A stretch of DNA of 64,000 nucleotides from Salinispira sp. (GTDB lineage Bacteria > Spirochaetota > Spirochaetia > DSM-27196 > Salinispiraceae), in NCBI GenBank assembly GCA_965226555.1, contig CBDDDG010000014.1:64001-128000 (forward strand), read 5' to 3'. The position numbers and the translations under genes are program-made. Positions within the stretch are counted from its first letter, which is position 1; each line of letters opens with the position of its first letter. Under the pieces are notes generated by a model that saw only the letters and a list, made by a program, of their open reading frames with translations, was not told where the DNA came from and made no database searches. Positions 1-64,000 of this stretch are shown here, piece after piece.

Positions 1-65
1 CTGTAGTAGGCGATCTTGAAGGCTATGTCGTGGATGTGTCCTGTGCTGTGGGATGATTTTTTCAT
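1..65 (-). CDS. 5' end of an Rpn-family nuclease gene, running off the window edge; paralog of the gene at 3033
   Basis: Reverse complement reads MKKSSHSTGHIHDIAFKIAYY, nearly identical to 3033-3095, with the same upstream leader. Confidence 0.8.
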   Translation of the reverse strand, partial: MKKSSHSTGHIHDIAFKIAYY

Positions 66-376
66 ATTCTTCCTCTTATATCTATAACGGGTAAAAAGTC
101 ATTCTTGACTATGTTTTTTGAAAGAATTTGAAAGAATTTTGCAAAATGTGTGAATTTTTTCGGGTTGGAATGGATTTTCGGGGCTACGGGAGGGGATGGC
201 TCGGGAACTGTTCCCGTTACGGTAAGAAGATACAGTGATCCCGAAAAATCGACCCTGTAATTTTCCATGAAAATTCATGTAGATAGTTGATATTCCTGAT
301 ACTTTGTAGTAGTCTTTAAGGAAGGTTTCAACGCGTATTCGCACTGAAACATATTTTTAGAAAAAGGAGTATTAAA

Positions 377-2556
377 ATGATGTTTAATCTTTTTAATCCA
401 CTACGAAAGTTATGGGGGGGGGGACGTCCTCTGTATTGATTATAATGAGCGTGGTTCTCGTTGCCGTGCTTGCCGGATGTCCGGGGCCAGATCCTGTTCC
501 GGGAGGTGATCCTGATCCTGTCACTGTTCCTGCCGCGCCGGCTGCTCCCACCCTCAATGTGGGGAACGCCGCACTGACTGTTACATGGGCAGCGCCCGAT
601 AACGGCGGCAGCGAAATTACCGAGTACCATGTGCAGCACAAAGAAAGTACCGCAGACTGGCCAGCGGACGGCACAACCAATACCGCCACTATCGGCGGTA
701 CTGTAACAAGCCACACCATTACCGAACTCAACAACACGACCAGTTACGATGTGCGGGTACGCGCGGTCAATGCGCAGGGCGCGGGGAACTGGTCGACATC
801 TGCCGCTGCAACACCCAGCGCATCCCATCCTCCAGCGCCGAATATGCCCACCCTTGTTGCGGGGAAAGGGAAGCTAACTGTTACCTGGGAAATGCCGACT
901 ATTGCCGCCGGTGCCAGCGCCATTACCACGTACCATGTGCAGCACAAACTAAGCACCGCAGACTGGCCAACGGACGACTCAACGGACACCGCCACTATTA
1001 ATGACGGCACTGCTGCACGCCACATCATTTCCGGGCTGATAGGCGGCAGTTCGTACGATGTACGGGTGCGCGCAGAAAATGAGGATACATTGCTTGGCGC
1101 ATGGTCGCAGCCTGCCACTGCAACCCCTCTCTCAACTTCCACTGTTCCTGCCGCGCCGACAGCTCCCACCCTCGAAGCAGGGAACGCTTCGCTTACGGTT
1201 ACATGGACAGCGCCCGATGACGGCGGCAGTGCCATTACCGGGTATTACCTTCGCCATAGCGCGGACGGCGGAACCTCATGGACGGAAATGAGCTCCGGTA
1301 TTACCGGCACAAGCCACACCATTACTGGGCTGACAAACGGCGCCAGCTACCACGTACAGGTACGCGCCGCTAACGCTGTGGGCGATGGCGGCTGGTCTGA
1401 ATCCGCAACGGCAACTCCGGCAATAATAATTTCATCGACACAGACTCCCGCGGGTACGGCAGCGACGGTAAACCTTTCGGCTGCCGCTAATGCCATTATT
1501 GCGGCTCAGAGCCCAACTGTTGCTTTGACCACGGTTGAACCGGGCACTCTCTCGGTTAGTGGATCAGGAGACATTACGGTAACTGCCGCAACTACGCCCG
1601 ATGGGGTTACCATTCCGACAGTTGATTCGGGTACCGGAGTTGTTTCGGTTACCGCGACGACAACGGCAGGAACATATCTGGTATATGGCACTGAATCTGG
1701 AGGTACAGACATACTGTTTGCCGAATTTTTCTTTGTTACCGTGAGTCCTGCTGATAACGCTGCACTAGACACAGCGGTAAATGCGGGGATATCAAACTGG
1801 GGCAATACTGCCGATCTCAACTACATTGTTACCACGGCAGTAACGAATATGTCCGAGGTGTTTCTTTCCAATAGCACATTCAATGGCGATATTTCCGGCT
1901 GGGATGTCAGTTCGGTAACGAATATGACCCAGATGTTCGCTGGAGCAAGCGTATTCAATGGTGATATCTCGGACTGGGATGTCAGTTCGGTAACGAATAT
2001 GACCCAGACCTTCGCTTTGGCGAGCGCATTCAATGGCGATATTTCGAAATGGGATACTACAGCGGTAACAGTTATGTATGGGATGTTCAATCAAGCAAGC
2101 ACATTCAATGGCGATATCTCGGGCTGGGATACTACAGCGGTAACGAATATGAGCGATATGTTCCAGCAAGCAAGCGTATTTAATCAGAATATCTCAAGCT
2201 GGGATGTCAGTAAGGTAACGATTATGAACCAGATGTTCTATCTCGCAAATAACTTTAATGGCAATATTTCGGGCTGGGATGTCAGTAAGGTAACGAATGT
2301 GGGCAGTATGTTCAATTCAGCAAGCGCATTCAATCAGAATATCTCAAGCTGGGATGTTAGTTCGGTAACGAATATGAATACTATGTTCGCTGGAGCAAGC
2401 GTATTCAATCAAGATCTTGAAAACTGGGCATGGAATAACTCGGTTAACCCTGCGGTTTACTGGAACAATGCTAACTGGAACAATGGCACATATACCGGAG
2501 GCAAAACAAATATGTTTGTGAATTCCGGCGTAACAACAACGCCGTCATGGTATTAG
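377..2556 (+). CDS. FN3(x3) + DUF285/BspA-repeat(x7) surface lipoprotein; natural start out of frame at G10 tract (414-423)
   Basis: AAGGAG then ATG377 gives MMFNLFNPLRKLW (paralogs have NPLRKVQG). Body ORF 412-2556 has lipobox LAGC, FN3 motifs (LTVTW...Y.VRVRAVN..G.G.WS) and FNGDISxWDVSSVTNM repeats, ending PSWY. Confidence 0.85.
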
Positions 2557-2561
2557 GAGCA

Positions 2562-2590
2562 GTTTCATAGCCCGCAGGGGCTATTGAAAC
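2562..2590 (+). repeat. Conserved hairpin just 3' of the lipoprotein genes (GTTTCATAGCCC-gcag-GGGCTATTGAAAC)
   Basis: Near-full copy at 39982-40010; left halves at about 18406, 22199 and 38160. Confidence 0.7.
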
Positions 2591-2760
2591 GTTGCAATTC
2601 AACTCCGGCAGGCATGGGCGCCGACCAGCCCCCGTGCCTGCCTTTTTTCGATTGCTCTCCCATGCGTCCGGGCTGATCAAATAGTAATATCTCAAAATAA
2701 TAGAAACTTTTTGAAAAAATTTCTCATATTCACCGTTCATATTTTACCCGTCTATATGGT

Positions 2761-2925
2761 ATGAGAAAAGATTATATCAATATGGTACACGACAAAAGTT
2801 GGAAATATGTTTTCGGGAGTGCTCAGATATTCCGGGACTTCATATACTCCTACTTCAACAAAGGCCTCGCGCGGAGCATTGTTCCCGGGAGAGCATCGAG
2901 CGTATCAACACAGAGCATACCAGCC
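2761..2925 (+). pseudogene. 5' fragment of an Rpn-family gene (subtype A)
   Basis: MRKDYINMVHDKSWKYVF...RDFIYSYFNK matches the N-terminus at 40189; truncated and joined to the next Rpn leader. Confidence 0.75.
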
Positions 2926-3032
2926 CCCCATTCCCGACTCCCCGAAAAAAAATCACACTATTTCTTCAAATTCTTTCCCAAAACATAGTTAAAAATGACT
3001 TTTCTCCCGTTATAGATGTAAGAGGAATGTTT

Positions 3033-4071
3033 ATGAAAAAATCATCCCAGAGCACAGGCCACATCCACGACATAGCCTTCAAGATCGCCTACTACAAGAA
3101 CCCCCCGGCTGATTCCCGACCTGCTGCGGCTGTTCTGTGAAGATACAACGCTTACCAAGCTGGATCTGGACAAAATCCGCATTGAAACCCCCAGCTACAT
3201 TGCAGGAAAAAAGAACCTTCACTGCGATCTCGTTGTCAGTGCCCCCTTCCTGTCAGACCCCGACCGGAAATCTATTTTTATTATTGAGCATAAAAGCTAC
3301 CTGAATAAACATGCTCTCACTCAAATCGATAACTATCAGTATGTCATCAGAAACAGCAATGTGTACAATGAAAGGGATGCTATCTATATACTGCTGCTCT
3401 ACCATGGAAAAAAGGAATGGAACCTCCAGCGCGAATTTTATAGTTCGCATGGAAATGCTGCTTCCGAATCCCTTACCGAAGGCACGGTGGATGTCAGGGT
3501 GAAAGTGTCGTACATTGTGCGCGATCTTTGTAGAATGAAAAAGGAGCAGTTGGCATGGCGTTCCGATGGAAAACGATATACATCGACTGCATTGTGGTAT
3601 ATAATGCGAGATAATAAAATGGATGCTGAGGGGCTGAAAGAAATTGCGCAGCTCCTGAACGGTTTGTCATCACAAGACTTTACTGATCTGGCAGAGAGTG
3701 TGCTAGGTTACCTGAAGGACTTGGGACTGTATGGACAGTTTGAGAAAATTGACAGGGAACTATATTCAGTAGGAGAAAACAGTATGCGGACATATAACAT
3801 AACCAATGCCTTCGTCAGGGAAGGTATTGCGAAGGGCCGGATTGAGGGTCTTGAGCAGGGTATCACAAAGGGCCGGGCTGAGGGCATTGAGAAAGGTATT
3901 CTGAAAGGAATGGAGAAAGGTATTCTGAAAGGTCGCTCGGAGGGGCATATTGAGGAGCGGAGAAAAAACGCTCGCAGTATGTTTTTGGAAGGATTGTCGA
4001 CAGAGGCTGTTCAGAGGATTACCGGGCTGAGCGATGAGGAAATGCGGACATTGCGGAACGGATCGCATTAA
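3033..4071 (+). pseudogene. Rpn family PD-(D/E)XK nuclease (subtype B); single +1 frameshift in C6 tract at 3101-3106
   Basis: Removing one C joins MKKSS..HDIAFK to NPRLIPDLLR..HCDLVV..IIEHKSY and on into ORF 3361-4071 with GxxEG repeats and an HTH-like tail. Confidence 0.8.
3784..4071 (+). CDS. Intragenic small Rpn C-terminal protein (RpnS-like antitoxin), 95 aa
   Basis: In-frame ATG with AGGAG at 3771; EGIAKG/EGLEQG repeats. Confidence 0.65.
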   Translation: MRTYNITNAFVREGIAKGRIEGLEQGITKGRAEGIEKGILKGMEKGILKGRSEGHIEERRKNARSMFLEGLSTEAVQRITGLSDEEMRTLRNGSH

Positions 4072-4344
4072 TTGACGTTGCTCGGCCTGCTCGCCCATGC
4101 GTCTGTCAGGAATGATCGATACAAAGTAGTACTGGAAAATGATAATCAATATGGAAAATCGTTAATGAGCTGCGCGCAAAAATTTTATCGCTTATTTCTT
4201 CAAGACGCTTCAAGCGTTCTTCAAAACTTTTCATTGCTGATCCTTGTGTTTCATGCGTTCCGCTGTTGAGATCGTCCGATATTCACCCATTCTCTTGCAC
4301 GTGATCATCCGGTTGACGAAATTCTGTGTGATATTACATGGAGT

Positions 4345-5337
4345 TCAGGGTTTTCTCTGACACAAAAGGGAGCTGAGGGCTTCCTTTTCAGCGAGTAGTT
4401 CATTGAGGGTAGTGTTTAATTTCTGCTGCGCGAAGGTGTTGTGCTCAATTCCTTGGACAATGTGCCAGTTTGTGCCGTTGCTCCGCAGGGGAAAACCGAA
4501 CATGAGCCCCTCGGGAATGCCGTAGCTACCATCGGATGAAACGGCTGCGGAGAAGAACTCGCCTTCGGGGGTTGGGCGGGTGAGGTTTTTTACTGTGTCA
4601 ATGACGGCGTTTGCCGCGGATGCTGCCGATGAGGCGCCGCGGGCCTCAATTATGGCAGTGCCCCGTTTCTGAACGGTGCTGAGGAAGTCTCCTTTGAGCC
4701 ATTGTTCGTTGCCAATAACTTCGCTGGCAGGTCTGCCCGTGATGGCGGCATGGTAAAAATCGGGGTACATGGTCGGCGAGTGGTTTCCCCAAATTGCCAG
4801 ATTTTTCACTTCACGTACCTGAACATCTGCCTTCGCTGCGAGCTGTGTTAGCGCGCGGTTCTGGTCGAGCATGGTCATTGCGAAGAAATTTTCCTGCGGC
4901 ATTGACGGGGCTGCGGCCTTCGCGGCGAATGCGTTGCTGTTGCAGGGGTTCCCGACAACGAGCACCTTGCAGCCCGCTCCCGCGTACTCGGCAATTGCCC
5001 GGCCCTGCTTCACGAAGATTCCCCCGTTTCCTTTGAGCAGATCGGCGCGCTCCATGCCCTTTTTACGAGGAACCGAGCCGACAAGGAGCGCCCAGTCGGC
5101 ATTGTTGAAGGCGGCTGCCGCGCTGGAAGTTGCGGTCGCCGACCGGAGAAGCGGAAATGCGCAGTCCTCCAGTTCCATAATAACACCCCGAAGGGCAGGA
5201 AGCGCCTGTTCAAGCTCAAGAAGCTGAAGATGCACTTCGGTGTCCTGCCCGAACATCTGCCCTGAAGCAATTCTGAAAAGAAGGGCGTATCCAATCTGCC
5301 CCGCCGCGCCGGTAACTGCTACCCGCATATCTTTCAT
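4345..5337 (-). CDS. mdh: Malate dehydrogenase (start approximate)
   Basis: [44 protein letters not shown]. Confidence 0.97.
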
Positions 5338-5560
5338 ATCCATACCTCCATCGGCATAATCTGTCTGAAACATCTGCATAGAGCAAAACGCTCTACATCT
5401 CCAGAATTATATCCTACATTCCAATCCATATCCATAGCCATCATGATATTCCGTGGGATATTCCGCCATCAATTTTACCGCATCAATTTTATACCATCAA
5501 TAGTACAAAAATCGTGGGCACATCGGCTGAATATCTGTTACACTGTGAGCAGGCGGAAAT

Positions 5561-7315
5561 ATGAACAGAGCAATACGGAGAGCGCTCCTGAGTGTCAGCG
5601 ATAAAACACACATTACCGTCCTTGCGTCTTTTCTCGCAGAGCGGGATGTTGAAATTATCGCTACGGGCGGCACCGCAGGGCTCATTGCGGAGCAGGGGCT
5701 GGCGGTTACTCCCGTGGAAGAAATTACCGGCAATCCCGAGGCCTTCGGCGGGAGAATGAAGACCATCAGTTTTCAGATTGAAAGTTCCATACTTTTCCGC
5801 CGTGATCGTCAGTGCGATGTTGATGATGCCGAAAAACTCGGCCTGCGCGCCATTGATCTTGTGGTATGCAATCTCTATCCATTTGAAAAAATTGCCGGCG
5901 GAAATCCTGCCCCCGATTGTGATACGCTTGTTGAGAACATTGATATTGGCGGGCCGACGATGATCCGCGCCGCAGCAAAAAATTACCGCTTTGTAACGGT
6001 ACTCACTGACCCTGCGCAATATGAGCAGTTCATGAAACTCACCGGCAGCGGCACGCTCAATGAAGACATCCGCTTCAATTTTGCCCTTCAGGCTCTGCGC
6101 CTGACCGCCCGCTATGATCAGTTTATTTTCAACACCCTTGCAGCCCGCGCCCGCAATGACGCGCCCCCGCTGCCATTCCCGCTGGCATTTCATGAACTGA
6201 AGAAACTCCGCTATGGGGAAAATCCGCATCAGCGGGCATGGATGGCGCCCTGGGATAATTCGCATTCCCCCATCCGCCTTGCCCGTGCCGAGGTACTTCA
6301 GGGAAAGGAGCTGTCGTATAACAATATGACCGATGCCGACAGCGCATGGAAATGCACTAGCGAACTTCATTATCATTTTCCAGAGCACTTCGCGGTAACG
6401 ATTGTAAAGCACGGGAACCCCTGCGGCGCGGCAGTTGGAAGGAATGCGTTGTCGGTCCTTGAAAAGGCATGGGACTGCGATCCTGTGAGCAGTTTTGGAA
6501 GCATTATCAGCTTTAGTTGGGAAATTGGCAGAGCCGAGGCAGACTGGCTTGCCGAGCGTTTTGTTGAGGTGATTGTTGCGCCAGCATGTTCTCCGGAAGC
6601 GCTGGAGATTTTTGCCCGAAAGAAAAATCTGCGTCTTTTACTCTGTGAAAACAGATCAGCGGACAGCGCCGAGAAGGTTATACGGAGCATGAGCGGTGCC
6701 CTGCTCATCCAGGATGAGGATGAGCCGAGAGATTATGAGTTCAAAAGTGTAACTACGCGTCGGTTTCCGAAGGAGCTGCGCCGGCTTTGCCTCTTCGGCA
6801 TGGTTGTTAACAAGTATCTCAGGAGTAACAGCATCGTGCTGGTGGACAAAATTGCGCCGGTCGACAAAATTGCGCAGGGAAGCACAGCGGCGGCGGAAGG
6901 CATGAATGCCCGGGGAGATGAAGATGCCGGAGGAGATGAGCAGGTCAGGGGAGATGAAGCTGATTTCATGGTCATTGCCGGTGCCGGAATGGGGCAGCCG
7001 AATCGTCTGGATTCCCTGAAGCTCCTTGCAGCCGAACGCGCCGGACTCAGGCAGCGGGCATCAGCAGAACCATCCGCATCAGCAGAACCGATCCCATCAT
7101 CTCCATCGCCCGACAGGAATTCCGGCAGAAGCTCCATGGTACTCATAAGCGATGCATTTTTTCCCTTTCGTGATAGTATAGATATGGCGCATTCCTTTGG
7201 TATACAATGTATCGTTCAGCCCGGGGGAAGCATACGGGATAAAGAAGTTATCAATGCCTGCAACGAGCACAGCATCGCCATGTGTTTCACCTCCGTTCGC
7301 CACTTTCGCCATTAA
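5561..7315 (+). CDS. purH: Bifunctional AICAR transformylase/IMP cyclohydrolase
   Basis: RALLSVSDK, ENIDIGGPTMIRAAAKN, LRYGENPHQ, SDAFFPF, QPGGSIRD, RHFRH. Confidence 0.97.
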   Translation: MNRAIRRALLSVSDKTHITVLASFLAERDVEIIATGGTAGLIAEQGLAVTPVEEITGNPEAFGGRMKTISFQIESSILFRRDRQCDVDDAEKLGLRAIDLVVCNLYPFEKIAGGNPAPDCDTLVENIDIGGPTMIRAAAKNYRFVTVLTDPAQYEQFMKLTGSGTLNEDIRFNFALQALRLTARYDQFIFNTLAARARNDAPPLPFPLAFHELKKLRYGENPHQRAWMAPWDNSHSPIRLARAEVLQGKELSYNNMTDADSAWKCTSELHYHFPEHFAVTIVKHGNPCGAAVGRNALSVLEKAWDCDPVSSFGSIISFSWEIGRAEADWLAERFVEVIVAPACSPEALEIFARKKNLRLLLCENRSADSAEKVIRSMSGALLIQDEDEPRDYEFKSVTTRRFPKELRRLCLFGMVVNKYLRSNSIVLVDKIAPVDKIAQGSTAAAEGMNARGDEDAGGDEQVRGDEADFMVIAGAGMGQPNRLDSLKLLAAERAGLRQRASAEPSASAEPIPSSPSPDRNSGRSSMVLISDAFFPFRDSIDMAHSFGIQCIVQPGGSIRDKEVINACNEHSIAMCFTSVRHFRH

Positions 7316-7318
7316 CCC

Positions 7319-8317
7319 ATGTCTCCGCGCACCGGACTATTCCAACGAGCACGGCGGGCGCTGCTGCCCCGACCACGGTCGCTCCTCGTGAACATCATCA
7401 GCATCTTCCTGCGGCGCCTCATCCGCCTCATACTAACTGTGTTCATTGCCGGTACCGCATTGTTTTTACTGCTTCGGATAATACCCGGCGATCCGGCGCA
7501 GATTATTGTCGGTATGGATCGGGCAGTGGATGAGGCGCAGCTCGCAGACATTCGCGGCCGGCTGGGGCTTAATGAACCCCTCATAAAGCAGTATGGAAAC
7601 TGGCTTTTTGCGGCAATCCGTCTCGATTTTGGCACTTCATGGCAAAAAGCGCTTCCTGTTGGTCAACTTCTGGTCGAACGCTTGAGAATCACCCTGCTCC
7701 TGGCACTTGTTTCCATGGGTATCGCAGTTCTCATTGCGTTGCCTGCGGGCGTTGTGAGCGCTGTTCGGCAGGATGATCGTATCGATCATGTCATAATGGG
7801 AACATCTCACATTGTACTTGCCATTCCCGGATTCTGGCTCGGCATTATGCTTCTGCTTATGTTTTCCGTTGTAATCCCGATATTCCCCCTTTACGGATCA
7901 TTAAGTCTCCGGCATTTTATTCTTCCCGCCATTACCCTAGGTTTCGGCAGCGCAGCCTTCCTGAGCCGCCTAGTGCGGACTGCCATTCTCCGTGAGTTGG
8001 ACAGGGACTATGTTTTCTTCTTCACGCAGCTCGGCCTGCCCCGATCACGGGTCATTTGGCGCCATGTGCTTCCCAATGCACTTATTCCCATTGCCATTCC
8101 GGCAGGCATTCAATTCGGCTATCTGCTCGGAGGCGCAATTATCATTGAACAGATTTTTAGTATGGGCGGAACAGGCAGGCTTATTCTGCATGCCATTCAG
8201 ACACGGGATTTTCCCCTCATTCAGGGAACTGTTATTTTTCTTGCGGCGATTTTCTCGCTGGTCAATTTTGCTGCCGACATCTTTGTAACCCTCGCTGATC
8301 CTGAGAAGAGAATATGA
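7319..8317 (+). CDS. Peptide/nickel ABC transporter permease (OppB/DppB-like; true start may be slightly downstream)
   Basis: PGDPA, LGLNEP..QY..W, HVLPNALIP, RDFPLIQG. Confidence 0.92.
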   Translation: MSPRTGLFQRARRALLPRPRSLLVNIISIFLRRLIRLILTVFIAGTALFLLLRIIPGDPAQIIVGMDRAVDEAQLADIRGRLGLNEPLIKQYGNWLFAAIRLDFGTSWQKALPVGQLLVERLRITLLLALVSMGIAVLIALPAGVVSAVRQDDRIDHVIMGTSHIVLAIPGFWLGIMLLLMFSVVIPIFPLYGSLSLRHFILPAITLGFGSAAFLSRLVRTAILRELDRDYVFFFTQLGLPRSRVIWRHVLPNALIPIAIPAGIQFGYLLGGAIIIEQIFSMGGTGRLILHAIQTRDFPLIQGTVIFLAAIFSLVNFAADIFVTLADPEKRI

Positions 8318-9360
8318 ACAAAATCAATTTCACAAACATACGGATCACCCATATCACGGCAGGCGGCGTTGTGGAAATTCTTCACAACATTGATATTGCG
8401 CTCTTTCCCGGGAAAGTACTTGCTGTGCTCGGTGAAAGCGGGGCGGGGAAGAGCTTTCTTGCGCGATCCTTATGCGCCCTCGCCGGGCGGAATGACTTCA
8501 TTCCTTCGGGCTTTTTTCTCAATGGACAGGTTACCCGCACAGATATATTTCCGGCAATGATCTTTCAGAATGTAAAGACCTGTCTCAATCCCTCCCTACG
8601 CGTCGGCTCGCATCTGAAAGAAATTCTCCGTTACCGCCAGCCGCCGCCAGCCTTTGCATCTCCAGAAAACCTCCTTGAACTTGTGAACCTTCCCCCGGGA
8701 AGGAGCTTTCAGCAGCAGTATCCTCATGAGCTTTCAGGCGGCATGCAGCAGCGGCTTGCCGTAGCCTGCGCGATAGCGGCTGATGCCGACATTCTCATTG
8801 CCGATGAAGCCCTCACCGCGCTGGACAGGGAAACAGCCCGTAATGTTTTGTCGGTGTTCGGCACTATTGCCCGGGAACTGCATAAGGCTGTCGTGTTGAT
8901 TACACATAACCTGCGAATTCTGCAGGAATGCGCGGATCGGGTTGCGGTTATGTACAGCGGATATCTGATGGAGGAGGGGAGAGCGGATATATTTCTGAAG
9001 GAACCCCGGCATCCCTATAGCCGCGCCCTCATGGAAAGCCGCCCGTCCGGGCAGCAAAAAGGACGGTTGCTCAATGAAATTGAGGGTGACATTTCTCCCG
9101 CAGGGCAGTCATTCGCCGGCTGTCCCTTCGCCCCCCGCTGCCAATATCAGCAAGAAGACTGCCGTACCCGCCTTCCCCCCATGCGTTTCAATGTCGATGC
9201 AGCCGCGAGCGCGAGCGCTGATACTGATGTTGACGCAGCCGCTGATACAGCCGCCAAGGCTGACGCGGGTTCCCGCTACCGCTGCTTTCACCCCCTTCCT
9301 GCTGCCCGCCTTCATCCGCTTTCCGTTTCCGGGGATCGGATCGGGGTCGGTCGTGAGTGA
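8314..9360 (+). CDS. Peptide ABC transporter ATPase (OppD-like)
   Basis: GESGAGKS, LSGGMQQR, HPYSRAL, GCPFAPRC. Confidence 0.93.
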   Translation: MNKINFTNIRITHITAGGVVEILHNIDIALFPGKVLAVLGESGAGKSFLARSLCALAGRNDFIPSGFFLNGQVTRTDIFPAMIFQNVKTCLNPSLRVGSHLKEILRYRQPPPAFASPENLLELVNLPPGRSFQQQYPHELSGGMQQRLAVACAIAADADILIADEALTALDRETARNVLSVFGTIARELHKAVVLITHNLRILQECADRVAVMYSGYLMEEGRADIFLKEPRHPYSRALMESRPSGQQKGRLLNEIEGDISPAGQSFAGCPFAPRCQYQQEDCRTRLPPMRFNVDAAASASADTDVDAAADTAAKADAGSRYRCFHPLPAARLHPLSVSGDRIGVGRE

Positions 9361-9361
9361 A

Positions 9362-10108
9362 ATGATGGATGGGAAGATAAGTCGGGTTCCCGTGCTCTGT
9401 CTGGAAAAGGTGTATAAGTCCTATTCAAGTTCCGGATTCGGCGGAATTGCTTCACAGTCCGTAGAGGTACTCAATAATTTTTCTCTCAACCTGTATCAGG
9501 GAGAAACGCTGGTTCTTCTGGGGAAATCCGGCCTCGGGAAGAGTACTGTTGCGCGTTGTATTCTCCGCTTGGAGGATATTCAGGCGGGGAAAATTGTCTC
9601 TGCCTGGGGAATGATTGTAAACAAAGGAGAATCCGGAAGGGGCTGGGCAAAAAAATGGGCAGCTCAGGAAACAATGCCCCCGCAGGAATTGTACCGGCGC
9701 GTGCAGCTGGTTCCCCAATCCACGGGGAACAGCCTGAATCCATTCATGACGCTTGAGCAGAACATTACCCGTGTTATGAGCCAGAACCCGGGTACGCGGA
9801 GTCTGGAGGAGGGGCTTGCGCTCAGCGGCTTGGACACTTCCCTGCTCGGACGCCGCCCGGTACAGCTCAGCGGGGGGCAGCGGCAGCGTTTTCTGCTGCT
9901 CAGGGCGCTGATCATGAACCCCCGAATTATTATTTTCGATGAACCCGTGTCCAGCCTCGATTCTTCTATTCAGGCCCGAATTCTCAATACCCTGCGCCGC
10001 CTGAAAGAGGAGCAGAATCTGTCATATCTTTTTATTACCCACAACACCGATGTCGCAGAATACATCGGCGACCGCATCATCAATATGGAAACACTGTATC
10101 AGGATTGA
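9362..10108 (+). CDS. Peptide ABC transporter ATPase (OppF-like)
   Basis: GKSGLGKS, LSGGQRQR, DEPVSSLD; ATG directly after the upstream stop. Confidence 0.9.
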   Translation: MMDGKISRVPVLCLEKVYKSYSSSGFGGIASQSVEVLNNFSLNLYQGETLVLLGKSGLGKSTVARCILRLEDIQAGKIVSAWGMIVNKGESGRGWAKKWAAQETMPPQELYRRVQLVPQSTGNSLNPFMTLEQNITRVMSQNPGTRSLEEGLALSGLDTSLLGRRPVQLSGGQRQRFLLLRALIMNPRIIIFDEPVSSLDSSIQARILNTLRRLKEEQNLSYLFITHNTDVAEYIGDRIINMETLYQD

Positions 10109-10158
10109 TTGCCCACTCAGTGGAATGTTTTTTGCTCCTGATGTATGCTGAAACATCT

Positions 10159-11070
10159 ATGAATGTACAATACGATTTTTTGGAGAATAGCGTTTTTCCG
10201 TTACTTGTTATGGAAAAATCTGAATATGCGGGGAATCAATGTGTATTTCGTAATGGTACTGCCGGGGTATGGCTGTATCAATCGAATTGTCTGGAATTTA
10301 TGGACGCATTACTGAAGAAATATCCCGAGGGTGTGTTTAGCATGATTTTTGCTGATCCCCCGTATTTTTTATCGAACGGCGGAATAAGTTGCCATGCGGG
10401 TAAAATGGTTAAGGTGGATAAGGGCGATTGGGATAAATCGCAGGGTCCTGTACTGAATCATGAATTTAATGTAAGTTGGCTATCGCTATGTCAAAAATTG
10501 CTTAAGGAGAATGGGACAATGTGGGTATCGGGCACCTCTCATGTGATTCATTCAGTGGGTTATGCCATGCAGCAATTAGGAATGAAGTTGCTCAACGATA
10601 TAACATGGGAAAAACCCAATCCTCCCCCGAATCTTTCCTGCAGATACTTTACCCATTCCACCGAAACCATTATCTGGGCAGCAAAAAATGAGAAGACGAA
10701 ACATATTTTCCATTATCAGAAAATGCGGAAGGAAAATGGCGGTAAGCAGATGAAAACGGTTTGGAACATACGACCTCCCGCGAAGAGTGAAAAGGAATTC
10801 GGGAAGCACCCTACACAAAAACCGCTGTTGTTGTTGGAGAGAATAATTGAAGCAAGCACAGATGAAGGAGACCTCATTTTTGATCCTTTCGCAGGCAGCA
10901 GTACAACGGGTGTTGCTGCTATCCGCCGCAACAGAAAATTTGTCGGCTGTGAACTGGAGCATGAGTTTATTGCTATTTCGAAAGAACGATTACATGCCGG
11001 TCTGAAGAGCTCCGATCTGGAACGCTCCAGTCTGAAAAGCGTGCCGAAAAAGATGGTTTCTGAAAGATGA
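10159..11070 (+). CDS. N6/N4 DNA methyltransferase, beta class (DpnA-like); start uncertain
   Basis: FADPPYFLSNGG..VDKGDWD, HPTQKP, DPFAGSSTT. Confidence 0.92.
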   Translation: MNVQYDFLENSVFPLLVMEKSEYAGNQCVFRNGTAGVWLYQSNCLEFMDALLKKYPEGVFSMIFADPPYFLSNGGISCHAGKMVKVDKGDWDKSQGPVLNHEFNVSWLSLCQKLLKENGTMWVSGTSHVIHSVGYAMQQLGMKLLNDITWEKPNPPPNLSCRYFTHSTETIIWAAKNEKTKHIFHYQKMRKENGGKQMKTVWNIRPPAKSEKEFGKHPTQKPLLLLERIIEASTDEGDLIFDPFAGSSTTGVAAIRRNRKFVGCELEHEFIAISKERLHAGLKSSDLERSSLKSVPKKMVSER

Positions 11071-11603
11071 AGGAAGGCGGGCAGGGCGGCGGAAGAACCA
11101 TTACGGGTTTACAGTTTGAAAACAAGGTCGATGTTCGTACCTTACTCGAAGGTATACCCAATTATCAAGTTGATTCACGCGCTGATAATGCGGGCAGCGA
11201 TATTTATTATTCCGGTAAACTCGTGGCAAGGTGTTTTAAGAAACACGATTTTTACCAATTCTTGAGTGAAAAAAGAATCGATTGGAAAAATTATCTCTCG
11301 AAAAAATTATTACCGGACGATGCTCTGCTTGTAATTGTTCGTGAGACATTGTTTATTATTGAGGTCAAATACCAACAGGTTGCCGGTTCTGTTGATGAAA
11401 AATTGCAAACCTGTGATTTTAAGCGTAAGCAATATGTCAAATTAGTTTCCTCGCTGGGGTTAAAAGTTGAATATGTCTATGTACTAAGCGAATGGTTCAA
11501 AAAGCCGGAATATAAGGATGTTTTGGATTACATTCATAGCGTAAACTGTCATTATAAATTTAATGAACTACCCTTGGCATGGCTTGGCTTGCCGACACAG
11601 TAG
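11067..11603 (+). CDS. Putative type II restriction endonuclease (PD-(D/E)XK)
   Basis: LLPDD...IIEVKYQ motif; overlaps the MTase stop (ATGA). Confidence 0.75.
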   Translation: MKEGGQGGGRTITGLQFENKVDVRTLLEGIPNYQVDSRADNAGSDIYYSGKLVARCFKKHDFYQFLSEKRIDWKNYLSKKLLPDDALLVIVRETLFIIEVKYQQVAGSVDEKLQTCDFKRKQYVKLVSSLGLKVEYVYVLSEWFKKPEYKDVLDYIHSVNCHYKFNELPLAWLGLPTQ

Positions 11604-12097
11604 CTCGCTGCATAGGTTTTCCTCCCTCAATGATCATCCTGTCTACGGGACGATGTATTACTTTACTTTCCCTGATAAAGGTATCAATAATCTCAAATAG
11701 ACGGTGTAATAACCACATCCCATTCCCGACCCGAAAAAAATTCACACATTTTGCAAAACTTTCGTTCAGGAGGATTGTATGATCGATTTCAAAGAAAAAC
11801 CCGCCCCCGTTCCCTACGACCAAGGATACCGATCCCTGCTGTTCCAACCCGCAATAATGCTCCAATTTCTGCAACGCTTTGTCGGAGGCACATGGACAAA
11901 GACATGCCCCTCCGCATGTCGGAGTACACAAATCTGCTCTACCGGAACATTCACCGCACCGGCGAAATTCCCGATGACTGCGAGGTGGTATTTCTTCCCA
12001 TTGTGTTCTATAATGGAACGCGAAAATGGAAGGTGCCCGGGAACGTCAGAGAGCAGAACACGCGGGAATTCCCGCAGTATCTTGCCCCTTTTCCTTA

Positions 12098-12224
12098 ACA
12101 AACTTTTGCCTTGGAAAATTGTGCAAGCACAATTTCCAGTAGCAAAACTTTCTATATCTTGAGAGAATCAAATATATAGATGGGAGAATCCTTATTGGAA
12201 AATTTTGCGGAGCAAAATTTTCGG
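12098..12224. mobile_element. Composite palindromic miniature element (MITE/REP-like) flanked by TA direct repeats
   Basis: Absent from the paralogous site (CCTTACGATCTT at about 21369); near-identical element at 41029-41155 and a shorter one at 40353-40452. Confidence 0.8.
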
Positions 12225-12388
12225 TATGATCTTATTAGCGAGAGCGATTATTCTGCGGAGCAGCTGCAGCAGCGGGGAAGAATGTTTGCGGCTGTTATGT
12301 ACCTTGATCTGTACTCGAAAAATCTGCTGAATACGGATTGGGACATTCAGAAAGAACAAAAGAACCGAGAGGTAAGGAGGTAGCAAAA

Positions 12389-12625
12389 ATGTTCAGAATG
12401 AATGCGGAAACATTCAAAGCGCGCATTGCGGAAATGGGTCGGCAGGAAGGACTTCAGACAGGATTGCAAACAGGTCGACAGGAAGGATTGCAGACAGGTC
12501 GTGAAGAAGGCATTCGAGAAACGGCTCGCAGTATGTTTTCCAAAGGATTTTCAGCCCATGACATTCAGGATGTTACCGGGCTGAGCGATGAGGAAATGCG
12601 GACAGTGCGGAACGGATCGCATTAA
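12389..12625 (+). CDS. Orphan RpnS-like small protein, 78 aa
   Basis: AAGGAGG then ATG; MFRMNAETF..GRQEGLQT repeats..GLSDEEMRTVRNGSH. Confidence 0.7.
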   Translation: MFRMNAETFKARIAEMGRQEGLQTGLQTGRQEGLQTGREEGIRETARSMFSKGFSAHDIQDVTGLSDEEMRTVRNGSH

Positions 12626-12662
12626 GTTGGAACCGCTCGGCCTGCGCGCAGAGCGGATAATA

Positions 12663-12848
12663 TCAATCCTGCACATGGGGGTTTTTACTGAAAACAGGAC
12701 AGTGATGCCCGGTTGTCCGCTGTACCACTCTGGATGGTAATTCCCGCGATTTAATATTGAATTGCTTACAGCCGTTTGGGAACGACTTATCCCATGTTAC
12801 ATAAAAGAAGGCGCACTTCCGGCAATTTGGAAACTTTCCCTGCTGCAT
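12663..12848 (-). CDS. Small Cys-rich conserved protein
   Basis: CRKCAFFYVTWDKSFPNGC..SRELPS..C pattern. Confidence 0.6.
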   Translation of the reverse strand: MQQGKFPNCRKCAFFYVTWDKSFPNGCKQFNIKSRELPSRVVQRTTGHHCPVFSKNPHVQD

Positions 12849-12929
12849 AGGCGATATTGTATAAAAAGTTTTGTATTTTGTGTACATTTTAGGCGTTTTG
12901 ACTTATGATGAGAATAAGGAGAATTGAAT

Positions 12930-13691
12930 ATGCACTTTTATTTATCACTTTTTCCAACTCAGGCACTTATTGCCAGTCAGCTTGACCCTCGCCATTTTGG
13001 AACATATATGGCCATAGGCAAAAAAAATGGTTCTTTTGAAAGAATTATCTTCATTGAGATAGAAGGATTCTTCGGAAATGACTTTGACTGGAACTATGCG
13101 GAGGAACACTGCATTGCGCACGATAATGGAAGCCCGAAGAACTCAGTCTGGCTATCGGTTTACCGCACGCTGGAATACACTCCCCTGAGCGCCATGAAAT
13201 CCATGTTTCTGGTTACCAAGGATGGGAGAACCATGGAAATAGTACCTGCAGAATATACGCCCCCTACCGATACAAACTACTATGTGTATAATGAACTATC
13301 TCCAATAGACCCCCTCGTGGTCAGCCGACTGGAACCCCATGAGTTTGCTTCATATATGACAAACCCCATGGTTAAGGTCTCAGTGCCGAAGGTCGTGTTC
13401 GCCGATCTCAAAACCATCAATTTTGATGATCTGGATGCAACAGGAAACATCGGAGCAACATATGACCATAATCTGGAACATTTCAGAGACTGCATAAACG
13501 CCATTCTGGATAATCCTCAAAAAATGAACAAGAATGTAGAAAGAAGTCACAGCAGCGATTTTTCATACAATATAATTAATAGAGGTATATATATCGGTGA
13601 GGGCAGGAACATTGTATATTATCCCATGCCCCGGGTAGATACCCTGCGGCAGAAGCATTATGATTGGGCGCGATCGGCCATGATTCTCTAA
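12930..13691 (+). CDS. Conserved hypothetical protein
   Basis: Long ORF co-oriented with hflX; no recognised motif. Confidence 0.75.
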   Translation: MHFYLSLFPTQALIASQLDPRHFGTYMAIGKKNGSFERIIFIEIEGFFGNDFDWNYAEEHCIAHDNGSPKNSVWLSVYRTLEYTPLSAMKSMFLVTKDGRTMEIVPAEYTPPTDTNYYVYNELSPIDPLVVSRLEPHEFASYMTNPMVKVSVPKVVFADLKTINFDDLDATGNIGATYDHNLEHFRDCINAILDNPQKMNKNVERSHSSDFSYNIINRGIYIGEGRNIVYYPMPRVDTLRQKHYDWARSAMIL

Positions 13692-13715
13692 GTATACATC
13701 GCTAACGAGGCAACA

Positions 13716-15044
13716 ATGATCGAATATGAAAAAAGTCCGGAAGAACAAGCACTTCTTGTATGCATCCGCATCCGGGAAAATAGCGATCATGAAGTGCAAA
13801 GCCATGTGGAAGAACTTGAAGGATTGTGCGCAACGCTCGGCTTTGTATGTTGTGAAGAAAAAATTGTCATACCCTTGAGAAATGTGAACCCCGGCTATTT
13901 TATTGGGAAGGGCTGGGCCGAAGAAATTGCAGCTCAGGCTGAATTCCTCGAAGCCGATTATATTGTCTTCGACGATAACCTCAGTCCGCGTCAGCAACGG
14001 AACCTGGAAAAACTCTGCGCATGTCCGGTTATTGACCGGCATCAGATTATTGTCGAAATATTTGCCCAACGCGCCCAAACCCGGGAAGCAAAACTCCAGA
14101 TTGAACTCGCGCAGCTTATTTACAGCCTGCTGAGATTACGCAGAATGTGGACCCACCTTTCCCGGCAACAAGGCGGAGCCAAGGGTACCCGGGGAGAGGG
14201 CGAAACGCAGCTCGAAAGCGATCGGAGAATTGTTGAAGCCCGCATTTCCCGGCTCAAAGCTGAACTAAAACAGCTGCGGAACCAGCGAAGCACCCTGAGA
14301 AAACAACGGGAAAGCATCCCCATTCCCACCGCTGCCATTGTCGGTTATACAAATGCGGGAAAATCCAGCCTTCACCGGGCGCTCACATCGTCGCAGGTCT
14401 TTGTGGAAGACAAACTTTTTGCCACACTGGATCCAACAACCCGCGGGCTCAAGCTGCCATCGGGTCAGAAAATTCTCATAAGCGATACCGTCGGTTTTAT
14501 CCGCAAACTTCCCCACGACCTCATTGATGCCTTCAGGTCCACTCTGGAGGAAACAGTCCTTTCCAAATTTCTCCTTCACCTTGTGGATGCGAGTTCCCCC
14601 GATTTTCATCAGCACATTACCACAACCCACTCCGTTCTCAGGGATATCGGGGCGGTCGGGAGAAATGAAATACTGATCTTTAATAAATGTGATCGGCTAT
14701 CACCCGATGCGCTGAAACACATACGCGGAGATTATCCGCAGGCTGTGTATGTATCGGTAAAAAATACATTCGGCATCAATAATCTTTTAGAGCGCCTTGA
14801 GTTGGAGCTTCGGCGGGAACTTCAGAGAGTACAAATTACTCTTCCCCATGCCTACGGTAACATTATTGCGATTGCCCACCGCGAGGGGCAGGTTATTTCC
14901 ACCGACTACCGAGATAACAATGTGGTTCTTCAGGCCTATCTTCCGAACAGAATACTCAATTCTATTCATAAAAAATATAGCGGGGCGCTGGTTGAAATTC
15001 TTTCCGAAACTTTTGCAGAGCAAAATTTTCTTTCTGAGACATAA
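13716..15044 (+). CDS. hflX: Ribosome-splitting GTPase HflX
   Basis: EAKLQIELAQL, GYTNAGKSS, LFATLDPTTR, DTVGFIRKLPH. Confidence 0.97.
   Translation: MIEYEKSPEEQALLVCIRIRENSDHEVQSHVEELEGLCATLGFVCCEEKIVIPLRNVNPGYFIGKGWAEEIAAQAEFLEADYIVFDDNLSPRQQRNLEKLCACPVIDRHQIIVEIFAQRAQTREAKLQIELAQLIYSLLRLRRMWTHLSRQQGGAKGTRGEGETQLESDRRIVEARISRLKAELKQLRNQRSTLRKQRESIPIPTAAIVGYTNAGKSSLHRALTSSQVFVEDKLFATLDPTTRGLKLPSGQKILISDTVGFIRKLPHDLIDAFRSTLEETVLSKFLLHLVDASSPDFHQHITTTHSVLRDIGAVGRNEILIFNKCDRLSPDALKHIRGDYPQAVYVSVKNTFGINNLLERLELELRRELQRVQITLPHAYGNIIAIAHREGQVISTDYRDNNVVLQAYLPNRILNSIHKKYSGALVEILSETFAEQNFLSET
15006..15030. repeat. Short AT-rich palindrome copy inside the hflX 3' end (encodes ETFAEQNF)
   Basis: GAAACTTTTGCAGAGCAAAATTTTC matches the dispersed family. 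Confidence 0.65.
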
Positions 15045-15111
15045 GCAGCGCATGGGAACGGCGCCCCTCATATGGGAATGCGAATGCGAATGGCTGAAGT
15101 GAATACCGTTC

Positions 15112-16638
15112 TTATATGGATGTGTTGAGAAGTTTCACAAAATAATGCATGCGCTTATATTCTGCAAGCATACGGGACTTAAGCGGAAATTCTGCCGTCT
15201 GAATTAACTCAGTCCAGTTCGTAATATAGTTTTTTGTGTGTTTTTGACAATCTTCTATAAAATATCTGAATGCCCGCCCGAAGATCACGGAACCCTTTGT
15301 TGTTGCCTGAATTATGGATAGGGCATTCGCATCTATTTTTTCCATTAATATTTGAAGGGCATGATGACTTGATATATCGTTAAGCACAATCCTGCCAAGC
15401 ATATCTTTAAAATTACGTCCGATATCACTGTCTTCATGTAATGAATTGTCGAATTTTTCCAGCCGATCTGAAATTTCGCTGAGTTGAAAATAGGGATCAG
15501 AAAGCTGCTGCGACATTGATCTGATAGTCCATTTTCCGCGAATGAGTATGAAATTTACTAATTCCTGAAGATCCTTATGGTAATAATGAGTAAAAAAGGC
15601 ATGTATGTAATTGAGAATCTGCGTATAGTGAAATTTACCGATCAATGTATTCACTCGTCCATTGGTCTGGCTATTATAATTATGGAGCTCTTCGGCAGGA
15701 ATGCCGTTAAAGATTTCCATGCATAATGTCTTTATTTCACTCATTTTTCTTTCACGGCGCATGTTCTCAATGCTCTGCTTGGCACGCTGTTTAATTGTAC
15801 TCAGATGTTTTTCTGCCATCCGGGTCTTGTATGTACGGAGAGACGGTGTCCAGTCAGGATTGCGATCCAGATATTGAATAATTATGGGTATGATGTTTGC
15901 ATTGGCAACCTTCCTGACCATAGCCATGAGTTGTTTCCATGCAGGCCGGTTAATTATTTCCATTCCCTTGTACGCGGATAAAACATCAAACACTTTCGTC
16001 CAGTCCGCATCAAAATCCAATATCAACAGAACTTCCAGAAAATCTTTGAGTTCGGTATTCACATAATTCCCGGAGATCGTTTTGAACAGGGGAGTATAGC
16101 TGCGGGGATTATTCAGTAACTGAAAATCAAACTTCTTCAGCAGAAAATAATAATCGAAGGCTATAAAATTTATAAACATGAGAATTTGCGAATAGGTATG
16201 ATCAATTAATTGTATTGTTTTTTTATCGAAAGAATGCATTGCCTCATAGAGTTTACTTTCAATTTCTTCAACAGAATCTTTCTGATCTATGTTTTTTTCG
16301 GCAGGATCATTTTTGGCGGTATCATTACTGCTAAACAATGCCAGTATTTTGGCATGTTCGGTATCCATGAATGATTCAATACAAATTGTCTTCAAAGCTG
16401 TGCTGCTTTTGGCGTTGGGCAAAAGACCAGCGGTCGTCATGGTTACTTTATAAATATCGAAAAAGAACTTTGCAAGCCCGGGAAGAGCAAGGTTTCCCTG
16501 AACGCGATAGAATTTGTATCGGGAGCGGTTAATTTCCCGCTCAAGAAGTTTAATAGCCCGCCTCTTTTTTCTGTCAGCACTTGATAAATTAACGATATCC
16601 ATGAACCAAGTAAAGATATTCCCGATTTTTTTCGCCAT
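15112..16638 (-). CDS. Spirochaete conserved protein (DUF5312-like)
   Basis: 508-aa helical ORF; FDYYFLLKKFD motif; family call from memory. Confidence 0.65.
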   Translation of the reverse strand: MAKKIGNIFTWFMDIVNLSSADRKKRRAIKLLEREINRSRYKFYRVQGNLALPGLAKFFFDIYKVTMTTAGLLPNAKSSTALKTICIESFMDTEHAKILALFSSNDTAKNDPAEKNIDQKDSVEEIESKLYEAMHSFDKKTIQLIDHTYSQILMFINFIAFDYYFLLKKFDFQLLNNPRSYTPLFKTISGNYVNTELKDFLEVLLILDFDADWTKVFDVLSAYKGMEIINRPAWKQLMAMVRKVANANIIPIIIQYLDRNPDWTPSLRTYKTRMAEKHLSTIKQRAKQSIENMRRERKMSEIKTLCMEIFNGIPAEELHNYNSQTNGRVNTLIGKFHYTQILNYIHAFFTHYYHKDLQELVNFILIRGKWTIRSMSQQLSDPYFQLSEISDRLEKFDNSLHEDSDIGRNFKDMLGRIVLNDISSHHALQILMEKIDANALSIIQATTKGSVIFGRAFRYFIEDCQKHTKNYITNWTELIQTAEFPLKSRMLAEYKRMHYFVKLLNTSI

Positions 16639-16791
16639 ACTATTATAATAGGATAAAACAATGTGTTTGTCAATGCCCCATGTGTCTGTTGCTGAGGATG
16701 GGGTGCTAAGGATGGGGTCAGATCACAGTAATATCCCCCATGTCCGTCGTCTCATCATTTGATATGTGTTCCTGAATGTAGTATACTCATT

Positions 16792-16845
16792 GAAACTTTT
16801 GCTGCTGGAAATTGCGCACGCACAATTTTCCAATGCAAAAGTTTC
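16792..16845. repeat. 54-bp AT-rich palindromic element
   Basis: GAAACTTTTGC-tgc-TGGAAATTG..CAATTTTCCA-at-GCAAAAGTTTC. Confidence 0.85.
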
Positions 16846-16914
16846 TACCATTGCATAGGGTATTTGAAAATGATACTATGCAAGAATCTTAAACCCTATA
16901 GTAAGGAGTTAACT

Positions 16915-18402
16915 ATGAATGTTAATTTTATGCGGATGAGGAACCTTTTTCTATTCTGCGCAATGTTTATCATATTGATTGCTGCATGTCCGATGCCGGA
17001 ACCGACCCCTGAACCCGAGCCAACCGTGCCGGGTACCATGGCTGCGCCAACCCTTAAAGCGGGGGATGAGCGACTCATTGCTACATGGACTGCGCCGAAC
17101 AATGGCGGCAGCGAAATTACCGCGTATGAGCTGCAATATCGCACAGGCAGCGGAGCATGGACAGAAATTACCGAAGGCATCGGCACAAACACAAGCCACA
17201 CCATTACCGGACTGACAAAGACCGCTGAGTACGACGTACAGGTGCGCGCCGTCAATGAAATCGGCGCTGGCGACTGGTCGGAATCTGCCGCTGAAACTCC
17301 CCCTGCTACTGTTCCTGACGCGCCGGATGCCCCAACCCTTTATGCGGGCACTGGGCGGCTTGTTGCTCTATGGACTGCGCCGGAAGATGACGGCGGCAGC
17401 CCCGTTACCGGGTACGAATTGCAGTATCGCACAGGCGGCGGAGCATGGACGGAAATTGCTCCGGCACCGGGCACGCACGACCACAGCATTGACGGCCTGA
17501 CAAACGACGCTCTCTACGAAGTACGGGCGCGCGCCATCAATGCAGTCGGCGATAGCGGCTGGTCTATGCTCGCAACGAAAACACCAACAGATTCTGCGAT
17601 ACGGACTTCTGCGGGTACGGCAGTAAATGTAAACCTTTCGGCTGCTCTTAATGAAATTATTGCCAGTGAGAAACCAGCCCTTTATGTGACGACGGGCACT
17701 CACACGGTTAATGAAATGGGAGACATTGAGGTAACCTACGTAGCTACGCCCGCAGGGATCACCCCGCCGACTTATGAGCCGCTTACCGGTACTACGATTA
17801 CGGTTACCGCAGGTACAACAGCAGGAACATATCTGGTATACGGCATTAAAACAGAAACCGATGACATACTCTTTGCCGAATATCTCTATGTTACCGTGAG
17901 TCCAACAACTAACGCTGAACTGAAAACAGCGGTAACTACGGGGATATCAACATGGGGCAATACTGCCGACCTCAACTACATTATTACCGCGGCAATAACG
18001 GATATGAGCGGTCTGTTTGGTATCGCAAACACATTCAATGGCGATATCTCACTCTGGAATGTCAGTAAGGTAACAAATATGCAGGAAATGTTCACTTTTG
18101 CAAGCGAATTCAATGGCAATATCTCCGGCTGGGATGTCAGTAGGGTAGAGAATATGAAAAAAATATTCCGTGTAGCGAGCAAATTCAATAACGATATCTC
18201 CGGCTGGAATGTCAGCTCGGTAACGAATATGAGCGAAATGTTCGAACAAGCAAGAGCATTCAATCAAGATCTTGAGGAGTGGAAGGAACATTGGTCGCTT
18301 GCTGCCGGGACGCTCAATTCCGCTGGCAAATATACCGGAAACAAAAACAATATGTTTGGGAATTCCGGCGTAACAGGTGATTTGATTCCCTCATGGTATT
18401 AG
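16915..18402 (+). CDS. FN3(x2) + DUF285/BspA-repeat(x3) surface lipoprotein, intact
   Basis: AAGGAG SD; signal ending IAAC; PEP linker; FN3 motifs; FNGDISLW repeats; PSWY end. Confidence 0.9.
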   Translation: MNVNFMRMRNLFLFCAMFIILIAACPMPEPTPEPEPTVPGTMAAPTLKAGDERLIATWTAPNNGGSEITAYELQYRTGSGAWTEITEGIGTNTSHTITGLTKTAEYDVQVRAVNEIGAGDWSESAAETPPATVPDAPDAPTLYAGTGRLVALWTAPEDDGGSPVTGYELQYRTGGGAWTEIAPAPGTHDHSIDGLTNDALYEVRARAINAVGDSGWSMLATKTPTDSAIRTSAGTAVNVNLSAALNEIIASEKPALYVTTGTHTVNEMGDIEVTYVATPAGITPPTYEPLTGTTITVTAGTTAGTYLVYGIKTETDDILFAEYLYVTVSPTTNAELKTAVTTGISTWGNTADLNYIITAAITDMSGLFGIANTFNGDISLWNVSKVTNMQEMFTFASEFNGNISGWDVSRVENMKKIFRVASKFNNDISGWNVSSVTNMSEMFEQARAFNQDLEEWKEHWSLAAGTLNSAGKYTGNKNNMFGNSGVTGDLIPSWY

Positions 18403-18754
18403 GAGTTTCATAGCCCGCAGCGGCCAGCCCTGCCCCCTACCTCAGGTGCAGAACAGGAGCGAAACAAACTGTTTTTTATGATGAAAATGCTATTGTATTT
18501 GATGACCCCGAGCATTCTCATTCAGAAGACAGATTCATCATCGTTGGTTTTTGTACTCAGGGAAAACTACTTCTTGCATGTTTCTGTGAGAGAAGTGAGG
18601 ATATCATCAGAATAATTTCTACCAATCGCTTATGAGCCTCTATTTACGATCTTGCGCGATATCCAGAAAAAAATCCCTCATAAAAAGAATAAAAAGGCAC
18701 TATGGGAAACCATACAAATCAGAATTTCGACATCCGTAACGCTGTCGGTCATAA
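18322..18754 (+). repeat. About 430-bp segment duplicated at 22117-22548
   Basis: Lipoprotein 3' end, hairpin half and BrnT relic; near-identical outside the lipoprotein tail codons. Confidence 0.9.
18459..18635 (+). pseudogene. BrnT-family toxin relic lacking its N-terminus (copy 1)
   Basis: Translates TVFYDENAIVFDDPEHSHSEDRFIIVG..KLLLACFCER..IIRIIS. Confidence 0.75.
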
Positions 18755-20478
18755 GAGCCTGTCGGACTTTACCCGGGTTGATAGTGGTATTGCGTTTGAT
18801 TGGAGAATCTGATATAGTTTTTTCATGCAACGATTTAAGTCATGTAGTCAAGATCAACAATTCCTGATGCCTCTTGATATGAGAGATTGGGTTCCCGAAG
18901 ATCATCTGGTCAATTTTATTAACGAAGCGGTAAGCACCATAGACAGTACCGTTTTTCATATCAATAGGCGGGGAAGCGGGAGCGAGCAATATCATCCGAA
19001 AATGATGCTTGCCTTGCTGATATATAGCTACACGGAAGGACGATTTAGCAGTCGCCGGATAGAACGGTCAACGTACGAGAATATCTGTGCGCTCTATCTG
19101 ACCGGCAACACGCATCCCGATCACGATACTATTTGTCGCTTTCGCCGAAAAAATACAGAAGCGATACACAAAGCGTTTATCCGTATTCTGCTGCTTGCCA
19201 AAGAGATAGGCATTCTGAAGGTCGGGACGGTCAGTATAGATGGGACACACATTAAAGCCAATGCGAGTAAATTCGAAAATGTGAGCTATGATCGGGCTGA
19301 GGAGCTGGAGAAACGGCTTGATGAGGACATTCAGAAATTGTTAGTGGAGGCAGAAGCGGCCGATACCGCAGACGATGAGGATGCGAACAGATTACCACAG
19401 GAGATTGCCCGAAGGCAGAAACTCCGCGAAAAGATGATCCATGCGCGAGCTGAAGTGGAAAGACGCGCGCGTGTCCGCGAGGAAAGAGAACAGGAGAAAG
19501 CGGAGAAAAAAGATGGAGCAAATGATACGGAAGATGTTTCCCCCGGCGGGGGAGCGAAGACAGACGCTCAGAGCGAAGGGCCTCCTGATCGGGCGATCCC
19601 GCCTGCGGACGGACAGAAAACACTTTTTGCCGATGATGATCCTGAAGACATTTCAGCGAAGGCACAGGAGATTCTGCCGAAGGGCGAGCAGGCATGCAAC
19701 AACACTGATCCTGACAGCCGTATTATGACAAAGGGATCGGGAACACAGCAGGCCTATAATGCTCAGGCGGTAGTCGATGCCGATGGCACGCAATTAATTG
19801 TCGGGACGCGTGTTTCCCAGTGTTCATCTGACCGGAATGAACTGGTAAACGATTGTCTCTCTGTTCCCCCAGATGTCGGGAAGCCCGAGCGAGCGCTTGC
19901 TGACGCGGGCTTTGTCAATGGCGATGAAGTGAAAACAGTAGAGGAAGAAATGGGGATAGATGTTCTGGTGTCTGTTCGGGCTGAAGAGACACATAATCCG
20001 CGAGAATACGACTATCGACCGGAAGAGAAAAATGCCAACACCACGCCTCCAAAAGAATCCAAGCCATGGATAAAAGATATGAACGCCAAATTTCAGAAGT
20101 CCGAGAACCGAAAACTCTATGCCCGCAGGAAGCAGACGGTGGAACCGGTATTCGGGATTATTAAGCAGTGCATGGGATTTCGACAATTTCTCCACAGAGG
20201 CCTTGCACATGTTACGAGTGAATGGGAACTTGTCGCGTTGGCTTATAATTGCAAGAGACTTCATCGACTGAAAATGACCTATGGATAATAGAAAAACTCC
20301 CCCCGTTGCGCCCGCGCATAGTTCCAACTGGCATCATCGAAGCGCGAATGGGTTCACGATGCCACCCCGCGCCTGAAGAAAACAACGCGATAACTGACGG
20401 CAATACTCATTCCCACCATCATTCCCACATCCATCGACTCACATCAAACAACATTATTTAGTTATGTACGACAGGCTC
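18755..20478 (+). mobile_element. IS1182-family insertion sequence, 1724 bp
   Basis: TIR GAGCCTGTCG.AC; ATAA TSD (18751-54 and 20479-82); empty site visible in the duplicate at 22541-22555. Confidence 0.93.
18825..20288 (+). CDS. IS1182-family DDE transposase
   Basis: YHPKMMLALLIY..FSSRRIE, PDHDTICRFR, IDGT, TDPDSR, ADAG, RKQTVEPVFG. Confidence 0.95.
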   Translation: MQRFKSCSQDQQFLMPLDMRDWVPEDHLVNFINEAVSTIDSTVFHINRRGSGSEQYHPKMMLALLIYSYTEGRFSSRRIERSTYENICALYLTGNTHPDHDTICRFRRKNTEAIHKAFIRILLLAKEIGILKVGTVSIDGTHIKANASKFENVSYDRAEELEKRLDEDIQKLLVEAEAADTADDEDANRLPQEIARRQKLREKMIHARAEVERRARVREEREQEKAEKKDGANDTEDVSPGGGAKTDAQSEGPPDRAIPPADGQKTLFADDDPEDISAKAQEILPKGEQACNNTDPDSRIMTKGSGTQQAYNAQAVVDADGTQLIVGTRVSQCSSDRNELVNDCLSVPPDVGKPERALADAGFVNGDEVKTVEEEMGIDVLVSVRAEETHNPREYDYRPEEKNANTTPPKESKPWIKDMNAKFQKSENRKLYARRKQTVEPVFGIIKQCMGFRQFLHRGLAHVTSEWELVALAYNCKRLHRLKMTYG

Positions 20479-20894
20479 ATAATGCGCCCAATGCAAAAGT
20501 TTTGTAATATCTCAAAATAATAAAAATAATTACAAAAATTTCTCATATTCACCGGTCATATTTTACCCGTCTATATAGTATGGAAAAGATTATATCGGTA
20601 TGGCACCACGCTGACCCACGCAGCTCAATTTTCGGGCTATCGCTTACGCCAGTCAGTCGGATATCGCCATAGACGCGCACCCCTTCCCGTCCACTAACCC
20701 GCATTCCCGAGCCATCCCCTCCCGTAGCCCCAAAAAAAATCACATATTTTGCAAAATTCTTTCCACATACATAGTCAAAAATGACTTTTTACCCGTCACA
20801 GATTATAGAGGAGAGAATTCACCATGGGACCATGTCGCCATGGGAGCTCCCCTATTCAGAAAGAAACGTTCAAAAAAACCTTCAGGAGGATTGT

Positions 20895-22008
20895 ATGATC
20901 GATTTCAAAGAAAAACCCGCCCCCGTTCCCTACGACCAAGGCTACCGCTCTCTGCTGTTCCAACCCGCAATAATGCTCCAATTTCTTCAACGCTTTGTCG
21001 GAGGCGCATGGACGAAAAAACTGCGAATCGAGGACATAACCATTGAAAACGGTACCTTTTTCATCGACCATGCGAAAACACGAATGGCCGACATTGTCTG
21101 CAAAATCAGAAGTCGGGATCATACGGGAGATGTTGCTATCTATGTGCTCCTTGAGCATCAGTCCGGCGTGGACAAAGACATGCCCCTCCGCATGTCGGAG
21201 TACACAAACCTTCTCTATCGGAACATTCACCGCTCCGGCACAATTCCCGATGACTGTGAATTGGTATTTCTTCCCATTGTGTTCTATAATGGCACGAGAA
21301 AATGGAAGGTGCCCGGGAATGTCAGAGAGCAGAACACGCGGGAATTCCCGCAGTATCTTGCTCCTTTTCCTTACGATCTTATTAACGAGAGCGATTATTC
21401 TGCGGAGCAGTTGCAGCAGCGGGGAAGAATGTTTGCGGCTGTTATGTACCTTGATCTGTACTCGAAAAATCTGCTGAATACGGATTGGGACATTCAGAAG
21501 GTGGAGAAAGCGATAGCAGAAATGCTGAATGAGGAATCGCTGGAGCTGATAAAGGAATTTATCGGCGTGGTAGATTCGATGTTCGGAATTGTTATAGACT
21601 TTGACACGCTAATGAACCAGTTAGAAAGAACAAAAGAACCGAGAGGTAAGGAGGTAGCGAAAATGTTCAGAATGAATGCGGAAACATTCAGAGCTCACAT
21701 TGCGGAGATGGGTCGGCAGGAAGGACTTCAGACAGGATTGCAAACAGGTCGACAGGAAGGTCGTGAAGAAGGATTGCAGGAAGGACTTCAGACAGGACTT
21801 CAGACAGGTCGGCAGGAAGGACTGCGGACAGGTCGGCAGGAAGGACTTCAGAAGGGGCTACAGGCAGGTCGCGCGGAGGGGCATATTGAGGAGCGGAGCA
21901 AAAAACGCCCGCAGTATGTTTTCCAAAGGATTTTCAGCCCATGACATTCAGGATGTTACCGGGCTGAGCGATGAGGAAATGCGCACATTGCGGAACGGGT
22001 CGCATTAA
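20895..22008 (+). CDS. Rpn family nuclease (subtype C); nuclease domain intact, +1 frameshift near 21899 alters the tail
   Basis: AGGAGG SD; YDQGYR, RMADIV, LLEHQS, DMPLRM, PIVFYNG; GRQEGLQT repeats; native tail ARSMFSKG..NGSH in the +1 frame. Confidence 0.85.
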
Positions 22009-22046
22009 GTTGGAACCGCTCGGCCTGCGCGCATAGCGGATAATAA

Positions 22047-22115
22047 AAAGGTTTTATGGTAAGATAACTAGGGATGAAATTCGAGCATTTCAGAAAAACG
22101 GACAAGGATAATAGT
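22047..22115 (+). pseudogene. Deleted remnant of an Rpn subtype A 3' region
   Basis: Joins sequence matching 41161-41202 to 41465-41495 at GGATGAAA. Confidence 0.65.
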
Positions 22116-22116
22116 G

Positions 22117-22195
22117 CTGGCAAATATACCGGAATCAAAGGAGATATGTTTTTGAGTTCCGGCGTAACAGGTGATCTGATTCCCTCATGGTATTA
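22117..22195 (+). pseudogene. Isolated 3' tail of a fifth FN3-DUF285 lipoprotein allele
   Basis: AGKYTGIKGDMFLSSGVTGDLIPSWY*; differs from the 16915 gene tail. Confidence 0.8.
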
Positions 22196-22251
22196 GGAGT
22201 TTCATAGCCCGTAGGGGCCAGCCCTGCCCCCTACCTCAGGTGCAGAACAGG

Positions 22252-22429
22252 AGCGAAACAAACTGTTTTTTATGATGAAAATGCTATTGTATTTGATGAC
22301 CCCGAGCATTCTCATTCAGAAGACAGATTCATCATCGTTGGTTTTTGTACTCAGGGAAAACTACTTCTTGCATGTTTCTGTGAGAGAAGTGAGGATATCA
22401 TCAGAATAATTTCTACCAATCGCTTATGA
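22252..22429 (+). pseudogene. BrnT-family toxin relic (copy 2)
   Basis: Duplicate of 18459-18635. Confidence 0.7.
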
Positions 22430-22637
22430 GCCTCTATTTACGATCTTGCGCGATATCCAGAAAAAAATCCCTTATAAAAAGAATAAAAAGGCACTATGGG
22501 AAACCATACAAATCGGAATTTCGACATCCGTAACGCTGTCGGTCATAATGCGCCCAAGGCAAAACTTTAGTTCAGGCAAAACTTTATCAATGCAAAAGTT
22601 TCCAATATAATGAGGAATAAATATCCGCGGGTTAATA

Positions 22638-23342
22638 GTGAGGTTTGATGTTTTCATGAATAGAGTAATTTTCCGCCGCATAACAGCGCTCCCCCCTACG
22701 CCAACGCGTGCGCCAGCGCCCCCCCGAGCGCCAGCCCTTGCGCTTGTGCTTGTATGCAGTATTGCATTGTATTCCTGTCTTGCTCATCGCGCAAAACTTG
22801 AAGTACATACTGACGGCAGCGGCTTCATTATGCTGGAATATGATATTAACGATGATTTTCTCACCTTTGCCCAGTACGATGACATTGAAAGTCAGATAAG
22901 CCTTCCGGTAAATAAGCATGAATTCCGCCGTATTGCCGCGCTTACACCAGGGCTGGAGCTCATAAAATATGCATCGAAAAAAAACGAGAATATAACACAG
23001 ATATCAGCGACATTGAAATTCAATACTCCCGAAGTACTGCGTTCTCTTTACGGGGAAAAATATCAGTTCAGCGCGCGCCCTTGGCGGCTGACAATTCCCC
23101 TTGTGGAGGGGCTTGCGGATATGGAGGCGCAACGCATACAGGCTCTTAGCGAACTCAGTCCGGAGATCAGCCTGAGCTTTTCATTTTCCTTCAGCAATGC
23201 CGAAACGAAGTATGAATTTATCGGAACAGAGCCGCCTACAATTGATCGGACCCATGAAAACGGATTGGAACTTAATTTCTCATACTCGCTGCAGGATCTG
23301 TCTGGGTTTGACGGTCCGGTCTTCATTGTATTCCATATCTAG
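22638..23342 (+). CDS. Hypothetical lipoprotein
   Basis: Hydrophobic stretch ending LYSC. Confidence 0.65.
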   Translation: MRFDVFMNRVIFRRITALPPTPTRAPAPPRAPALALVLVCSIALYSCLAHRAKLEVHTDGSGFIMLEYDINDDFLTFAQYDDIESQISLPVNKHEFRRIAALTPGLELIKYASKKNENITQISATLKFNTPEVLRSLYGEKYQFSARPWRLTIPLVEGLADMEAQRIQALSELSPEISLSFSFSFSNAETKYEFIGTEPPTIDRTHENGLELNFSYSLQDLSGFDGPVFIVFHI

Positions 23343-23360
23343 CAGGGAGCGAGTGGACGT

Positions 23361-23759
23361 ATGGCGCATCCAAAAATAAAAAAATTTCAGAAAGGCCTGC
23401 ATGCGATGTTCGATGAGATAGATGATTATCTCGAAGACCGATACGGCAAACTCCTTATGCTGCATCCCAACCGGCCGCCCCGGGGAAGCACGGCCAGTAA
23501 GGCGCAGGATGGCCTCTTCGATATCGGCGCTCAGTTCAGCGCGGGCTACAACAGCACATTCGGACGCGGATATTCCATCGATCTGAAAATTGTAAGCCTT
23601 GAAAAAATCAGTGAAGACCTCTACCGGAAAATAATAGATGATCTCATTATCCGTATAAATGAGAAACTCAAAACCTATTTTCCCGAACGTACATTATGGG
23701 TGGAGGAAGATATCAGGAGTCTGAAAATTGTCGGTAATCTCTCTCTCGGAGATGTCTGA
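23361..23759 (+). CDS. Conserved hypothetical protein
   Basis: IDDYLEDRYG..LHPNRPPRG..DGLF..G..S.FGRGY pattern; plausible SD. Confidence 0.75.
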   Translation: MAHPKIKKFQKGLHAMFDEIDDYLEDRYGKLLMLHPNRPPRGSTASKAQDGLFDIGAQFSAGYNSTFGRGYSIDLKIVSLEKISEDLYRKIIDDLIIRINEKLKTYFPERTLWVEEDIRSLKIVGNLSLGDV

Positions 23760-23804
23760 CTATCCGTCCCCCTGACTGCCGCCTCGCTGGCACCACCGCA
23801 GCCC

Positions 23805-24935
23805 CTACCCAAGCTCTGTTTCAGGACCGCGAATTTTTTCCTGAATACCTATCTGTTTTTGCAGATCATCCGAAGTTTCACGGAGCTGTTGAAGCTGATC
23901 CTCAAGAGATGCTATTTGCCTGCGGATTGATTGTTCTTTCTGATAAATGCGTGTCTGCTTTTCTTTCAGGGTATGTATCTGCTGCGCCGCCTCAATTTTC
24001 TGAATGAGTTTCTCCAATGCGGCATTTTCTTCCAATATGGTTTTAATTCTGGTGAATGAGGCGCCGCATTGTTCAGGCGGGGCGGTTTTGAACTGCCGGA
24101 ACAGAATTTCTCCATTTTTTCTCAGTTTCATGCCCACTTCATTATCGCATTCAGAAATATGACGGCGCAGTTTTCTCGGGTACTGACCAGGATTCTGATC
24201 ACCCATAATTTCCCGGTACTTAGCCTGTATCTTTTGTAGTTCCTTGCGGTATTTTATAATTATCCGCTGAATTTCTGCTATTTTTTCGTTGTGCTTGTAT
24301 ATGGGAGAAAGAATTTCTTCTATTTTTTCATCCTCCCGAAATTCCGGGGTCTCGCTGACATCCTGTCCAATCTTCCTGAACATGTTAATAGTTTTCTGAT
24401 CCAGTTTTTTGTGCTTTCCCCGTAACATACGTTGACGCAGTATCTTCCTGAGTCCCCTTTTACCCGGGGAGGATATATCCATAGTACCTTCAAGGCGATG
24501 CTTCTCCTTGAATAGTTCGCCGAGGCGGGGGAGGAGGGCATTGTAATGAATGTATTGCTGAGGAATGCGGGAATATATATCGAATATCTGCGATCCGGCC
24601 TCTTCAAATAGTTTGGGCAAAGCAGATTCAAGCTGCTGTTGTTCGTTTTCCCGAAGATCAATGCTGTTTCCGAGTTCCTGCTGGTGCTTTTTGAACTGCT
24701 CTATATCCCTGACGATACGCAGAAAAGTATTCTTTTCTTTGAGAAGTTCATCGACGCGGTTCGTATTTTCATCATACTGTGAATTGTCGACTGTAGTGAG
24801 TTCCGAAGTGAGTTCCGAATGCTTCCTGCCTTTTTCAGCAATGTTCTGGTATTCCTGCTCAATGACCGAAAGATTACTTTCTATGGTATGTCGATGCTTT
24901 TTGATGATCTGATCATAATTCATATATACACTCAA
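23805..24935 (-). CDS. Coiled-coil hypothetical protein
   Basis: E/Q/K-rich heptads; overlaps the upstream ATPase stop. Confidence 0.7.
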   Translation of the reverse strand: MSVYMNYDQIIKKHRHTIESNLSVIEQEYQNIAEKGRKHSELTSELTTVDNSQYDENTNRVDELLKEKNTFLRIVRDIEQFKKHQQELGNSIDLRENEQQQLESALPKLFEEAGSQIFDIYSRIPQQYIHYNALLPRLGELFKEKHRLEGTMDISSPGKRGLRKILRQRMLRGKHKKLDQKTINMFRKIGQDVSETPEFREDEKIEEILSPIYKHNEKIAEIQRIIIKYRKELQKIQAKYREIMGDQNPGQYPRKLRRHISECDNEVGMKLRKNGEILFRQFKTAPPEQCGASFTRIKTILEENAALEKLIQKIEAAQQIHTLKEKQTRIYQKEQSIRRQIASLEDQLQQLRETSDDLQKQIGIQEKIRGPETELG

Positions 24936-25663
24936 TATTTGAGGACTTTTTCGAGAAACTGCTGTACCGATTTTTTTCTGGCATGCTCGAATACTCCCTC
25001 CGGCGGGCTGGACTCGGAAATTTCTCCATCGACCATGAACACAATATGATCGGCAACATGCCGGGCAAAGCCCATTGCATGAGTAACCATAATCAATTCC
25101 ATTCCTTCTTCACAGAGTTCTTCAACAAGATCAAGAACCTCAGCAGTGAATTCAGGATCTAGGGCGCTTGTCGGTTCATCGAGCATGAGTATTTCAGGTT
25201 CAATTGCTACTGCCCTGCTTATGGCAATACGCTGCTTCTGCCCCCCCGAGAGTTGTGAAGGTTTCTTATGCGAATGTTCCTCAAGCTGAAAGCGCTTGAG
25301 AAGAGTTATTGCCCGGTCTTCGGCTTCTTCAGTGGTGAAATTATGAACCTTTGTCAGGGGCAGGGTAATGTTTTGTAATGCGGTCAAATGAGGAAAGAGA
25401 TTATATGCCTGAAAAACCATTCCAATTGCGCTGCGGTATGTGCGCAGATACTCTTCCCTGTATTGTATTTCATGCTGATTAATTTTGATGGTTCCGTGTG
25501 TGGGGATCTCAAGACCCGCAAGAATGCGGAGAAGGGTGGTCTTTCCTCCTCCTGAGGGGCCGATAATAACGAGGCTGTGAATATCCTTCAGATCAAGGTG
25601 GATATTGCTTAGCACCTGATGATCGCCGTATGTTTTTGTTAGGTTGTGCAAATGCAGTTCCAT
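24932..25663 (-). CDS. Polar amino acid ABC transporter ATPase (GlnQ-like)
   Basis: GPSGGGKTT, VFQAYNLFPHLT, LSGGQKQR, DEPTSALDPE. Confidence 0.95.
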   Translation of the reverse strand: MELHLHNLTKTYGDHQVLSNIHLDLKDIHSLVIIGPSGGGKTTLLRILAGLEIPTHGTIKINQHEIQYREEYLRTYRSAIGMVFQAYNLFPHLTALQNITLPLTKVHNFTTEEAEDRAITLLKRFQLEEHSHKKPSQLSGGQKQRIAISRAVAIEPEILMLDEPTSALDPEFTAEVLDLVEELCEEGMELIMVTHAMGFARHVADHIVFMVDGEISESSPPEGVFEHARKKSVQQFLEKVLKY

Positions 25664-25750
25664 GCCGCATCCTCCATTACCGCGAAGTATTATCAGAAAG
25701 CATATCAGTAAAATGCCTGCGCGCCAACCGCTCCATTGGCAACATCAATT

Positions 25751-27151
25751 TCATTGTTCTATTATATTAGAAGTATTGCGCTGTTGACAATACTTTCCAT
25801 AGAGGTTTCGCGCCTGTTCAAGGAGAAGAGGTTTTGTGTTGATATTCGGATGTTCCAGCGTTACTGCGAGCAATTGTGTGAGAATTGTTTTCATTGCGCT
25901 GCTCCGCGGAATGCCGGCTAAGGTATGAAGATCGTTTCCGTTCACTGCCAGATCGCTAATGCTCAGCGCGGTTTCATTGGCAAGCATGCGCTGTACCTGC
26001 GCTTTTACATTGTTGAGCCAGTCAGGGAAGGTTGTCAGATATGCCCCCTCTAAGCGGATTCGGTCGTCTGCCAGATCCCTGCCGACAGCGCTTATGAAGC
26101 GCCGAATGTCCGCAGCGGACATGTCGGGACGCGGGGAGGGCGCCTGAATGAGCCGGTACACCCGCTGTATCTGGGCGCGGGAGTAGCGGAGCCTTCGGCA
26201 AATGTCCCGTGCCAGCTCAGCCGATTCATGCCCGCCCGCTGCGCTCCCCGTGCCGCCCGCTGCGCTCCCCGTGCCGCCCGCTGCGTTCCCCGTGCCGCCC
26301 GCTGCGTTCCCCGCGCGCCGATGCTCTCCCGCCGGCGCAATTTTATGAAGGAGGGCAGCAAGCCGGAGTTCAAGATTCTGCGGACTGCAATCGCAGCTTG
26401 CAAGCAGGTGCGCAAAAAGCGATTTTCCACTGTCATGCCGCATAATTTTCCGTGTTCTCTCGAGCTGGGGAATAATGAACGGAAGAATTCCCTTATCTGC
26501 TGCGATGAGCAGATTCCGGCTGGGGCATGAAGAACAGAGTATTTTATTGAATTCGTTGCGAATACGTTCTATTGACACCCGTTCAAGATTTTTCCTGCAT
26601 ATATGCATGGCTTCAAGGGTATCTTTATGAATAGTGAAATTAAGTACGGCAGCAAAACGAAGTCCGCGGATAATCCTCAGCCCGTCCTCATGAAATCGCT
26701 CCACCGGATTCCCGACCGTTCTCACAATTTTACGGTGAACATCGCATCTTCCCTCGTGCGGATCGAGCAGCCGCTCCGAGCGCGGCCCCCAGGCCATAGC
26801 ATTAATGGTAAAATCACGCCGCCTGAGATCATCAAAAATACTCACCCCATATTCAACACTGTCGGGATGCCGAGAATTACCGTATGTGCCGTCTATTCTG
26901 AATGTTGTTATTTCATAGGTATTTTTTCTGAATCGTATCGTAACCGTTCCATGCCGTATTCCGGTGGGAATAACATAACGAAAGAGTGAGATAATATCAT
27001 CCGGCCGCGCGTCAGTAGCAAGATCCCAGTCGATGGGAGGCTTTCCAAGAATCATATTTCTTACTGCTCCGCCGACAATGTACAGGCAGAAACCAGCTTC
27101 ATGAAGTGTTTTGTCTATTATATATATGTCTCTCGGAATGTGATCCTTCAT
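25751..27151 (-). CDS. cca: tRNA nucleotidyltransferase (CCA-adding/poly(A) polymerase family)
   Basis: VGGAVR, DWDLAT, DLRRRDFTINAMA, EDGLRIIR, ERIRNEF. Confidence 0.9.
   Translation of the reverse strand: MKDHIPRDIYIIDKTLHEAGFCLYIVGGAVRNMILGKPPIDWDLATDARPDDIISLFRYVIPTGIRHGTVTIRFRKNTYEITTFRIDGTYGNSRHPDSVEYGVSIFDDLRRRDFTINAMAWGPRSERLLDPHEGRCDVHRKIVRTVGNPVERFHEDGLRIIRGLRFAAVLNFTIHKDTLEAMHICRKNLERVSIERIRNEFNKILCSSCPSRNLLIAADKGILPFIIPQLERTRKIMRHDSGKSLFAHLLASCDCSPQNLELRLAALLHKIAPAGEHRRAGNAAGGTGNAAGGTGSAAGGTGSAAGGHESAELARDICRRLRYSRAQIQRVYRLIQAPSPRPDMSAADIRRFISAVGRDLADDRIRLEGAYLTTFPDWLNNVKAQVQRMLANETALSISDLAVNGNDLHTLAGIPRSSAMKTILTQLLAVTLEHPNINTKPLLLEQARNLYGKYCQQRNTSNIIEQ
26231..26315. repeat. 21-bp tandem repeat x4, in frame in cca (G[N/S]AAGGT)
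   Basis: GCCCGCTGCG(C/T)TCCCCGTGCC units. Confidence 0.9.
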
Positions 27152-27165
27152 ACTGTCAATATACT

Positions 27166-27200
27166 AAAAAAAGCTGGTTCCATACAGAATGAAACCAGCC
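27166..27200 (-). terminator. Intrinsic terminator downstream of flaB
   Basis: Minus strand GGCTGGTTTCAT-tctgt-ATGGAACCAGCT followed by a T run. Confidence 0.8.
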
Positions 27201-27252
27201 TCTGAGTGCCTCAAGCGTCCGCTGCATATGATCTTTGAGCGCCGCTATATAA

Positions 27253-28125
27253 TTACTGAAGGAGCTGAAGAATACTCTGATTTTTCTGATTCGCCTGAGC
27301 AAGCATGGCAAGGCTGCTCTGTGAAAGAATCTGATTCTTCACAAACTCAACAGTTTCCATGGCCATGTCCACATCGCGAATGCGGCTTTCAGCCGACTGC
27401 AAATTTTCTGCCCCAATAGTAATTCCCTTACGCGCAAGTTCAAGACGTGTTTGGTAGGCTCCAAGATCTGCCCGCTGCTTGCTTACCATTTCCATAGCAG
27501 TATCCACGGCTCCAATGACAACATTGGAAAGTTCAGGGGTCGATACGCTTATAAAACTCGCTGAATGGGGAAACCCAGACTTACTCTGAAGCCCAAGCGA
27601 CTGAGCAGTCATGGTACCAATAAATATCCGTTCCCGTTGGTCCATGTTTGCGCCGATATGAAACCACATACTTGCTGTTACTGCGTTCACTCCCGTTTCC
27701 CGGGCAAAACGTCCGGTAAGTAAGTTCATACCGTTAAACTGAGCATGACTTGAAACCCTATTAATTTCGTCAACAAGCTGACTTATTTCAACTTGAATAT
27801 ATGTTCTGTCTTCATTGGTATAGATACCATTTGAAGATTGAATAGCCAGTTCGCGAATTCTGTGAAGAATTTCCTGTGTTTCAGAGAGGTATCCCTCTGT
27901 AGTCTGAATAAGCGAAATACCGTCAGCAGCATTGCGGTCTGCCTGATTAAGGCCGCGGATCTGACTGCGCATTTTTTCCGAAACGGCAAGTCCAGAGGCG
28001 TCATCGCCTGCGCGGTTAATACGAAGTCCAGAAGACAATTTTTCAATATTTCTGTCCAAATCAATATTATTGAACTTGTTCTGGCGGTTGGCAAACATTG
28101 CAATCAGGTTGTGATTAATAATCAT
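27253..28125 (-). CDS. flaB: Periplasmic flagellar core protein FlaB
   Basis: [55 protein letters not shown]. Confidence 0.96.
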
Positions 28126-28161
28126 ACAATCCTCCATGATTGTTCCTCTTGCGAGGAGGTG

Positions 28162-28198
28162 TCCGACATCCTTGTCGGAGATTAGGAATGCTTTTATA
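28162..28198 (-). promoter_or_regulatory. flaB leader: AGGA-loop hairpin (CsrA-type) overlapping a possible sigma28 promoter
   Basis: Minus strand TCCGACA-AGGA-TGTCGGA; TATA-N15-TCCGACAA. Confidence 0.45.
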
Positions 28199-28286
28199 TC
28201 CTTAGCATTCTCCCATTTGTAGAAGGTTTTGCATTTTGCAAAACATTCTATGTTGATATTCGGAGAAAAAATAGTGTACTTTAGGA

Positions 28287-28357
28287 GAAACTTTTGCATT
28301 GATAAAGTTTTGCCTTGGAAAATTGTGCAAGCACAATTTTCAGTAGCAAAACTTTGT
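28287..28357. repeat. AT-rich palindromic element(s)
   Basis: AAAGTTTTGCCTTGGAAAATTGTGCAAGCACAATTTTCAGTAGCAAAACTTT; short copy also at 28222-28250. Confidence 0.85.
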
Positions 28358-28392
28358 TATAGATATAGGTACAGTAGCAGGGAAGGATAATA

Positions 28393-30102
28393 ATGCCGAA
28401 AACTACGCATGATTTAGCAAAGACTCTCTCCGAGCAGGAACGGCTCCAACTCCTTAAAAAACTAACAGATAATCTTGCCCTTTCTGAAACACATGAGAAT
28501 GTGCCAGTTCAGACAAAGCCCTCATTAACAAAAAGGCAGCAGGATATCCATTCAGGCATGGAGGGTATGAACCTTTGGGAAAAAATTAAACTTCTTCTGC
28601 GGACAGTATTTTCTTCAAAGGTTGAAGAAGACGTTTTCATAGATATGCAGCTGAAAAAAATCTACCGGCACATTCAGGATCAGGATATTGAATGTGTTCG
28701 CGGAACCTTACTCACGACCGATTTTGTGCGCCTGTACGTACGATTTTACAAGATCCTTAAACCCTTTCTGAGTTTGTATGCCCAATTGTGGCAGGAGTCG
28801 GCACTTCTGATCAATATGGTTAATTTTATCCTTGAAAAAAAAATTCCTCAGACAAAGCAGACCCTCTCCGACTTTACCCCCATAGAAGAATTGCAGAAAT
28901 ATTTTACGAAACACGAAAATAAACAGGTAATGAAGACCCGTGTTGTCGAAAAAATTAACCATTACTTTGCGCGCATTCCCACGGAAATATTTCAGGAAAT
29001 TGGAGAGAGTATTCTTACACTCTATCATTATAAAAATCTGGCATTGTTCAACTTTACGAGATTCATAACCGCGTTTAAAGGAGAATCTCCCGAAGGGAAT
29101 GTTGTCTTTTTGCAGGTTGATCTGAATTATATTCTTAACGAGCTTGAGGAACTATACTTTGCGCTCAATAATGTACAGGAAATTCGATTGAGCGGAACAA
29201 TTCATAAAGAAATTTTCGATTATATAACACTCATTCAGGAAGATATGGTACAGACAGGAGAAATTGAGCATAGCCCCCAACATATACTCAGAGAAGTGGG
29301 AGAAGCAGTTAAAGATTTTCTGGACAGATCGCAGATTCTTAACATTATTAAAATTGCAAAAAATGACCCCTATTATGAAATTGCCTCATTTCACTGTACT
29401 CTGGATATCAGAAATTTCTACAATACCTCACTGCAGCTGAAAATTATGGATGAACTTGAAGCGAGCTTCGTTCAGATCAGAAGGAATTTTATCGCCAATC
29501 AAAAAGATAAAATATTCAGGGAACCGATGAACAATTTTGAAAATTACCGCCGCGGCCTCAGCGACAGTAATACGAAAATGCAGAGTTTTCATTACGTAAA
29601 CAGTCTCCAGTTTCTCTATCATTTTCTGAAGTACCGTTTTGAAAAAGATTTTATCTTTACCCTGAAAATAATATCCCGTTTTCTCATGACCCACGATCGT
29701 GAGAGACATTCAGATTTTGCTGTGAGTGTTTCCGTCCTTGAAAATCTTGCGGATAAGATCAGATATTTTGATCAGAACCTTGCTCCGCTTGCCGATGAGG
29801 GCAAAAAATTTCACATGCTGCGGGCACAGGCAAGAGATGATGCCTCCCGTGTGGAATTTTTTAATGAGTACATACAGCAAAAAAATGCTGAGGTTACTGA
29901 ATATCTCAACCAGGGAGATGTTCTGTTTACTACCCTGAACCATCATCTCAGCCGTTTACGGGGAATAGATTCTTCAGATATATATAATACCCTGTCGCTG
30001 GAAATAGAAAATAACCGGAAGATGATCAACAGAATGCTGGAAGAAATTAAAATTATGCAGAAAATATTATTTTATGAACGGCAGCTTGAAGATGAAAGGT
30101 AA
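28393..30102 (+). CDS. Spirochaete conserved protein (possibly DUF5312-like)
   Basis: 569-aa helical ORF; LS.QER..LL.K N-terminus. Confidence 0.65.
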   Translation: MPKTTHDLAKTLSEQERLQLLKKLTDNLALSETHENVPVQTKPSLTKRQQDIHSGMEGMNLWEKIKLLLRTVFSSKVEEDVFIDMQLKKIYRHIQDQDIECVRGTLLTTDFVRLYVRFYKILKPFLSLYAQLWQESALLINMVNFILEKKIPQTKQTLSDFTPIEELQKYFTKHENKQVMKTRVVEKINHYFARIPTEIFQEIGESILTLYHYKNLALFNFTRFITAFKGESPEGNVVFLQVDLNYILNELEELYFALNNVQEIRLSGTIHKEIFDYITLIQEDMVQTGEIEHSPQHILREVGEAVKDFLDRSQILNIIKIAKNDPYYEIASFHCTLDIRNFYNTSLQLKIMDELEASFVQIRRNFIANQKDKIFREPMNNFENYRRGLSDSNTKMQSFHYVNSLQFLYHFLKYRFEKDFIFTLKIISRFLMTHDRERHSDFAVSVSVLENLADKIRYFDQNLAPLADEGKKFHMLRAQARDDASRVEFFNEYIQQKNAEVTEYLNQGDVLFTTLNHHLSRLRGIDSSDIYNTLSLEIENNRKMINRMLEEIKIMQKILFYERQLEDER

Positions 30103-30152
30103 TGTGCCGTTCTCAAAACCCGAAACCCCTGCTGAGCGGTACGCACAAAATT

Positions 30153-30986
30153 TTATTGGTTTTTCTCCAGAGGTTCTGTTAATGCGTTCCGGATCAGCGC
30201 AGAAACATCGAGAACATCGTTTCCGGTTTCTGTTGCCGCCTTCAGATATTCCAGCAGACCCGGATAGGAGTTAAGAATATCTGCAATTTCTTTCAAACTT
30301 TCCACCTTACTCTGGGTGCGGATACTGCTTTCTACTTCGAGTACAGCATAGTATTCTTCCTTCGCTGTCCGGTACAGCTCAAGATCCGGCAGGGTAAACC
30401 TCGTCAGGTTCAGGGAAAGAATTTCTATGTGTTGAGGTATGCCCTCACGGATGATCCTGTCCAGCTCCGACTGAAAAACGGTAATGACGGAAGTATCATC
30501 ATTTTCAGCCTGAATGCGGTTAATAATGTCCGGTATATGCTGGTTCATCAATAATTGAATATCGGGAGCGAGGCTTTCAAGATATTCCTCGTGGGTATCG
30601 GGACGAAGGCCCTCGTTTTCAGCAAGTTCAGGGAGTTTTTCAGGAACAATATGGTACTCAATCTCACCCTCAACAGCATAGGTAAAATCTGGTGAGGAAG
30701 GAATGTAGTTTCTGTAGGTTTCTCCGCTCGGGAGGGTTTCGGAAAATACTATGCCGATGGTTTTGCGGATGTCTGAAAAATGATACCGCTGCTGGACAGT
30801 CGGAAAAACTGCCTCCCATTGCCAGACAAACTCGCCGGAGCGAATTACTTCACGTTGCCAGCCGCTGGTTTTCGTATGGATAACAACGATATCCCCGGGC
30901 TTAACGTATAATTGGGTCCAGCCGAGAAAAAAGATAATTCCGCCAGCTATGAGGAGTAAAATTATTGATACAATAAAACCTTTCAT
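30153..30986 (-). CDS. Membrane-anchored hypothetical protein (SPFH-like)
   Basis: N-terminal TM, GWTQ..V.PG...VIHTKTSG. Confidence 0.65.
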   Translation of the reverse strand: MKGFIVSIILLLIAGGIIFFLGWTQLYVKPGDIVVIHTKTSGWQREVIRSGEFVWQWEAVFPTVQQRYHFSDIRKTIGIVFSETLPSGETYRNYIPSSPDFTYAVEGEIEYHIVPEKLPELAENEGLRPDTHEEYLESLAPDIQLLMNQHIPDIINRIQAENDDTSVITVFQSELDRIIREGIPQHIEILSLNLTRFTLPDLELYRTAKEEYYAVLEVESSIRTQSKVESLKEIADILNSYPGLLEYLKAATETGNDVLDVSALIRNALTEPLEKNQ

Positions 30987-31037
30987 TTCTTACATTAAAG
31001 CACATATATGGTATTATATGCAATGAAAACAATACGA

Positions 31038-31092
31038 GAAGCTTTTGCATTGGAAAATTGTGCAAGCACAATTTCCATGAGCAAAACTTTGT
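31038..31092. repeat. AT-rich palindromic element
   Basis: GCTTTTGCATTGGAAAATTGTGCAAGCACAATTTCCATGAGCAAAACTTT. Confidence 0.85.
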
Positions 31093-31120
31093 AGGTGTGA
31101 ATAAAATTATTCAAAGAGTC

Positions 31121-31456
31121 ATGAATCACTTTCTTATGCGCGCTCTTCATTTTCTTGAGAAAATGAGCTTCTATTTTTTCTGCGCCTCCCTTGCTATTTT
31201 CCTCCTCTATGTTCTGGGAAATTTTCAGATCTTTCTGGAAGACACCCAACTATTACTCCTTTCAATGGTTCAGATAATGAGTATTGTTGGTATCGATATT
31301 ATTGTGTATTACATACTCTTTCTTTTTTATTGGAGCTATACAAGAAAAAAAATACTCGTTAGGCATTTCCTGTATGGTTTTTGCATTCTTCTGGGAGATA
31401 TTTTCCTGGCAGTCATATCCTTACTCGTTCAGGAATTCACACAGGGGATCGCATGA
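31121..31456 (+). CDS. Hypothetical membrane protein
   Basis: Three hydrophobic segments; GNFQ.FL..TQ motif; coupled to the next gene. Confidence 0.7.
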   Translation: MNHFLMRALHFLEKMSFYFFCASLAIFLLYVLGNFQIFLEDTQLLLLSMVQIMSIVGIDIIVYYILFLFYWSYTRKKILVRHFLYGFCILLGDIFLAVISLLVQEFTQGIA

Positions 31457-31848
31457 AAAAATATGAGCAGGCGCTTCGTGTGTGGAGTGTGCGGGGAGCG
31501 GTAAATCTCGATGCGGCCGATAAGCGGCAGATGATATCCCGCATTACGGAACTGCTGTCAGAAATCATCGGCAGAAACGGCATTGAGAATAGCGCCATCA
31601 TCAATATCCAGTTTACTCAGACCGAAGACATAGACTTTTGCAATGCGGCATATGCGGCGCGTGCGGGCGGAATGAGAGACATCGCCTCCGCCGTCCCGCT
31701 CTTTTGCAGCCTCGAACCCACATATCCACAGAGCCTGAGCCTGACAATCCGCATTATGCTCAGTTATTACCACAGTCATGATCACTGTCCTGAACCGGTA
31801 TACCTATACGAAACAAAAAACATGCGCAAGGATCTCCTGAATGACTGA
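31453..31848 (+). CDS. aroH: Chorismate mutase, AroH class
   Basis: SVRGA, ELL.EI..RN.I, FTQTEDI, VPLFCSLE, IRIML, VYL....MRKDL. Confidence 0.85.
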   Translation: MKKYEQALRVWSVRGAVNLDAADKRQMISRITELLSEIIGRNGIENSAIINIQFTQTEDIDFCNAAYAARAGGMRDIASAVPLFCSLEPTYPQSLSLTIRIMLSYYHSHDHCPEPVYLYETKNMRKDLLND

Positions 31849-32671
31849 GCCTGTCGGCGATCCAATTAAAACCGAGTACCAAATTCGTATGCTCGCGCAG
31901 GCTGCGGAAATTTTGTTTGAACTGTTTTCTGAAATTGAAGCACTTATCAGGCCGGGCTGCACCGGCATTGAGGTACAGGATCATGCCCTCCAATACTTCA
32001 CACAGAAAAATGCCGTGTCGGCACTGAGAAATTACCGGGGGTTTCATGCCGATATTTCCATTTCCGTAAATGATACAGCGGCGCATGGTCTTCCGAACGC
32101 GCGGGCATTTAAACAGGGCGATATTGTAACTGTTGACAGCGCAATATTGTACAGAGGATATTATGGAGATATGGCATGGACCTTCGGTATACCGCCAATT
32201 GGTGTAAACGGCAGGCGTCTCATTGCGGCTGCATGGAGGTCCTGCATAGCAGGATGTCTGAAATTGCAGGCAGGAAGCTCAATGGCCGCTCTCGGAAATA
32301 CCGTCATTAATACTGCGGAAACTCTCGGCGGCCGTGTTGTTAACGAATTCTGCGGCCACGGCATTGGACGCAATCTTCATGAAGCTCCGCTCATACCCTA
32401 TATCTCAAAACCCCATACCGCAGAAAACAGTGAGGAATGGAAATTTCGAAGGGCTATGGTTCTGAATGTTGAACCTGTCGTTACCTTTGACGATCCATCC
32501 ATCATTCAATCGGATGATGGAATGAGCTATATAATAAAGAACGGGAACGCTGCCGCGCAGTTTGAACTGACCTGCGCCATTACCGACAACGAACCCCGTT
32601 TTCTGAGTTTACCCGGCATGAGTATTACCGATAATCTTGAATATCCGCCGCGCCTGCATTCAGAGCTATGA
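31841..32671 (+). CDS. map: Methionine aminopeptidase type I
   Basis: SVND..AHGLP, GDIVTVD, GYYGD, GHGIGRNLHEAP, NVEP. Confidence 0.9.
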   Translation: MTEPVGDPIKTEYQIRMLAQAAEILFELFSEIEALIRPGCTGIEVQDHALQYFTQKNAVSALRNYRGFHADISISVNDTAAHGLPNARAFKQGDIVTVDSAILYRGYYGDMAWTFGIPPIGVNGRRLIAAAWRSCIAGCLKLQAGSSMAALGNTVINTAETLGGRVVNEFCGHGIGRNLHEAPLIPYISKPHTAENSEEWKFRRAMVLNVEPVVTFDDPSIIQSDDGMSYIIKNGNAAAQFELTCAITDNEPRFLSLPGMSITDNLEYPPRLHSEL

Positions 32672-32705
32672 AAGCCATGAACAGCTATGCTGAAGGGAGA
32701 TAAAA

Positions 32706-33272
32706 ATGCTTGTACTTATTCGTCATGCAAAATCAAGCTGGACCCATGAGGGTCTGAGCGATTTCGAACGCCCGCTTAATGAACGGGGCAGGGAAGATAT
32801 CATTGTCATGGCAGAACATTTGTCGGAACATGCGCCATGTCCGCGGCAGTTTCTGAGCAGCGCAGCCGAACGGGCCATGGAAACATCCAGTGGTCTTATT
32901 AGGGAAATGAATTGCGCATCGCTCCAACCCGATGTACTAAACGAATTGTATATGGCCTCCGCCGATGAAATTCTCCATACGATTCAGCGGAGGGGCAGGG
33001 CTGAAGTTCTCTATGTGTGCGCCCATAATCCTGGAGTAAGTCAGTTTCTGAAGAGGATAATCGGCTCGGATGCCGAACCGCTCAGTACACTGGGAACGGT
33101 ACTATGCGATCACGATGGCCCCTGGGAACATGCGCAATGGGAAAACCTGCGGGTCAGGGAAATTTTCAGCCCTGCCAGCCTCCGAGCCGGCGCGGGCAAG
33201 CGATCCGGCTCGGGCAAGCAATCGGGCGCGGGCAAGCAATCCGGCGCGGAACCGCGATCGGGCAAAGCCTAA
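32706..33272 (+). CDS. SixA-like histidine phosphatase with an 18-bp repeat tail
   Basis: LIRHAKSSW, DFERPLNERG, SSAAERA, HNPG. Confidence 0.9.
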   Translation: MLVLIRHAKSSWTHEGLSDFERPLNERGREDIIVMAEHLSEHAPCPRQFLSSAAERAMETSSGLIREMNCASLQPDVLNELYMASADEILHTIQRRGRAEVLYVCAHNPGVSQFLKRIIGSDAEPLSTLGTVLCDHDGPWEHAQWENLRVREIFSPASLRAGAGKRSGSGKQSGAGKQSGAEPRSGKA

Positions 33273-33285
33273 GAGCGGGTATTCT

Positions 33286-34422
33286 GTGGAATTTCGTATC
33301 TTGCAGAGTATGGACGATATCCATGCTTCCGAATGGCAGAGCCTCGTTGCTCCCGAGACCAGCCCCTTTCTGGAGTATCCTTGGCTCCATGCCTGCGAAC
33401 ATTCAGGTTCCATGGTTCCCGAAACCGGGTGGCAGTGCAGCCACCTCATTGGCTTTCGGTCCTCTGAAGATGCCGAAAAATGTATGAAGCCCATACTCAT
33501 TCTCCCGATCTACATAAAAAACCATAGCTGGGGCGAGTTTGTGTTCGATTTTGCCTGGGCCGATCTTGCCTCCCAGTTGGGAAAACAGTACTACCCGAAG
33601 GCAGTTGGGCTCATTCCTGCGACTCCTGTTACCGCATACCGCCCCCTCATTGCCGAAGGCTGCGGACATGCCATTGAACCTGCCATTCATTTCCTGCGCG
33701 CAGAGCTGGAGGCAGCGGGAGTGAATAGCCTGTCGTTTCTCTTTGTTACTTCGGAGTTCTCCCGTATTCTGGAATCTCTGGGTTTTAATCGTTGGGTTCA
33801 TCAGGGCTTCAGGTGGTTCAGGAATGAGCAGAGGAGCTTCGACGACTATTTGGCAGGGTTCAAAAAAAATCAACGTAAAAATATCCGAAAAGAACGCAGG
33901 AGCGTGGAAGAAAACGAACTGAGGGTAGTTTATAACAGCGGGAGCGATCTTAGCAATGCCGTTGCCGCCGATATGTATGCTCTGTATTCCGCAACGAATG
34001 CCCGCTTCGGTATGTGGGCTGCAAAATTTTTTAATGAGGCCTTTTTTAAGGAGATATTCCGAACATTTTCCGAAAACATTATTATTATAAGCGCAGTGAA
34101 TGGTACTGCTGTCGGCCGCTCAATGCTGGTCTGCAAAAATAAAAAGCTTTTCGGCCGCTATTGGGGCGCTCACAGGTTTGTAAAAAATCTTCATTTTAAT
34201 CTCTGTTACTACGAGCCCATTAATTTTGCCATTCGCAGCACATTTCATTCCTTCGATCCCGGAATGGGGGGCGAACATAAGAGCAGGCGCGGGTTTATGG
34301 CCATTGAACAGTACAGCATGCATGGTTTTTTCGATCCTCTGCTGGAAAAATTCTTTGCCGGCAACATTCACCGCTTCAATACCTATGCCCGGCATCAGAT
34401 CGACCAGCTGAACGGGAAATGA
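33286..34422 (+). CDS. FemAB-like/GNAT family protein (DUF482-like); start approximate
   Basis: PFL..WL..CE.SG, HSWGEFVFDFAWA, YYPK, LFGRYWG, LHFNLCYY, GEHK.RRGF. Confidence 0.88.
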   Translation: MEFRILQSMDDIHASEWQSLVAPETSPFLEYPWLHACEHSGSMVPETGWQCSHLIGFRSSEDAEKCMKPILILPIYIKNHSWGEFVFDFAWADLASQLGKQYYPKAVGLIPATPVTAYRPLIAEGCGHAIEPAIHFLRAELEAAGVNSLSFLFVTSEFSRILESLGFNRWVHQGFRWFRNEQRSFDDYLAGFKKNQRKNIRKERRSVEENELRVVYNSGSDLSNAVAADMYALYSATNARFGMWAAKFFNEAFFKEIFRTFSENIIIISAVNGTAVGRSMLVCKNKKLFGRYWGAHRFVKNLHFNLCYYEPINFAIRSTFHSFDPGMGGEHKSRRGFMAIEQYSMHGFFDPLLEKFFAGNIHRFNTYARHQIDQLNGK

Positions 34423-34678
34423 ATAATAAAATTCATGCGGATAGTGAGAAAGTTTCTATTTGAGACCATTGCATAATCCATGGTTTTATTGATGTAGGGA
34501 AGGATGATAAAAATTTGAGATAAAGTGATGGGATGATGCGGGAAAAACGGGGTGATAACACCATCTGAGCACCTGCGAAGGATCGCATTTCGCTCATTTT
34601 CGACCGTTTCTCCGCTGGTTTTCGTCTTTCGGGCGTCTGTTGCCGGTCGGCTTCTGCCGTTTGTCCCGAATGCGGTCG

Positions 34679-35812
34679 CTAAGCCGCCCATTTTCCCTGT
34701 TTCTGCAATTCCAAAATCTTCGGTACCCGTTTCAAATTATACGCAATAGCAGACAACAGATGCTGCGTATGCGCTTTTGTTATTCCGACATAGCGGGTTC
34801 TCCCCCCGCCAAACCATTGGTGCATTCCTCCGAATGTGCGTTCTATTTTGTACCGTCCGCGCTGTATCTCTTTGTTCCTCAGTTTCTGCTCCGCGGTCAA
34901 TTGCTTCTTCTTCTCACCCTTCTTCGCTCTGGCTACCTTCCACATAATGCCGTCTTTCAGCTTTCTCTTCTTCAGCGCCGCTCGGTTCTTCGTGCTTGTA
35001 TATCCTTTGTCCGCCTGCACTTCTACGTTCTCATCCAATTGCCCCTTATCGAGTAGCGTTTCAAACACCGTACTGTCATGGACATTCGCCGGGGCTGGTC
35101 GGAGGCTGCGCCTCCTGCTCGCCCATGCGTCCGGGGTGGTCTCGACCGCTACCATAAGCCCATTGTCATCGGCAAGACAATGCTTCTTCGCTCCAAAATG
35201 AAATTCCCCATTCTTTTTCGTCCACCTCATATCGGTATCTACTCTGTCCGCAAACTTCTCCGGTTCCCGCTCTAAGGATTTATTATCCGATTGAGCGCAT
35301 TCATCACTGTCTGTGCGATCAACGATCCCGCGGGGTTTTCTCGGACTTCTGGTAATGCTCGCATCAACTTTAACCGCTTTCTTAATCATAATCCCCCGCG
35401 TTTCAAGCTGTCGGTTTATTTCATTAAGCAGTCGGTCAAAGATTCCCGCTTTCGTCATGGCTGTGCGAAAACGGCTGAGAACACTGTGATCCGGCACATC
35501 ATCTTCCACAATAAGACCGCAGAAATTCGATGCTCCCATGCTGTCATTCACCATATCTTCCACACCATAATCGCTGAGATCATTCCACATTCCCAATAGA
35601 AGCATTTTGAACAGCAGCAGGCCAGGGTAGGCAGCCCTGCCGACCGCGCTGCTTCCTCGGGTATCGTGTTCTGTAATAATTTCCTCAATGGGCTTCCAGT
35701 CGATAATCTGGTCAATTTTCCGATAGAAGGTGTTTTTCCGTGTACGTCTTTCCATACTGTCTGCGACAAATGACATAGTGTGCTCCTGAGATTTGATCAT
35801 GGTAAGGATCAT
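34679..35812 (-). CDS. IS5-family DDE transposase with a 14-aa in-frame insertion
   Basis: GRAAYP, PDHSVLSRFR, VDAS, FG.KKH, ADKGY, RYKIERTFG. Confidence 0.93.
   Translation of the reverse strand: MILTMIKSQEHTMSFVADSMERRTRKNTFYRKIDQIIDWKPIEEIITEHDTRGSSAVGRAAYPGLLLFKMLLLGMWNDLSDYGVEDMVNDSMGASNFCGLIVEDDVPDHSVLSRFRTAMTKAGIFDRLLNEINRQLETRGIMIKKAVKVDASITRSPRKPRGIVDRTDSDECAQSDNKSLEREPEKFADRVDTDMRWTKKNGEFHFGAKKHCLADDNGLMVAVETTPDAWASRRRSLRPAPANVHDSTVFETLLDKGQLDENVEVQADKGYTSTKNRAALKKRKLKDGIMWKVARAKKGEKKKQLTAEQKLRNKEIQRGRYKIERTFGGMHQWFGGGRTRYVGITKAHTQHLLSAIAYNLKRVPKILELQKQGKWAA
35089..35136. repeat. GC-rich miniature hairpin element with CCGGGG direct repeats
   Basis: CTGGTC-GGAGGC-tgc-GCCTCC-TGCTCGCCCATGCGT; relatives at about 2605-2672, 4081-4105, 40040-40068 and 41218-41252. 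Confidence 0.75.
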
Positions 35813-35960
35813 AGCATATATATGAGGACTGATTACAGCCAGAAAGCGAAAAATCGAAAGAAAAATTCAAAAAAGTTCATATGGGATGTTGACACTCTGG
35901 ATACATGAACGGTACTATAATATCACCGATGAGACTGTTGCCATGCAATGATCTCTATTT

Positions 35961-36086
35961 GAAAGTTTTGCAAAATGCAAAACTTTCTATAAAATAGGAG
36001 AATGCTAAGCACAAAGAAAGCATTCCAGATCGGAAACTTTTGCTACTGGAAATTGTGCAAGCACAATTTTCCAATGCAAAAGTTTC
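35961..36086. repeat. Composite palindromic element type 2 (palindrome + about 45-bp spacer + 54-bp palindrome)
   Basis: Same spacer (TAAAATAGGAGAATGCTAAGCACAAAGAAAGCATT) at 40614-40660. Confidence 0.8.
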
Positions 36087-36209
36087 TATTTGATATTTCT
36101 GATATTCCTGATATTGTGTTATACTTGGTAAGGAAGGGTTCTGCGCGTATCCGCAACAAAACATAAGCGGATTCTGTCCGACCCATCTTTTATAAAAAGG
36201 GGTATTAAA

Positions 36210-38154
36210 ATGATATGTAATTGTAATCCACTACGGAAAGTACAGGGAACTTTTCCTGTTTTTGTTGTCATGAGCGTGGTTCTCATCGCGTTACTTGCCG
36301 GATGTCCAATGCCGGAACCGGAACCCAATATGGGGGGGGGGGGGGGGTGATTCGACCCCGCCAGCCCAGATGGCTGCCCCAAGCCTTGAAGCGGGGAATA
36401 CGCAACTAACTGTTAACTGGACTCCGCCGACCGATACTGGCGGCAGCGACATTACCGCGTATGAACTTCGCCATAGCGATGACGGCGGGATCAGCTGGTC
36501 GGATATTATCGAAATCCCCGCGCCAGCCACAGAGACCATCATCACGAACCTGACAAACGGCACCGAATACGTCGTGCAGGTGCGCGCAGGGAACAGCGAT
36601 GGGCAAGGCGACTGGTCGGAATCGAGCGCAGAAGCAACCCCTATTACCGTTCCCACGAAGCCGAATAATTTTACGCTCGCAGCGGACGATATGCAAATTA
36701 CCGCAACATGGGCTGCGCCGACCGATACTGGCGGCAGTGCCATTACCCGCTATGAACGGCAACATCGCGAAGTTGGAGCAAGCGCGTGGGAAAATCCCGT
36801 TTCTATAGCTGCGGATGCAAACCCTCTGGAGTCCGTCATCACATCCCTGACAAACGGCACCGAGTACGAGGTGCGGGTCTACGCTGTCAATGAGCAGGGA
36901 AATGGAAACCCAGCGACTGACACCGCAACCCCTATTGGGCCTCCTGACGCGCCAACTGCTCTCACGCTCACAGCCGGAGACACCGAACTTGAGGGAGCAT
37001 GGACAGCGCCCAATGACAACGGCAGCCCCATTCTTCGCTATGAACTGCAATATCGCGAAGTTACCGACCCGGAAGGAAGTTGGCTGGATGTGACTACCGC
37101 TTCCGACATTACTGCCGCGAGCCGCACCATTACCGGGCTGACAAACGGCACCCCCTACCACGTACGGGTGCGCGCCGTCAACGCGGTGGGTAATGGCGGC
37201 TGGTCTGCGCCTGCAACGAGAAGACTGCTGCCTTCTGCGACACAGGTTCCCTTTGGTACGGCAGCCTCCGTCATTCTTTCGGCTGCTATTGACACCCAAA
37301 TTGCCGATGAGAGCCTCACCGTTACTGTGGCTCCGGCTACTACCCCAACTACGCCCGCAGATGTTACCTCCCCGACAGTTGACTCAAGTACCGGAGTTAT
37401 TACCGTTGCCGCAACGACAACTGCCGGAACATATGTGGTATCCGGCGCAACCGGAGGAGAAAACACGTTTACCGAAAAGTTTTATGTTACCGTGAGTCCT
37501 GCTGATAACGCTGCACTGGACGCCGCGGTAACTGCGGGAATAACAACCTGGGGCAATACTGCCGATCTCAACTACATTATTACCACGGCAATAACGGACA
37601 TGTCCGAGGTGTTCAAGGAGAAAAGAGAATTCAATGGCGACATTTCACTCTGGAATACTACAGCGGTAACAGATATGAGCCATATGTTCGATAAAGCAGA
37701 CGCATTCAATGGCGATATCTCTGGCTGGGATGTCAGCTCGGTAACGGATATGAGCAATATGTTCACGGACACAGACGCATTCAATGGCAATCTTAATGGA
37801 TGGAATGTCAGCTCGGTAACGGATATGAACAGTATGTTCAGTACCTCAGTATTCCATGGCGATATCTCGGGCTGGGATGCCAGCTCGGTAACAGATATGA
37901 GCCTTATGTTCTTTGGTGCAGGCCAATTCAATGGCGATATTTCCGGCTGGGATGTTAGTTCGGTAACGACTATGAGCTTTATGTTCTATGCTGCAAACGC
38001 ATTTACCGGCGATCTTGAGGAGTGGAAAGATCATTGGACGCCCGAAACTGGCAACAAGCTCAATGCTTCTGGCAAATATACCGGAACCAAAACAGATATG
38101 TTTACGGATTCCGGTGTGAACACCGAGAATGGGAATGTGCCGTCATGGTATTAG
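36210..38154 (+). CDS. FN3(x3) + DUF285 repeat(x5) lipoprotein; OFF frame at G16 tract (36332-36347)
   Basis: ATG36210 MICNCNPLRK..LLAGCPMPEPEPNMGGGGG then TGA; body continues in another frame; G15 or G18 restores it. Confidence 0.88.
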
Positions 38155-38326
38155 GAGCAGTTTCATAGCCCGCAGTAACTGTCGGGGTCTGCTCACATGT
38201 TTATTTCTCATTCTATTTGATATTTCTGATATTGTGTGCTATCCTCTAAGGAAGGGTTCGCGCGTATCCGCAATGAAACATAAGCGGATTCTGTCCGACC
38301 CATCTTTTATAAAAAAGGGTATTAAA

Positions 38327-39982
38327 ATGATATGTAATTGTAATCCACTACGGAAAGTACAGGGAACTTTTCCTGTATGTGTTGCAATAAGCGTGGTTCT
38401 CATCGCGTTACTTGCTGCATGTCCAATGCCGGAACCGGAACCGGAACCCAATATGGGAGGGGGTAATGTAAGCCCGCCAGCCCAGATGGCTGCCCCAAGC
38501 CTTGAAGCGGGGAATACGCAACTAAGGGCTACTTGGACTCCGCCGACCGATACTGGCAGCAGCGAAATTACCGCGTACCATGTGCAGCACAGAACAAGCG
38601 CCGCTAGCACGTGGTCAACGACTGATACAGATAACATCGCCACTATTACTCCCCCTGACGCAAGCTACACCATTACCGGGCTGACAAACGGTACCTCCTA
38701 CGATGTACGGGTGCGCGCTGTCAATGCTATCGGCACTGGAGGCTGGTCTGAATCCGCAACGGAAATGCCGACAATAATTTTATCGACACAGACTCCCGCG
38801 GGTACGGCAGCGACTGTAAGCCTTTCGGCTGATATCGATACCATTATTGCCGCTCAGAATCCAACCGTTTCATTGACCACCGTGGAACCGGGCACTCTCG
38901 CAATTAGTGCCTCAGGAGTCATTACGATCACCCCCGCAACTGCGCCCGCAGGGGTTACCGTTCCGACAGTTGATGCGGGTACCGGAGTTGTTACGGTTAC
39001 CACGAGTACAACGGCAGGAACATATCTGGTATACGGCACTGAATCCGGAGGCGCAAATATACTCTTTGCCGAATTTTTCTCTGTTACCGTGAGTCCTGCT
39101 GATAACACTGAACTGCAAACAGCGGTAAATACGGGAATTCAACTCTGGGGCGATACTGCCGATCTCAACTACATTATTACCACGGCAGTAACGAATATGA
39201 CCGAGGTGTTTAGTAGCGTATTCAATGGCGATATCTCACGCTGGAATGTCAGCTCGGTAACGAATATGTTCTATATGTTCAAGAGCGCAAGCGCATTCAA
39301 TGGCGATATCTCGGACTGGGATGTTAGCTCGGTAACGAGTATGTTCGGTATGTTCAATGAAGCACATGCATTCAATCAGAATATCTCCAGCTGGGATGTC
39401 AGCTCGGTAACGGATATGTCCTATATGTTCAGGGAGGCACGCGCATTCAATAGCGATATCTCCGGCTGGAATGTCAGCAAGGTAATGAATATGGCAGTTA
39501 TGTTCAATGAAGCACGCGCATTCAATGGCGATATCTCCAAATGGAAAACTGGCGCGGTAACGAGTATGACCTCTATGTTCAATAGTGCAAGCGCATTCAA
39601 TCAGAATATCTCCAGCTGGGATGTCAGCTCGGTAACGACTATGAACCATATGTTCGATAACGCAAGCGCATTCAATGGCGATATCTCGGAATGGAATGTC
39701 AGCAAGGTAACGTCTATGTCCTATATGTTCAGGGCTGCAAGCGCATTCAATGGCGATATCTCGGAATGGAATGTCAGCAAGGTAACGTCTATGTCCTATA
39801 TGTTCAGGGCTGCAAGCGCATTCAATCAAGATCTTGAGGACTGGAAAGATCATTGGTCGCCCGAAACTGGCAACAAGCTCAATGCTTCTGGCAAATATAC
39901 CGGAAACACAACAGATATGTTTGTGAATTCCGGTGTGGGCACTGGAATGGGACAGACAGCGTTTCCGTCATGGTATCAGTAG
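38327..39982 (+). CDS. FN3(x1) + DUF285 repeat(x8) lipoprotein, intact tandem paralog
   Basis: Same upstream region and signal (LLAAC); G-run interrupted (ATG GGA GGG GGT); last two repeats identical. Confidence 0.9.
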   Translation: MICNCNPLRKVQGTFPVCVAISVVLIALLAACPMPEPEPEPNMGGGNVSPPAQMAAPSLEAGNTQLRATWTPPTDTGSSEITAYHVQHRTSAASTWSTTDTDNIATITPPDASYTITGLTNGTSYDVRVRAVNAIGTGGWSESATEMPTIILSTQTPAGTAATVSLSADIDTIIAAQNPTVSLTTVEPGTLAISASGVITITPATAPAGVTVPTVDAGTGVVTVTTSTTAGTYLVYGTESGGANILFAEFFSVTVSPADNTELQTAVNTGIQLWGDTADLNYIITTAVTNMTEVFSSVFNGDISRWNVSSVTNMFYMFKSASAFNGDISDWDVSSVTSMFGMFNEAHAFNQNISSWDVSSVTDMSYMFREARAFNSDISGWNVSKVMNMAVMFNEARAFNGDISKWKTGAVTSMTSMFNSASAFNQNISSWDVSSVTTMNHMFDNASAFNGDISEWNVSKVTSMSYMFRAASAFNGDISEWNVSKVTSMSYMFRAASAFNQDLEDWKDHWSPETGNKLNASGKYTGNTTDMFVNSGVGTGMGQTAFPSWYQ

Positions 39983-40188
39983 TTTCATAGCCCGCATCGG
40001 CTATTGAAAAGTTACTATTCAACTCAGGCAGGAGCGGGGGTGGTCGGCGCTGCGCGCCATGCGGCGGGATCAGGTCAATAGAAACTTTTCCAATGCAAAA
40101 CTTTGTAATATCTCAAAATAATAGAAACTTTTTGAAAAAAATTTCTCATTTTGTCATTCATCATTCATATTTTACCCGTCTATATAGT

Positions 40189-41540
40189 ATGAGCGGAAAA
40201 TATATAGGAATGGTACACGACCAAAGTTGGAAATATGCTTTCGAAAATCCCCAGATATTCAGGGATTTCATATACTCATATTTCAACAAGGACCTCGCGC
40301 GGAGCATCGTTCCCGGGAGTATGCTGAGCATCAACCCTGAATTTATCCACAACCAAAGTTTTGCCTGAGGCAAAACTTTCTATACCTTGAGAGAATCAAG
40401 AATATAGATGAGAGAAAGCTCATTGGAAAATTTTGCAGAGCAAAATTTTCTGAGGCGAACTCAGGCATTCCATCTCCGATGTCATTTACAAAACTACGTG
40501 CCGTTTCAAAGATAGCGCGCGGAAACTGAAACCGCTTGATGTCTACTTCATCACCAAAGTTTTGCCACAACAAAGTTTTGCCTGAGGCAAAACTTTGTTG
40601 TGGCAAAACTTTCTAAAAATAGGAGAATGCTAAGCACAAAGAAAGCATTTCGAATCTGAAACTTTTGCTACTGGAAATTGCGCACGCGCAATTTTCCAAT
40701 GCAAAAGTTTTGTATTGAGTTTCAGTCGACAGTGGATAACAACATGCCCGGGAGAATCTACACATACGCCCAGCACTTATCCGAACGCATTTCCTCATCG
40801 GGGATTGAGGAAAGTGACTACCGTATAATCACCCTTGTGATCTACACCTGCTCTGGAGCGCCAATGACAAATTCTGACCCCCGCAAAATAGATTTTTCAT
40901 CATATCTTTACTTAGGCATTTGTATATCGAAAATCTTGGAACAATAGAAGAATACACAGAAGAAACAATCGCCATCCTCAACAATGTGGTACAGAATGAT
41001 ATTCCCGAAGAGAAAGATGTATTATATGACAAAGTTTTGCCTTGGAAAATTGCGCGTGCGCAATTTCCAGTAGCAAAACTTTCTATACCTGGAGAGAATC
41101 AAGAATATAGATGAGAGAACCCTCATTGGAAAATTGTGCAGAGCACAATTTTCTGTGAATGGATAATAAAGAGGTTTGATGGTAAGATAACTAGGGATGA
41201 AACAAAGAAACTATTTGCTGGTCGCGCTCCGCGCTGCTCGCCATGCAGCCGGCAGTAAAATCCTGATGAGGCAAAAACTATGTTGGTAGATCTTTTAGAT
41301 AAGCCATGGCGGGCAGGACTTGAGCAGGGACTTGAGCAGGGACTTGAGCAAGGGCGTGCTGAGCTCCAGCGTGAGCATGATCGAACCCAACGTGAGCAGG
41401 TACTCAAAATGCTTAAGGAGGGTCTATCGATGGACATTATTCATAAGATAACCGAGCTCAACGAGGATGAAATTCGAGCATTTCAGAAAAACGCCCGGAA
41501 AAACGGTAGTGAAAATAGCAGGGAAAACGGTAAAAAGTAA
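40189..41540 (+). pseudogene. Rpn nuclease (subtype A) interrupted by four miniature elements
   Basis: Pieces HDQSWKYAF / SDVIYK..VYFI / IEFQSTVDNNMPGRIYTY / DVLY-EWIIK separated by insertions at 40353-40452, 40553-40713, 41029-41155 and about 41218-41252. Confidence 0.85.
41280..41540 (+). CDS. Orphan RpnS-like small protein, 86 aa
   Basis: GAGG then ATG; GLEQ x3; MLKEGLS.DII.KITEL..DEI. Confidence 0.7.
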   Translation: MLVDLLDKPWRAGLEQGLEQGLEQGRAELQREHDRTQREQVLKMLKEGLSMDIIHKITELNEDEIRAFQKNARKNGSENSRENGKK

Positions 41541-41779
41541 AAGCGCAGCCGCGCATTGCCTCAGCAACTCCTATACGCGCCCATCACTTATCCAAACGCA
41601 TTACCCGATCGAATGATGCAAAGAACAACAATAAAGTTTTGCATTTTGCAAAACTTCATATATATTTGTTTTTTGGGATATAAAATGCTATGCTTATTAA
41701 TACAGATTATGTATAAGAAAGTTTTACTGCTGAAAATTGTGCTTTGCAAAACTTTCTATAACTGTTGAGGAGACATAAA

Positions 41780-42472
41780 ATGAAGAAAATAAAGTTTTTT
41801 CTGGCACTTTGTATAGTATCCGGCATTATGTTCGGAACAGCGCAGGTGTCTGCATTGGGAACAAGGGAAAATCAAATTCCTGAAGATACTTCGGGAAATA
41901 ATTCAGGAGATACTATGGAGATTACGGGCAATTATGAAATTGCGACACTTGGCGGAGGCTGCTTTTGGTGTGTAGAGGCGGTATATGAACCCATTGCGGG
42001 TGTTTTCCGAGCCGTTTCCGGATACTCGGGCGGTACCATACCGAATCCCACCTATGAGCAGGTTACCAGCGGGCGAAGCGGACATGCTGAAGTTGTTCAG
42101 CTCTATTATGATCCTGAGAAAATAGAATATGAACAGGTGCTCAAGCTATTCTTCAAAGCTCATAACCCAACAACTCTGAACCGGCAGGGCTACGATGTCG
42201 GAACCCAATATCGTTCAATTATTCTTACTCACTCCGATGAGCAGAAACAAATTGCCGAAAACCTTATTCTCAAAGAACAGAACGATTGGCCGAACCCAAT
42301 TGTAACAGCGGTAGAACCCTTTCAGGCCTTTTATGAAGCGGAAGAATATCATCAGAATTTTTACGCGAACAATCCCGATTATGGCTACTGCGCTGCAGTT
42401 ATCCGCCCCAAGTTGGAGAAATTAGGACTCGAAGAGGGAGAAAAAATCGACGTCCTAGAACTTAAGTTATAA
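41780..42472 (+). CDS. msrA: Peptide-methionine (S)-S-oxide reductase with signal peptide
   Basis: GGGCFWCVE, SGYSGG, GHAEVV, RQG.DVGTQYRS, AEEYHQ. Confidence 0.96.
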   Translation: MKKIKFFLALCIVSGIMFGTAQVSALGTRENQIPEDTSGNNSGDTMEITGNYEIATLGGGCFWCVEAVYEPIAGVFRAVSGYSGGTIPNPTYEQVTSGRSGHAEVVQLYYDPEKIEYEQVLKLFFKAHNPTTLNRQGYDVGTQYRSIILTHSDEQKQIAENLILKEQNDWPNPIVTAVEPFQAFYEAEEYHQNFYANNPDYGYCAAVIRPKLEKLGLEEGEKIDVLELKL

Positions 42473-42525
42473 ATAAATTTTCATATTGGCTTGTCACTGC
42501 ATATGTTTTTAGTGTATAGTCTGGT

Positions 42526-44808
42526 ATGGTTAAGCTTGTCGATATACAGAATGTAAACACGAATATGAATTCGAAGTCAGGATCAGAAACAAGGTTTGAA
42601 ATTCCTGAATGTATTGTAAAACGGAATGGCGAAAAGCAGTCATTTGATGCAACGCGTATTACGCATGCCATAAAGAAATGTTTTCAGAGCATAGGAAATA
42701 CCTCTGGAACAAGTCTTCAGAAACTTACCGATCTCGTTATAAATGTTGTCGCAGTTAAGTATACCATTCCAACGGTTGAAGATGTTCAGGATATTGTTGA
42801 AATGATTCTTCAGGCAGCAGGAGAATATGAAGCGGCGAAGGCCTATATTCTGTACCGGGCATCGCATGCCGAAATTCGTCGTAATCGTCCGGTTCCCGAT
42901 GAGGTTCAGGCTGCCTTTGAGGCCTCCGATAAGTATTTTCCGACCCAACTTCAGAAATTTCAATTCTACGATAAGTACAGCCGCTTCAGTTATGAAAATG
43001 GGCGCCGTGAAACCTGGATAGAAACAGTACAGCGCGCTATCAATTATCTCCGGGAACTCAGCGATAACAAGCTTTCTGAATTTGACTATCAGCGTTTATA
43101 TCGGGGCATTCTCGATATGAAGGTTATGCCTTCAATGCGCCTGCTTGCCATGGCCGGCGAGCCTGCGAGAAGAAACAACATCGCTATTTATAACTGTTCG
43201 TATCTTCCGGTCGACAGTATCGATTCCTTTGTTGAAGCCCTCATTATTTCCATGAGCGGCTGCGGAGTAGGGTTTTCTGTTGAACGGAAATATGTAGAAC
43301 AAATGCCCAGAATTACGCGCCAGACAGGCAAAAAAAGACCGGTGCATGTGGTTGAAGATACCTCCGAAGGCTGGGCCGATGCCCTCCGCTGCGGGCTCAA
43401 AACATGGTTTGCGGGAGACGATATCGACTTCGACTATTCAAAGATACGCCATGCCGGTGTTCCCCTGAAGATAAAGGGCGGAAGAGCCAGCGGCCCCGAG
43501 CCCCTGCGCCAAATGCTGCTCTTTTCCCGTGGACGTACTCTGGCGCGGCAGGGACGCTTTATGACGAGTCTCGATGCGCACGACATTATGTGTTCTGTGG
43601 GAGGCGCCGCAGTTTCAGGCGGTGTACGGCGTACAGCAATGATCAGCCTCTTCGATTACGACGATACCGAAATGCGACAATGCAAAGATGGCGATTTCTG
43701 GCTTAAAAACAGTCAGCGCTGGAATGCAAACAATTCGGCTGTCTGGCCCGATCGGGAACTGAGCCAGGAAGAAGTTGCCCATTTTGTATTGAATATGGTC
43801 AACTCGGGTCGGGGAGAGCCGGGAGTATTTAATCGGCGCGCGGCAGTACAGAGCCGTCCCGACCGCCGTTCAATCAGCGAGTTTGGAACCAACCCCTGCG
43901 GTGAAATTATTCTTCGTCCATATCAGTTTTGTAATTTGAGTTCCGTAATTGCGCGTGCCAATGATACCTTTGAAATGCTCAAGGAAAAAATAGTTCTTGC
44001 CTCTATTCTGGGAACCATTCAAAGCCTTGCCGCGAATTTCCCCGGCTTACGGCCGGTCTGGAGTAAGAACTGTGAAGAAGAGCGATTGCTCGGGGTTGAT
44101 CTGAATGGGCAAATGGATAGTGCGCTTGCCCAGGATCCTGACGTACAGAGTCGTTTACGCTATGTAGCGGTGGAAACTAACCGTATATATGCAAAGAAGC
44201 TGGGAATACGGCAAAGCGCTGCGGTTACTGCTGTTAAACCCTCAGGGAACTCAAGCCAACTTCTCAATAGTTCATCCGGCATCCACCCCCGATGGGCTCC
44301 CTATTATGTGCGGAATGTCCGTGTCGGCGCCCACACTCCTATTTACCGTGTTTTGAAGGATGCCGGGGTTCCCATGGATCCTGAAAATGGTCAGAGCGCA
44401 GCCGATGCGAGTACTTGGGTAGCGCATTTTCCGGTTAAGAGTCCGGAAAATTCTACCACCCGATCTGACCGATCTGCCAGAGAACAGTGTGAGTATTGGC
44501 TGCAGAATAAAATACATTATACCGAACACAATCCAAGCATAACTATTACATACAAACCCGATGAGGTAATTGATCTCATTCGCTGGATATGGGACCATCA
44601 GGAAAAAATAGGCGGCATGGCGTTTCTGCCGGACACCGATGCGCAGTATGAACAGATGCCCTATGAAGAAATTGATCATACGCAGTATCAGGAATTGTAC
44701 GGGAATTTTCCCCATATCGATTTTGCAAAAATTTACCGCTATGAGGAATCCGACCTCACGACAGCCGCTCAGGAATTTGCATGTCTGGCGGGAAGCTGCG
44801 ATATTTGA
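42526..44808 (+). CDS. nrdJ: Class II (B12-dependent) ribonucleotide reductase with ATP cone
   Basis: VKRNG ATP cone, MPSMR, YNCS, GTNPCGEI, FCNL, VKPSG, C-terminal CLAGSC; no beta subunit nearby. Confidence 0.88.
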   Translation: MVKLVDIQNVNTNMNSKSGSETRFEIPECIVKRNGEKQSFDATRITHAIKKCFQSIGNTSGTSLQKLTDLVINVVAVKYTIPTVEDVQDIVEMILQAAGEYEAAKAYILYRASHAEIRRNRPVPDEVQAAFEASDKYFPTQLQKFQFYDKYSRFSYENGRRETWIETVQRAINYLRELSDNKLSEFDYQRLYRGILDMKVMPSMRLLAMAGEPARRNNIAIYNCSYLPVDSIDSFVEALIISMSGCGVGFSVERKYVEQMPRITRQTGKKRPVHVVEDTSEGWADALRCGLKTWFAGDDIDFDYSKIRHAGVPLKIKGGRASGPEPLRQMLLFSRGRTLARQGRFMTSLDAHDIMCSVGGAAVSGGVRRTAMISLFDYDDTEMRQCKDGDFWLKNSQRWNANNSAVWPDRELSQEEVAHFVLNMVNSGRGEPGVFNRRAAVQSRPDRRSISEFGTNPCGEIILRPYQFCNLSSVIARANDTFEMLKEKIVLASILGTIQSLAANFPGLRPVWSKNCEEERLLGVDLNGQMDSALAQDPDVQSRLRYVAVETNRIYAKKLGIRQSAAVTAVKPSGNSSQLLNSSSGIHPRWAPYYVRNVRVGAHTPIYRVLKDAGVPMDPENGQSAADASTWVAHFPVKSPENSTTRSDRSAREQCEYWLQNKIHYTEHNPSITITYKPDEVIDLIRWIWDHQEKIGGMAFLPDTDAQYEQMPYEEIDHTQYQELYGNFPHIDFAKIYRYEESDLTTAAQEFACLAGSCDI

Positions 44809-44851
44809 AGAACTCCAGCGCAGTTCGATCCGCAGAGAACCGGCACAGTGA

Positions 44852-45301
44852 TCAGGTATTCTCAACATCGAAGAGAATCTGGTACTCTTCTGAACTGAGT
44901 ATATCCTTGTCATTGTTTTTCTGCTCATCTGTGGTCAATATATCATCGAGCTTCATCATATCGGTTTTCTGACTGACAATGATCTGGGCAAAGCGGCTTT
45001 CATATTGCTTCAGATACTGCGCAAAGGGAAAAACCATCCCCCGTATATCATCAAGAAGAAAAACAAGATCCCGTTTTACCAAATAAAGATTCCTCACATA
45101 TTGTCCGGTATCTATTGAGTGTATATCCCCATCAAGTTGTTCCATAATATTTTTCAATGTTCTGTCAACAAACATAATATCTTCCATTATCTTGTCGAGA
45201 AAAAAATCTGAGTCTATATTCAGACTGCAGCCCTGCCGAATAGTCCGAATAATTAGCGCAGTGTAGAAAATATCCGCATCAAAATGAACATCTTTATTCA
45301 C
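44852..45301 (-). CDS. Hypothetical protein
   Basis: 149-aa ORF, GTG start with GAGG SD. Confidence 0.7.
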   Translation of the reverse strand: MNKDVHFDADIFYTALIIRTIRQGCSLNIDSDFFLDKIMEDIMFVDRTLKNIMEQLDGDIHSIDTGQYVRNLYLVKRDLVFLLDDIRGMVFPFAQYLKQYESRFAQIIVSQKTDMMKLDDILTTDEQKNNDKDILSSEEYQILFDVENT

Positions 45302-45417
45302 AGACCTACCTCAGATGACACTATACACGAAAATCATATGTGTGGGTAGTCACAGATACATCGGATATACCAAAATTAGTTGACAGAGATCGGCAATTTT
45401 TCTACAATTCATACCTC

Positions 45418-46587
45418 ATGGACATTTCTGCCTTTGATTTCAGGCAATATTTCCGCTTCGTATGGGCTTCCCTCCTGTGGATGCCGGACACCCGCTATCG
45501 GAGTCATAAAATGCACATGATCTGGTGCCTTATGTCATTGTCTGTCTATCCAATGTTTTTGTGCTTGACGTGGCTATTGTTTTTTGTTGATGATATTTTC
45601 CGCCCCTCTGTAAGAAGGCAGAAAATTGACCAGCCGCTTTTCATTGTCGGGAACTTTCGCTGCGGATCGACCTTTCTCCAACGCCTCCTTGCCCGCGATG
45701 CTGCGAATTTTTCTTCCTGCTCAGGATGGGAAGTAATGTTTGTTCCATCTTTTTCCGGCCGCCAGTTCATACAGGGGATATTCATTGTCGATAGATTGAT
45801 CGGAAGTCCGCTTCGATATCTTGTCGCAAAATTTGAACAAAAGATGATTCGTACGGACAACATCCACAAGGTCGCGCTGAGAGAACCCGAGGAAGATGAA
45901 AGTTTATTCATACCTGCTTTCACCTCTGCCTTTCTCATGTTCATAAGCCCCGATCCGAAATTATTCAGGGAATATTATACCTTTGATACACATATCCCCC
46001 CCCGTAAAAGAATGAAGAACCTCCAGTATTATGAAGCCTGTGTGAAAAGGCACATGCGCTTTCATCGGAAATCCCGTCATTATCTTTCCAAGAGTCCAAC
46101 CTTCACCATGCGTTGCCTGAGCCTCAGGCGGCAGTTTCCCGATGCCCGCTTTATTTACCTGCTCCGGAATCCGCTGGATCTTATTCCCTCGCTTATGACC
46201 TGGTTCAGTCAGAACTGGTCTGCCCTGCAAAAAAAGGATGCGCGCTACCCTCATTGGGATTTTGTCATGGATTTCGTAAAATGCTGGTATATTGATTCTC
46301 TTGAAATACTTTCAGGGTTTTCAGATGAGCAGGTAATGTTTGTAATGTACGATGATCTTGTTTCTTCGCCGCTTGATACTCTCACATCGATCTATTCATG
46401 GCTCAACATCGAATTATCGGAAGATTTTCAAAAATATATCCTGCAGACCCAGAAGAGGAATGTAAAGGGCTGGAAAGAGGGAAGGTATAGGACAGATGAT
46501 ATTGATTTTTCACAGATCAGGGAAGTTCTTGCCCCGGTTTTCAAACGGTTTTCGTTCGATCTCCGCGGTAAGTATGAAAATATATGA
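45418..46587 (+). CDS. PAPS-dependent sulfotransferase family protein
   Basis: PLFIVGNFRCGSTFLQRLL (5'-PSB), LSKSP, FPDARFIYLLRNP (3'-PB), YDDLV..P. Confidence 0.85.
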   Translation: MDISAFDFRQYFRFVWASLLWMPDTRYRSHKMHMIWCLMSLSVYPMFLCLTWLLFFVDDIFRPSVRRQKIDQPLFIVGNFRCGSTFLQRLLARDAANFSSCSGWEVMFVPSFSGRQFIQGIFIVDRLIGSPLRYLVAKFEQKMIRTDNIHKVALREPEEDESLFIPAFTSAFLMFISPDPKLFREYYTFDTHIPPRKRMKNLQYYEACVKRHMRFHRKSRHYLSKSPTFTMRCLSLRRQFPDARFIYLLRNPLDLIPSLMTWFSQNWSALQKKDARYPHWDFVMDFVKCWYIDSLEILSGFSDEQVMFVMYDDLVSSPLDTLTSIYSWLNIELSEDFQKYILQTQKRNVKGWKEGRYRTDDIDFSQIREVLAPVFKRFSFDLRGKYENI

Positions 46588-46611
46588 AATGTGCGCAACG
46601 TGCAAATAGCT

Positions 46612-46665
46612 GAAATTTTTGCATTGGAAAAGTGTGCTTGCACAATTTCCAGCAGCAAAAGTTTC
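46612..46665. repeat. AT-rich palindromic element
   Basis: GAAATTTTTGCATTGGAAAAGTGTGCTTGCACAATTTCCAGCAGCAAAAGTTTC. Confidence 0.85.
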
Positions 46666-46711
46666 TGTAAAATGAAAGAGCTTTTTCTCAAAGAATAAGG
46701 AGGAAAATAGT

Positions 46712-47176
46712 ATGATTTTAACAGTGTTGTTAAATGCGGGTATTATTATTGCGGCCTTTGCCGGTATGGAGTTTATTGCATGGTTTACCCATAAATATAT
46801 TATGCATGGGTTTTTGTGGGTACTGCATAAGGATCATCATGTTCCCCATAAGGGGAAATTTGAATTGAACGATCTCTTTGTTCTCTGGTTTACCGTGCCG
46901 GCGGTACTTGCGTTTATATTTGGTATTCGAAATACAATATGGCCGCTTATCTCTCTGGGAATCGGCATAACCCTCTATGGTATTTCCTATACACTTTTTC
47001 ACGATGTCATGTTTCATCGCAGAATTAAATGGCTCAAAATTCCATCGAAAAGCCCCTATTTCAAACGAATTATCAATGCGCACCGCGCTCATCACAAGAC
47101 CACAAAACAGTACCCGACCGAGGCCTTCGGCTTCCTGTGGGCGCCCAAACGCTACGAAGAAAAAACCAAGCAATAA
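46712..47176 (+). CDS. crtZ: Beta-carotene 3-hydroxylase
   Basis: ME..AW.THKYIMHG.LW.LH.DHH, FELNDLF, HD...HRR, AHR.HH, FGFL. Confidence 0.92.
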   Translation: MILTVLLNAGIIIAAFAGMEFIAWFTHKYIMHGFLWVLHKDHHVPHKGKFELNDLFVLWFTVPAVLAFIFGIRNTIWPLISLGIGITLYGISYTLFHDVMFHRRIKWLKIPSKSPYFKRIINAHRAHHKTTKQYPTEAFGFLWAPKRYEEKTKQ

Positions 47177-47186
47177 AAAAGAAGGC

Positions 47187-47280
47187 GCCGGGCGGGCAGC
47201 CCATGCGGGCAACAGCCGCCGAGTGCCGGGGCGGGCAGCCCATGCGGGCAACAGGCTCCGAGTGCCGGGGCGGGCAGCCA
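47187..47280. repeat. 39-bp GC-rich tandem repeat, about 2.5 copies, intergenic
   Basis: GCCGGGGCGGGCAGCCCATGCGGGCAACAG..CCGAGT units. Confidence 0.85.
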
Positions 47281-47332
47281 AGGAGGCACGGGCGAGCCGG
47301 ATGCCTGAGTGCGCCGCGCTGAACTTCAGGCA

Positions 47333-48874
47333 TTATTCCTGAATAAATATTTCCCTCTGAAATGTGGTGTCGAAGTCATCCCGCAAATTTTCAGGCGATG
47401 AAAATGTGCGCTGCATTTCAGCAAGAAGATAGTCCTGCGCAAGATAGGGGATGTATAATTGGTGAAAGGTATTTTCTTCGTTTGGGGCGGCGGCTTCCTT
47501 GTAGCGGACAACGACAATACTTTCCTGCAACTCAATAGCATCGGTAAGTTCGCCGACATTGAGTGAAAACAAACCGGTAAATAAAGACTGCCGTGTTGAA
47601 GTGCCCGCAAGCAGACCGGAGCTTGCGCTCTCAAGAGTGGGAAAAACAGGAATGTCACCATAGTTCACGCTTATGGCATCTGTTGTTGTTGACGGAATGT
47701 TAGAACTCGCTGCAGCACTCGTCCAATCGGTTTCTTCAGCCAGAAGAATAAAGCGTTCTGCCTGAATACGGAAATAATCGGAAATTCGCCCACGATCAAA
47801 GGAAAGAGTATAGTTTCTGACCTGATTCACAAGTTCGGGATCGGCAAAATCTGCCTGCATTGTGGCGGAATCTGCCCGGTAAATTGTATATTTCTCATTT
47901 CGGATTTGGAAGATATCACTTATTTCACCCTCTTCAAGGGCAAAGAGAATGTCAACAGCCTGCTCATCTGCAAAATCGCGACGGATATCATAATACCACA
48001 CTGTTTCCCGCGCTCCTCCCGCTGAGGCATATATATCGGTACTGCTGCTGCCTGCCAGATCTTCAAAATTGCTTTCACGATTGTTCAGGCGGGAAAGTAT
48101 CTGCGCTGCCTCATCGGGTGAATTGAGAGTGATGGATGAGAGTTCCTTACTTTGAAAAAGGCTGGTGTTTTCTGCAAGATATTTCTCAAGCTCGGAATTG
48201 GGATAGTCGGTGAAGGAAAAGCTCACTATTTCAAAGATCCGTCTGTCATTTCCAATATCACTAATGAACTGAATTTCTGCTTCACTGAGGCTGCTGTTCG
48301 CAACAATATCGTCATGTACTTTTTCAGCGAGAATATCCTTAAATGTTTCTTCCTGTAATCCGGGTTCGCTGGCGAGTGCTCTGCGGAGATATTCGGCTGA
48401 GAAATTCCCCCCATCATCCCGAAAGCGGGGAGCGTTTGTAAATGTATCGGTAACTTCTTCCACTGAAGCGTGCATCCCCGTTTCCTCAGCGAGGTGGAGT
48501 AATCCAAGGCGAAAGACGGCAGCATCGAATGCATCCTTCATGCTTGAGTAAATATCCTGTATTCCAAGATTCCTGCCGGACTGCTGAGCCTCTTCCTGAG
48601 CCTGCTGATACTGGGATTCATACACTCTCGCAAAATATGTTCCTGCTGCATATTCAATTTTGCTTCCCCTATAGGTACCGAATACCAGCGAATTATTGCC
48701 GATAGTTCCGCCAAGAACAGGGCCGAGAATAAATGCGACAACAACAACCACAAGAATTATTATCGACAGAACATACAGCCCCGGCCGCTGCATTGCAGCA
48801 GTTTTGACCGATGGTTCCTTGCGCGTGGCTTTCTTTTCAGAAGAATCTGTCTTTTTCTTTAAAAACATAAACAT
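47333..48874 (-). CDS. SurA/PpiD-like peptidyl-prolyl isomerase/chaperone
   Basis: N-terminal TM, SurA-N-like region, FEDLA...STD..AS.GG rotamase motif. Confidence 0.8.
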   Translation of the reverse strand: MFMFLKKKTDSSEKKATRKEPSVKTAAMQRPGLYVLSIIILVVVVVAFILGPVLGGTIGNNSLVFGTYRGSKIEYAAGTYFARVYESQYQQAQEEAQQSGRNLGIQDIYSSMKDAFDAAVFRLGLLHLAEETGMHASVEEVTDTFTNAPRFRDDGGNFSAEYLRRALASEPGLQEETFKDILAEKVHDDIVANSSLSEAEIQFISDIGNDRRIFEIVSFSFTDYPNSELEKYLAENTSLFQSKELSSITLNSPDEAAQILSRLNNRESNFEDLAGSSSTDIYASAGGARETVWYYDIRRDFADEQAVDILFALEEGEISDIFQIRNEKYTIYRADSATMQADFADPELVNQVRNYTLSFDRGRISDYFRIQAERFILLAEETDWTSAAASSNIPSTTTDAISVNYGDIPVFPTLESASSGLLAGTSTRQSLFTGLFSLNVGELTDAIELQESIVVVRYKEAAAPNEENTFHQLYIPYLAQDYLLAEMQRTFSSPENLRDDFDTTFQREIFIQE

Positions 48875-48961
48875 AATCTATAATCTATCATATACATTAT
48901 GCCTTGACAAGGCTATCAGTATTTTGGCATATTGATTTTATTCACAATATTGAGGGATTTT

Positions 48962-49555
48962 ATGGAAGTACAACTGCAGGATCTTCTTGCAGCCATCAAA
49001 AAAGATGGTGTCGACAGTGCCGAAACAGAAAAAACGGCAATTATCACACAGGCCGAAGAGCAGGCCGAAGATATTATTACAGCAGCACGGAAGCAGGCCG
49101 ATACGCTCAGAGATACAGCGAAACAGGATGCTGCCATGTTTGAACGTTCCGCAACGGAAGCGGTTAATCAGGCAGGGCGGGATCTGCTTATTTCGGTGCA
49201 AAAAGCCCTTCAGAATTCCTTTGACCACATTCTCACATCAACAATTTCAGAGCATTTCTCAGGCGATGCGCTTACCGAAGGTATAGTAGCCGTTGTAAAA
49301 GCATTCAACAGTACCGGCGAGTTGGAACTTCCTGAGGAAAGTCTCCGAACAATCGAAACAAATCTGAAGGCCCGCCTCGGCGCGGAAATAAAAGCGGGGC
49401 TAAAAATACAGGGAAAAAATCTTCCTGAAGGCGGTTTTATTCTGAGAGAAGATGGGGGAAGGGCATATTACGATTTTTCAAGCCGCAGTATTGCGGAGGT
49501 AATACGGTCACGGCTCAGTCAGAACATTGCAGATCTCATCGACCTGAAAGAATAA
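48962..49555 (+). CDS. V-type ATP synthase subunit E
   Basis: LQDLL..IKKDGV..AE; first gene of the operon. Confidence 0.85.
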   Translation: MEVQLQDLLAAIKKDGVDSAETEKTAIITQAEEQAEDIITAARKQADTLRDTAKQDAAMFERSATEAVNQAGRDLLISVQKALQNSFDHILTSTISEHFSGDALTEGIVAVVKAFNSTGELELPEESLRTIETNLKARLGAEIKAGLKIQGKNLPEGGFILREDGGRAYYDFSSRSIAEVIRSRLSQNIADLIDLKE

Positions 49556-49563
49556 CGAAATAC

Positions 49564-50130
49564 ATGAGTTCATATTATTATATTCTTGCCAGCCTTCCAC
49601 ACCTCACTTTTGAGAGCGAGCATATTCCGGAACCGGCGGTTTTTCTTGATCTCTGCCGACTGTTTCTCTCGGAAAGCGATATGCGGATTGTCGAATCGGC
49701 GACACTTTATCCCCATGCGGAAGCTCCGGCGGAAACTGCGGCAGTTCCTCTGCTTGAAAAATTCCGGCACTGGGAAATAGGGCTGAGAAATGAGCTGGCA
49801 AAACAGCGTTCTCAAATCCTTAACCGTGAAGCGGCGATCCGCCTTAACGATGAAGGAAGCGATTGTACTGCGGTATCGGGACTCGCGGACAGTGTGAAAT
49901 TGATCATGCAGTCTGCAACACCCCTTGAGGCCGACATCGGGCTTGACCGCCTCCGCTGGCAGTACCTCGATGAACTCGGCAGCGGTCACTATTTTAATGT
50001 ACAGCAGCTTATTGTATATTATCTGCGCGTGCGCATCCGCATCCGCAGAGATCGACTCACTGCCGATTCCGGTATAGCAGCATATAATGAACAGATGAAT
50101 GGAGTACGGAATGAAAAAAGTTACGGGTAA
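49564..50130 (+). CDS. DUF2764 family protein (V-ATPase subunit C-like)
   Basis: YYYILASLP, WE..LRNELA..R, LDRLRW. Confidence 0.85.
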   Translation: MSSYYYILASLPHLTFESEHIPEPAVFLDLCRLFLSESDMRIVESATLYPHAEAPAETAAVPLLEKFRHWEIGLRNELAKQRSQILNREAAIRLNDEGSDCTAVSGLADSVKLIMQSATPLEADIGLDRLRWQYLDELGSGHYFNVQQLIVYYLRVRIRIRRDRLTADSGIAAYNEQMNGVRNEKSYG

Positions 50131-51889
50131 GGTTTTTGCGGTAAACGGAAATATGGTATCCGTTGAAGTGGACGGCGATGTTGCGCTCAATGAAATTGCC
50201 TATATTTCTACAAAGGGAAGGGAGCTTAAGTCGGAGGTCATCAGGATACGCGGAAATAAGGTGGAACTTCAGGTATTTGAAATTACCCGAGGTATTTCTG
50301 TCGGGAACGATGTAACATTCTCCCATGAGCTGCTCACAGTTGAGCTCGGTCCGGGTTTGCTGAGCCAGGTCTACGATGGATTACAGAATCCGCTTCCCCG
50401 TCTGGCTGAGCAATGCGGGTTTTTTCTGGATAGAGGCGTATATCTTCACGCGCTTGATCATGAAAAACACTGGCAATTTACCCCAATGGCAAAGGTCGGC
50501 GATGTGGTCGAAAAAGCATCGGTGCTTGGCTCTGTGCCGGAGGGATTGTTCGAACATCATATTATGGTACCCTTTTATCTTCAGGAAGAGTATAGGGTTT
50601 CAGAAATTGTTCCTGCGGGAGAATATACTGTTGATCAGCAAATTGCGGCAATTGAAGACAGCAGGGGTAACACCATCCCAATTACCATGAAATTTGAGTG
50701 GCCGGTAAAACGGGCAATTACGGTATATGAGCAGAGACTCAAACCGCTTGAACAAATGGTGTCCAAGGTTCGCATTATAGACACCTTTCTTCCCATTGCC
50801 CGCGGCGGAACCTACTGTGTTCCTGGTCCCTTTGGCGCTGGTAAAACCGTACTGCAGCAAGTTACCAGCCGTAATGCCGATGTTGATATTGTTATTATTG
50901 CCGCCTGCGGTGAACGCGCCGGCGAGGTTGTGGAAACACTTCGGGAATTCCCGGAACTCACCGATCCGCGCACCGGTAAAACCCTTATGGACCGTACCAT
51001 CATTATTTGTAATACCAGCTCAATGCCCGTAGCAGCGCGTGAAGCTTCGGTGTACACGGCAGTTACCCTTGCGGAATATTACCGGCAGATGGGCCTTCAT
51101 ATCCTTCTTCTTGCCGACTCCACAAGCCGTTGGGCTCAGGCCATGCGGGAAATGTCCGGCCGCTTAGAAGAAATTCCCGGAGAAGAAGCCTTTCCGGCAT
51201 ATTTGGAATCGCTCATTGCCGCCTTCTATGAGCGCGCGGGGCTTGTGCTGCTCAAGGGAGGAAACACCGGATCGGTTACCATTGGCGGAACAGTGAGCCC
51301 GGCCGGAGGCAACTTTGAGGAACCGGTAACCCAGGCCACCCTTAAGGTTGTGGGCGCCTTTCACGGATTAAGCAGGGATCGGGCAAATGCCCGAAAATAC
51401 CCCGCCATTAACCCTCTGGAAAGTTGGAGCAAGTACACAGGAACTGTGGATGCGGAAAAAACAGAATATGCCCGGCGCATGTACTTTCGCGGCGATGAGG
51501 TCAGCCAGATGATCAAGGTTGTCGGCGAGGAGGGAACAGGCCTCGACGACTATCTTGTCTATCTCAAGGCAGATTTTATTGATAGCGTTTACCTACAGCA
51601 GGATAGCTTTGATCCCATTGACGCCTCGGTGAGCGCAGAACGGCAGCGGCATATCTTCGACATTCTCCTCGAAATTATTACCGGAACCTACGATTTTACC
51701 GATCAGAAAAGCGCCCGCGATTTCTTTACTCACATAAAACAATTTTTTCGGGATTATAACGGTACCCGTTGGATGTGCGATGAGTTTAAAGATGCCGAAA
51801 AGAAGGTTATTGAAATGTATTCAAAACACAGAACAGGTACCCTTCCCGATGCGGAAATGATCACTCAAGGGGAAGAGACTCATGTATAA
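50111..51889 (+). CDS. atpA: V-type ATP synthase subunit A
   Basis: [39 protein letters not shown]. Confidence 0.96.
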
Positions 51890-53177
51890 GGTATACAGCA
51901 AAATTGAACTAATAGAGGGAAATGTTATCACTGTCCGCGCCGATGGAGTTAGCTACGAAGACCTTGCGATTGTCCAGTCGCCGCATGGTTCATCGCTTGC
52001 TCAGGTCATTCGTCTTAATAGGGAGCATGTGAGTCTTCAGGTATTCAATGGAACACGTGGCGTTTCCACCGGCGATGAGGTTCGCTTTCTCGGACATCCC
52101 ATGACTGTTTCATTCAGTGAGAATTTGCTCGGAAGAATCTTCACCGGCTCAGGCCAGCCCAAGGATGGGGGTCCCTCACTGGAAGAGAATATGATCGAAA
52201 TTGCCGCTCCCTCAGTTAACCCCGTTATGCGTATTATCCCGAGGAATATGATCCGTACCGGTATTCCCATGATTGATCTCTTCAATACTCTTGTTGAAAG
52301 CCAGAAACTCCCCATTTTCTCCGTTTCAGGAGAGCCCTATAATGAGCTTCTTGCCAGAATTGCTCTTCAGGCCGAAGTCGACATCATTATTCTTGGGGGA
52401 ATCGGACTCAAATATGATGATTATCTCTCATTCAGAGATGCTCTTGAAGAGGGGGGAGCCCTGAGCCGCGCAATTTTCTTTGTTCATACTGCCGCCGATC
52501 CGATAGTAGAGGCCCTGCTTGTGCCGGATATCAGCTTGGCTGTTGCCGAAAAATTTGCTCTGGACGGAAAAAGGGTTCTCGTTCTTCTCACCGATATGAC
52601 AAATTTTGCCGATGCCCTCAAGGAAATATCCATTACCATGGAACAGGTGCCATCGAACCGCGGGTATCCGGGCGATCTCTATTCTCAGCTTGCAAGCCGT
52701 TATGAAAAGGCTGTGGATTTTGAAGGGGCGGGTTCCATTACTATTCTCGGAGCCACTACCATGCCCGGCGATGATGTTACGCATCCGGTTCCGGATAATA
52801 CCGGATACATTACCGAGGGGCAGTATTATCTGCGTAATGGACGCATTGAGCCATTTGGTTCCCTGAGCCGTTTGAAACAGATGGTGAATAAAGACACCCG
52901 TGAAGATCATCGCTTTATTATGGATTCCATGATCACGCTGTACGCGAGCTATAAGGAATCGTTGGAAAAGAAATCGATGGGCTTCAGAATGAACGACTGG
53001 GATGAAAAACTCATTAAGTACGGAGAGCTGTTTGAAAGCAAAATGATGGATCTTTCGGTGAATATCCCCCTTGAAAAGGCGCTGGATCTGGGCTGGGAAA
53101 TTCTTGCCGCGTGTTTTACCCCTCAGGAAACCGGCATTAAGTCAGATTTTGCGGACAAGTTCTGGCCGAAAAACTGA
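51882..53177 (+). CDS. atpB: V-type ATP synthase subunit B
   Basis: [38 protein letters not shown]. Confidence 0.96.
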
Positions 53178-53255
53178 GCGTGTAATAGTACCTGAGCGCC
53201 GAATAATATCTGAGCGCGGGGCGCGTAACACGCGTAAAAAAAAGAGGAAGCCTGC

Positions 53256-53849
53256 ATGGCCCATATCAAACTGACAAAGAATGAACTGAAAAAACAAAAA
53301 GATTCTCTCAAACGTTTTCTTCGGTATTTGCCCACGCTGCAGTTGAAAAAACAGCAGCTGCAAATGGTTCTGAGGTCTATTGAGCAGAAGCAGGCCGTTG
53401 TTCGGGAGAAGCTGCAAAATCTGCAGGAGGGCTTAGATACCTGGGTTGCCCTTTTTGCGGATCAACAGGATGTTTCCAATTATCTCTCCATTCAGGAAGT
53501 CCGGGTATTAGTAACAAACATTGCCGGTACCGACATTCCTGTTTTTGAAGGAATTAATTTTCATATTGAACCCTACGATTTATTTTCAACTCCTCTCTGG
53601 GTAGATTCGGGAATTGAATGTATGCAAAATTCCATAGGTCTGGAAATTGAACTGAAGGTACTCGAGGAACAATATCGGCGAATAGCTCAGGAACTCAAAA
53701 TTACTTCTCAGCGGGTAAATCTTTTTGAGAAAGTGAAAATTCCTGAGACCAGAGAATACATACGCGCCATTCAAATTTATCTTGGCGATCAGCAAACTGC
53801 CGCCGTTGTCCGCGGCAAAATTGCCAAGAGCAAAGTTGCCCAGGGGTAG
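53256..53849 (+). CDS. atpD: V-type ATP synthase subunit D
   Basis: TKNELK, LPTLQLKK, QRVNLFEKVKIP. Confidence 0.95.
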   Translation: MAHIKLTKNELKKQKDSLKRFLRYLPTLQLKKQQLQMVLRSIEQKQAVVREKLQNLQEGLDTWVALFADQQDVSNYLSIQEVRVLVTNIAGTDIPVFEGINFHIEPYDLFSTPLWVDSGIECMQNSIGLEIELKVLEEQYRRIAQELKITSQRVNLFEKVKIPETREYIRAIQIYLGDQQTAAVVRGKIAKSKVAQG

Positions 53850-53854
53850 GACCT

Positions 53855-55771
53855 ATGATTGTTTCCATGAAGAAAATCCGTATTCTTTCACGCGCATCCC
53901 GAAAAGAGGAGCTGATAGTTTCCCTCAGAAACCTAGGAGTACTCCATCCGGTAACCCGGGAAAAATCAAATGAATCTCTTGAAAAACTTAGAGAGAAGGT
54001 TGCCATGGTGAAAGGTGCCATTCGGGCAATTCCTGATAGCGGCGGCGCTCGCGCATCCAGCGGCTCCATCTCCAGCGGCAGAGCCGGTAAAAAAACCAGC
54101 GCCGCCGATGCCGCTGCCATTCCCGAAGCGCGGCAGAATGTCTCACATAATCCTGCCGAACTCGCGCAGCACATTATCAAAAAAGAAGAAACCCTCAGAG
54201 AACGGGAAAGCGAACTCCATACACTGCACAAGGAAATTGCGCGAATAGAGGAATGGGGAAATTTTGATCCTGACCTCATGCGTGCTCTTTCTCAGAATTC
54301 AGGGCTTCATCTTTCACTGGCCATAGTGAAGGCAGATGAACTCACGCGCATTCCAGCGGATGTTTCATATATCATTCTCAGCAGGAAAAAACATACCTGC
54401 CGTCTTCTTCTCCTCGGAGACCCTCATACACTCAATTTCGATGTCCTGAATCTGCCCGAACATTCACTCCGGGAACTTCTCAGAAGGGAAGAAAAAATTT
54501 CCATGAAATATTCAAAACTGCAGGAGGAAATGGCAGAATTTCAGGCAGGGAAGAAAATGCTCAGGAGGTATCAGTACTCCCTCGAAAAGGATATTGAGTT
54601 CAGCGCTGTTCAGGCAAATATGGAAACCTGCAATGAATTGCCGACAATTGTTACCATTGAGGGTTTTATTCCTGTTTCCCACATAGAAAAATTCCAATCG
54701 CTTGCTTCAGAGCAGGGTATTGCCTTCACCATTGAAGACCCGGACATTGACGATACCGTTCCGACACTCATCAGGAACCCCCGCGCAGTGTGTATTTCCG
54801 AACCAATTTTCACCTTTATGGATACATTACCCGGTTATCGGGAGCATGACATTTCGTTCTGGTTTCTCCTGTTTTTTTCACTATTTTTTGCCATGATTAT
54901 TGGCGATGCGGGATACGGCGCGCTGCTCAGTGTTGTTTCGGCAGGCGCAATACTATCTGCGCGGATACGGCGCCGGCCGGTGTCGAATGTGCTCATTTTG
55001 TTTATGACACTCGGTGTGAGCACGATTCTCTGGGGGGCTGCAAGCGGTAATTGGTTTGGATACGCGCCCATTGGAGACATTCCCTTCTTTGCGCAGTTTA
55101 TCATTCCGCAGCTCGATGCCTTTGCCGAGGGAACACTGGCGGATACAGTTGTTGAAACCCTTCTTGTGTTTTGTTTTAGTTTGGGAATAGTTCATCTCCT
55201 CCTTGCGCATACACTGGCTTTTCTGAAAAAACTGCGTGAGGATCCCCGCATTCATGCCTTTGCCGATGTCGGTTGGAGTTCCACATTAATAGGATTATAC
55301 TTTTTTGTTTTGAACCTAGTTGTCAGCGCCGAAAAATTTCCTGTTCCGCCGGTAACCCTTCCGCTCATATTCGGAGGATTAATTGTTGTCATACTCTTTG
55401 CAGGACAGGAAGGAGACGGTTTCTTTCGCGGAGTACTGAGAACACTCAACATTGGGAATCTCATCTACACAGCTCTCACAGCCATTAGTTCCTTTGCCGA
55501 TATTATTTCGTATATCAGGCTTTTTGCTGTTGGACTTGCTTCAGTTGAAATTGCACGAAGCTTTAATAATATGGCGGAAGGAATTATGCAGTCCGGCGGT
55601 GCGGTAGGAACAATACTCGGTATTGTTGTATTATGTATCGGGCACAGCCTGAACCTTGTTATGGGCGGGCTCTCTGTGCTGGTACATGGTTTGCGCCTGA
55701 AAATGCTGGAGTTTTCAGGGCATCTTGGTAATGAATGGACGGGGTTTGCCTATAAACCCTTTAGAAATTAA
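53855..55771 (+). CDS. atpI: V-type ATP synthase subunit I
   Basis: MIVSMKK, FFAMIIGDAGYG, DIISYIRLFAVGLA, VHGLRL..LEF. Confidence 0.94.
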   Translation: MIVSMKKIRILSRASRKEELIVSLRNLGVLHPVTREKSNESLEKLREKVAMVKGAIRAIPDSGGARASSGSISSGRAGKKTSAADAAAIPEARQNVSHNPAELAQHIIKKEETLRERESELHTLHKEIARIEEWGNFDPDLMRALSQNSGLHLSLAIVKADELTRIPADVSYIILSRKKHTCRLLLLGDPHTLNFDVLNLPEHSLRELLRREEKISMKYSKLQEEMAEFQAGKKMLRRYQYSLEKDIEFSAVQANMETCNELPTIVTIEGFIPVSHIEKFQSLASEQGIAFTIEDPDIDDTVPTLIRNPRAVCISEPIFTFMDTLPGYREHDISFWFLLFFSLFFAMIIGDAGYGALLSVVSAGAILSARIRRRPVSNVLILFMTLGVSTILWGAASGNWFGYAPIGDIPFFAQFIIPQLDAFAEGTLADTVVETLLVFCFSLGIVHLLLAHTLAFLKKLREDPRIHAFADVGWSSTLIGLYFFVLNLVVSAEKFPVPPVTLPLIFGGLIVVILFAGQEGDGFFRGVLRTLNIGNLIYTALTAISSFADIISYIRLFAVGLASVEIARSFNNMAEGIMQSGGAVGTILGIVVLCIGHSLNLVMGGLSVLVHGLRLKMLEFSGHLGNEWTGFAYKPFRN

Positions 55772-55773
55772 CA

Positions 55774-55827
55774 GAAACTTTTGCTACTGGAAATTGTGCA
55801 CGCACAATTTTCCAATGCAAAAGATTC
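55774..55827. repeat. AT-rich palindromic element inside the V-ATPase operon
   Basis: GAAACTTTTGCTACTGGAAATTGTGCACGCACAATTTTCCAATGCAAAAGATTC. Confidence 0.85.
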
Positions 55828-55874
55828 TAACAGAAACTGAAAAAATTCATAGAAGAATTTTGCAGGAGGATATT

Positions 55875-56309
55875 ATGGATATTGGAATGGTCGGCAGTAT
55901 TGCCGCTTTCACACTTGCGGCCCTGGGTTCAGCTCTCGGAATTGGCGCAGCGGCTATGGCGGCAGTTGGAGCTTGGAAAAAATGTTATATCCAAAACAAG
56001 CCAGTGCCGTTTTTACTCATGGCCTTTATCGGAGCGCCCCTGACGCAGACAATCTACGGTCTCATTCTCATGGGAAACATCCGTACTGCCGTTGAGGGGG
56101 GAAGCACCGATCCGCTGTTTGCGCTTTTCACGGGCATTCTCAGCGGTGTTGCCATTGGGGCATCGGCTTTCTATCAGGGCAGGGCAGGCGCGAATGCCTC
56201 AGATGCCTTTGCGGAAACCGGAAAGGGCTTTGTCAATTATATTCTGGCTCTCGGGTCGGTTGAGGTAGTTGCGCTCTTTGTCTTTATATTTGCCAGTTTG
56301 CAATTATAA
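55875..56309 (+). CDS. atpK: V-type ATP synthase subunit K (proteolipid)
   Basis: GSALGIG, PLTQTIYG, SAFYQG, VEVVALF; AGGAGG SD. Confidence 0.93.
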   Translation: MDIGMVGSIAAFTLAALGSALGIGAAAMAAVGAWKKCYIQNKPVPFLLMAFIGAPLTQTIYGLILMGNIRTAVEGGSTDPLFALFTGILSGVAIGASAFYQGRAGANASDAFAETGKGFVNYILALGSVEVVALFVFIFASLQL

Positions 56310-56322
56310 ACAGGAGTTGCGC

Positions 56323-57825
56323 ATGTATGGTAAGCGAACGTTTCTATTAGTTTTTATATTTTGCGCTACTATCATTTTTGCGCAGGAAGTTGATGTTGAA
56401 GAACTTGAGCGCAGCATTACCGACACGGTCAATTTCATTAATTACAGCGGTGTTCATACAGGAATTATTGATAGTCTTGACGCTATTCGGGGAATAGGAA
56501 GGCAACTTGGGGCTGAAATCGCTCATAATGAAAGCCTGAGCTATGCCGGGAAATATCGGATAACCCATATCCTCCCCTCCGATAATCGTCAACGCGGAGC
56601 CGATGTTTTTGAGCTGCTCCCCGGGGCGCGCATCGATCATATTGATAATCTCCGCATAGTTATTTCGGCATATCTGAGTGCCCGCTACGCCTACTCTCCC
56701 GAAGATTCGCGTCTGCTTGGAAGATTAATTACCATATACAATGCGGTATACAGGAACAATATTGATTTCTTTGCAGAACATTATGCCGAAGAAGTATTCA
56801 CTGTTCTCAATGAGACAAAGGTTGGGCTTTCACTTACCTATCGTGAATGGGCGGGAGAATCTCAGATCATTATTCCCATTAACCTCAATGCTGCGGCCGA
56901 TAATCTCTCTTCCGTGCCTGCCGATGAATTATTAAGCGATGCAGTTGAGGAAACGCTCCGATCGTCTGAAAATCTGGGTATTGAAGACCGCATTGAGGCT
57001 ATTGATCTTATTGACCGCGCTGTGGATGAGGGACGTACCCAAATAGAGGAAGAACGCGAGCGTATTGCTTCCCGGCAGGAAGATCTCCTCAGGGAAAGTG
57101 AAAACCTCCGGCAGCGTGACGAAGCCTCCTCTGTGAGTCCTGAGCGCGAAGCTGCGGAAAGCGATGGTGAGCGCCAAACAGAACAACAGGCAGAACAACA
57201 GGCAGAAATTCGACAGGAACAACAGGAGCTTGCCGCTCAGCAGGATGAAAATGAGAAGCGGCAGTCTGCGCTTGACCGCGCGAGCGAGCGTTCGAGCGAA
57301 ATTCGAAGATCGGTGGCCGATGATGTCGGAGCATTATCACCTGAGACAGCTCCCGATATTGTTCTCTTTACCCGAAATCGCCTTTCCGGAAATTCGCTGT
57401 CGGCGCGCATTGTTACCATCGATCTCAATACCGGGAATGTTGTTCAAAGTACCCGGCAGGAAATTATCGGGAGCAATTTCCTCAATACCCGCAATGGTCT
57501 TCTGGCAATAGGCAATGTGGAGGGAACGGCGCGGTTTATTCTTTTTGACCCCTCCGATCTTTCTGTTGATTTGCGTGGTGATGCCGAGATGAGCCGGTAT
57601 TCTCCCATTATCGCCGGAGCGAATGGAGGAATTTACGCGATTACCCGAGTCGACAGTCAGTGGTACCTTGGATATTTTGACATTTCTCTGAACTTATTGT
57701 TCCATTCCGCTATCCCTGTTGCAGAAGAGAGCGGGCTTGCTATTGACGGTTCCCGGATTATTGTACAGCGCCGCGACGGACGATTTACCGGACTCAGCCT
57801 CACTGATCTCAGGGTCGCGCCTTAA
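56323..57825 (+). CDS. P83/100-family spirochaete protein
   Basis: Signal peptide; FINY.G, I.GIG, GADVF, IDHIDNLR, T.YNAVYR. Confidence 0.8.
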   Translation: MYGKRTFLLVFIFCATIIFAQEVDVEELERSITDTVNFINYSGVHTGIIDSLDAIRGIGRQLGAEIAHNESLSYAGKYRITHILPSDNRQRGADVFELLPGARIDHIDNLRIVISAYLSARYAYSPEDSRLLGRLITIYNAVYRNNIDFFAEHYAEEVFTVLNETKVGLSLTYREWAGESQIIIPINLNAAADNLSSVPADELLSDAVEETLRSSENLGIEDRIEAIDLIDRAVDEGRTQIEEERERIASRQEDLLRESENLRQRDEASSVSPEREAAESDGERQTEQQAEQQAEIRQEQQELAAQQDENEKRQSALDRASERSSEIRRSVADDVGALSPETAPDIVLFTRNRLSGNSLSARIVTIDLNTGNVVQSTRQEIIGSNFLNTRNGLLAIGNVEGTARFILFDPSDLSVDLRGDAEMSRYSPIIAGANGGIYAITRVDSQWYLGYFDISLNLLFHSAIPVAEESGLAIDGSRIIVQRRDGRFTGLSLTDLRVAP

Positions 57826-60668
57826 TCAAGATACGGATTCGTATTTTCATTTTCCGTAGCCTGTTCCGGTGATAGTATGATATCTTGATTGTTGTCGGTG
57901 TTGCTATCGGCGCTGCCAGTTGTTTCGCCGGTGTCGGTATTGCTGGCATCGGCATCGGTGTTGCCGATGCTGTCGGTATTGCTGGCATCGGCATCGGTGT
58001 TGCCGATGTTGACGCTGCTGTCGGTATTGCTGGCATCGCTATCGGCGCTGCCGGTTGTTTCGCCGGTGTCATCAATAAGCGGGTTTCCCTGAGCCGAAGC
58101 AAGTTCAAAATTGTTTCTGGTTTGTGCGGGGGCGGCAGGCTGCAGTTCAAAGGCACGATCCAGTTCAAAGTCGAAGTCAATATCAAGTTCGAGATTGAGA
58201 TCGATGTTCATATTGTTAATCTGATTATCCGGCTGATCATCTGGGAAGGTATTTTGATTATTGAAGGTATTGAGTCCTCCCGTAAGGAGATTCTGTTCAA
58301 GCCGGAGTATTCCTAGTTGGGTTATTTCTGCCTGAAAAATATCATTTTCATCAAATTCCCGCGGTTCGGTGCCAGTTCGGAAAATTTCGGTATAGGTTTT
58401 CCCTTGGTAACCTGCCGGAGGTAATAGCCCGTTTTTTCTGGTTACTTCACGTTCTACAAGCCCGCTGGATGGCCGTGTGAACTTTATTGGTTCAAGATTC
58501 TCATGAACTGCCTTCATGTAACGCGCCCAAATTGGCCCTGCGGTAAGGGCTCCAGTTTGATTTACTCCCAGAGAATTACTTCCCTCATCGAAGCCGATCC
58601 ATATAGCCGTTGTATAATAGGGGCTGAAGCCGACTGTCCAGATGGCTGACCAATTTTGTGTGGTTCCGGTTTTTCCCGCCATCGGCATATCTCCAAAACC
58701 ATTGACCAGACTGGTTGGATAACGGAGTGTGCCTTCCGAAATAGTTGTTTGCAGCATGTTCGTCATAATGTATGCGGTTTGCGGGCTGAGAAGCTGAAGT
58801 TCCCTGCTTTTTCGCGCCTGCTCTTCCCGAAGTTTCTTTTCCGGTTCGGCAACAATACGCCCATCGCGGTCTTCAATATAGGTAATAAAAACCGGAGTTG
58901 TTCTCTTTCCGCCGTTTGGAAAGGTTGCAAAGGCCTGAGCCATCATTATTGGTGAAACAGCAATAACTCCGAGTCCAATGGGATATTTACGAACAAGTCC
59001 TCTGCTTATTTGTTCTTTTTCCGGTATTCCAAGAAGCGCCGATGTAATATCAATGGCATCAATAAAACCAAGACGGTTGAGAACACGAAGAGAGGGAACA
59101 TTCATACTTCTTGCAAGTGAGTAGCGGACGAGAACCTCTCCCTGCCATTCCCCTCGGTAGTTTGTCGGAGTGTAGGATGTGCCGTCATCATTCCAGAAAA
59201 CAACAGGACTGTCATATATCATTGTTGCAGGCGTAACAATTTCCTTTTCTATCGCCGCAGCATAATACAGAGGTTTGAAAGAACTGCCCGGCTGCACTCG
59301 CGCGCTGAGCGCGCGGTTGAGTTGGTTAATTTGCTCAAACTTACTGCCGCCAATCATCGCAAGAACCCTGCCGGTTTCATTTTCAAGAGAAATGAGGGCG
59401 CCTTCCACGGTTGTACGCTTTATGGCATCTTCTTCGTTTTTATAAGAAGTTATAACGACATCCCGCAAACCGCCAGTATTTGTATTCTCACTCATAAACG
59501 TAAGCATGTCGAGAAGGGGGTTCAAATTCTTATTAAAGTACCGTTGCGCATCCTGCTGCTTTCTATTTCCGCTGACCAGCAGCTGATCCATATCAAAATT
59601 GAGTCCCAGAAGATTAATAACAGGAACAAAAACCTCTGTTGCAATGTTTGCCCGCCGTGAAATGTTACGTTCATACATATCATTGGCCGAGTTAATTCCG
59701 GCCTGAAGATATTCCTGAGCGAATTGTTGATGATCAAGATCAATAGTTGTATATACTCGGTAACCGTCGCGGTAAATGTTTGCGCTGCCAAGAAGAATCT
59801 CATTTTCAAGCAGGTAACGTATGTGTTCGCTGAAATAGGGAGCCTTGTCCTCGCGTTCAAAGAAGGCTGTGGTTGATCCTGAGCGGGTATAGTCGTAGTT
59901 TTGCCAGAATTTTTCGAATGAGGTATCTACTTCTTCCTGAGTTGCATACCCGAGGCTAACCATTTCATTGAGCATTATCCGCTGGCGCTCCCGCGATTGA
60001 TTCGGATTTTTCAGGGGGCTGTACTTTGTCGTACTGGAAAGTTGAAGGGCAAGCATCATACTTTCGGCGATCGTTACCTCTCTTACCGAATGTCCGAAGA
60101 AAAAATCGCTTGCAGCCTCTACGCCGTAGGTATTGTGTCCGAACCACGATTTATTCAGATATTCCTCAAGTATTTCATTTTTTGACCAGTTTCGTTCCAG
60201 CTGAAGAGCTACCCACATCTCCCTAAGTTTTCGTGATATTGTGATATCACTTTTATCGAAATAGAGCATGGTGGCAAGCTGTTGGGTAATTGTCGATCCT
60301 CCGCCTGAAAAGTTACCGGTGAGATACCCAATGGCTGCCCGAACTGTCCCGCGGATGCTTATTCCTTTGTGATCAAAGAAATTTTTATCTTCCCGGGTAA
60401 TAACTGCGTACACAAGATGCAGAGGAATTTCCTCAATGGATATGAGTTCTCTTTTTTCATCGGAGAAAAATTCAGTAACAAGGCGCCCCTTCCGATCAAA
60501 AATCTGAGTAGGGAGAGATATCTCCGATTCATCGAAATTCCGGAGATCAGTGAGATTCTGAGTTGAAGCTATCGCAATTCCAATGACAATTGCAAAGAAA
60601 AGAAAGCATAGCGCCGCAATTCCGCTCACTATTATAAGAATAATTTTTGCTTTATCAGATACATGCAT
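57822..60668 (-). CDS. Class A penicillin-binding protein (PBP1A) with a repetitive acidic tail
   Basis: EDKNF..H.G, GGSTITQQ, RKLRE, SSFK, SMN, KTGT. Confidence 0.95.
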   Translation of the reverse strand: MHVSDKAKIILIIVSGIAALCFLFFAIVIGIAIASTQNLTDLRNFDESEISLPTQIFDRKGRLVTEFFSDEKRELISIEEIPLHLVYAVITREDKNFFDHKGISIRGTVRAAIGYLTGNFSGGGSTITQQLATMLYFDKSDITISRKLREMWVALQLERNWSKNEILEEYLNKSWFGHNTYGVEAASDFFFGHSVREVTIAESMMLALQLSSTTKYSPLKNPNQSRERQRIMLNEMVSLGYATQEEVDTSFEKFWQNYDYTRSGSTTAFFEREDKAPYFSEHIRYLLENEILLGSANIYRDGYRVYTTIDLDHQQFAQEYLQAGINSANDMYERNISRRANIATEVFVPVINLLGLNFDMDQLLVSGNRKQQDAQRYFNKNLNPLLDMLTFMSENTNTGGLRDVVITSYKNEEDAIKRTTVEGALISLENETGRVLAMIGGSKFEQINQLNRALSARVQPGSSFKPLYYAAAIEKEIVTPATMIYDSPVVFWNDDGTSYTPTNYRGEWQGEVLVRYSLARSMNVPSLRVLNRLGFIDAIDITSALLGIPEKEQISRGLVRKYPIGLGVIAVSPIMMAQAFATFPNGGKRTTPVFITYIEDRDGRIVAEPEKKLREEQARKSRELQLLSPQTAYIMTNMLQTTISEGTLRYPTSLVNGFGDMPMAGKTGTTQNWSAIWTVGFSPYYTTAIWIGFDEGSNSLGVNQTGALTAGPIWARYMKAVHENLEPIKFTRPSSGLVEREVTRKNGLLPPAGYQGKTYTEIFRTGTEPREFDENDIFQAEITQLGILRLEQNLLTGGLNTFNNQNTFPDDQPDNQINNMNIDLNLELDIDFDFELDRAFELQPAAPAQTRNNFELASAQGNPLIDDTGETTGSADSDASNTDSSVNIGNTDADASNTDSIGNTDADASNTDTGETTGSADSNTDNNQDIILSPEQATENENTNPYLD

Positions 60669-60677
60669 ACGTACTAT

Positions 60678-60706
60678 ATAGTATGAATACAGAAGTTTTT
60701 AGTCAA
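60678..60706 (-). promoter_or_regulatory. Sigma70-type promoter of PBP1A
   Basis: TTGACT-N17-TACTAT on the minus strand. Confidence 0.6.
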
Positions 60707-60761
60707 TTACAAAGTTTTGCAGAATGCAAAAGTTAATTATATATTGCGACAGATCGAATAC

Positions 60762-60853
60762 AAAAAAAGGCCGGTCCAATGAACCGGCCTACCCATGTAG
60801 GGGTCAACCGTTATATATAGTAAACTGGGAGGGGAACTATACTCCGGCTGACA
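60762..60853 (-). ncRNA. Candidate small RNA (about 92 nt) with a C-rich loop
   Basis: TTAACC-N17-GATAAT promoter, TATAGT/ACTATA stem around CCCCTCCC, AGGCCGGT/ACCGGCCT terminator with T run, no ORF. Confidence 0.55.
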
Positions 60854-60948
60854 AGTATATTATCGTAAATTTATGAACGAAGGTTAATACAAAGTTTTGC
60901 CTGATGCAAAACTTTGTATTAATCGGCGCATAAAGGGGGAGGGGCAGC

Positions 60949-62418
60949 ATGCAGGCTACCATACAAAACCGGACAATTTTCTGCAGCGACAATCTTCATA
61001 TCCTCAAAGGAATAGATACCGAAACCATCGACCTCATCTATCTCGATCCGCCATTCAATAAAAAGAAAGAATTCACCGCGCCGGTCAAAAGCTCTGCCGA
61101 GGGAGCGTCATTTTCCGATATTTTTCGTCAGAAAGATATTAAGGAAGAGTGGATACAAACAATAGCGGAAGATAACACGGCGCTATATGAATTGCTGAAC
61201 TTTGCCCGAAAGGCCGAAGGCCGTACCAGTTATAACTTTTGCTACCTTGCCTACATGGCCATTCGGCTATTACACATACACCGCGTGTTAAAACCTGCGG
61301 GGAGCGTTTATCTGCACTGCGATTCGACCATGTCTCATTATCTCAAATTAACCATGGATTGCATTTTTGGGGAAAGCAATTTCAGAAATGAAATTATATG
61401 GCAGAGGAACGACAGGCGGGCAAAGGGGAGTCAGCATAGGAGCAAGCGCTTCGGAAACAATACCGACAGCGTGCTGTTTTATGCCAAAAGCGCACTGCAT
61501 GAACTCACTGTCCATAAAAAACTTACAGAAATTGAAAGTGTGGAAAAGTTTAATAAGATAGATGAAACAGGCCGCAAATACTATACGGGCATACCGATAT
61601 TCCGTTCAAAATCGATGGGACCGCGTCCGCATTTATGCTATGAGTGGCGGGGGTTTCGCAATCCGTATCCGAGCGGATGGAGGTTGTCAAAAGAACGGTT
61701 GGAAGAAGAATATGAGAAGGGCAATGTTATTATTCTGGCAGACGGGAACATTGAAAGACGCAAATATGCGGATGAATATGAGGGATATCCCTTAGATAGC
61801 AACTGGACAGATATACCGCGCATAACAGCGGGAAGCGCGGAAAGTGTCGGATACCCAACGCAAAAGCCCGTAGCATTGCTTGAGCGGATAATACAGGCAT
61901 CGTGCCCCGAAAACGGCGTTGTGCTCGATCCCTTCTGCGGCTGCGCAACGACCTGTGTGGCTGCGGAGAAACTCGGCAAGCAGTGGGTGGGGGTCGATGT
62001 TTCAGTAAAGGCCTACGATTTGGTAAGAAAACGTTTACAGAACGAAGTAGAACACAAGGAAGCAATGCCGCTCTATGAACAGGTGTATGATCAACTGGTG
62101 AATTTTGAAACCGATCCGCCAGAACGAACCGACTCAGCAAGAAACAGCGCCGAAGAAAAAAAGTTTGTATACGTTATATCGCATCAAAAATCGCCGGGCG
62201 AATATAAGGTGGGAATTGCGAAGAATTGGAATGCCCGCCTCAATTCATATCAGACTGCCGATCCCGACAGGGCATACAAAATGGAATACACAAAATTAAC
62301 ATCGCACTTCAGGGAAATAGAAAAATATATTCATGAAAAATTCGATAACAAGCACGAATGGGTACGGGGCGAATTAGCCGACATTATTCATGCGATAAAT
62401 ACGTATGAAAGCGGCTGA
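60949..62418 (+). CDS. N6/N4 DNA methyltransferase fused to a GIY-YIG (T5orf172-like) domain
   Basis: YLDPPFN, YPTQKP, DPFCGC; C-terminal FVYVI..YKVGIA..RL..YQT..IEK.IH..EW. Confidence 0.88.
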   Translation: MQATIQNRTIFCSDNLHILKGIDTETIDLIYLDPPFNKKKEFTAPVKSSAEGASFSDIFRQKDIKEEWIQTIAEDNTALYELLNFARKAEGRTSYNFCYLAYMAIRLLHIHRVLKPAGSVYLHCDSTMSHYLKLTMDCIFGESNFRNEIIWQRNDRRAKGSQHRSKRFGNNTDSVLFYAKSALHELTVHKKLTEIESVEKFNKIDETGRKYYTGIPIFRSKSMGPRPHLCYEWRGFRNPYPSGWRLSKERLEEEYEKGNVIILADGNIERRKYADEYEGYPLDSNWTDIPRITAGSAESVGYPTQKPVALLERIIQASCPENGVVLDPFCGCATTCVAAEKLGKQWVGVDVSVKAYDLVRKRLQNEVEHKEAMPLYEQVYDQLVNFETDPPERTDSARNSAEEKKFVYVISHQKSPGEYKVGIAKNWNARLNSYQTADPDRAYKMEYTKLTSHFREIEKYIHEKFDNKHEWVRGELADIIHAINTYESG

Positions 62419-62520
62419 TAATTGTACATTCATAGAAACTTTTGCATTGGAATATAACAACAATTGATTGTCATTGTGGAATGTAGTATAGTCCGATATA
62501 TCTGAAATTTGAGTTGCAGG

Positions 62521-62635
62521 ATGAACTTTGAGTGGGATGAGCAAAAGAATCAAGGGAATAAAAATGAAAAGGGATTTTTCAAAAATGATTGGCCGTAAAA
62601 GCCCATATGCTAAAAAACTCAAAAAACAAATCACT
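62521..62635 (+). pseudogene. Collapsed BrnT/BrnA toxin-antitoxin relic
   Basis: MNFEWDEQKNQGN (BrnT start) runs into MKRDFSKMIGRKSPYAKKLKKQIT (BrnA-like), cut by a palindrome. Confidence 0.75.
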
Positions 62636-62636
62636 A

Positions 62637-62692
62637 GAAACTTTTGCTACTGGAAATTGCGCTTGCGCAATTTTCCAATGCAAAACTTTTGT
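62637..62692. repeat. AT-rich palindromic element
   Basis: GAAACTTTTGCTACTGGAAATTGCGCTTGCGCAATTTTCCAATGCAAAACTTTTG. Confidence 0.85.
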
Positions 62693-62724
62693 ATCTTCCT
62701 GTTTTCAGGTTTGGATTGTCCGCT

Positions 62725-63315
62725 GTGAATATCTACAAATTATTTGAAATAGTCGGTTCTATTATCGATTTTTACCTGCTGCTCATTTCTCTGCGGATAC
62801 TTCTTTCTTGGTTTGCCGGTGGTATGAATAACGCCGGAATGAATATACTTTCGCGCGTAACCGAGCCCTATTTGAGTATTTTCCGCAGGGCACGTTTTTT
62901 TCATGTCGGCCTGCTGGATTTCAGCCCCCTCATTGGAATTTTCGTTCTGCTCTTTGCCTCCTCGCTTCTGAGGATTTTTTCCCTTGGGGACATTTCAGCG
63001 GCCGTTACGCTTGCGGTACTGGCGCAGACCCTATTCAATGCTGTGAGTTCCATAACCTCGGTTTTTTTCATCATTGTCCTCATCCGTCTGTTTGGCCTTG
63101 TCATCAATCTGAAAGCCTTTGAGGGCTTCTGGTACCGCATAGATTCCTTCATTCAGCCGCTTCTCCTTACCTTTATCCGCCGCATTCTTCCCCGACGCGA
63201 AGTTCCCTATGCGGTCGCTCTCACAATTTTCCTTGTTACCTGTTTTCTCTTCATTGTTCTCATCCGCCTGACTATTTCTCCAATCGTATCTCTCATACTT
63301 CTTATTCCCATATGA
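62725..63315 (+). CDS. YggT family membrane protein
   Basis: LRILLSWF, L.RVTEPYL..FR, LDFSPL. Confidence 0.88.
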   Translation: MNIYKLFEIVGSIIDFYLLLISLRILLSWFAGGMNNAGMNILSRVTEPYLSIFRRARFFHVGLLDFSPLIGIFVLLFASSLLRIFSLGDISAAVTLAVLAQTLFNAVSSITSVFFIIVLIRLFGLVINLKAFEGFWYRIDSFIQPLLLTFIRRILPRREVPYAVALTIFLVTCFLFIVLIRLTISPIVSLILLIPI

Positions 63316-63373
63316 TGGTTCGGACATTGCGATTCTCAGGATGGGGACTGGCAGATAACATGTGGATACGATA

Positions 63374-64000
63374 ATGCTGCAGAAGCTTCAGTCCCTCGGC
63401 GGAACGGTTCTCCGTTCTCCGCCTGAGCTTATCAGCCTTACCGGGATGGGGCAGAAGCGGCTGGCCGCGCTGAAAAACGCGGGCATAATGAATCTTCCCG
63501 ATATTCTGCTCCGTATTCCCCGCCGATATGAAGACAGAAGGAAACCGCAGTGCCTCCACCCGCTTTCGGAAAACGGAAGAGTTTTTACCCGTATTCAGGT
63601 TCTGGCAATTGAGTATATCTACGCCCGCGGCCGAAGGACTCCGAAAATTCTTGTTGCCGATGAGGAAGGAAGCGGATACCTTGTCTGTTTCGGACGCCCC
63701 TTTATGGTGTCGCGTCTTGTTCCCGGCAGCCGTTGGCTCCTTGCCGCAAGCTTTGTTCAAAGACGCGGAGAATTACATGCGGGTTCATTTGAGTATTATC
63801 CTGAGAGAGAAAGCGAAAAGTTTTTCCGCATTCATGCCCTCTATTCGGCAGTGCCGGGCATATTCCCCACTGTACTGCATCAATTTTATACTGAGGCGCT
63901 GGCAAGAATGCTGCCCCTTATCCGCGAAGACCCGCATTTTGAGAGAGCATTGGGTCCGAACATATATAGGAATTTCCAGTCTCTCCGCTTACCGGAAATA
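63374..64000 (+). CDS. recG: ATP-dependent DNA helicase RecG, N-terminal part (truncated by the window)
   Basis: Manual translation LTGMGQKRLAALKNAGI..DILLRIPRRYEDR, open to the window end; absent from the ORF track. Confidence 0.8.
   Translation, partial: MLQKLQSLGGTVLRSPPELISLTGMGQKRLAALKNAGIMNLPDILLRIPRRYEDRRKPQCLHPLSENGRVFTRIQVLAIEYIYARGRRTPKILVADEEGSGYLVCFGRPFMVSRLVPGSRWLLAASFVQRRGELHAGSFEYYPERESEKFFRIHALYSAVPGIFPTVLHQFYTEALARMLPLIREDPHFERALGPNIYRNFQSLRLPEI

Follow-up and report, generated by a model that had tools for sequence, protein, structure and literature searches.

Three loci of the window (the whole 64,000-nucleotide stretch of Salinispira sp. DNA analysed here) place genes for FN3-DUF285 surface lipoproteins ahead of Rpn nuclease genes. 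Is this order accidental, does it mark a mobile cassette, or has the nuclease some part in the variation of the lipoprotein in front of it? A preliminary description, made from the sequence alone, took the lipoprotein and Rpn genes to move or recombine as a unit, giving a repertoire of switchable, shuffled adhesins. The order it reported (lipoprotein, hairpin region, leader, Rpn) holds at all three loci, as do the FN3 counts (3/2/3/1, by Pfam) and repeat counts (7/3/5/8) of the four lipoprotein genes, the out-of-frame state of genes 1 and 3 at their poly-G tracts, and the BrnT relic and IS1182 of the middle locus (Table 1).

Table 1. Elements of the lipoprotein-Rpn loci and their surroundings, in window coordinates
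Feature	Position	Strand	Remarks
Divergent family-F0 Rpn, 5' end, leaving the window	1..65	-	Open frame C14:62971-64098; absent from the preliminary description
Lipoprotein 1: lipobox, 3 FN3, family-specific middle domain, 7 DUF285/PARCEL repeats	377..2556	+	Out of frame from the RBS-led start
G10 tract, signal-peptide region of lipoprotein 1	414..423	+	Paralog with G8 is in frame
Conserved 3' block	2562..2648	+	Hairpin 2562-2590; terminator-like stem and T-run 2607-2648
"Leader": region upstream of Rpn family F4, with 5' F4 stub	2684..2925	+	Stub start 2761
Family-F0 Rpn	3033..4071	+	Frameshift near 3096; PF04754 over cut-off
Nested RpnS-like frame	3784..4071	+	Own RBS; 4-aa repeats
Family-F1 Rpn relic	11779..12625	+	Deletions; palindromic insertion ~12096-12225; open RpnS-like frame 12389-12625; no lipoprotein before it; absent from the preliminary description
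Palindromic miniature element, upstream of lipoprotein 2	16792..16848	.	
Lipoprotein 2: 2 FN3, 3 repeats	16915..18402	+	In frame
434-bp direct repeat, copy 1	18321..18754	+	Lipoprotein tail, half hairpin, BrnT relic ~18441-18635
IS1182	18755..20479	+	Transposase 18825-20288; ends approximate
F4 leader and very short F4 stub	20504..20610	+	
Family-F1 Rpn	20895..22008	+	Core open; tail frameshift ~21899; internal RBS and ATG at 21663
434-bp direct repeat, copy 2	22115..22548	+	Includes orphan lipoprotein tail (to 22197)
IS5-family transposase, upstream of locus 3	34679..35812	-	
Lipoprotein 3: 3 FN3, 5 repeats	36210..38154	+	Out of frame past the lipobox
G16 tract	36332..36347	+	Right behind the lipobox of lipoprotein 3
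Lipoprotein 4: 1 FN3, 8 repeats	38327..39982	+	In frame
F4 leader and near full-length F4 Rpn relic	40105..41540	+	Start 40189; palindromic insertions ~40352, 40557, 41030; open RpnS-like frame 41280-41540

Other elements of the preliminary description stood in part. The conserved hairpin is real as a sequence, GTTTCATAGCCCG having five exact matches and one with a single mismatch (chance 0.09), but its folding is not uniform over the loci: the copy at locus 1 folds strongly (z -6.9), with the terminator-like stem and T-run behind it, gene 2 is followed by the 5' arm alone (z +0.9), and the sequence behind gene 4 resembles its shuffles (z -0.3). The leader is likewise conserved (an 18-mer at 2684, 20504 and 40105; chance 0), but rather than being a neutral spacer it consists of the promoter-side end of an F4 Rpn gene, with the first codons. 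Rpn is present at all three loci and whole at none: the gene is frameshifted at locus 1 and, in its tail, at locus 2, and locus 3 holds a relic with palindromic insertions. The supposed silent fifth allele is an orphan tail of only ~27 codons, at the start of the direct repeat (~97% identity between copies) that flanks IS1182 and Rpn. A promoter-like site before the RpnS-like frame of locus 1 (3577-3605) comes from a promoter/terminator scan of that locus that performed at chance level.

The genome as a whole contains 109 DUF285 blocks and 240 Rpn loci, 82 of the latter with an open nuclease core, and the two families together make up ~13% of it. Downstream of 58 of the 109 blocks an Rpn gene starts within 1.5 kb on the same strand, against a permutation mean of 5.6 and a maximum of 14 in 300; this comparison, named beforehand, shows the coupling to be non-random. 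The other three arrangements occur at only 1, 3 and 6 of 109 blocks (two of the six query slices in this polarity scan were out of frame; the total of 109 was the same in another scan). Both families occur together in 57 of 185 core-gene gaps longer than 1.5 kb (Fisher p=4e-11). FN3 blocks that have no DUF285 are followed by Rpn in 14 of 28 cases, and Rpn family F2 also lies downstream, in some cases of either kind without the shared 3' block, which suggests repeated origins of the coupling, perhaps under selection.

The lipoproteins match PF03382 and TIGR02167 over cut-off, with a lipobox in 4/4 window genes. Frames of at least 380 aa account for 100 of 107 DUF285 frames and are dispersed, and short orphan tails amount to a handful. 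The domain content suggests a function as adhesins, and the spirochete is probably host-associated. Of 79 runs of at least eight G in the genome, 30 fall inside the 5' zones of lipoprotein genes (0.76% expected). Signal-peptide tracts range from 6 to 21 G, 25 of 34 being out of frame, and near-identical paralogs differ in their tract (G8, G9, G10, G19), in agreement with the proposed switchable alleles. Slipped-strand phase variation at poly-G tracts is typical of the contingency loci of Campylobacter and Helicobacter; the tracts described here resemble these in lying in 5' coding regions and in being in frame in about a third of the genes. They appear to be real contingency-type sites, at which switching would take place.

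The Rpn loci sort into seven families. PF04754 (Transposase_31) matches the F1 core at 67.5 bits and the F0 core at 36 bits (cut-off 21), and TIGR01784 matches Rpn below its cut-off (22.9 and 35.1 vs 52.1). An F4 5' piece lies directly upstream of 78 of 107 near-full F0/F1 genes, with several distinct break points. The leader evidently represents the 5' end of this older, mostly dead family, the core of which appears to have been replaced by younger ones.

With modest confidence, we lean towards a phase-variable, conversion-shuffled surface repertoire, in which the shared 3' block serves as a slot for selfish Rpn toxin-antitoxin passengers. An ancestral unit of lipoprotein, terminator and F4 Rpn would have reached dozens of intergenic sites, its ends having since eroded. 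The islands, as the pattern of exchange described below suggests, would swap short tracts through homologous recombination (RecA-dependent in the simplest case), using as homology blocks the FN3 and repeat coding DNA, the 3' hairpin/terminator, the F4 leader and the RpnS tail. Such exchange would shuffle lipoprotein segments, leave orphan tails, and let younger families (F0, F1, F3) replace the F4 nuclease core locus after locus; the inherited slot would account for the fixed order and strand. About one third of the lipoproteins would toggle by poly-G slippage. By analogy to E. coli, Rpn would be a nuclease toxin with a nested antitoxin, the 4-aa repeat setting specificity, and live copies would persist as addictive or antiphage modules. 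Rpn nicks may feed recombination in trans, and Rpn would be no cis-acting transposase of the unit.

Recombination detection on the paralogs, also named beforehand, showed the lipoproteins to be mosaic (PHI-type test at its floor, p=0.003), and the tests for F0 and F1 were at their floor as well (p=0.002). Linkage among dispersed copies decays to background over ~40 bp in F0 and 80-160 bp in F1, and all four gametes are seen at ~90% of F0/F1 site pairs, versus 16-21% (maximum 34%) in clonal simulations. These data support heavy ectopic gene conversion among the dispersed islands; recA, mutS and mutL are present in the genome. Palindromic insertions occupy the identical base in 14, 5, 18 and 5 of 65 F0 copies, all four combinations exist for six of six site pairs, and every site has its own insertion length, so broken alleles appear to spread too. 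In the flanking 60 bp, carriers are not more alike than non-carriers (no shared local haplotype), so repeated site-specific insertion is also possible. Gene conversion within multigene families produces antigenic variation at Borrelia vls, Treponema tprK and the Mycoplasma lipoprotein families. The segmental exchange among paralogs is similar here; unlike in those systems, there is no single expression site or array of silent cassettes, and each copy comes with a start and a terminator of its own and is trailed by a nuclease module.

Rpn might itself drive this exchange. Possibly, though we find it unlikely, the Rpn protein encoded behind each lipoprotein is a dedicated diversifier that nicks nearby DNA, primes template switching between paralogs and raises the variation of the gene in front; the domesticated nuclease would then be, in an equally tentative proposal, the mutator of ~65 switchable FN3-DUF285 genes, each with a self-neutralising nuclease of its own that primes switching over short tracts, and linked genes would diversify faster than unlinked ones. 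When E. coli Rpn is overexpressed, according to the accessible part of the report, recombination that does not need RecA is promoted, 3'-OH ends are left and exchange tracts become shorter (PMC5350276). The very short F0/F1 linkage is in line with such activity: it decays over a shorter distance than in the IS copies of the same genome, which fits the age of the families but also a local engine. However, IS copies show four gametes at distance too (0.56-0.68), that is, they also recombine ectopically, so Rpn is not established as the engine of shuffling. There is a hint that Rpn-linked lipoproteins diverge faster. Among outside homologs (n=26, the best matches to a single query, less one that lay at a contig end), 5/6 of those at least 80% identical to a paralog in this genome (G000) match Rpn-unlinked genes, and 16/19 of the less similar ones match Rpn-linked genes (p=0.0055, post hoc, the 80% threshold having been picked after data inspection). 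In the tail (p=0.02) and the last FN3 (p=0.049), the within-genome neighbours of Rpn-linked genes are also closer. Against this, linked and unlinked lipoproteins show no difference in segment discordance (p=0.12), poly-G presence is not associated with Rpn linkage (p=0.28), an open-core Rpn follows only 33 of 65 Rpn-linked genes, and a nuclease that is diffusible and non-specific is not known to prefer DNA in cis.

Could the host instead profit from the toxin? The Rpn genes appear to have RpnL/RpnS toxin-antitoxin anatomy, with a predicted small C-terminal protein. A AAGGAGGT-type RBS precedes the internal ATG in 31/31 F1 copies, and a GGAG-type RBS stands before the internal start in the commonest F0 and F2 contexts. 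The RpnS-like tails are mostly 71-115 aa long in F0 and 70-142 aa in F1, nearly all in steps of four. Cores share near-invariant D and EHQ/EHK motifs, predicted to be PD-(D/E)XK-type acidic residues; PADLOC, which annotates defence systems, gave no match, and a solved-structure search with F1 Rpn gave a low-complexity match only. Toxin-antitoxin cassettes in superintegrons, which may stabilise the island around them, are likewise addiction modules beside accessory genes, with the difference that neither an integrase nor a fixed site resembling attC could be found here. That the host keeps an addiction module after every lipoprotein to prevent loss of the island through recombination between its many repeats is nevertheless a doubtful proposition. 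The purifying selection on the cores (dN/dS 0.16-0.34), the distinctness of the tails (30/31 in F0, 31/31 in F1) and the BrnT relic in the same slot at locus 2 are what one would expect from it, as is the finding, in the available text on E. coli, that repeat number sets toxin-antitoxin specificity (PMC10400941). Yet half of the linked loci have no open nuclease, 45 of the 129 Rpn clusters lie more than 3 kb from any lipoprotein, and, as some copies have equal tail length and broken loci still keep RpnS-like frames, cross-neutralisation is likely.

Joint movement of lipoprotein and Rpn, central to the preliminary description, is not supported: fixed ends, recent whole-unit copies and co-phylogeny are all lacking. 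A mobile cassette of the two genes, with the Rpn protein as its mover, is very unlikely, and for recent events largely refuted, even though order and strand are fixed and islands sit where the relative G006 is empty, e.g. in gaps of 73, 76, 97 and 117 bp (the comparison covered 2.8 of 3.87 Mb). Shared island ends were absent from 11 inspected sites, Rpn 3' flanks are ragged across 119 ends, and no non-overlapping pair of units is at least 90% identical from the lipoprotein end into Rpn. Similarity of lipoproteins is uncorrelated with that of the downstream Rpn (Mantel p 0.08-0.97; just 9 pairs per family), and the intergenic stretch alone tracks the Rpn family (p=0.0005; coding segments, p>=0.06). 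Defined ends, terminal repeats or target duplication, and near-identical recent copies, as expected of an insertion sequence, were not seen; Zhong et al., in the accessible text, describe rpn genes as having no terminal repeats or target duplications and give no evidence of autonomous transposition (PMC10400941). The sites that are empty in G006 also support many independent insertions rather than one old segmental duplication as the source. Conversion leaves the first spread to new intergenic sites without explanation, and no vehicle was found. Separately, islands were considered as rearrangement breakpoints; adjacency to G006 is kept across 19/108 island gaps and 19/77 large non-island gaps, no excess.

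It is highly improbable that both families and IS elements simply pile up where accessory or defence sites are permissive: of the 87 copies of other repeated genes, 43 have an island within 1.5 kb, and rpn genes elsewhere cluster with defence genes, as stated in the accessible text of PMC10400941, but over the four arrangements around the same 100 genes those 87 repeats number 3, 6, 5 and 10 and Rpn 55, 1, 2 and 9, and IS elements have no downstream same-strand polarity relative to lipoprotein genes. Least probable of all are mosaics and frameshifts produced when a repeat-rich genome from a metagenome was assembled or polished, given that, although all dynamics come from one assembly (contamination estimate 6.67%) and some repeat-region window alleles are absent from short-read contigs of a sample holding the strain, unique flanks have 0 differences from those contigs over kilobases, the bins for Rpn and lipoproteins have a summed depth tens of times that of unique sequence (a depth, not a copy number), frameshift-like splits affect only 5/880 core genes, 100-130-bp insertions reassort, and independently assembled homologs are mosaic too.

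Polymorphic toxin loci, such as Rhs and CDI, have displaced orphan tips, and the orphan C-terminal tails downstream of the incoming module are their likeness here, the variable protein being a presumed adhesin and not a toxin. As far as the accessible text of the founding papers goes (PMC10400941, PMC5350276), the RpnL-RpnS gene-within-gene systems share with the present genes the PF04754 core, the nested RBS and ATG, variable 4-aa repeats, orphan RpnS-like frames, tandem arrays, variable ends and the lack of terminal repeats. Their high example, however, is 26 copies in one Bacillus genome, ~9-fold fewer than the 240 loci and 82 open cores, in seven families, in 3 Mb here; and, unlike genes in defence islands, these are dispersed, polarised behind surface lipoproteins, and replaced in place by one another's families. 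The PARCEL/DUF285 (BspA-like; TIGR02167) proteins share 25-aa repeats of variable number, lipoprotein anchoring, lineage-specific expansion and a proposal of intragenomic shuffling; the accessible text on them makes no mention of Rpn coupling (PMC2996958), and here they differ in being fused to 1-10 FN3, in ~100 dispersed copies, with poly-G switches.

How rpn genes move, and what purpose their recombination activity has, are open questions in the available text of both founding papers (PMC10400941, PMC5350276). The scattered copies are a natural test of how this toxin family spreads, recorded in internal markers (common palindromic insertions, nested F4 relics, repeat-length keys); rpn alleles are visibly replaced in place and converted between loci that lie far apart, dead alleles included. 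If passengers, the rpn genes are still part of an unusual architecture, coupled with strict polarity to a phase-variable surface family that ranks among the larger ones in bacteria; if an engine, they would offer a new route to surface or antigenic variation and a natural role for Rpn recombination activity.

We found no published description of the lipoprotein-Rpn pairing in the open-access literature. A protein scan of genome contigs gave one unrelated repeat protein, scans of metagenome and viral contigs did not find the pairing, and in G229, a spirochete with both families, 0/6 DUF285 clusters have Rpn inside 3 kb (read by eye). A lipoprotein (P0101) and an Rpn protein (P0148) from ENA are each encoded on a 10436-bp contig, a hint of pairing there.

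The window covers C14:64001-128000 of a genome (2.98 Mb in 26 contigs, with estimates of 93.5% completeness and 6.67% contamination) whose gene content reads as that of a spirochete. There are 109 DUF285 blocks and 126 FN3 blocks, and the Rpn loci, 240 in number, fall into seven sequence families; together, the DUF285 lipoprotein and Rpn families make up approximately 13% of the genome. At least half of the Rpn core is covered by 158 loci, and an open core is found in 82. Among 40 relatives, DUF285 matches occur in five (2-14 each) and PF04754 matches in 20 (1-7 each); DUF285 is present in 45 of 400 sampled genomes of the phylum, where first-look candidates number at most 81, against 218 here. 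Expansion and shuffling of DUF285/PARCEL are described in the accessible portion of PMC2996958. The accessible main text of PMC12478362, which deals with Salinispira-related spirochetes of sponges, does not mention transposase, lipoprotein, fibronectin or BspA, and search listings of the open-access literature yielded no account of lipoprotein-Rpn pairing.

In the window, three loci show the order of lipoprotein gene(s), hairpin, "leader" and Rpn, with the motifs, that the preliminary description gave; its counts of FN3 domains (3/2/3/1) and repeats (7/3/5/8) in the four lipoprotein genes are borne out as well, and so are IS1182, the BrnT relic and the frameshifts at poly-G. None of the three loci (0/3) holds a whole Rpn gene. 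The sequence taken for a silent fifth allele exists, but is just the first ~80 bp of a 434-bp direct repeat flanking IS1182 and Rpn.

Adjacency of the two families, suspected from these loci, far exceeds a permutation null. For 58 of the 109 DUF285 blocks, a same-strand Rpn starts no more than 1.5 kb downstream, while circular shifts give 5.6 (maximum 14 in 300) and the other three arrangements are seen 1, 3 and 6 times. The association holds when 185 large gaps between core genes are scored: 57 have both families, 19 and 28 a single one, and 81 neither (p = 4e-11). The 129 Rpn clusters comprise 63 behind a DUF285 gene, 8 behind an FN3-only gene, 12 divergent from such genes, 45 alone and 1 otherwise near; 87 copies of eight other repeated families, seven of them IS-like, tend to cluster near islands (the dispersed lipoprotein and Rpn sites), but without polarity. 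In G229, a spirochete of another genus with both families, pairing is seen in 0 of 6 DUF285 clusters. The lipoprotein-Rpn coupling is real and genome-wide and, within what was searched, lineage-specific.

Comparison with the relative G006 covered 2.8 of 3.87 Mb and 882 orthologs. Flanking genes of 19 of 108 island gaps are adjacent in G006, where several gaps are near 100 bp; the islands are therefore separate insertions, and one old segmental duplication is ruled out. Movement of lipoprotein and Rpn as a unit, as had been proposed, did not hold up: among 100 units, none of the non-overlapping pairs keeps an identity of at least 90% from the end of the lipoprotein gene into Rpn, nor do any two separate genes reach 90% along their full length. 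Similarities of lipoproteins and of their downstream Rpn genes are uncorrelated (compared by family in 39 pairs and by Mantel test in 9 + 9, with low power), and inspection of 11 sites by eye revealed no common island ends. The surface repertoire system is not a transposon.

The slot behind the lipoprotein is a product of replacement and displacement at junctions that vary, as opposed to site-specific insertion. Most lipoprotein genes are closed by a conserved 3' block, running from the hairpin to a terminator-like stem. The "leader" is the region upstream of Rpn family F4 (70 loci, two open cores); F4 5' pieces, with several preferred end points, precede 78 of 107 near-full genes of families F0 and F1, and F4 3' pieces, often with a small nested frame, follow some of them. 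Four F3 genes run straight into DUF285 coding sequence. There are also FN3 lipoproteins of common N-terminal style whose C-terminal domains are quite different, like interchangeable tips (C10:79295, C18:68831, C22:196019, C10:94069, C2:6536 and others); behind some of these genes lie orphan DUF285 tails, or that 3' block with an Rpn.

Lipoprotein paralogs recombine, as judged by a PHI-type test (0/300 permutations). In 77 lipoproteins, similarities of neighbouring segments correlate (0.63, 0.59), falling to about zero across the repeat boundary. In 32 F0 and 31 F1 copies, linkage is at background within 40-160 bp, and four gametes are found at ~90% of distant site pairs, vs 16-21% in clonal simulations. 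Two IS families, presumably IS481-like and ISAs1-like (18 and 9 copies), also have four gametes at distance, with longer linkage than F0/F1, and a six-copy unnamed family has four gametes at distance too; ectopic recombination between repeats is thus a general feature here, even though mutS and mutL are present.

The system works like a dispersed, candidate phase-variable, conversion-shuffled surface repertoire, and differs from the classic expression-site type; vls/tprK, Rhs/CDI, superintegrons and Correia elements are systems for comparison. Phase variation is suggested by the poly-G tracts: 30 of 79 runs of at least eight G lie in lipoprotein 5' zones, and of the 34 tracts in signal-peptide regions, 25 leave the gene out of frame. 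The 880 core genes have just five frameshift-like splits, and 92 G/C runs of at least seven lie in open frames, which makes homopolymer error improbable as the cause.

F0 and F1 score above the PF04754 cut-off and below that of TIGR01784, and Rpn cores are under purifying selection (dN/dS 0.28, 0.16, 0.34). An internal RBS and ATG precede the tails, which differ between almost all copies and change in steps of four residues, the anatomy of RpnL/RpnS in the accessible text of PMC10400941; that text also reports that rpn genes have ends that vary, leave no target duplications and do not transpose autonomously. By this analogy, the function would be RpnL/RpnS-like. On balance, the likeliest reading makes Rpn a selfish toxin-antitoxin module carried as a passenger in a slot that was inherited. 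That Rpn drives lipoprotein diversification, through the 3'-OH ends and template switching described in the accessible part of PMC5350276, seems improbable. A hint in its favour comes from 26 outside homologs, the closest labelled Salinispira sp., that were compared with paralogs in the genome, one at a contig end being dropped; of the six with at least 80% identity, five match Rpn-unlinked genes, and of the 19 less similar ones, 16 match linked genes (p = 0.0055), at a threshold set post hoc. Seven NCBI proteins checked have neighbouring accessions and so probably come from one assembly. Against it, discordance within the genome does not differ between linked and unlinked lipoproteins (p = 0.12), an open Rpn core follows just 33 of 65 linked genes, the IS copies show four gametes, family F2 is tree-like, and recA is present along with mutS and mutL. 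A role of Rpn as stabiliser of the islands is less probable still.

A modular palindromic miniature element, for which no partner transposase turned up, forms 526 blocks (46 kb total) and is strongly enriched in Rpn loci: 81 lie in the 149 kb of these loci, compared with a single one in lipoprotein frames (196 kb) and 14 in core frames (1066 kb).

Palindromic miniature element in the window
Feature	Start	End
Palindromic element	12096	12225
Palindromic element	16792	16848
Palindromic element	35961	36090
Palindromic element	40352	40452
Palindromic element	40557	40715
Palindromic element	41030	41158

Its flanks suggest a 2-bp, mostly TA, duplication, a trait of Correia-type elements. Four insertion sites in F0 are occupied in 14, 5, 18 and 5 of 65 copies; every combination occurs, and the insertion length is specific to the site. 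Most simply, each insertion arose once and then spread; targeted insertion on repeated occasions is conceivable, as carriers have no common flanking haplotype. Hairpin loops in F0/F1 insertions occur in both orientations at the same site in different copies, probably micro-inversions within palindromes, typical of template switching. The commonest F0 site is a few bases behind a promoter-like site (3577-3605) within the F0 gene, ~180 nt before the nested start, in a scan at chance level. In at least five family relatives, one and the same gene lies next to the DUF5312 gene (15112-16638) in divergent orientation; here that neighbour is at C19:13761, on another contig, with a small palindrome copy at both broken ends. 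Across the genome as a whole, synteny with G006 is no lower at gaps that contain the element.

A second recurrent layout, Rpn divergent from the lipoprotein promoter, is seen at 1-65 of the window and at another 9-12 loci. Directly before the Rpn relic at 11.8 kb lie genes for a type II-like methyltransferase and a PD-(D/E)XK protein (10105-11603), a small defence-island setting that lacks a lipoprotein, and a DNA methylase is fused to a T5orf172/MUG113 domain at 60949-62418. Low-complexity Ala/Gly-rich in-frame insertions occur in otherwise ordinary core proteins (5561-7315, 8314-9360, 25751-27151). Run X6, from another study, holds short low-depth pieces that resemble the core genes as well as both families, lipoprotein and Rpn.
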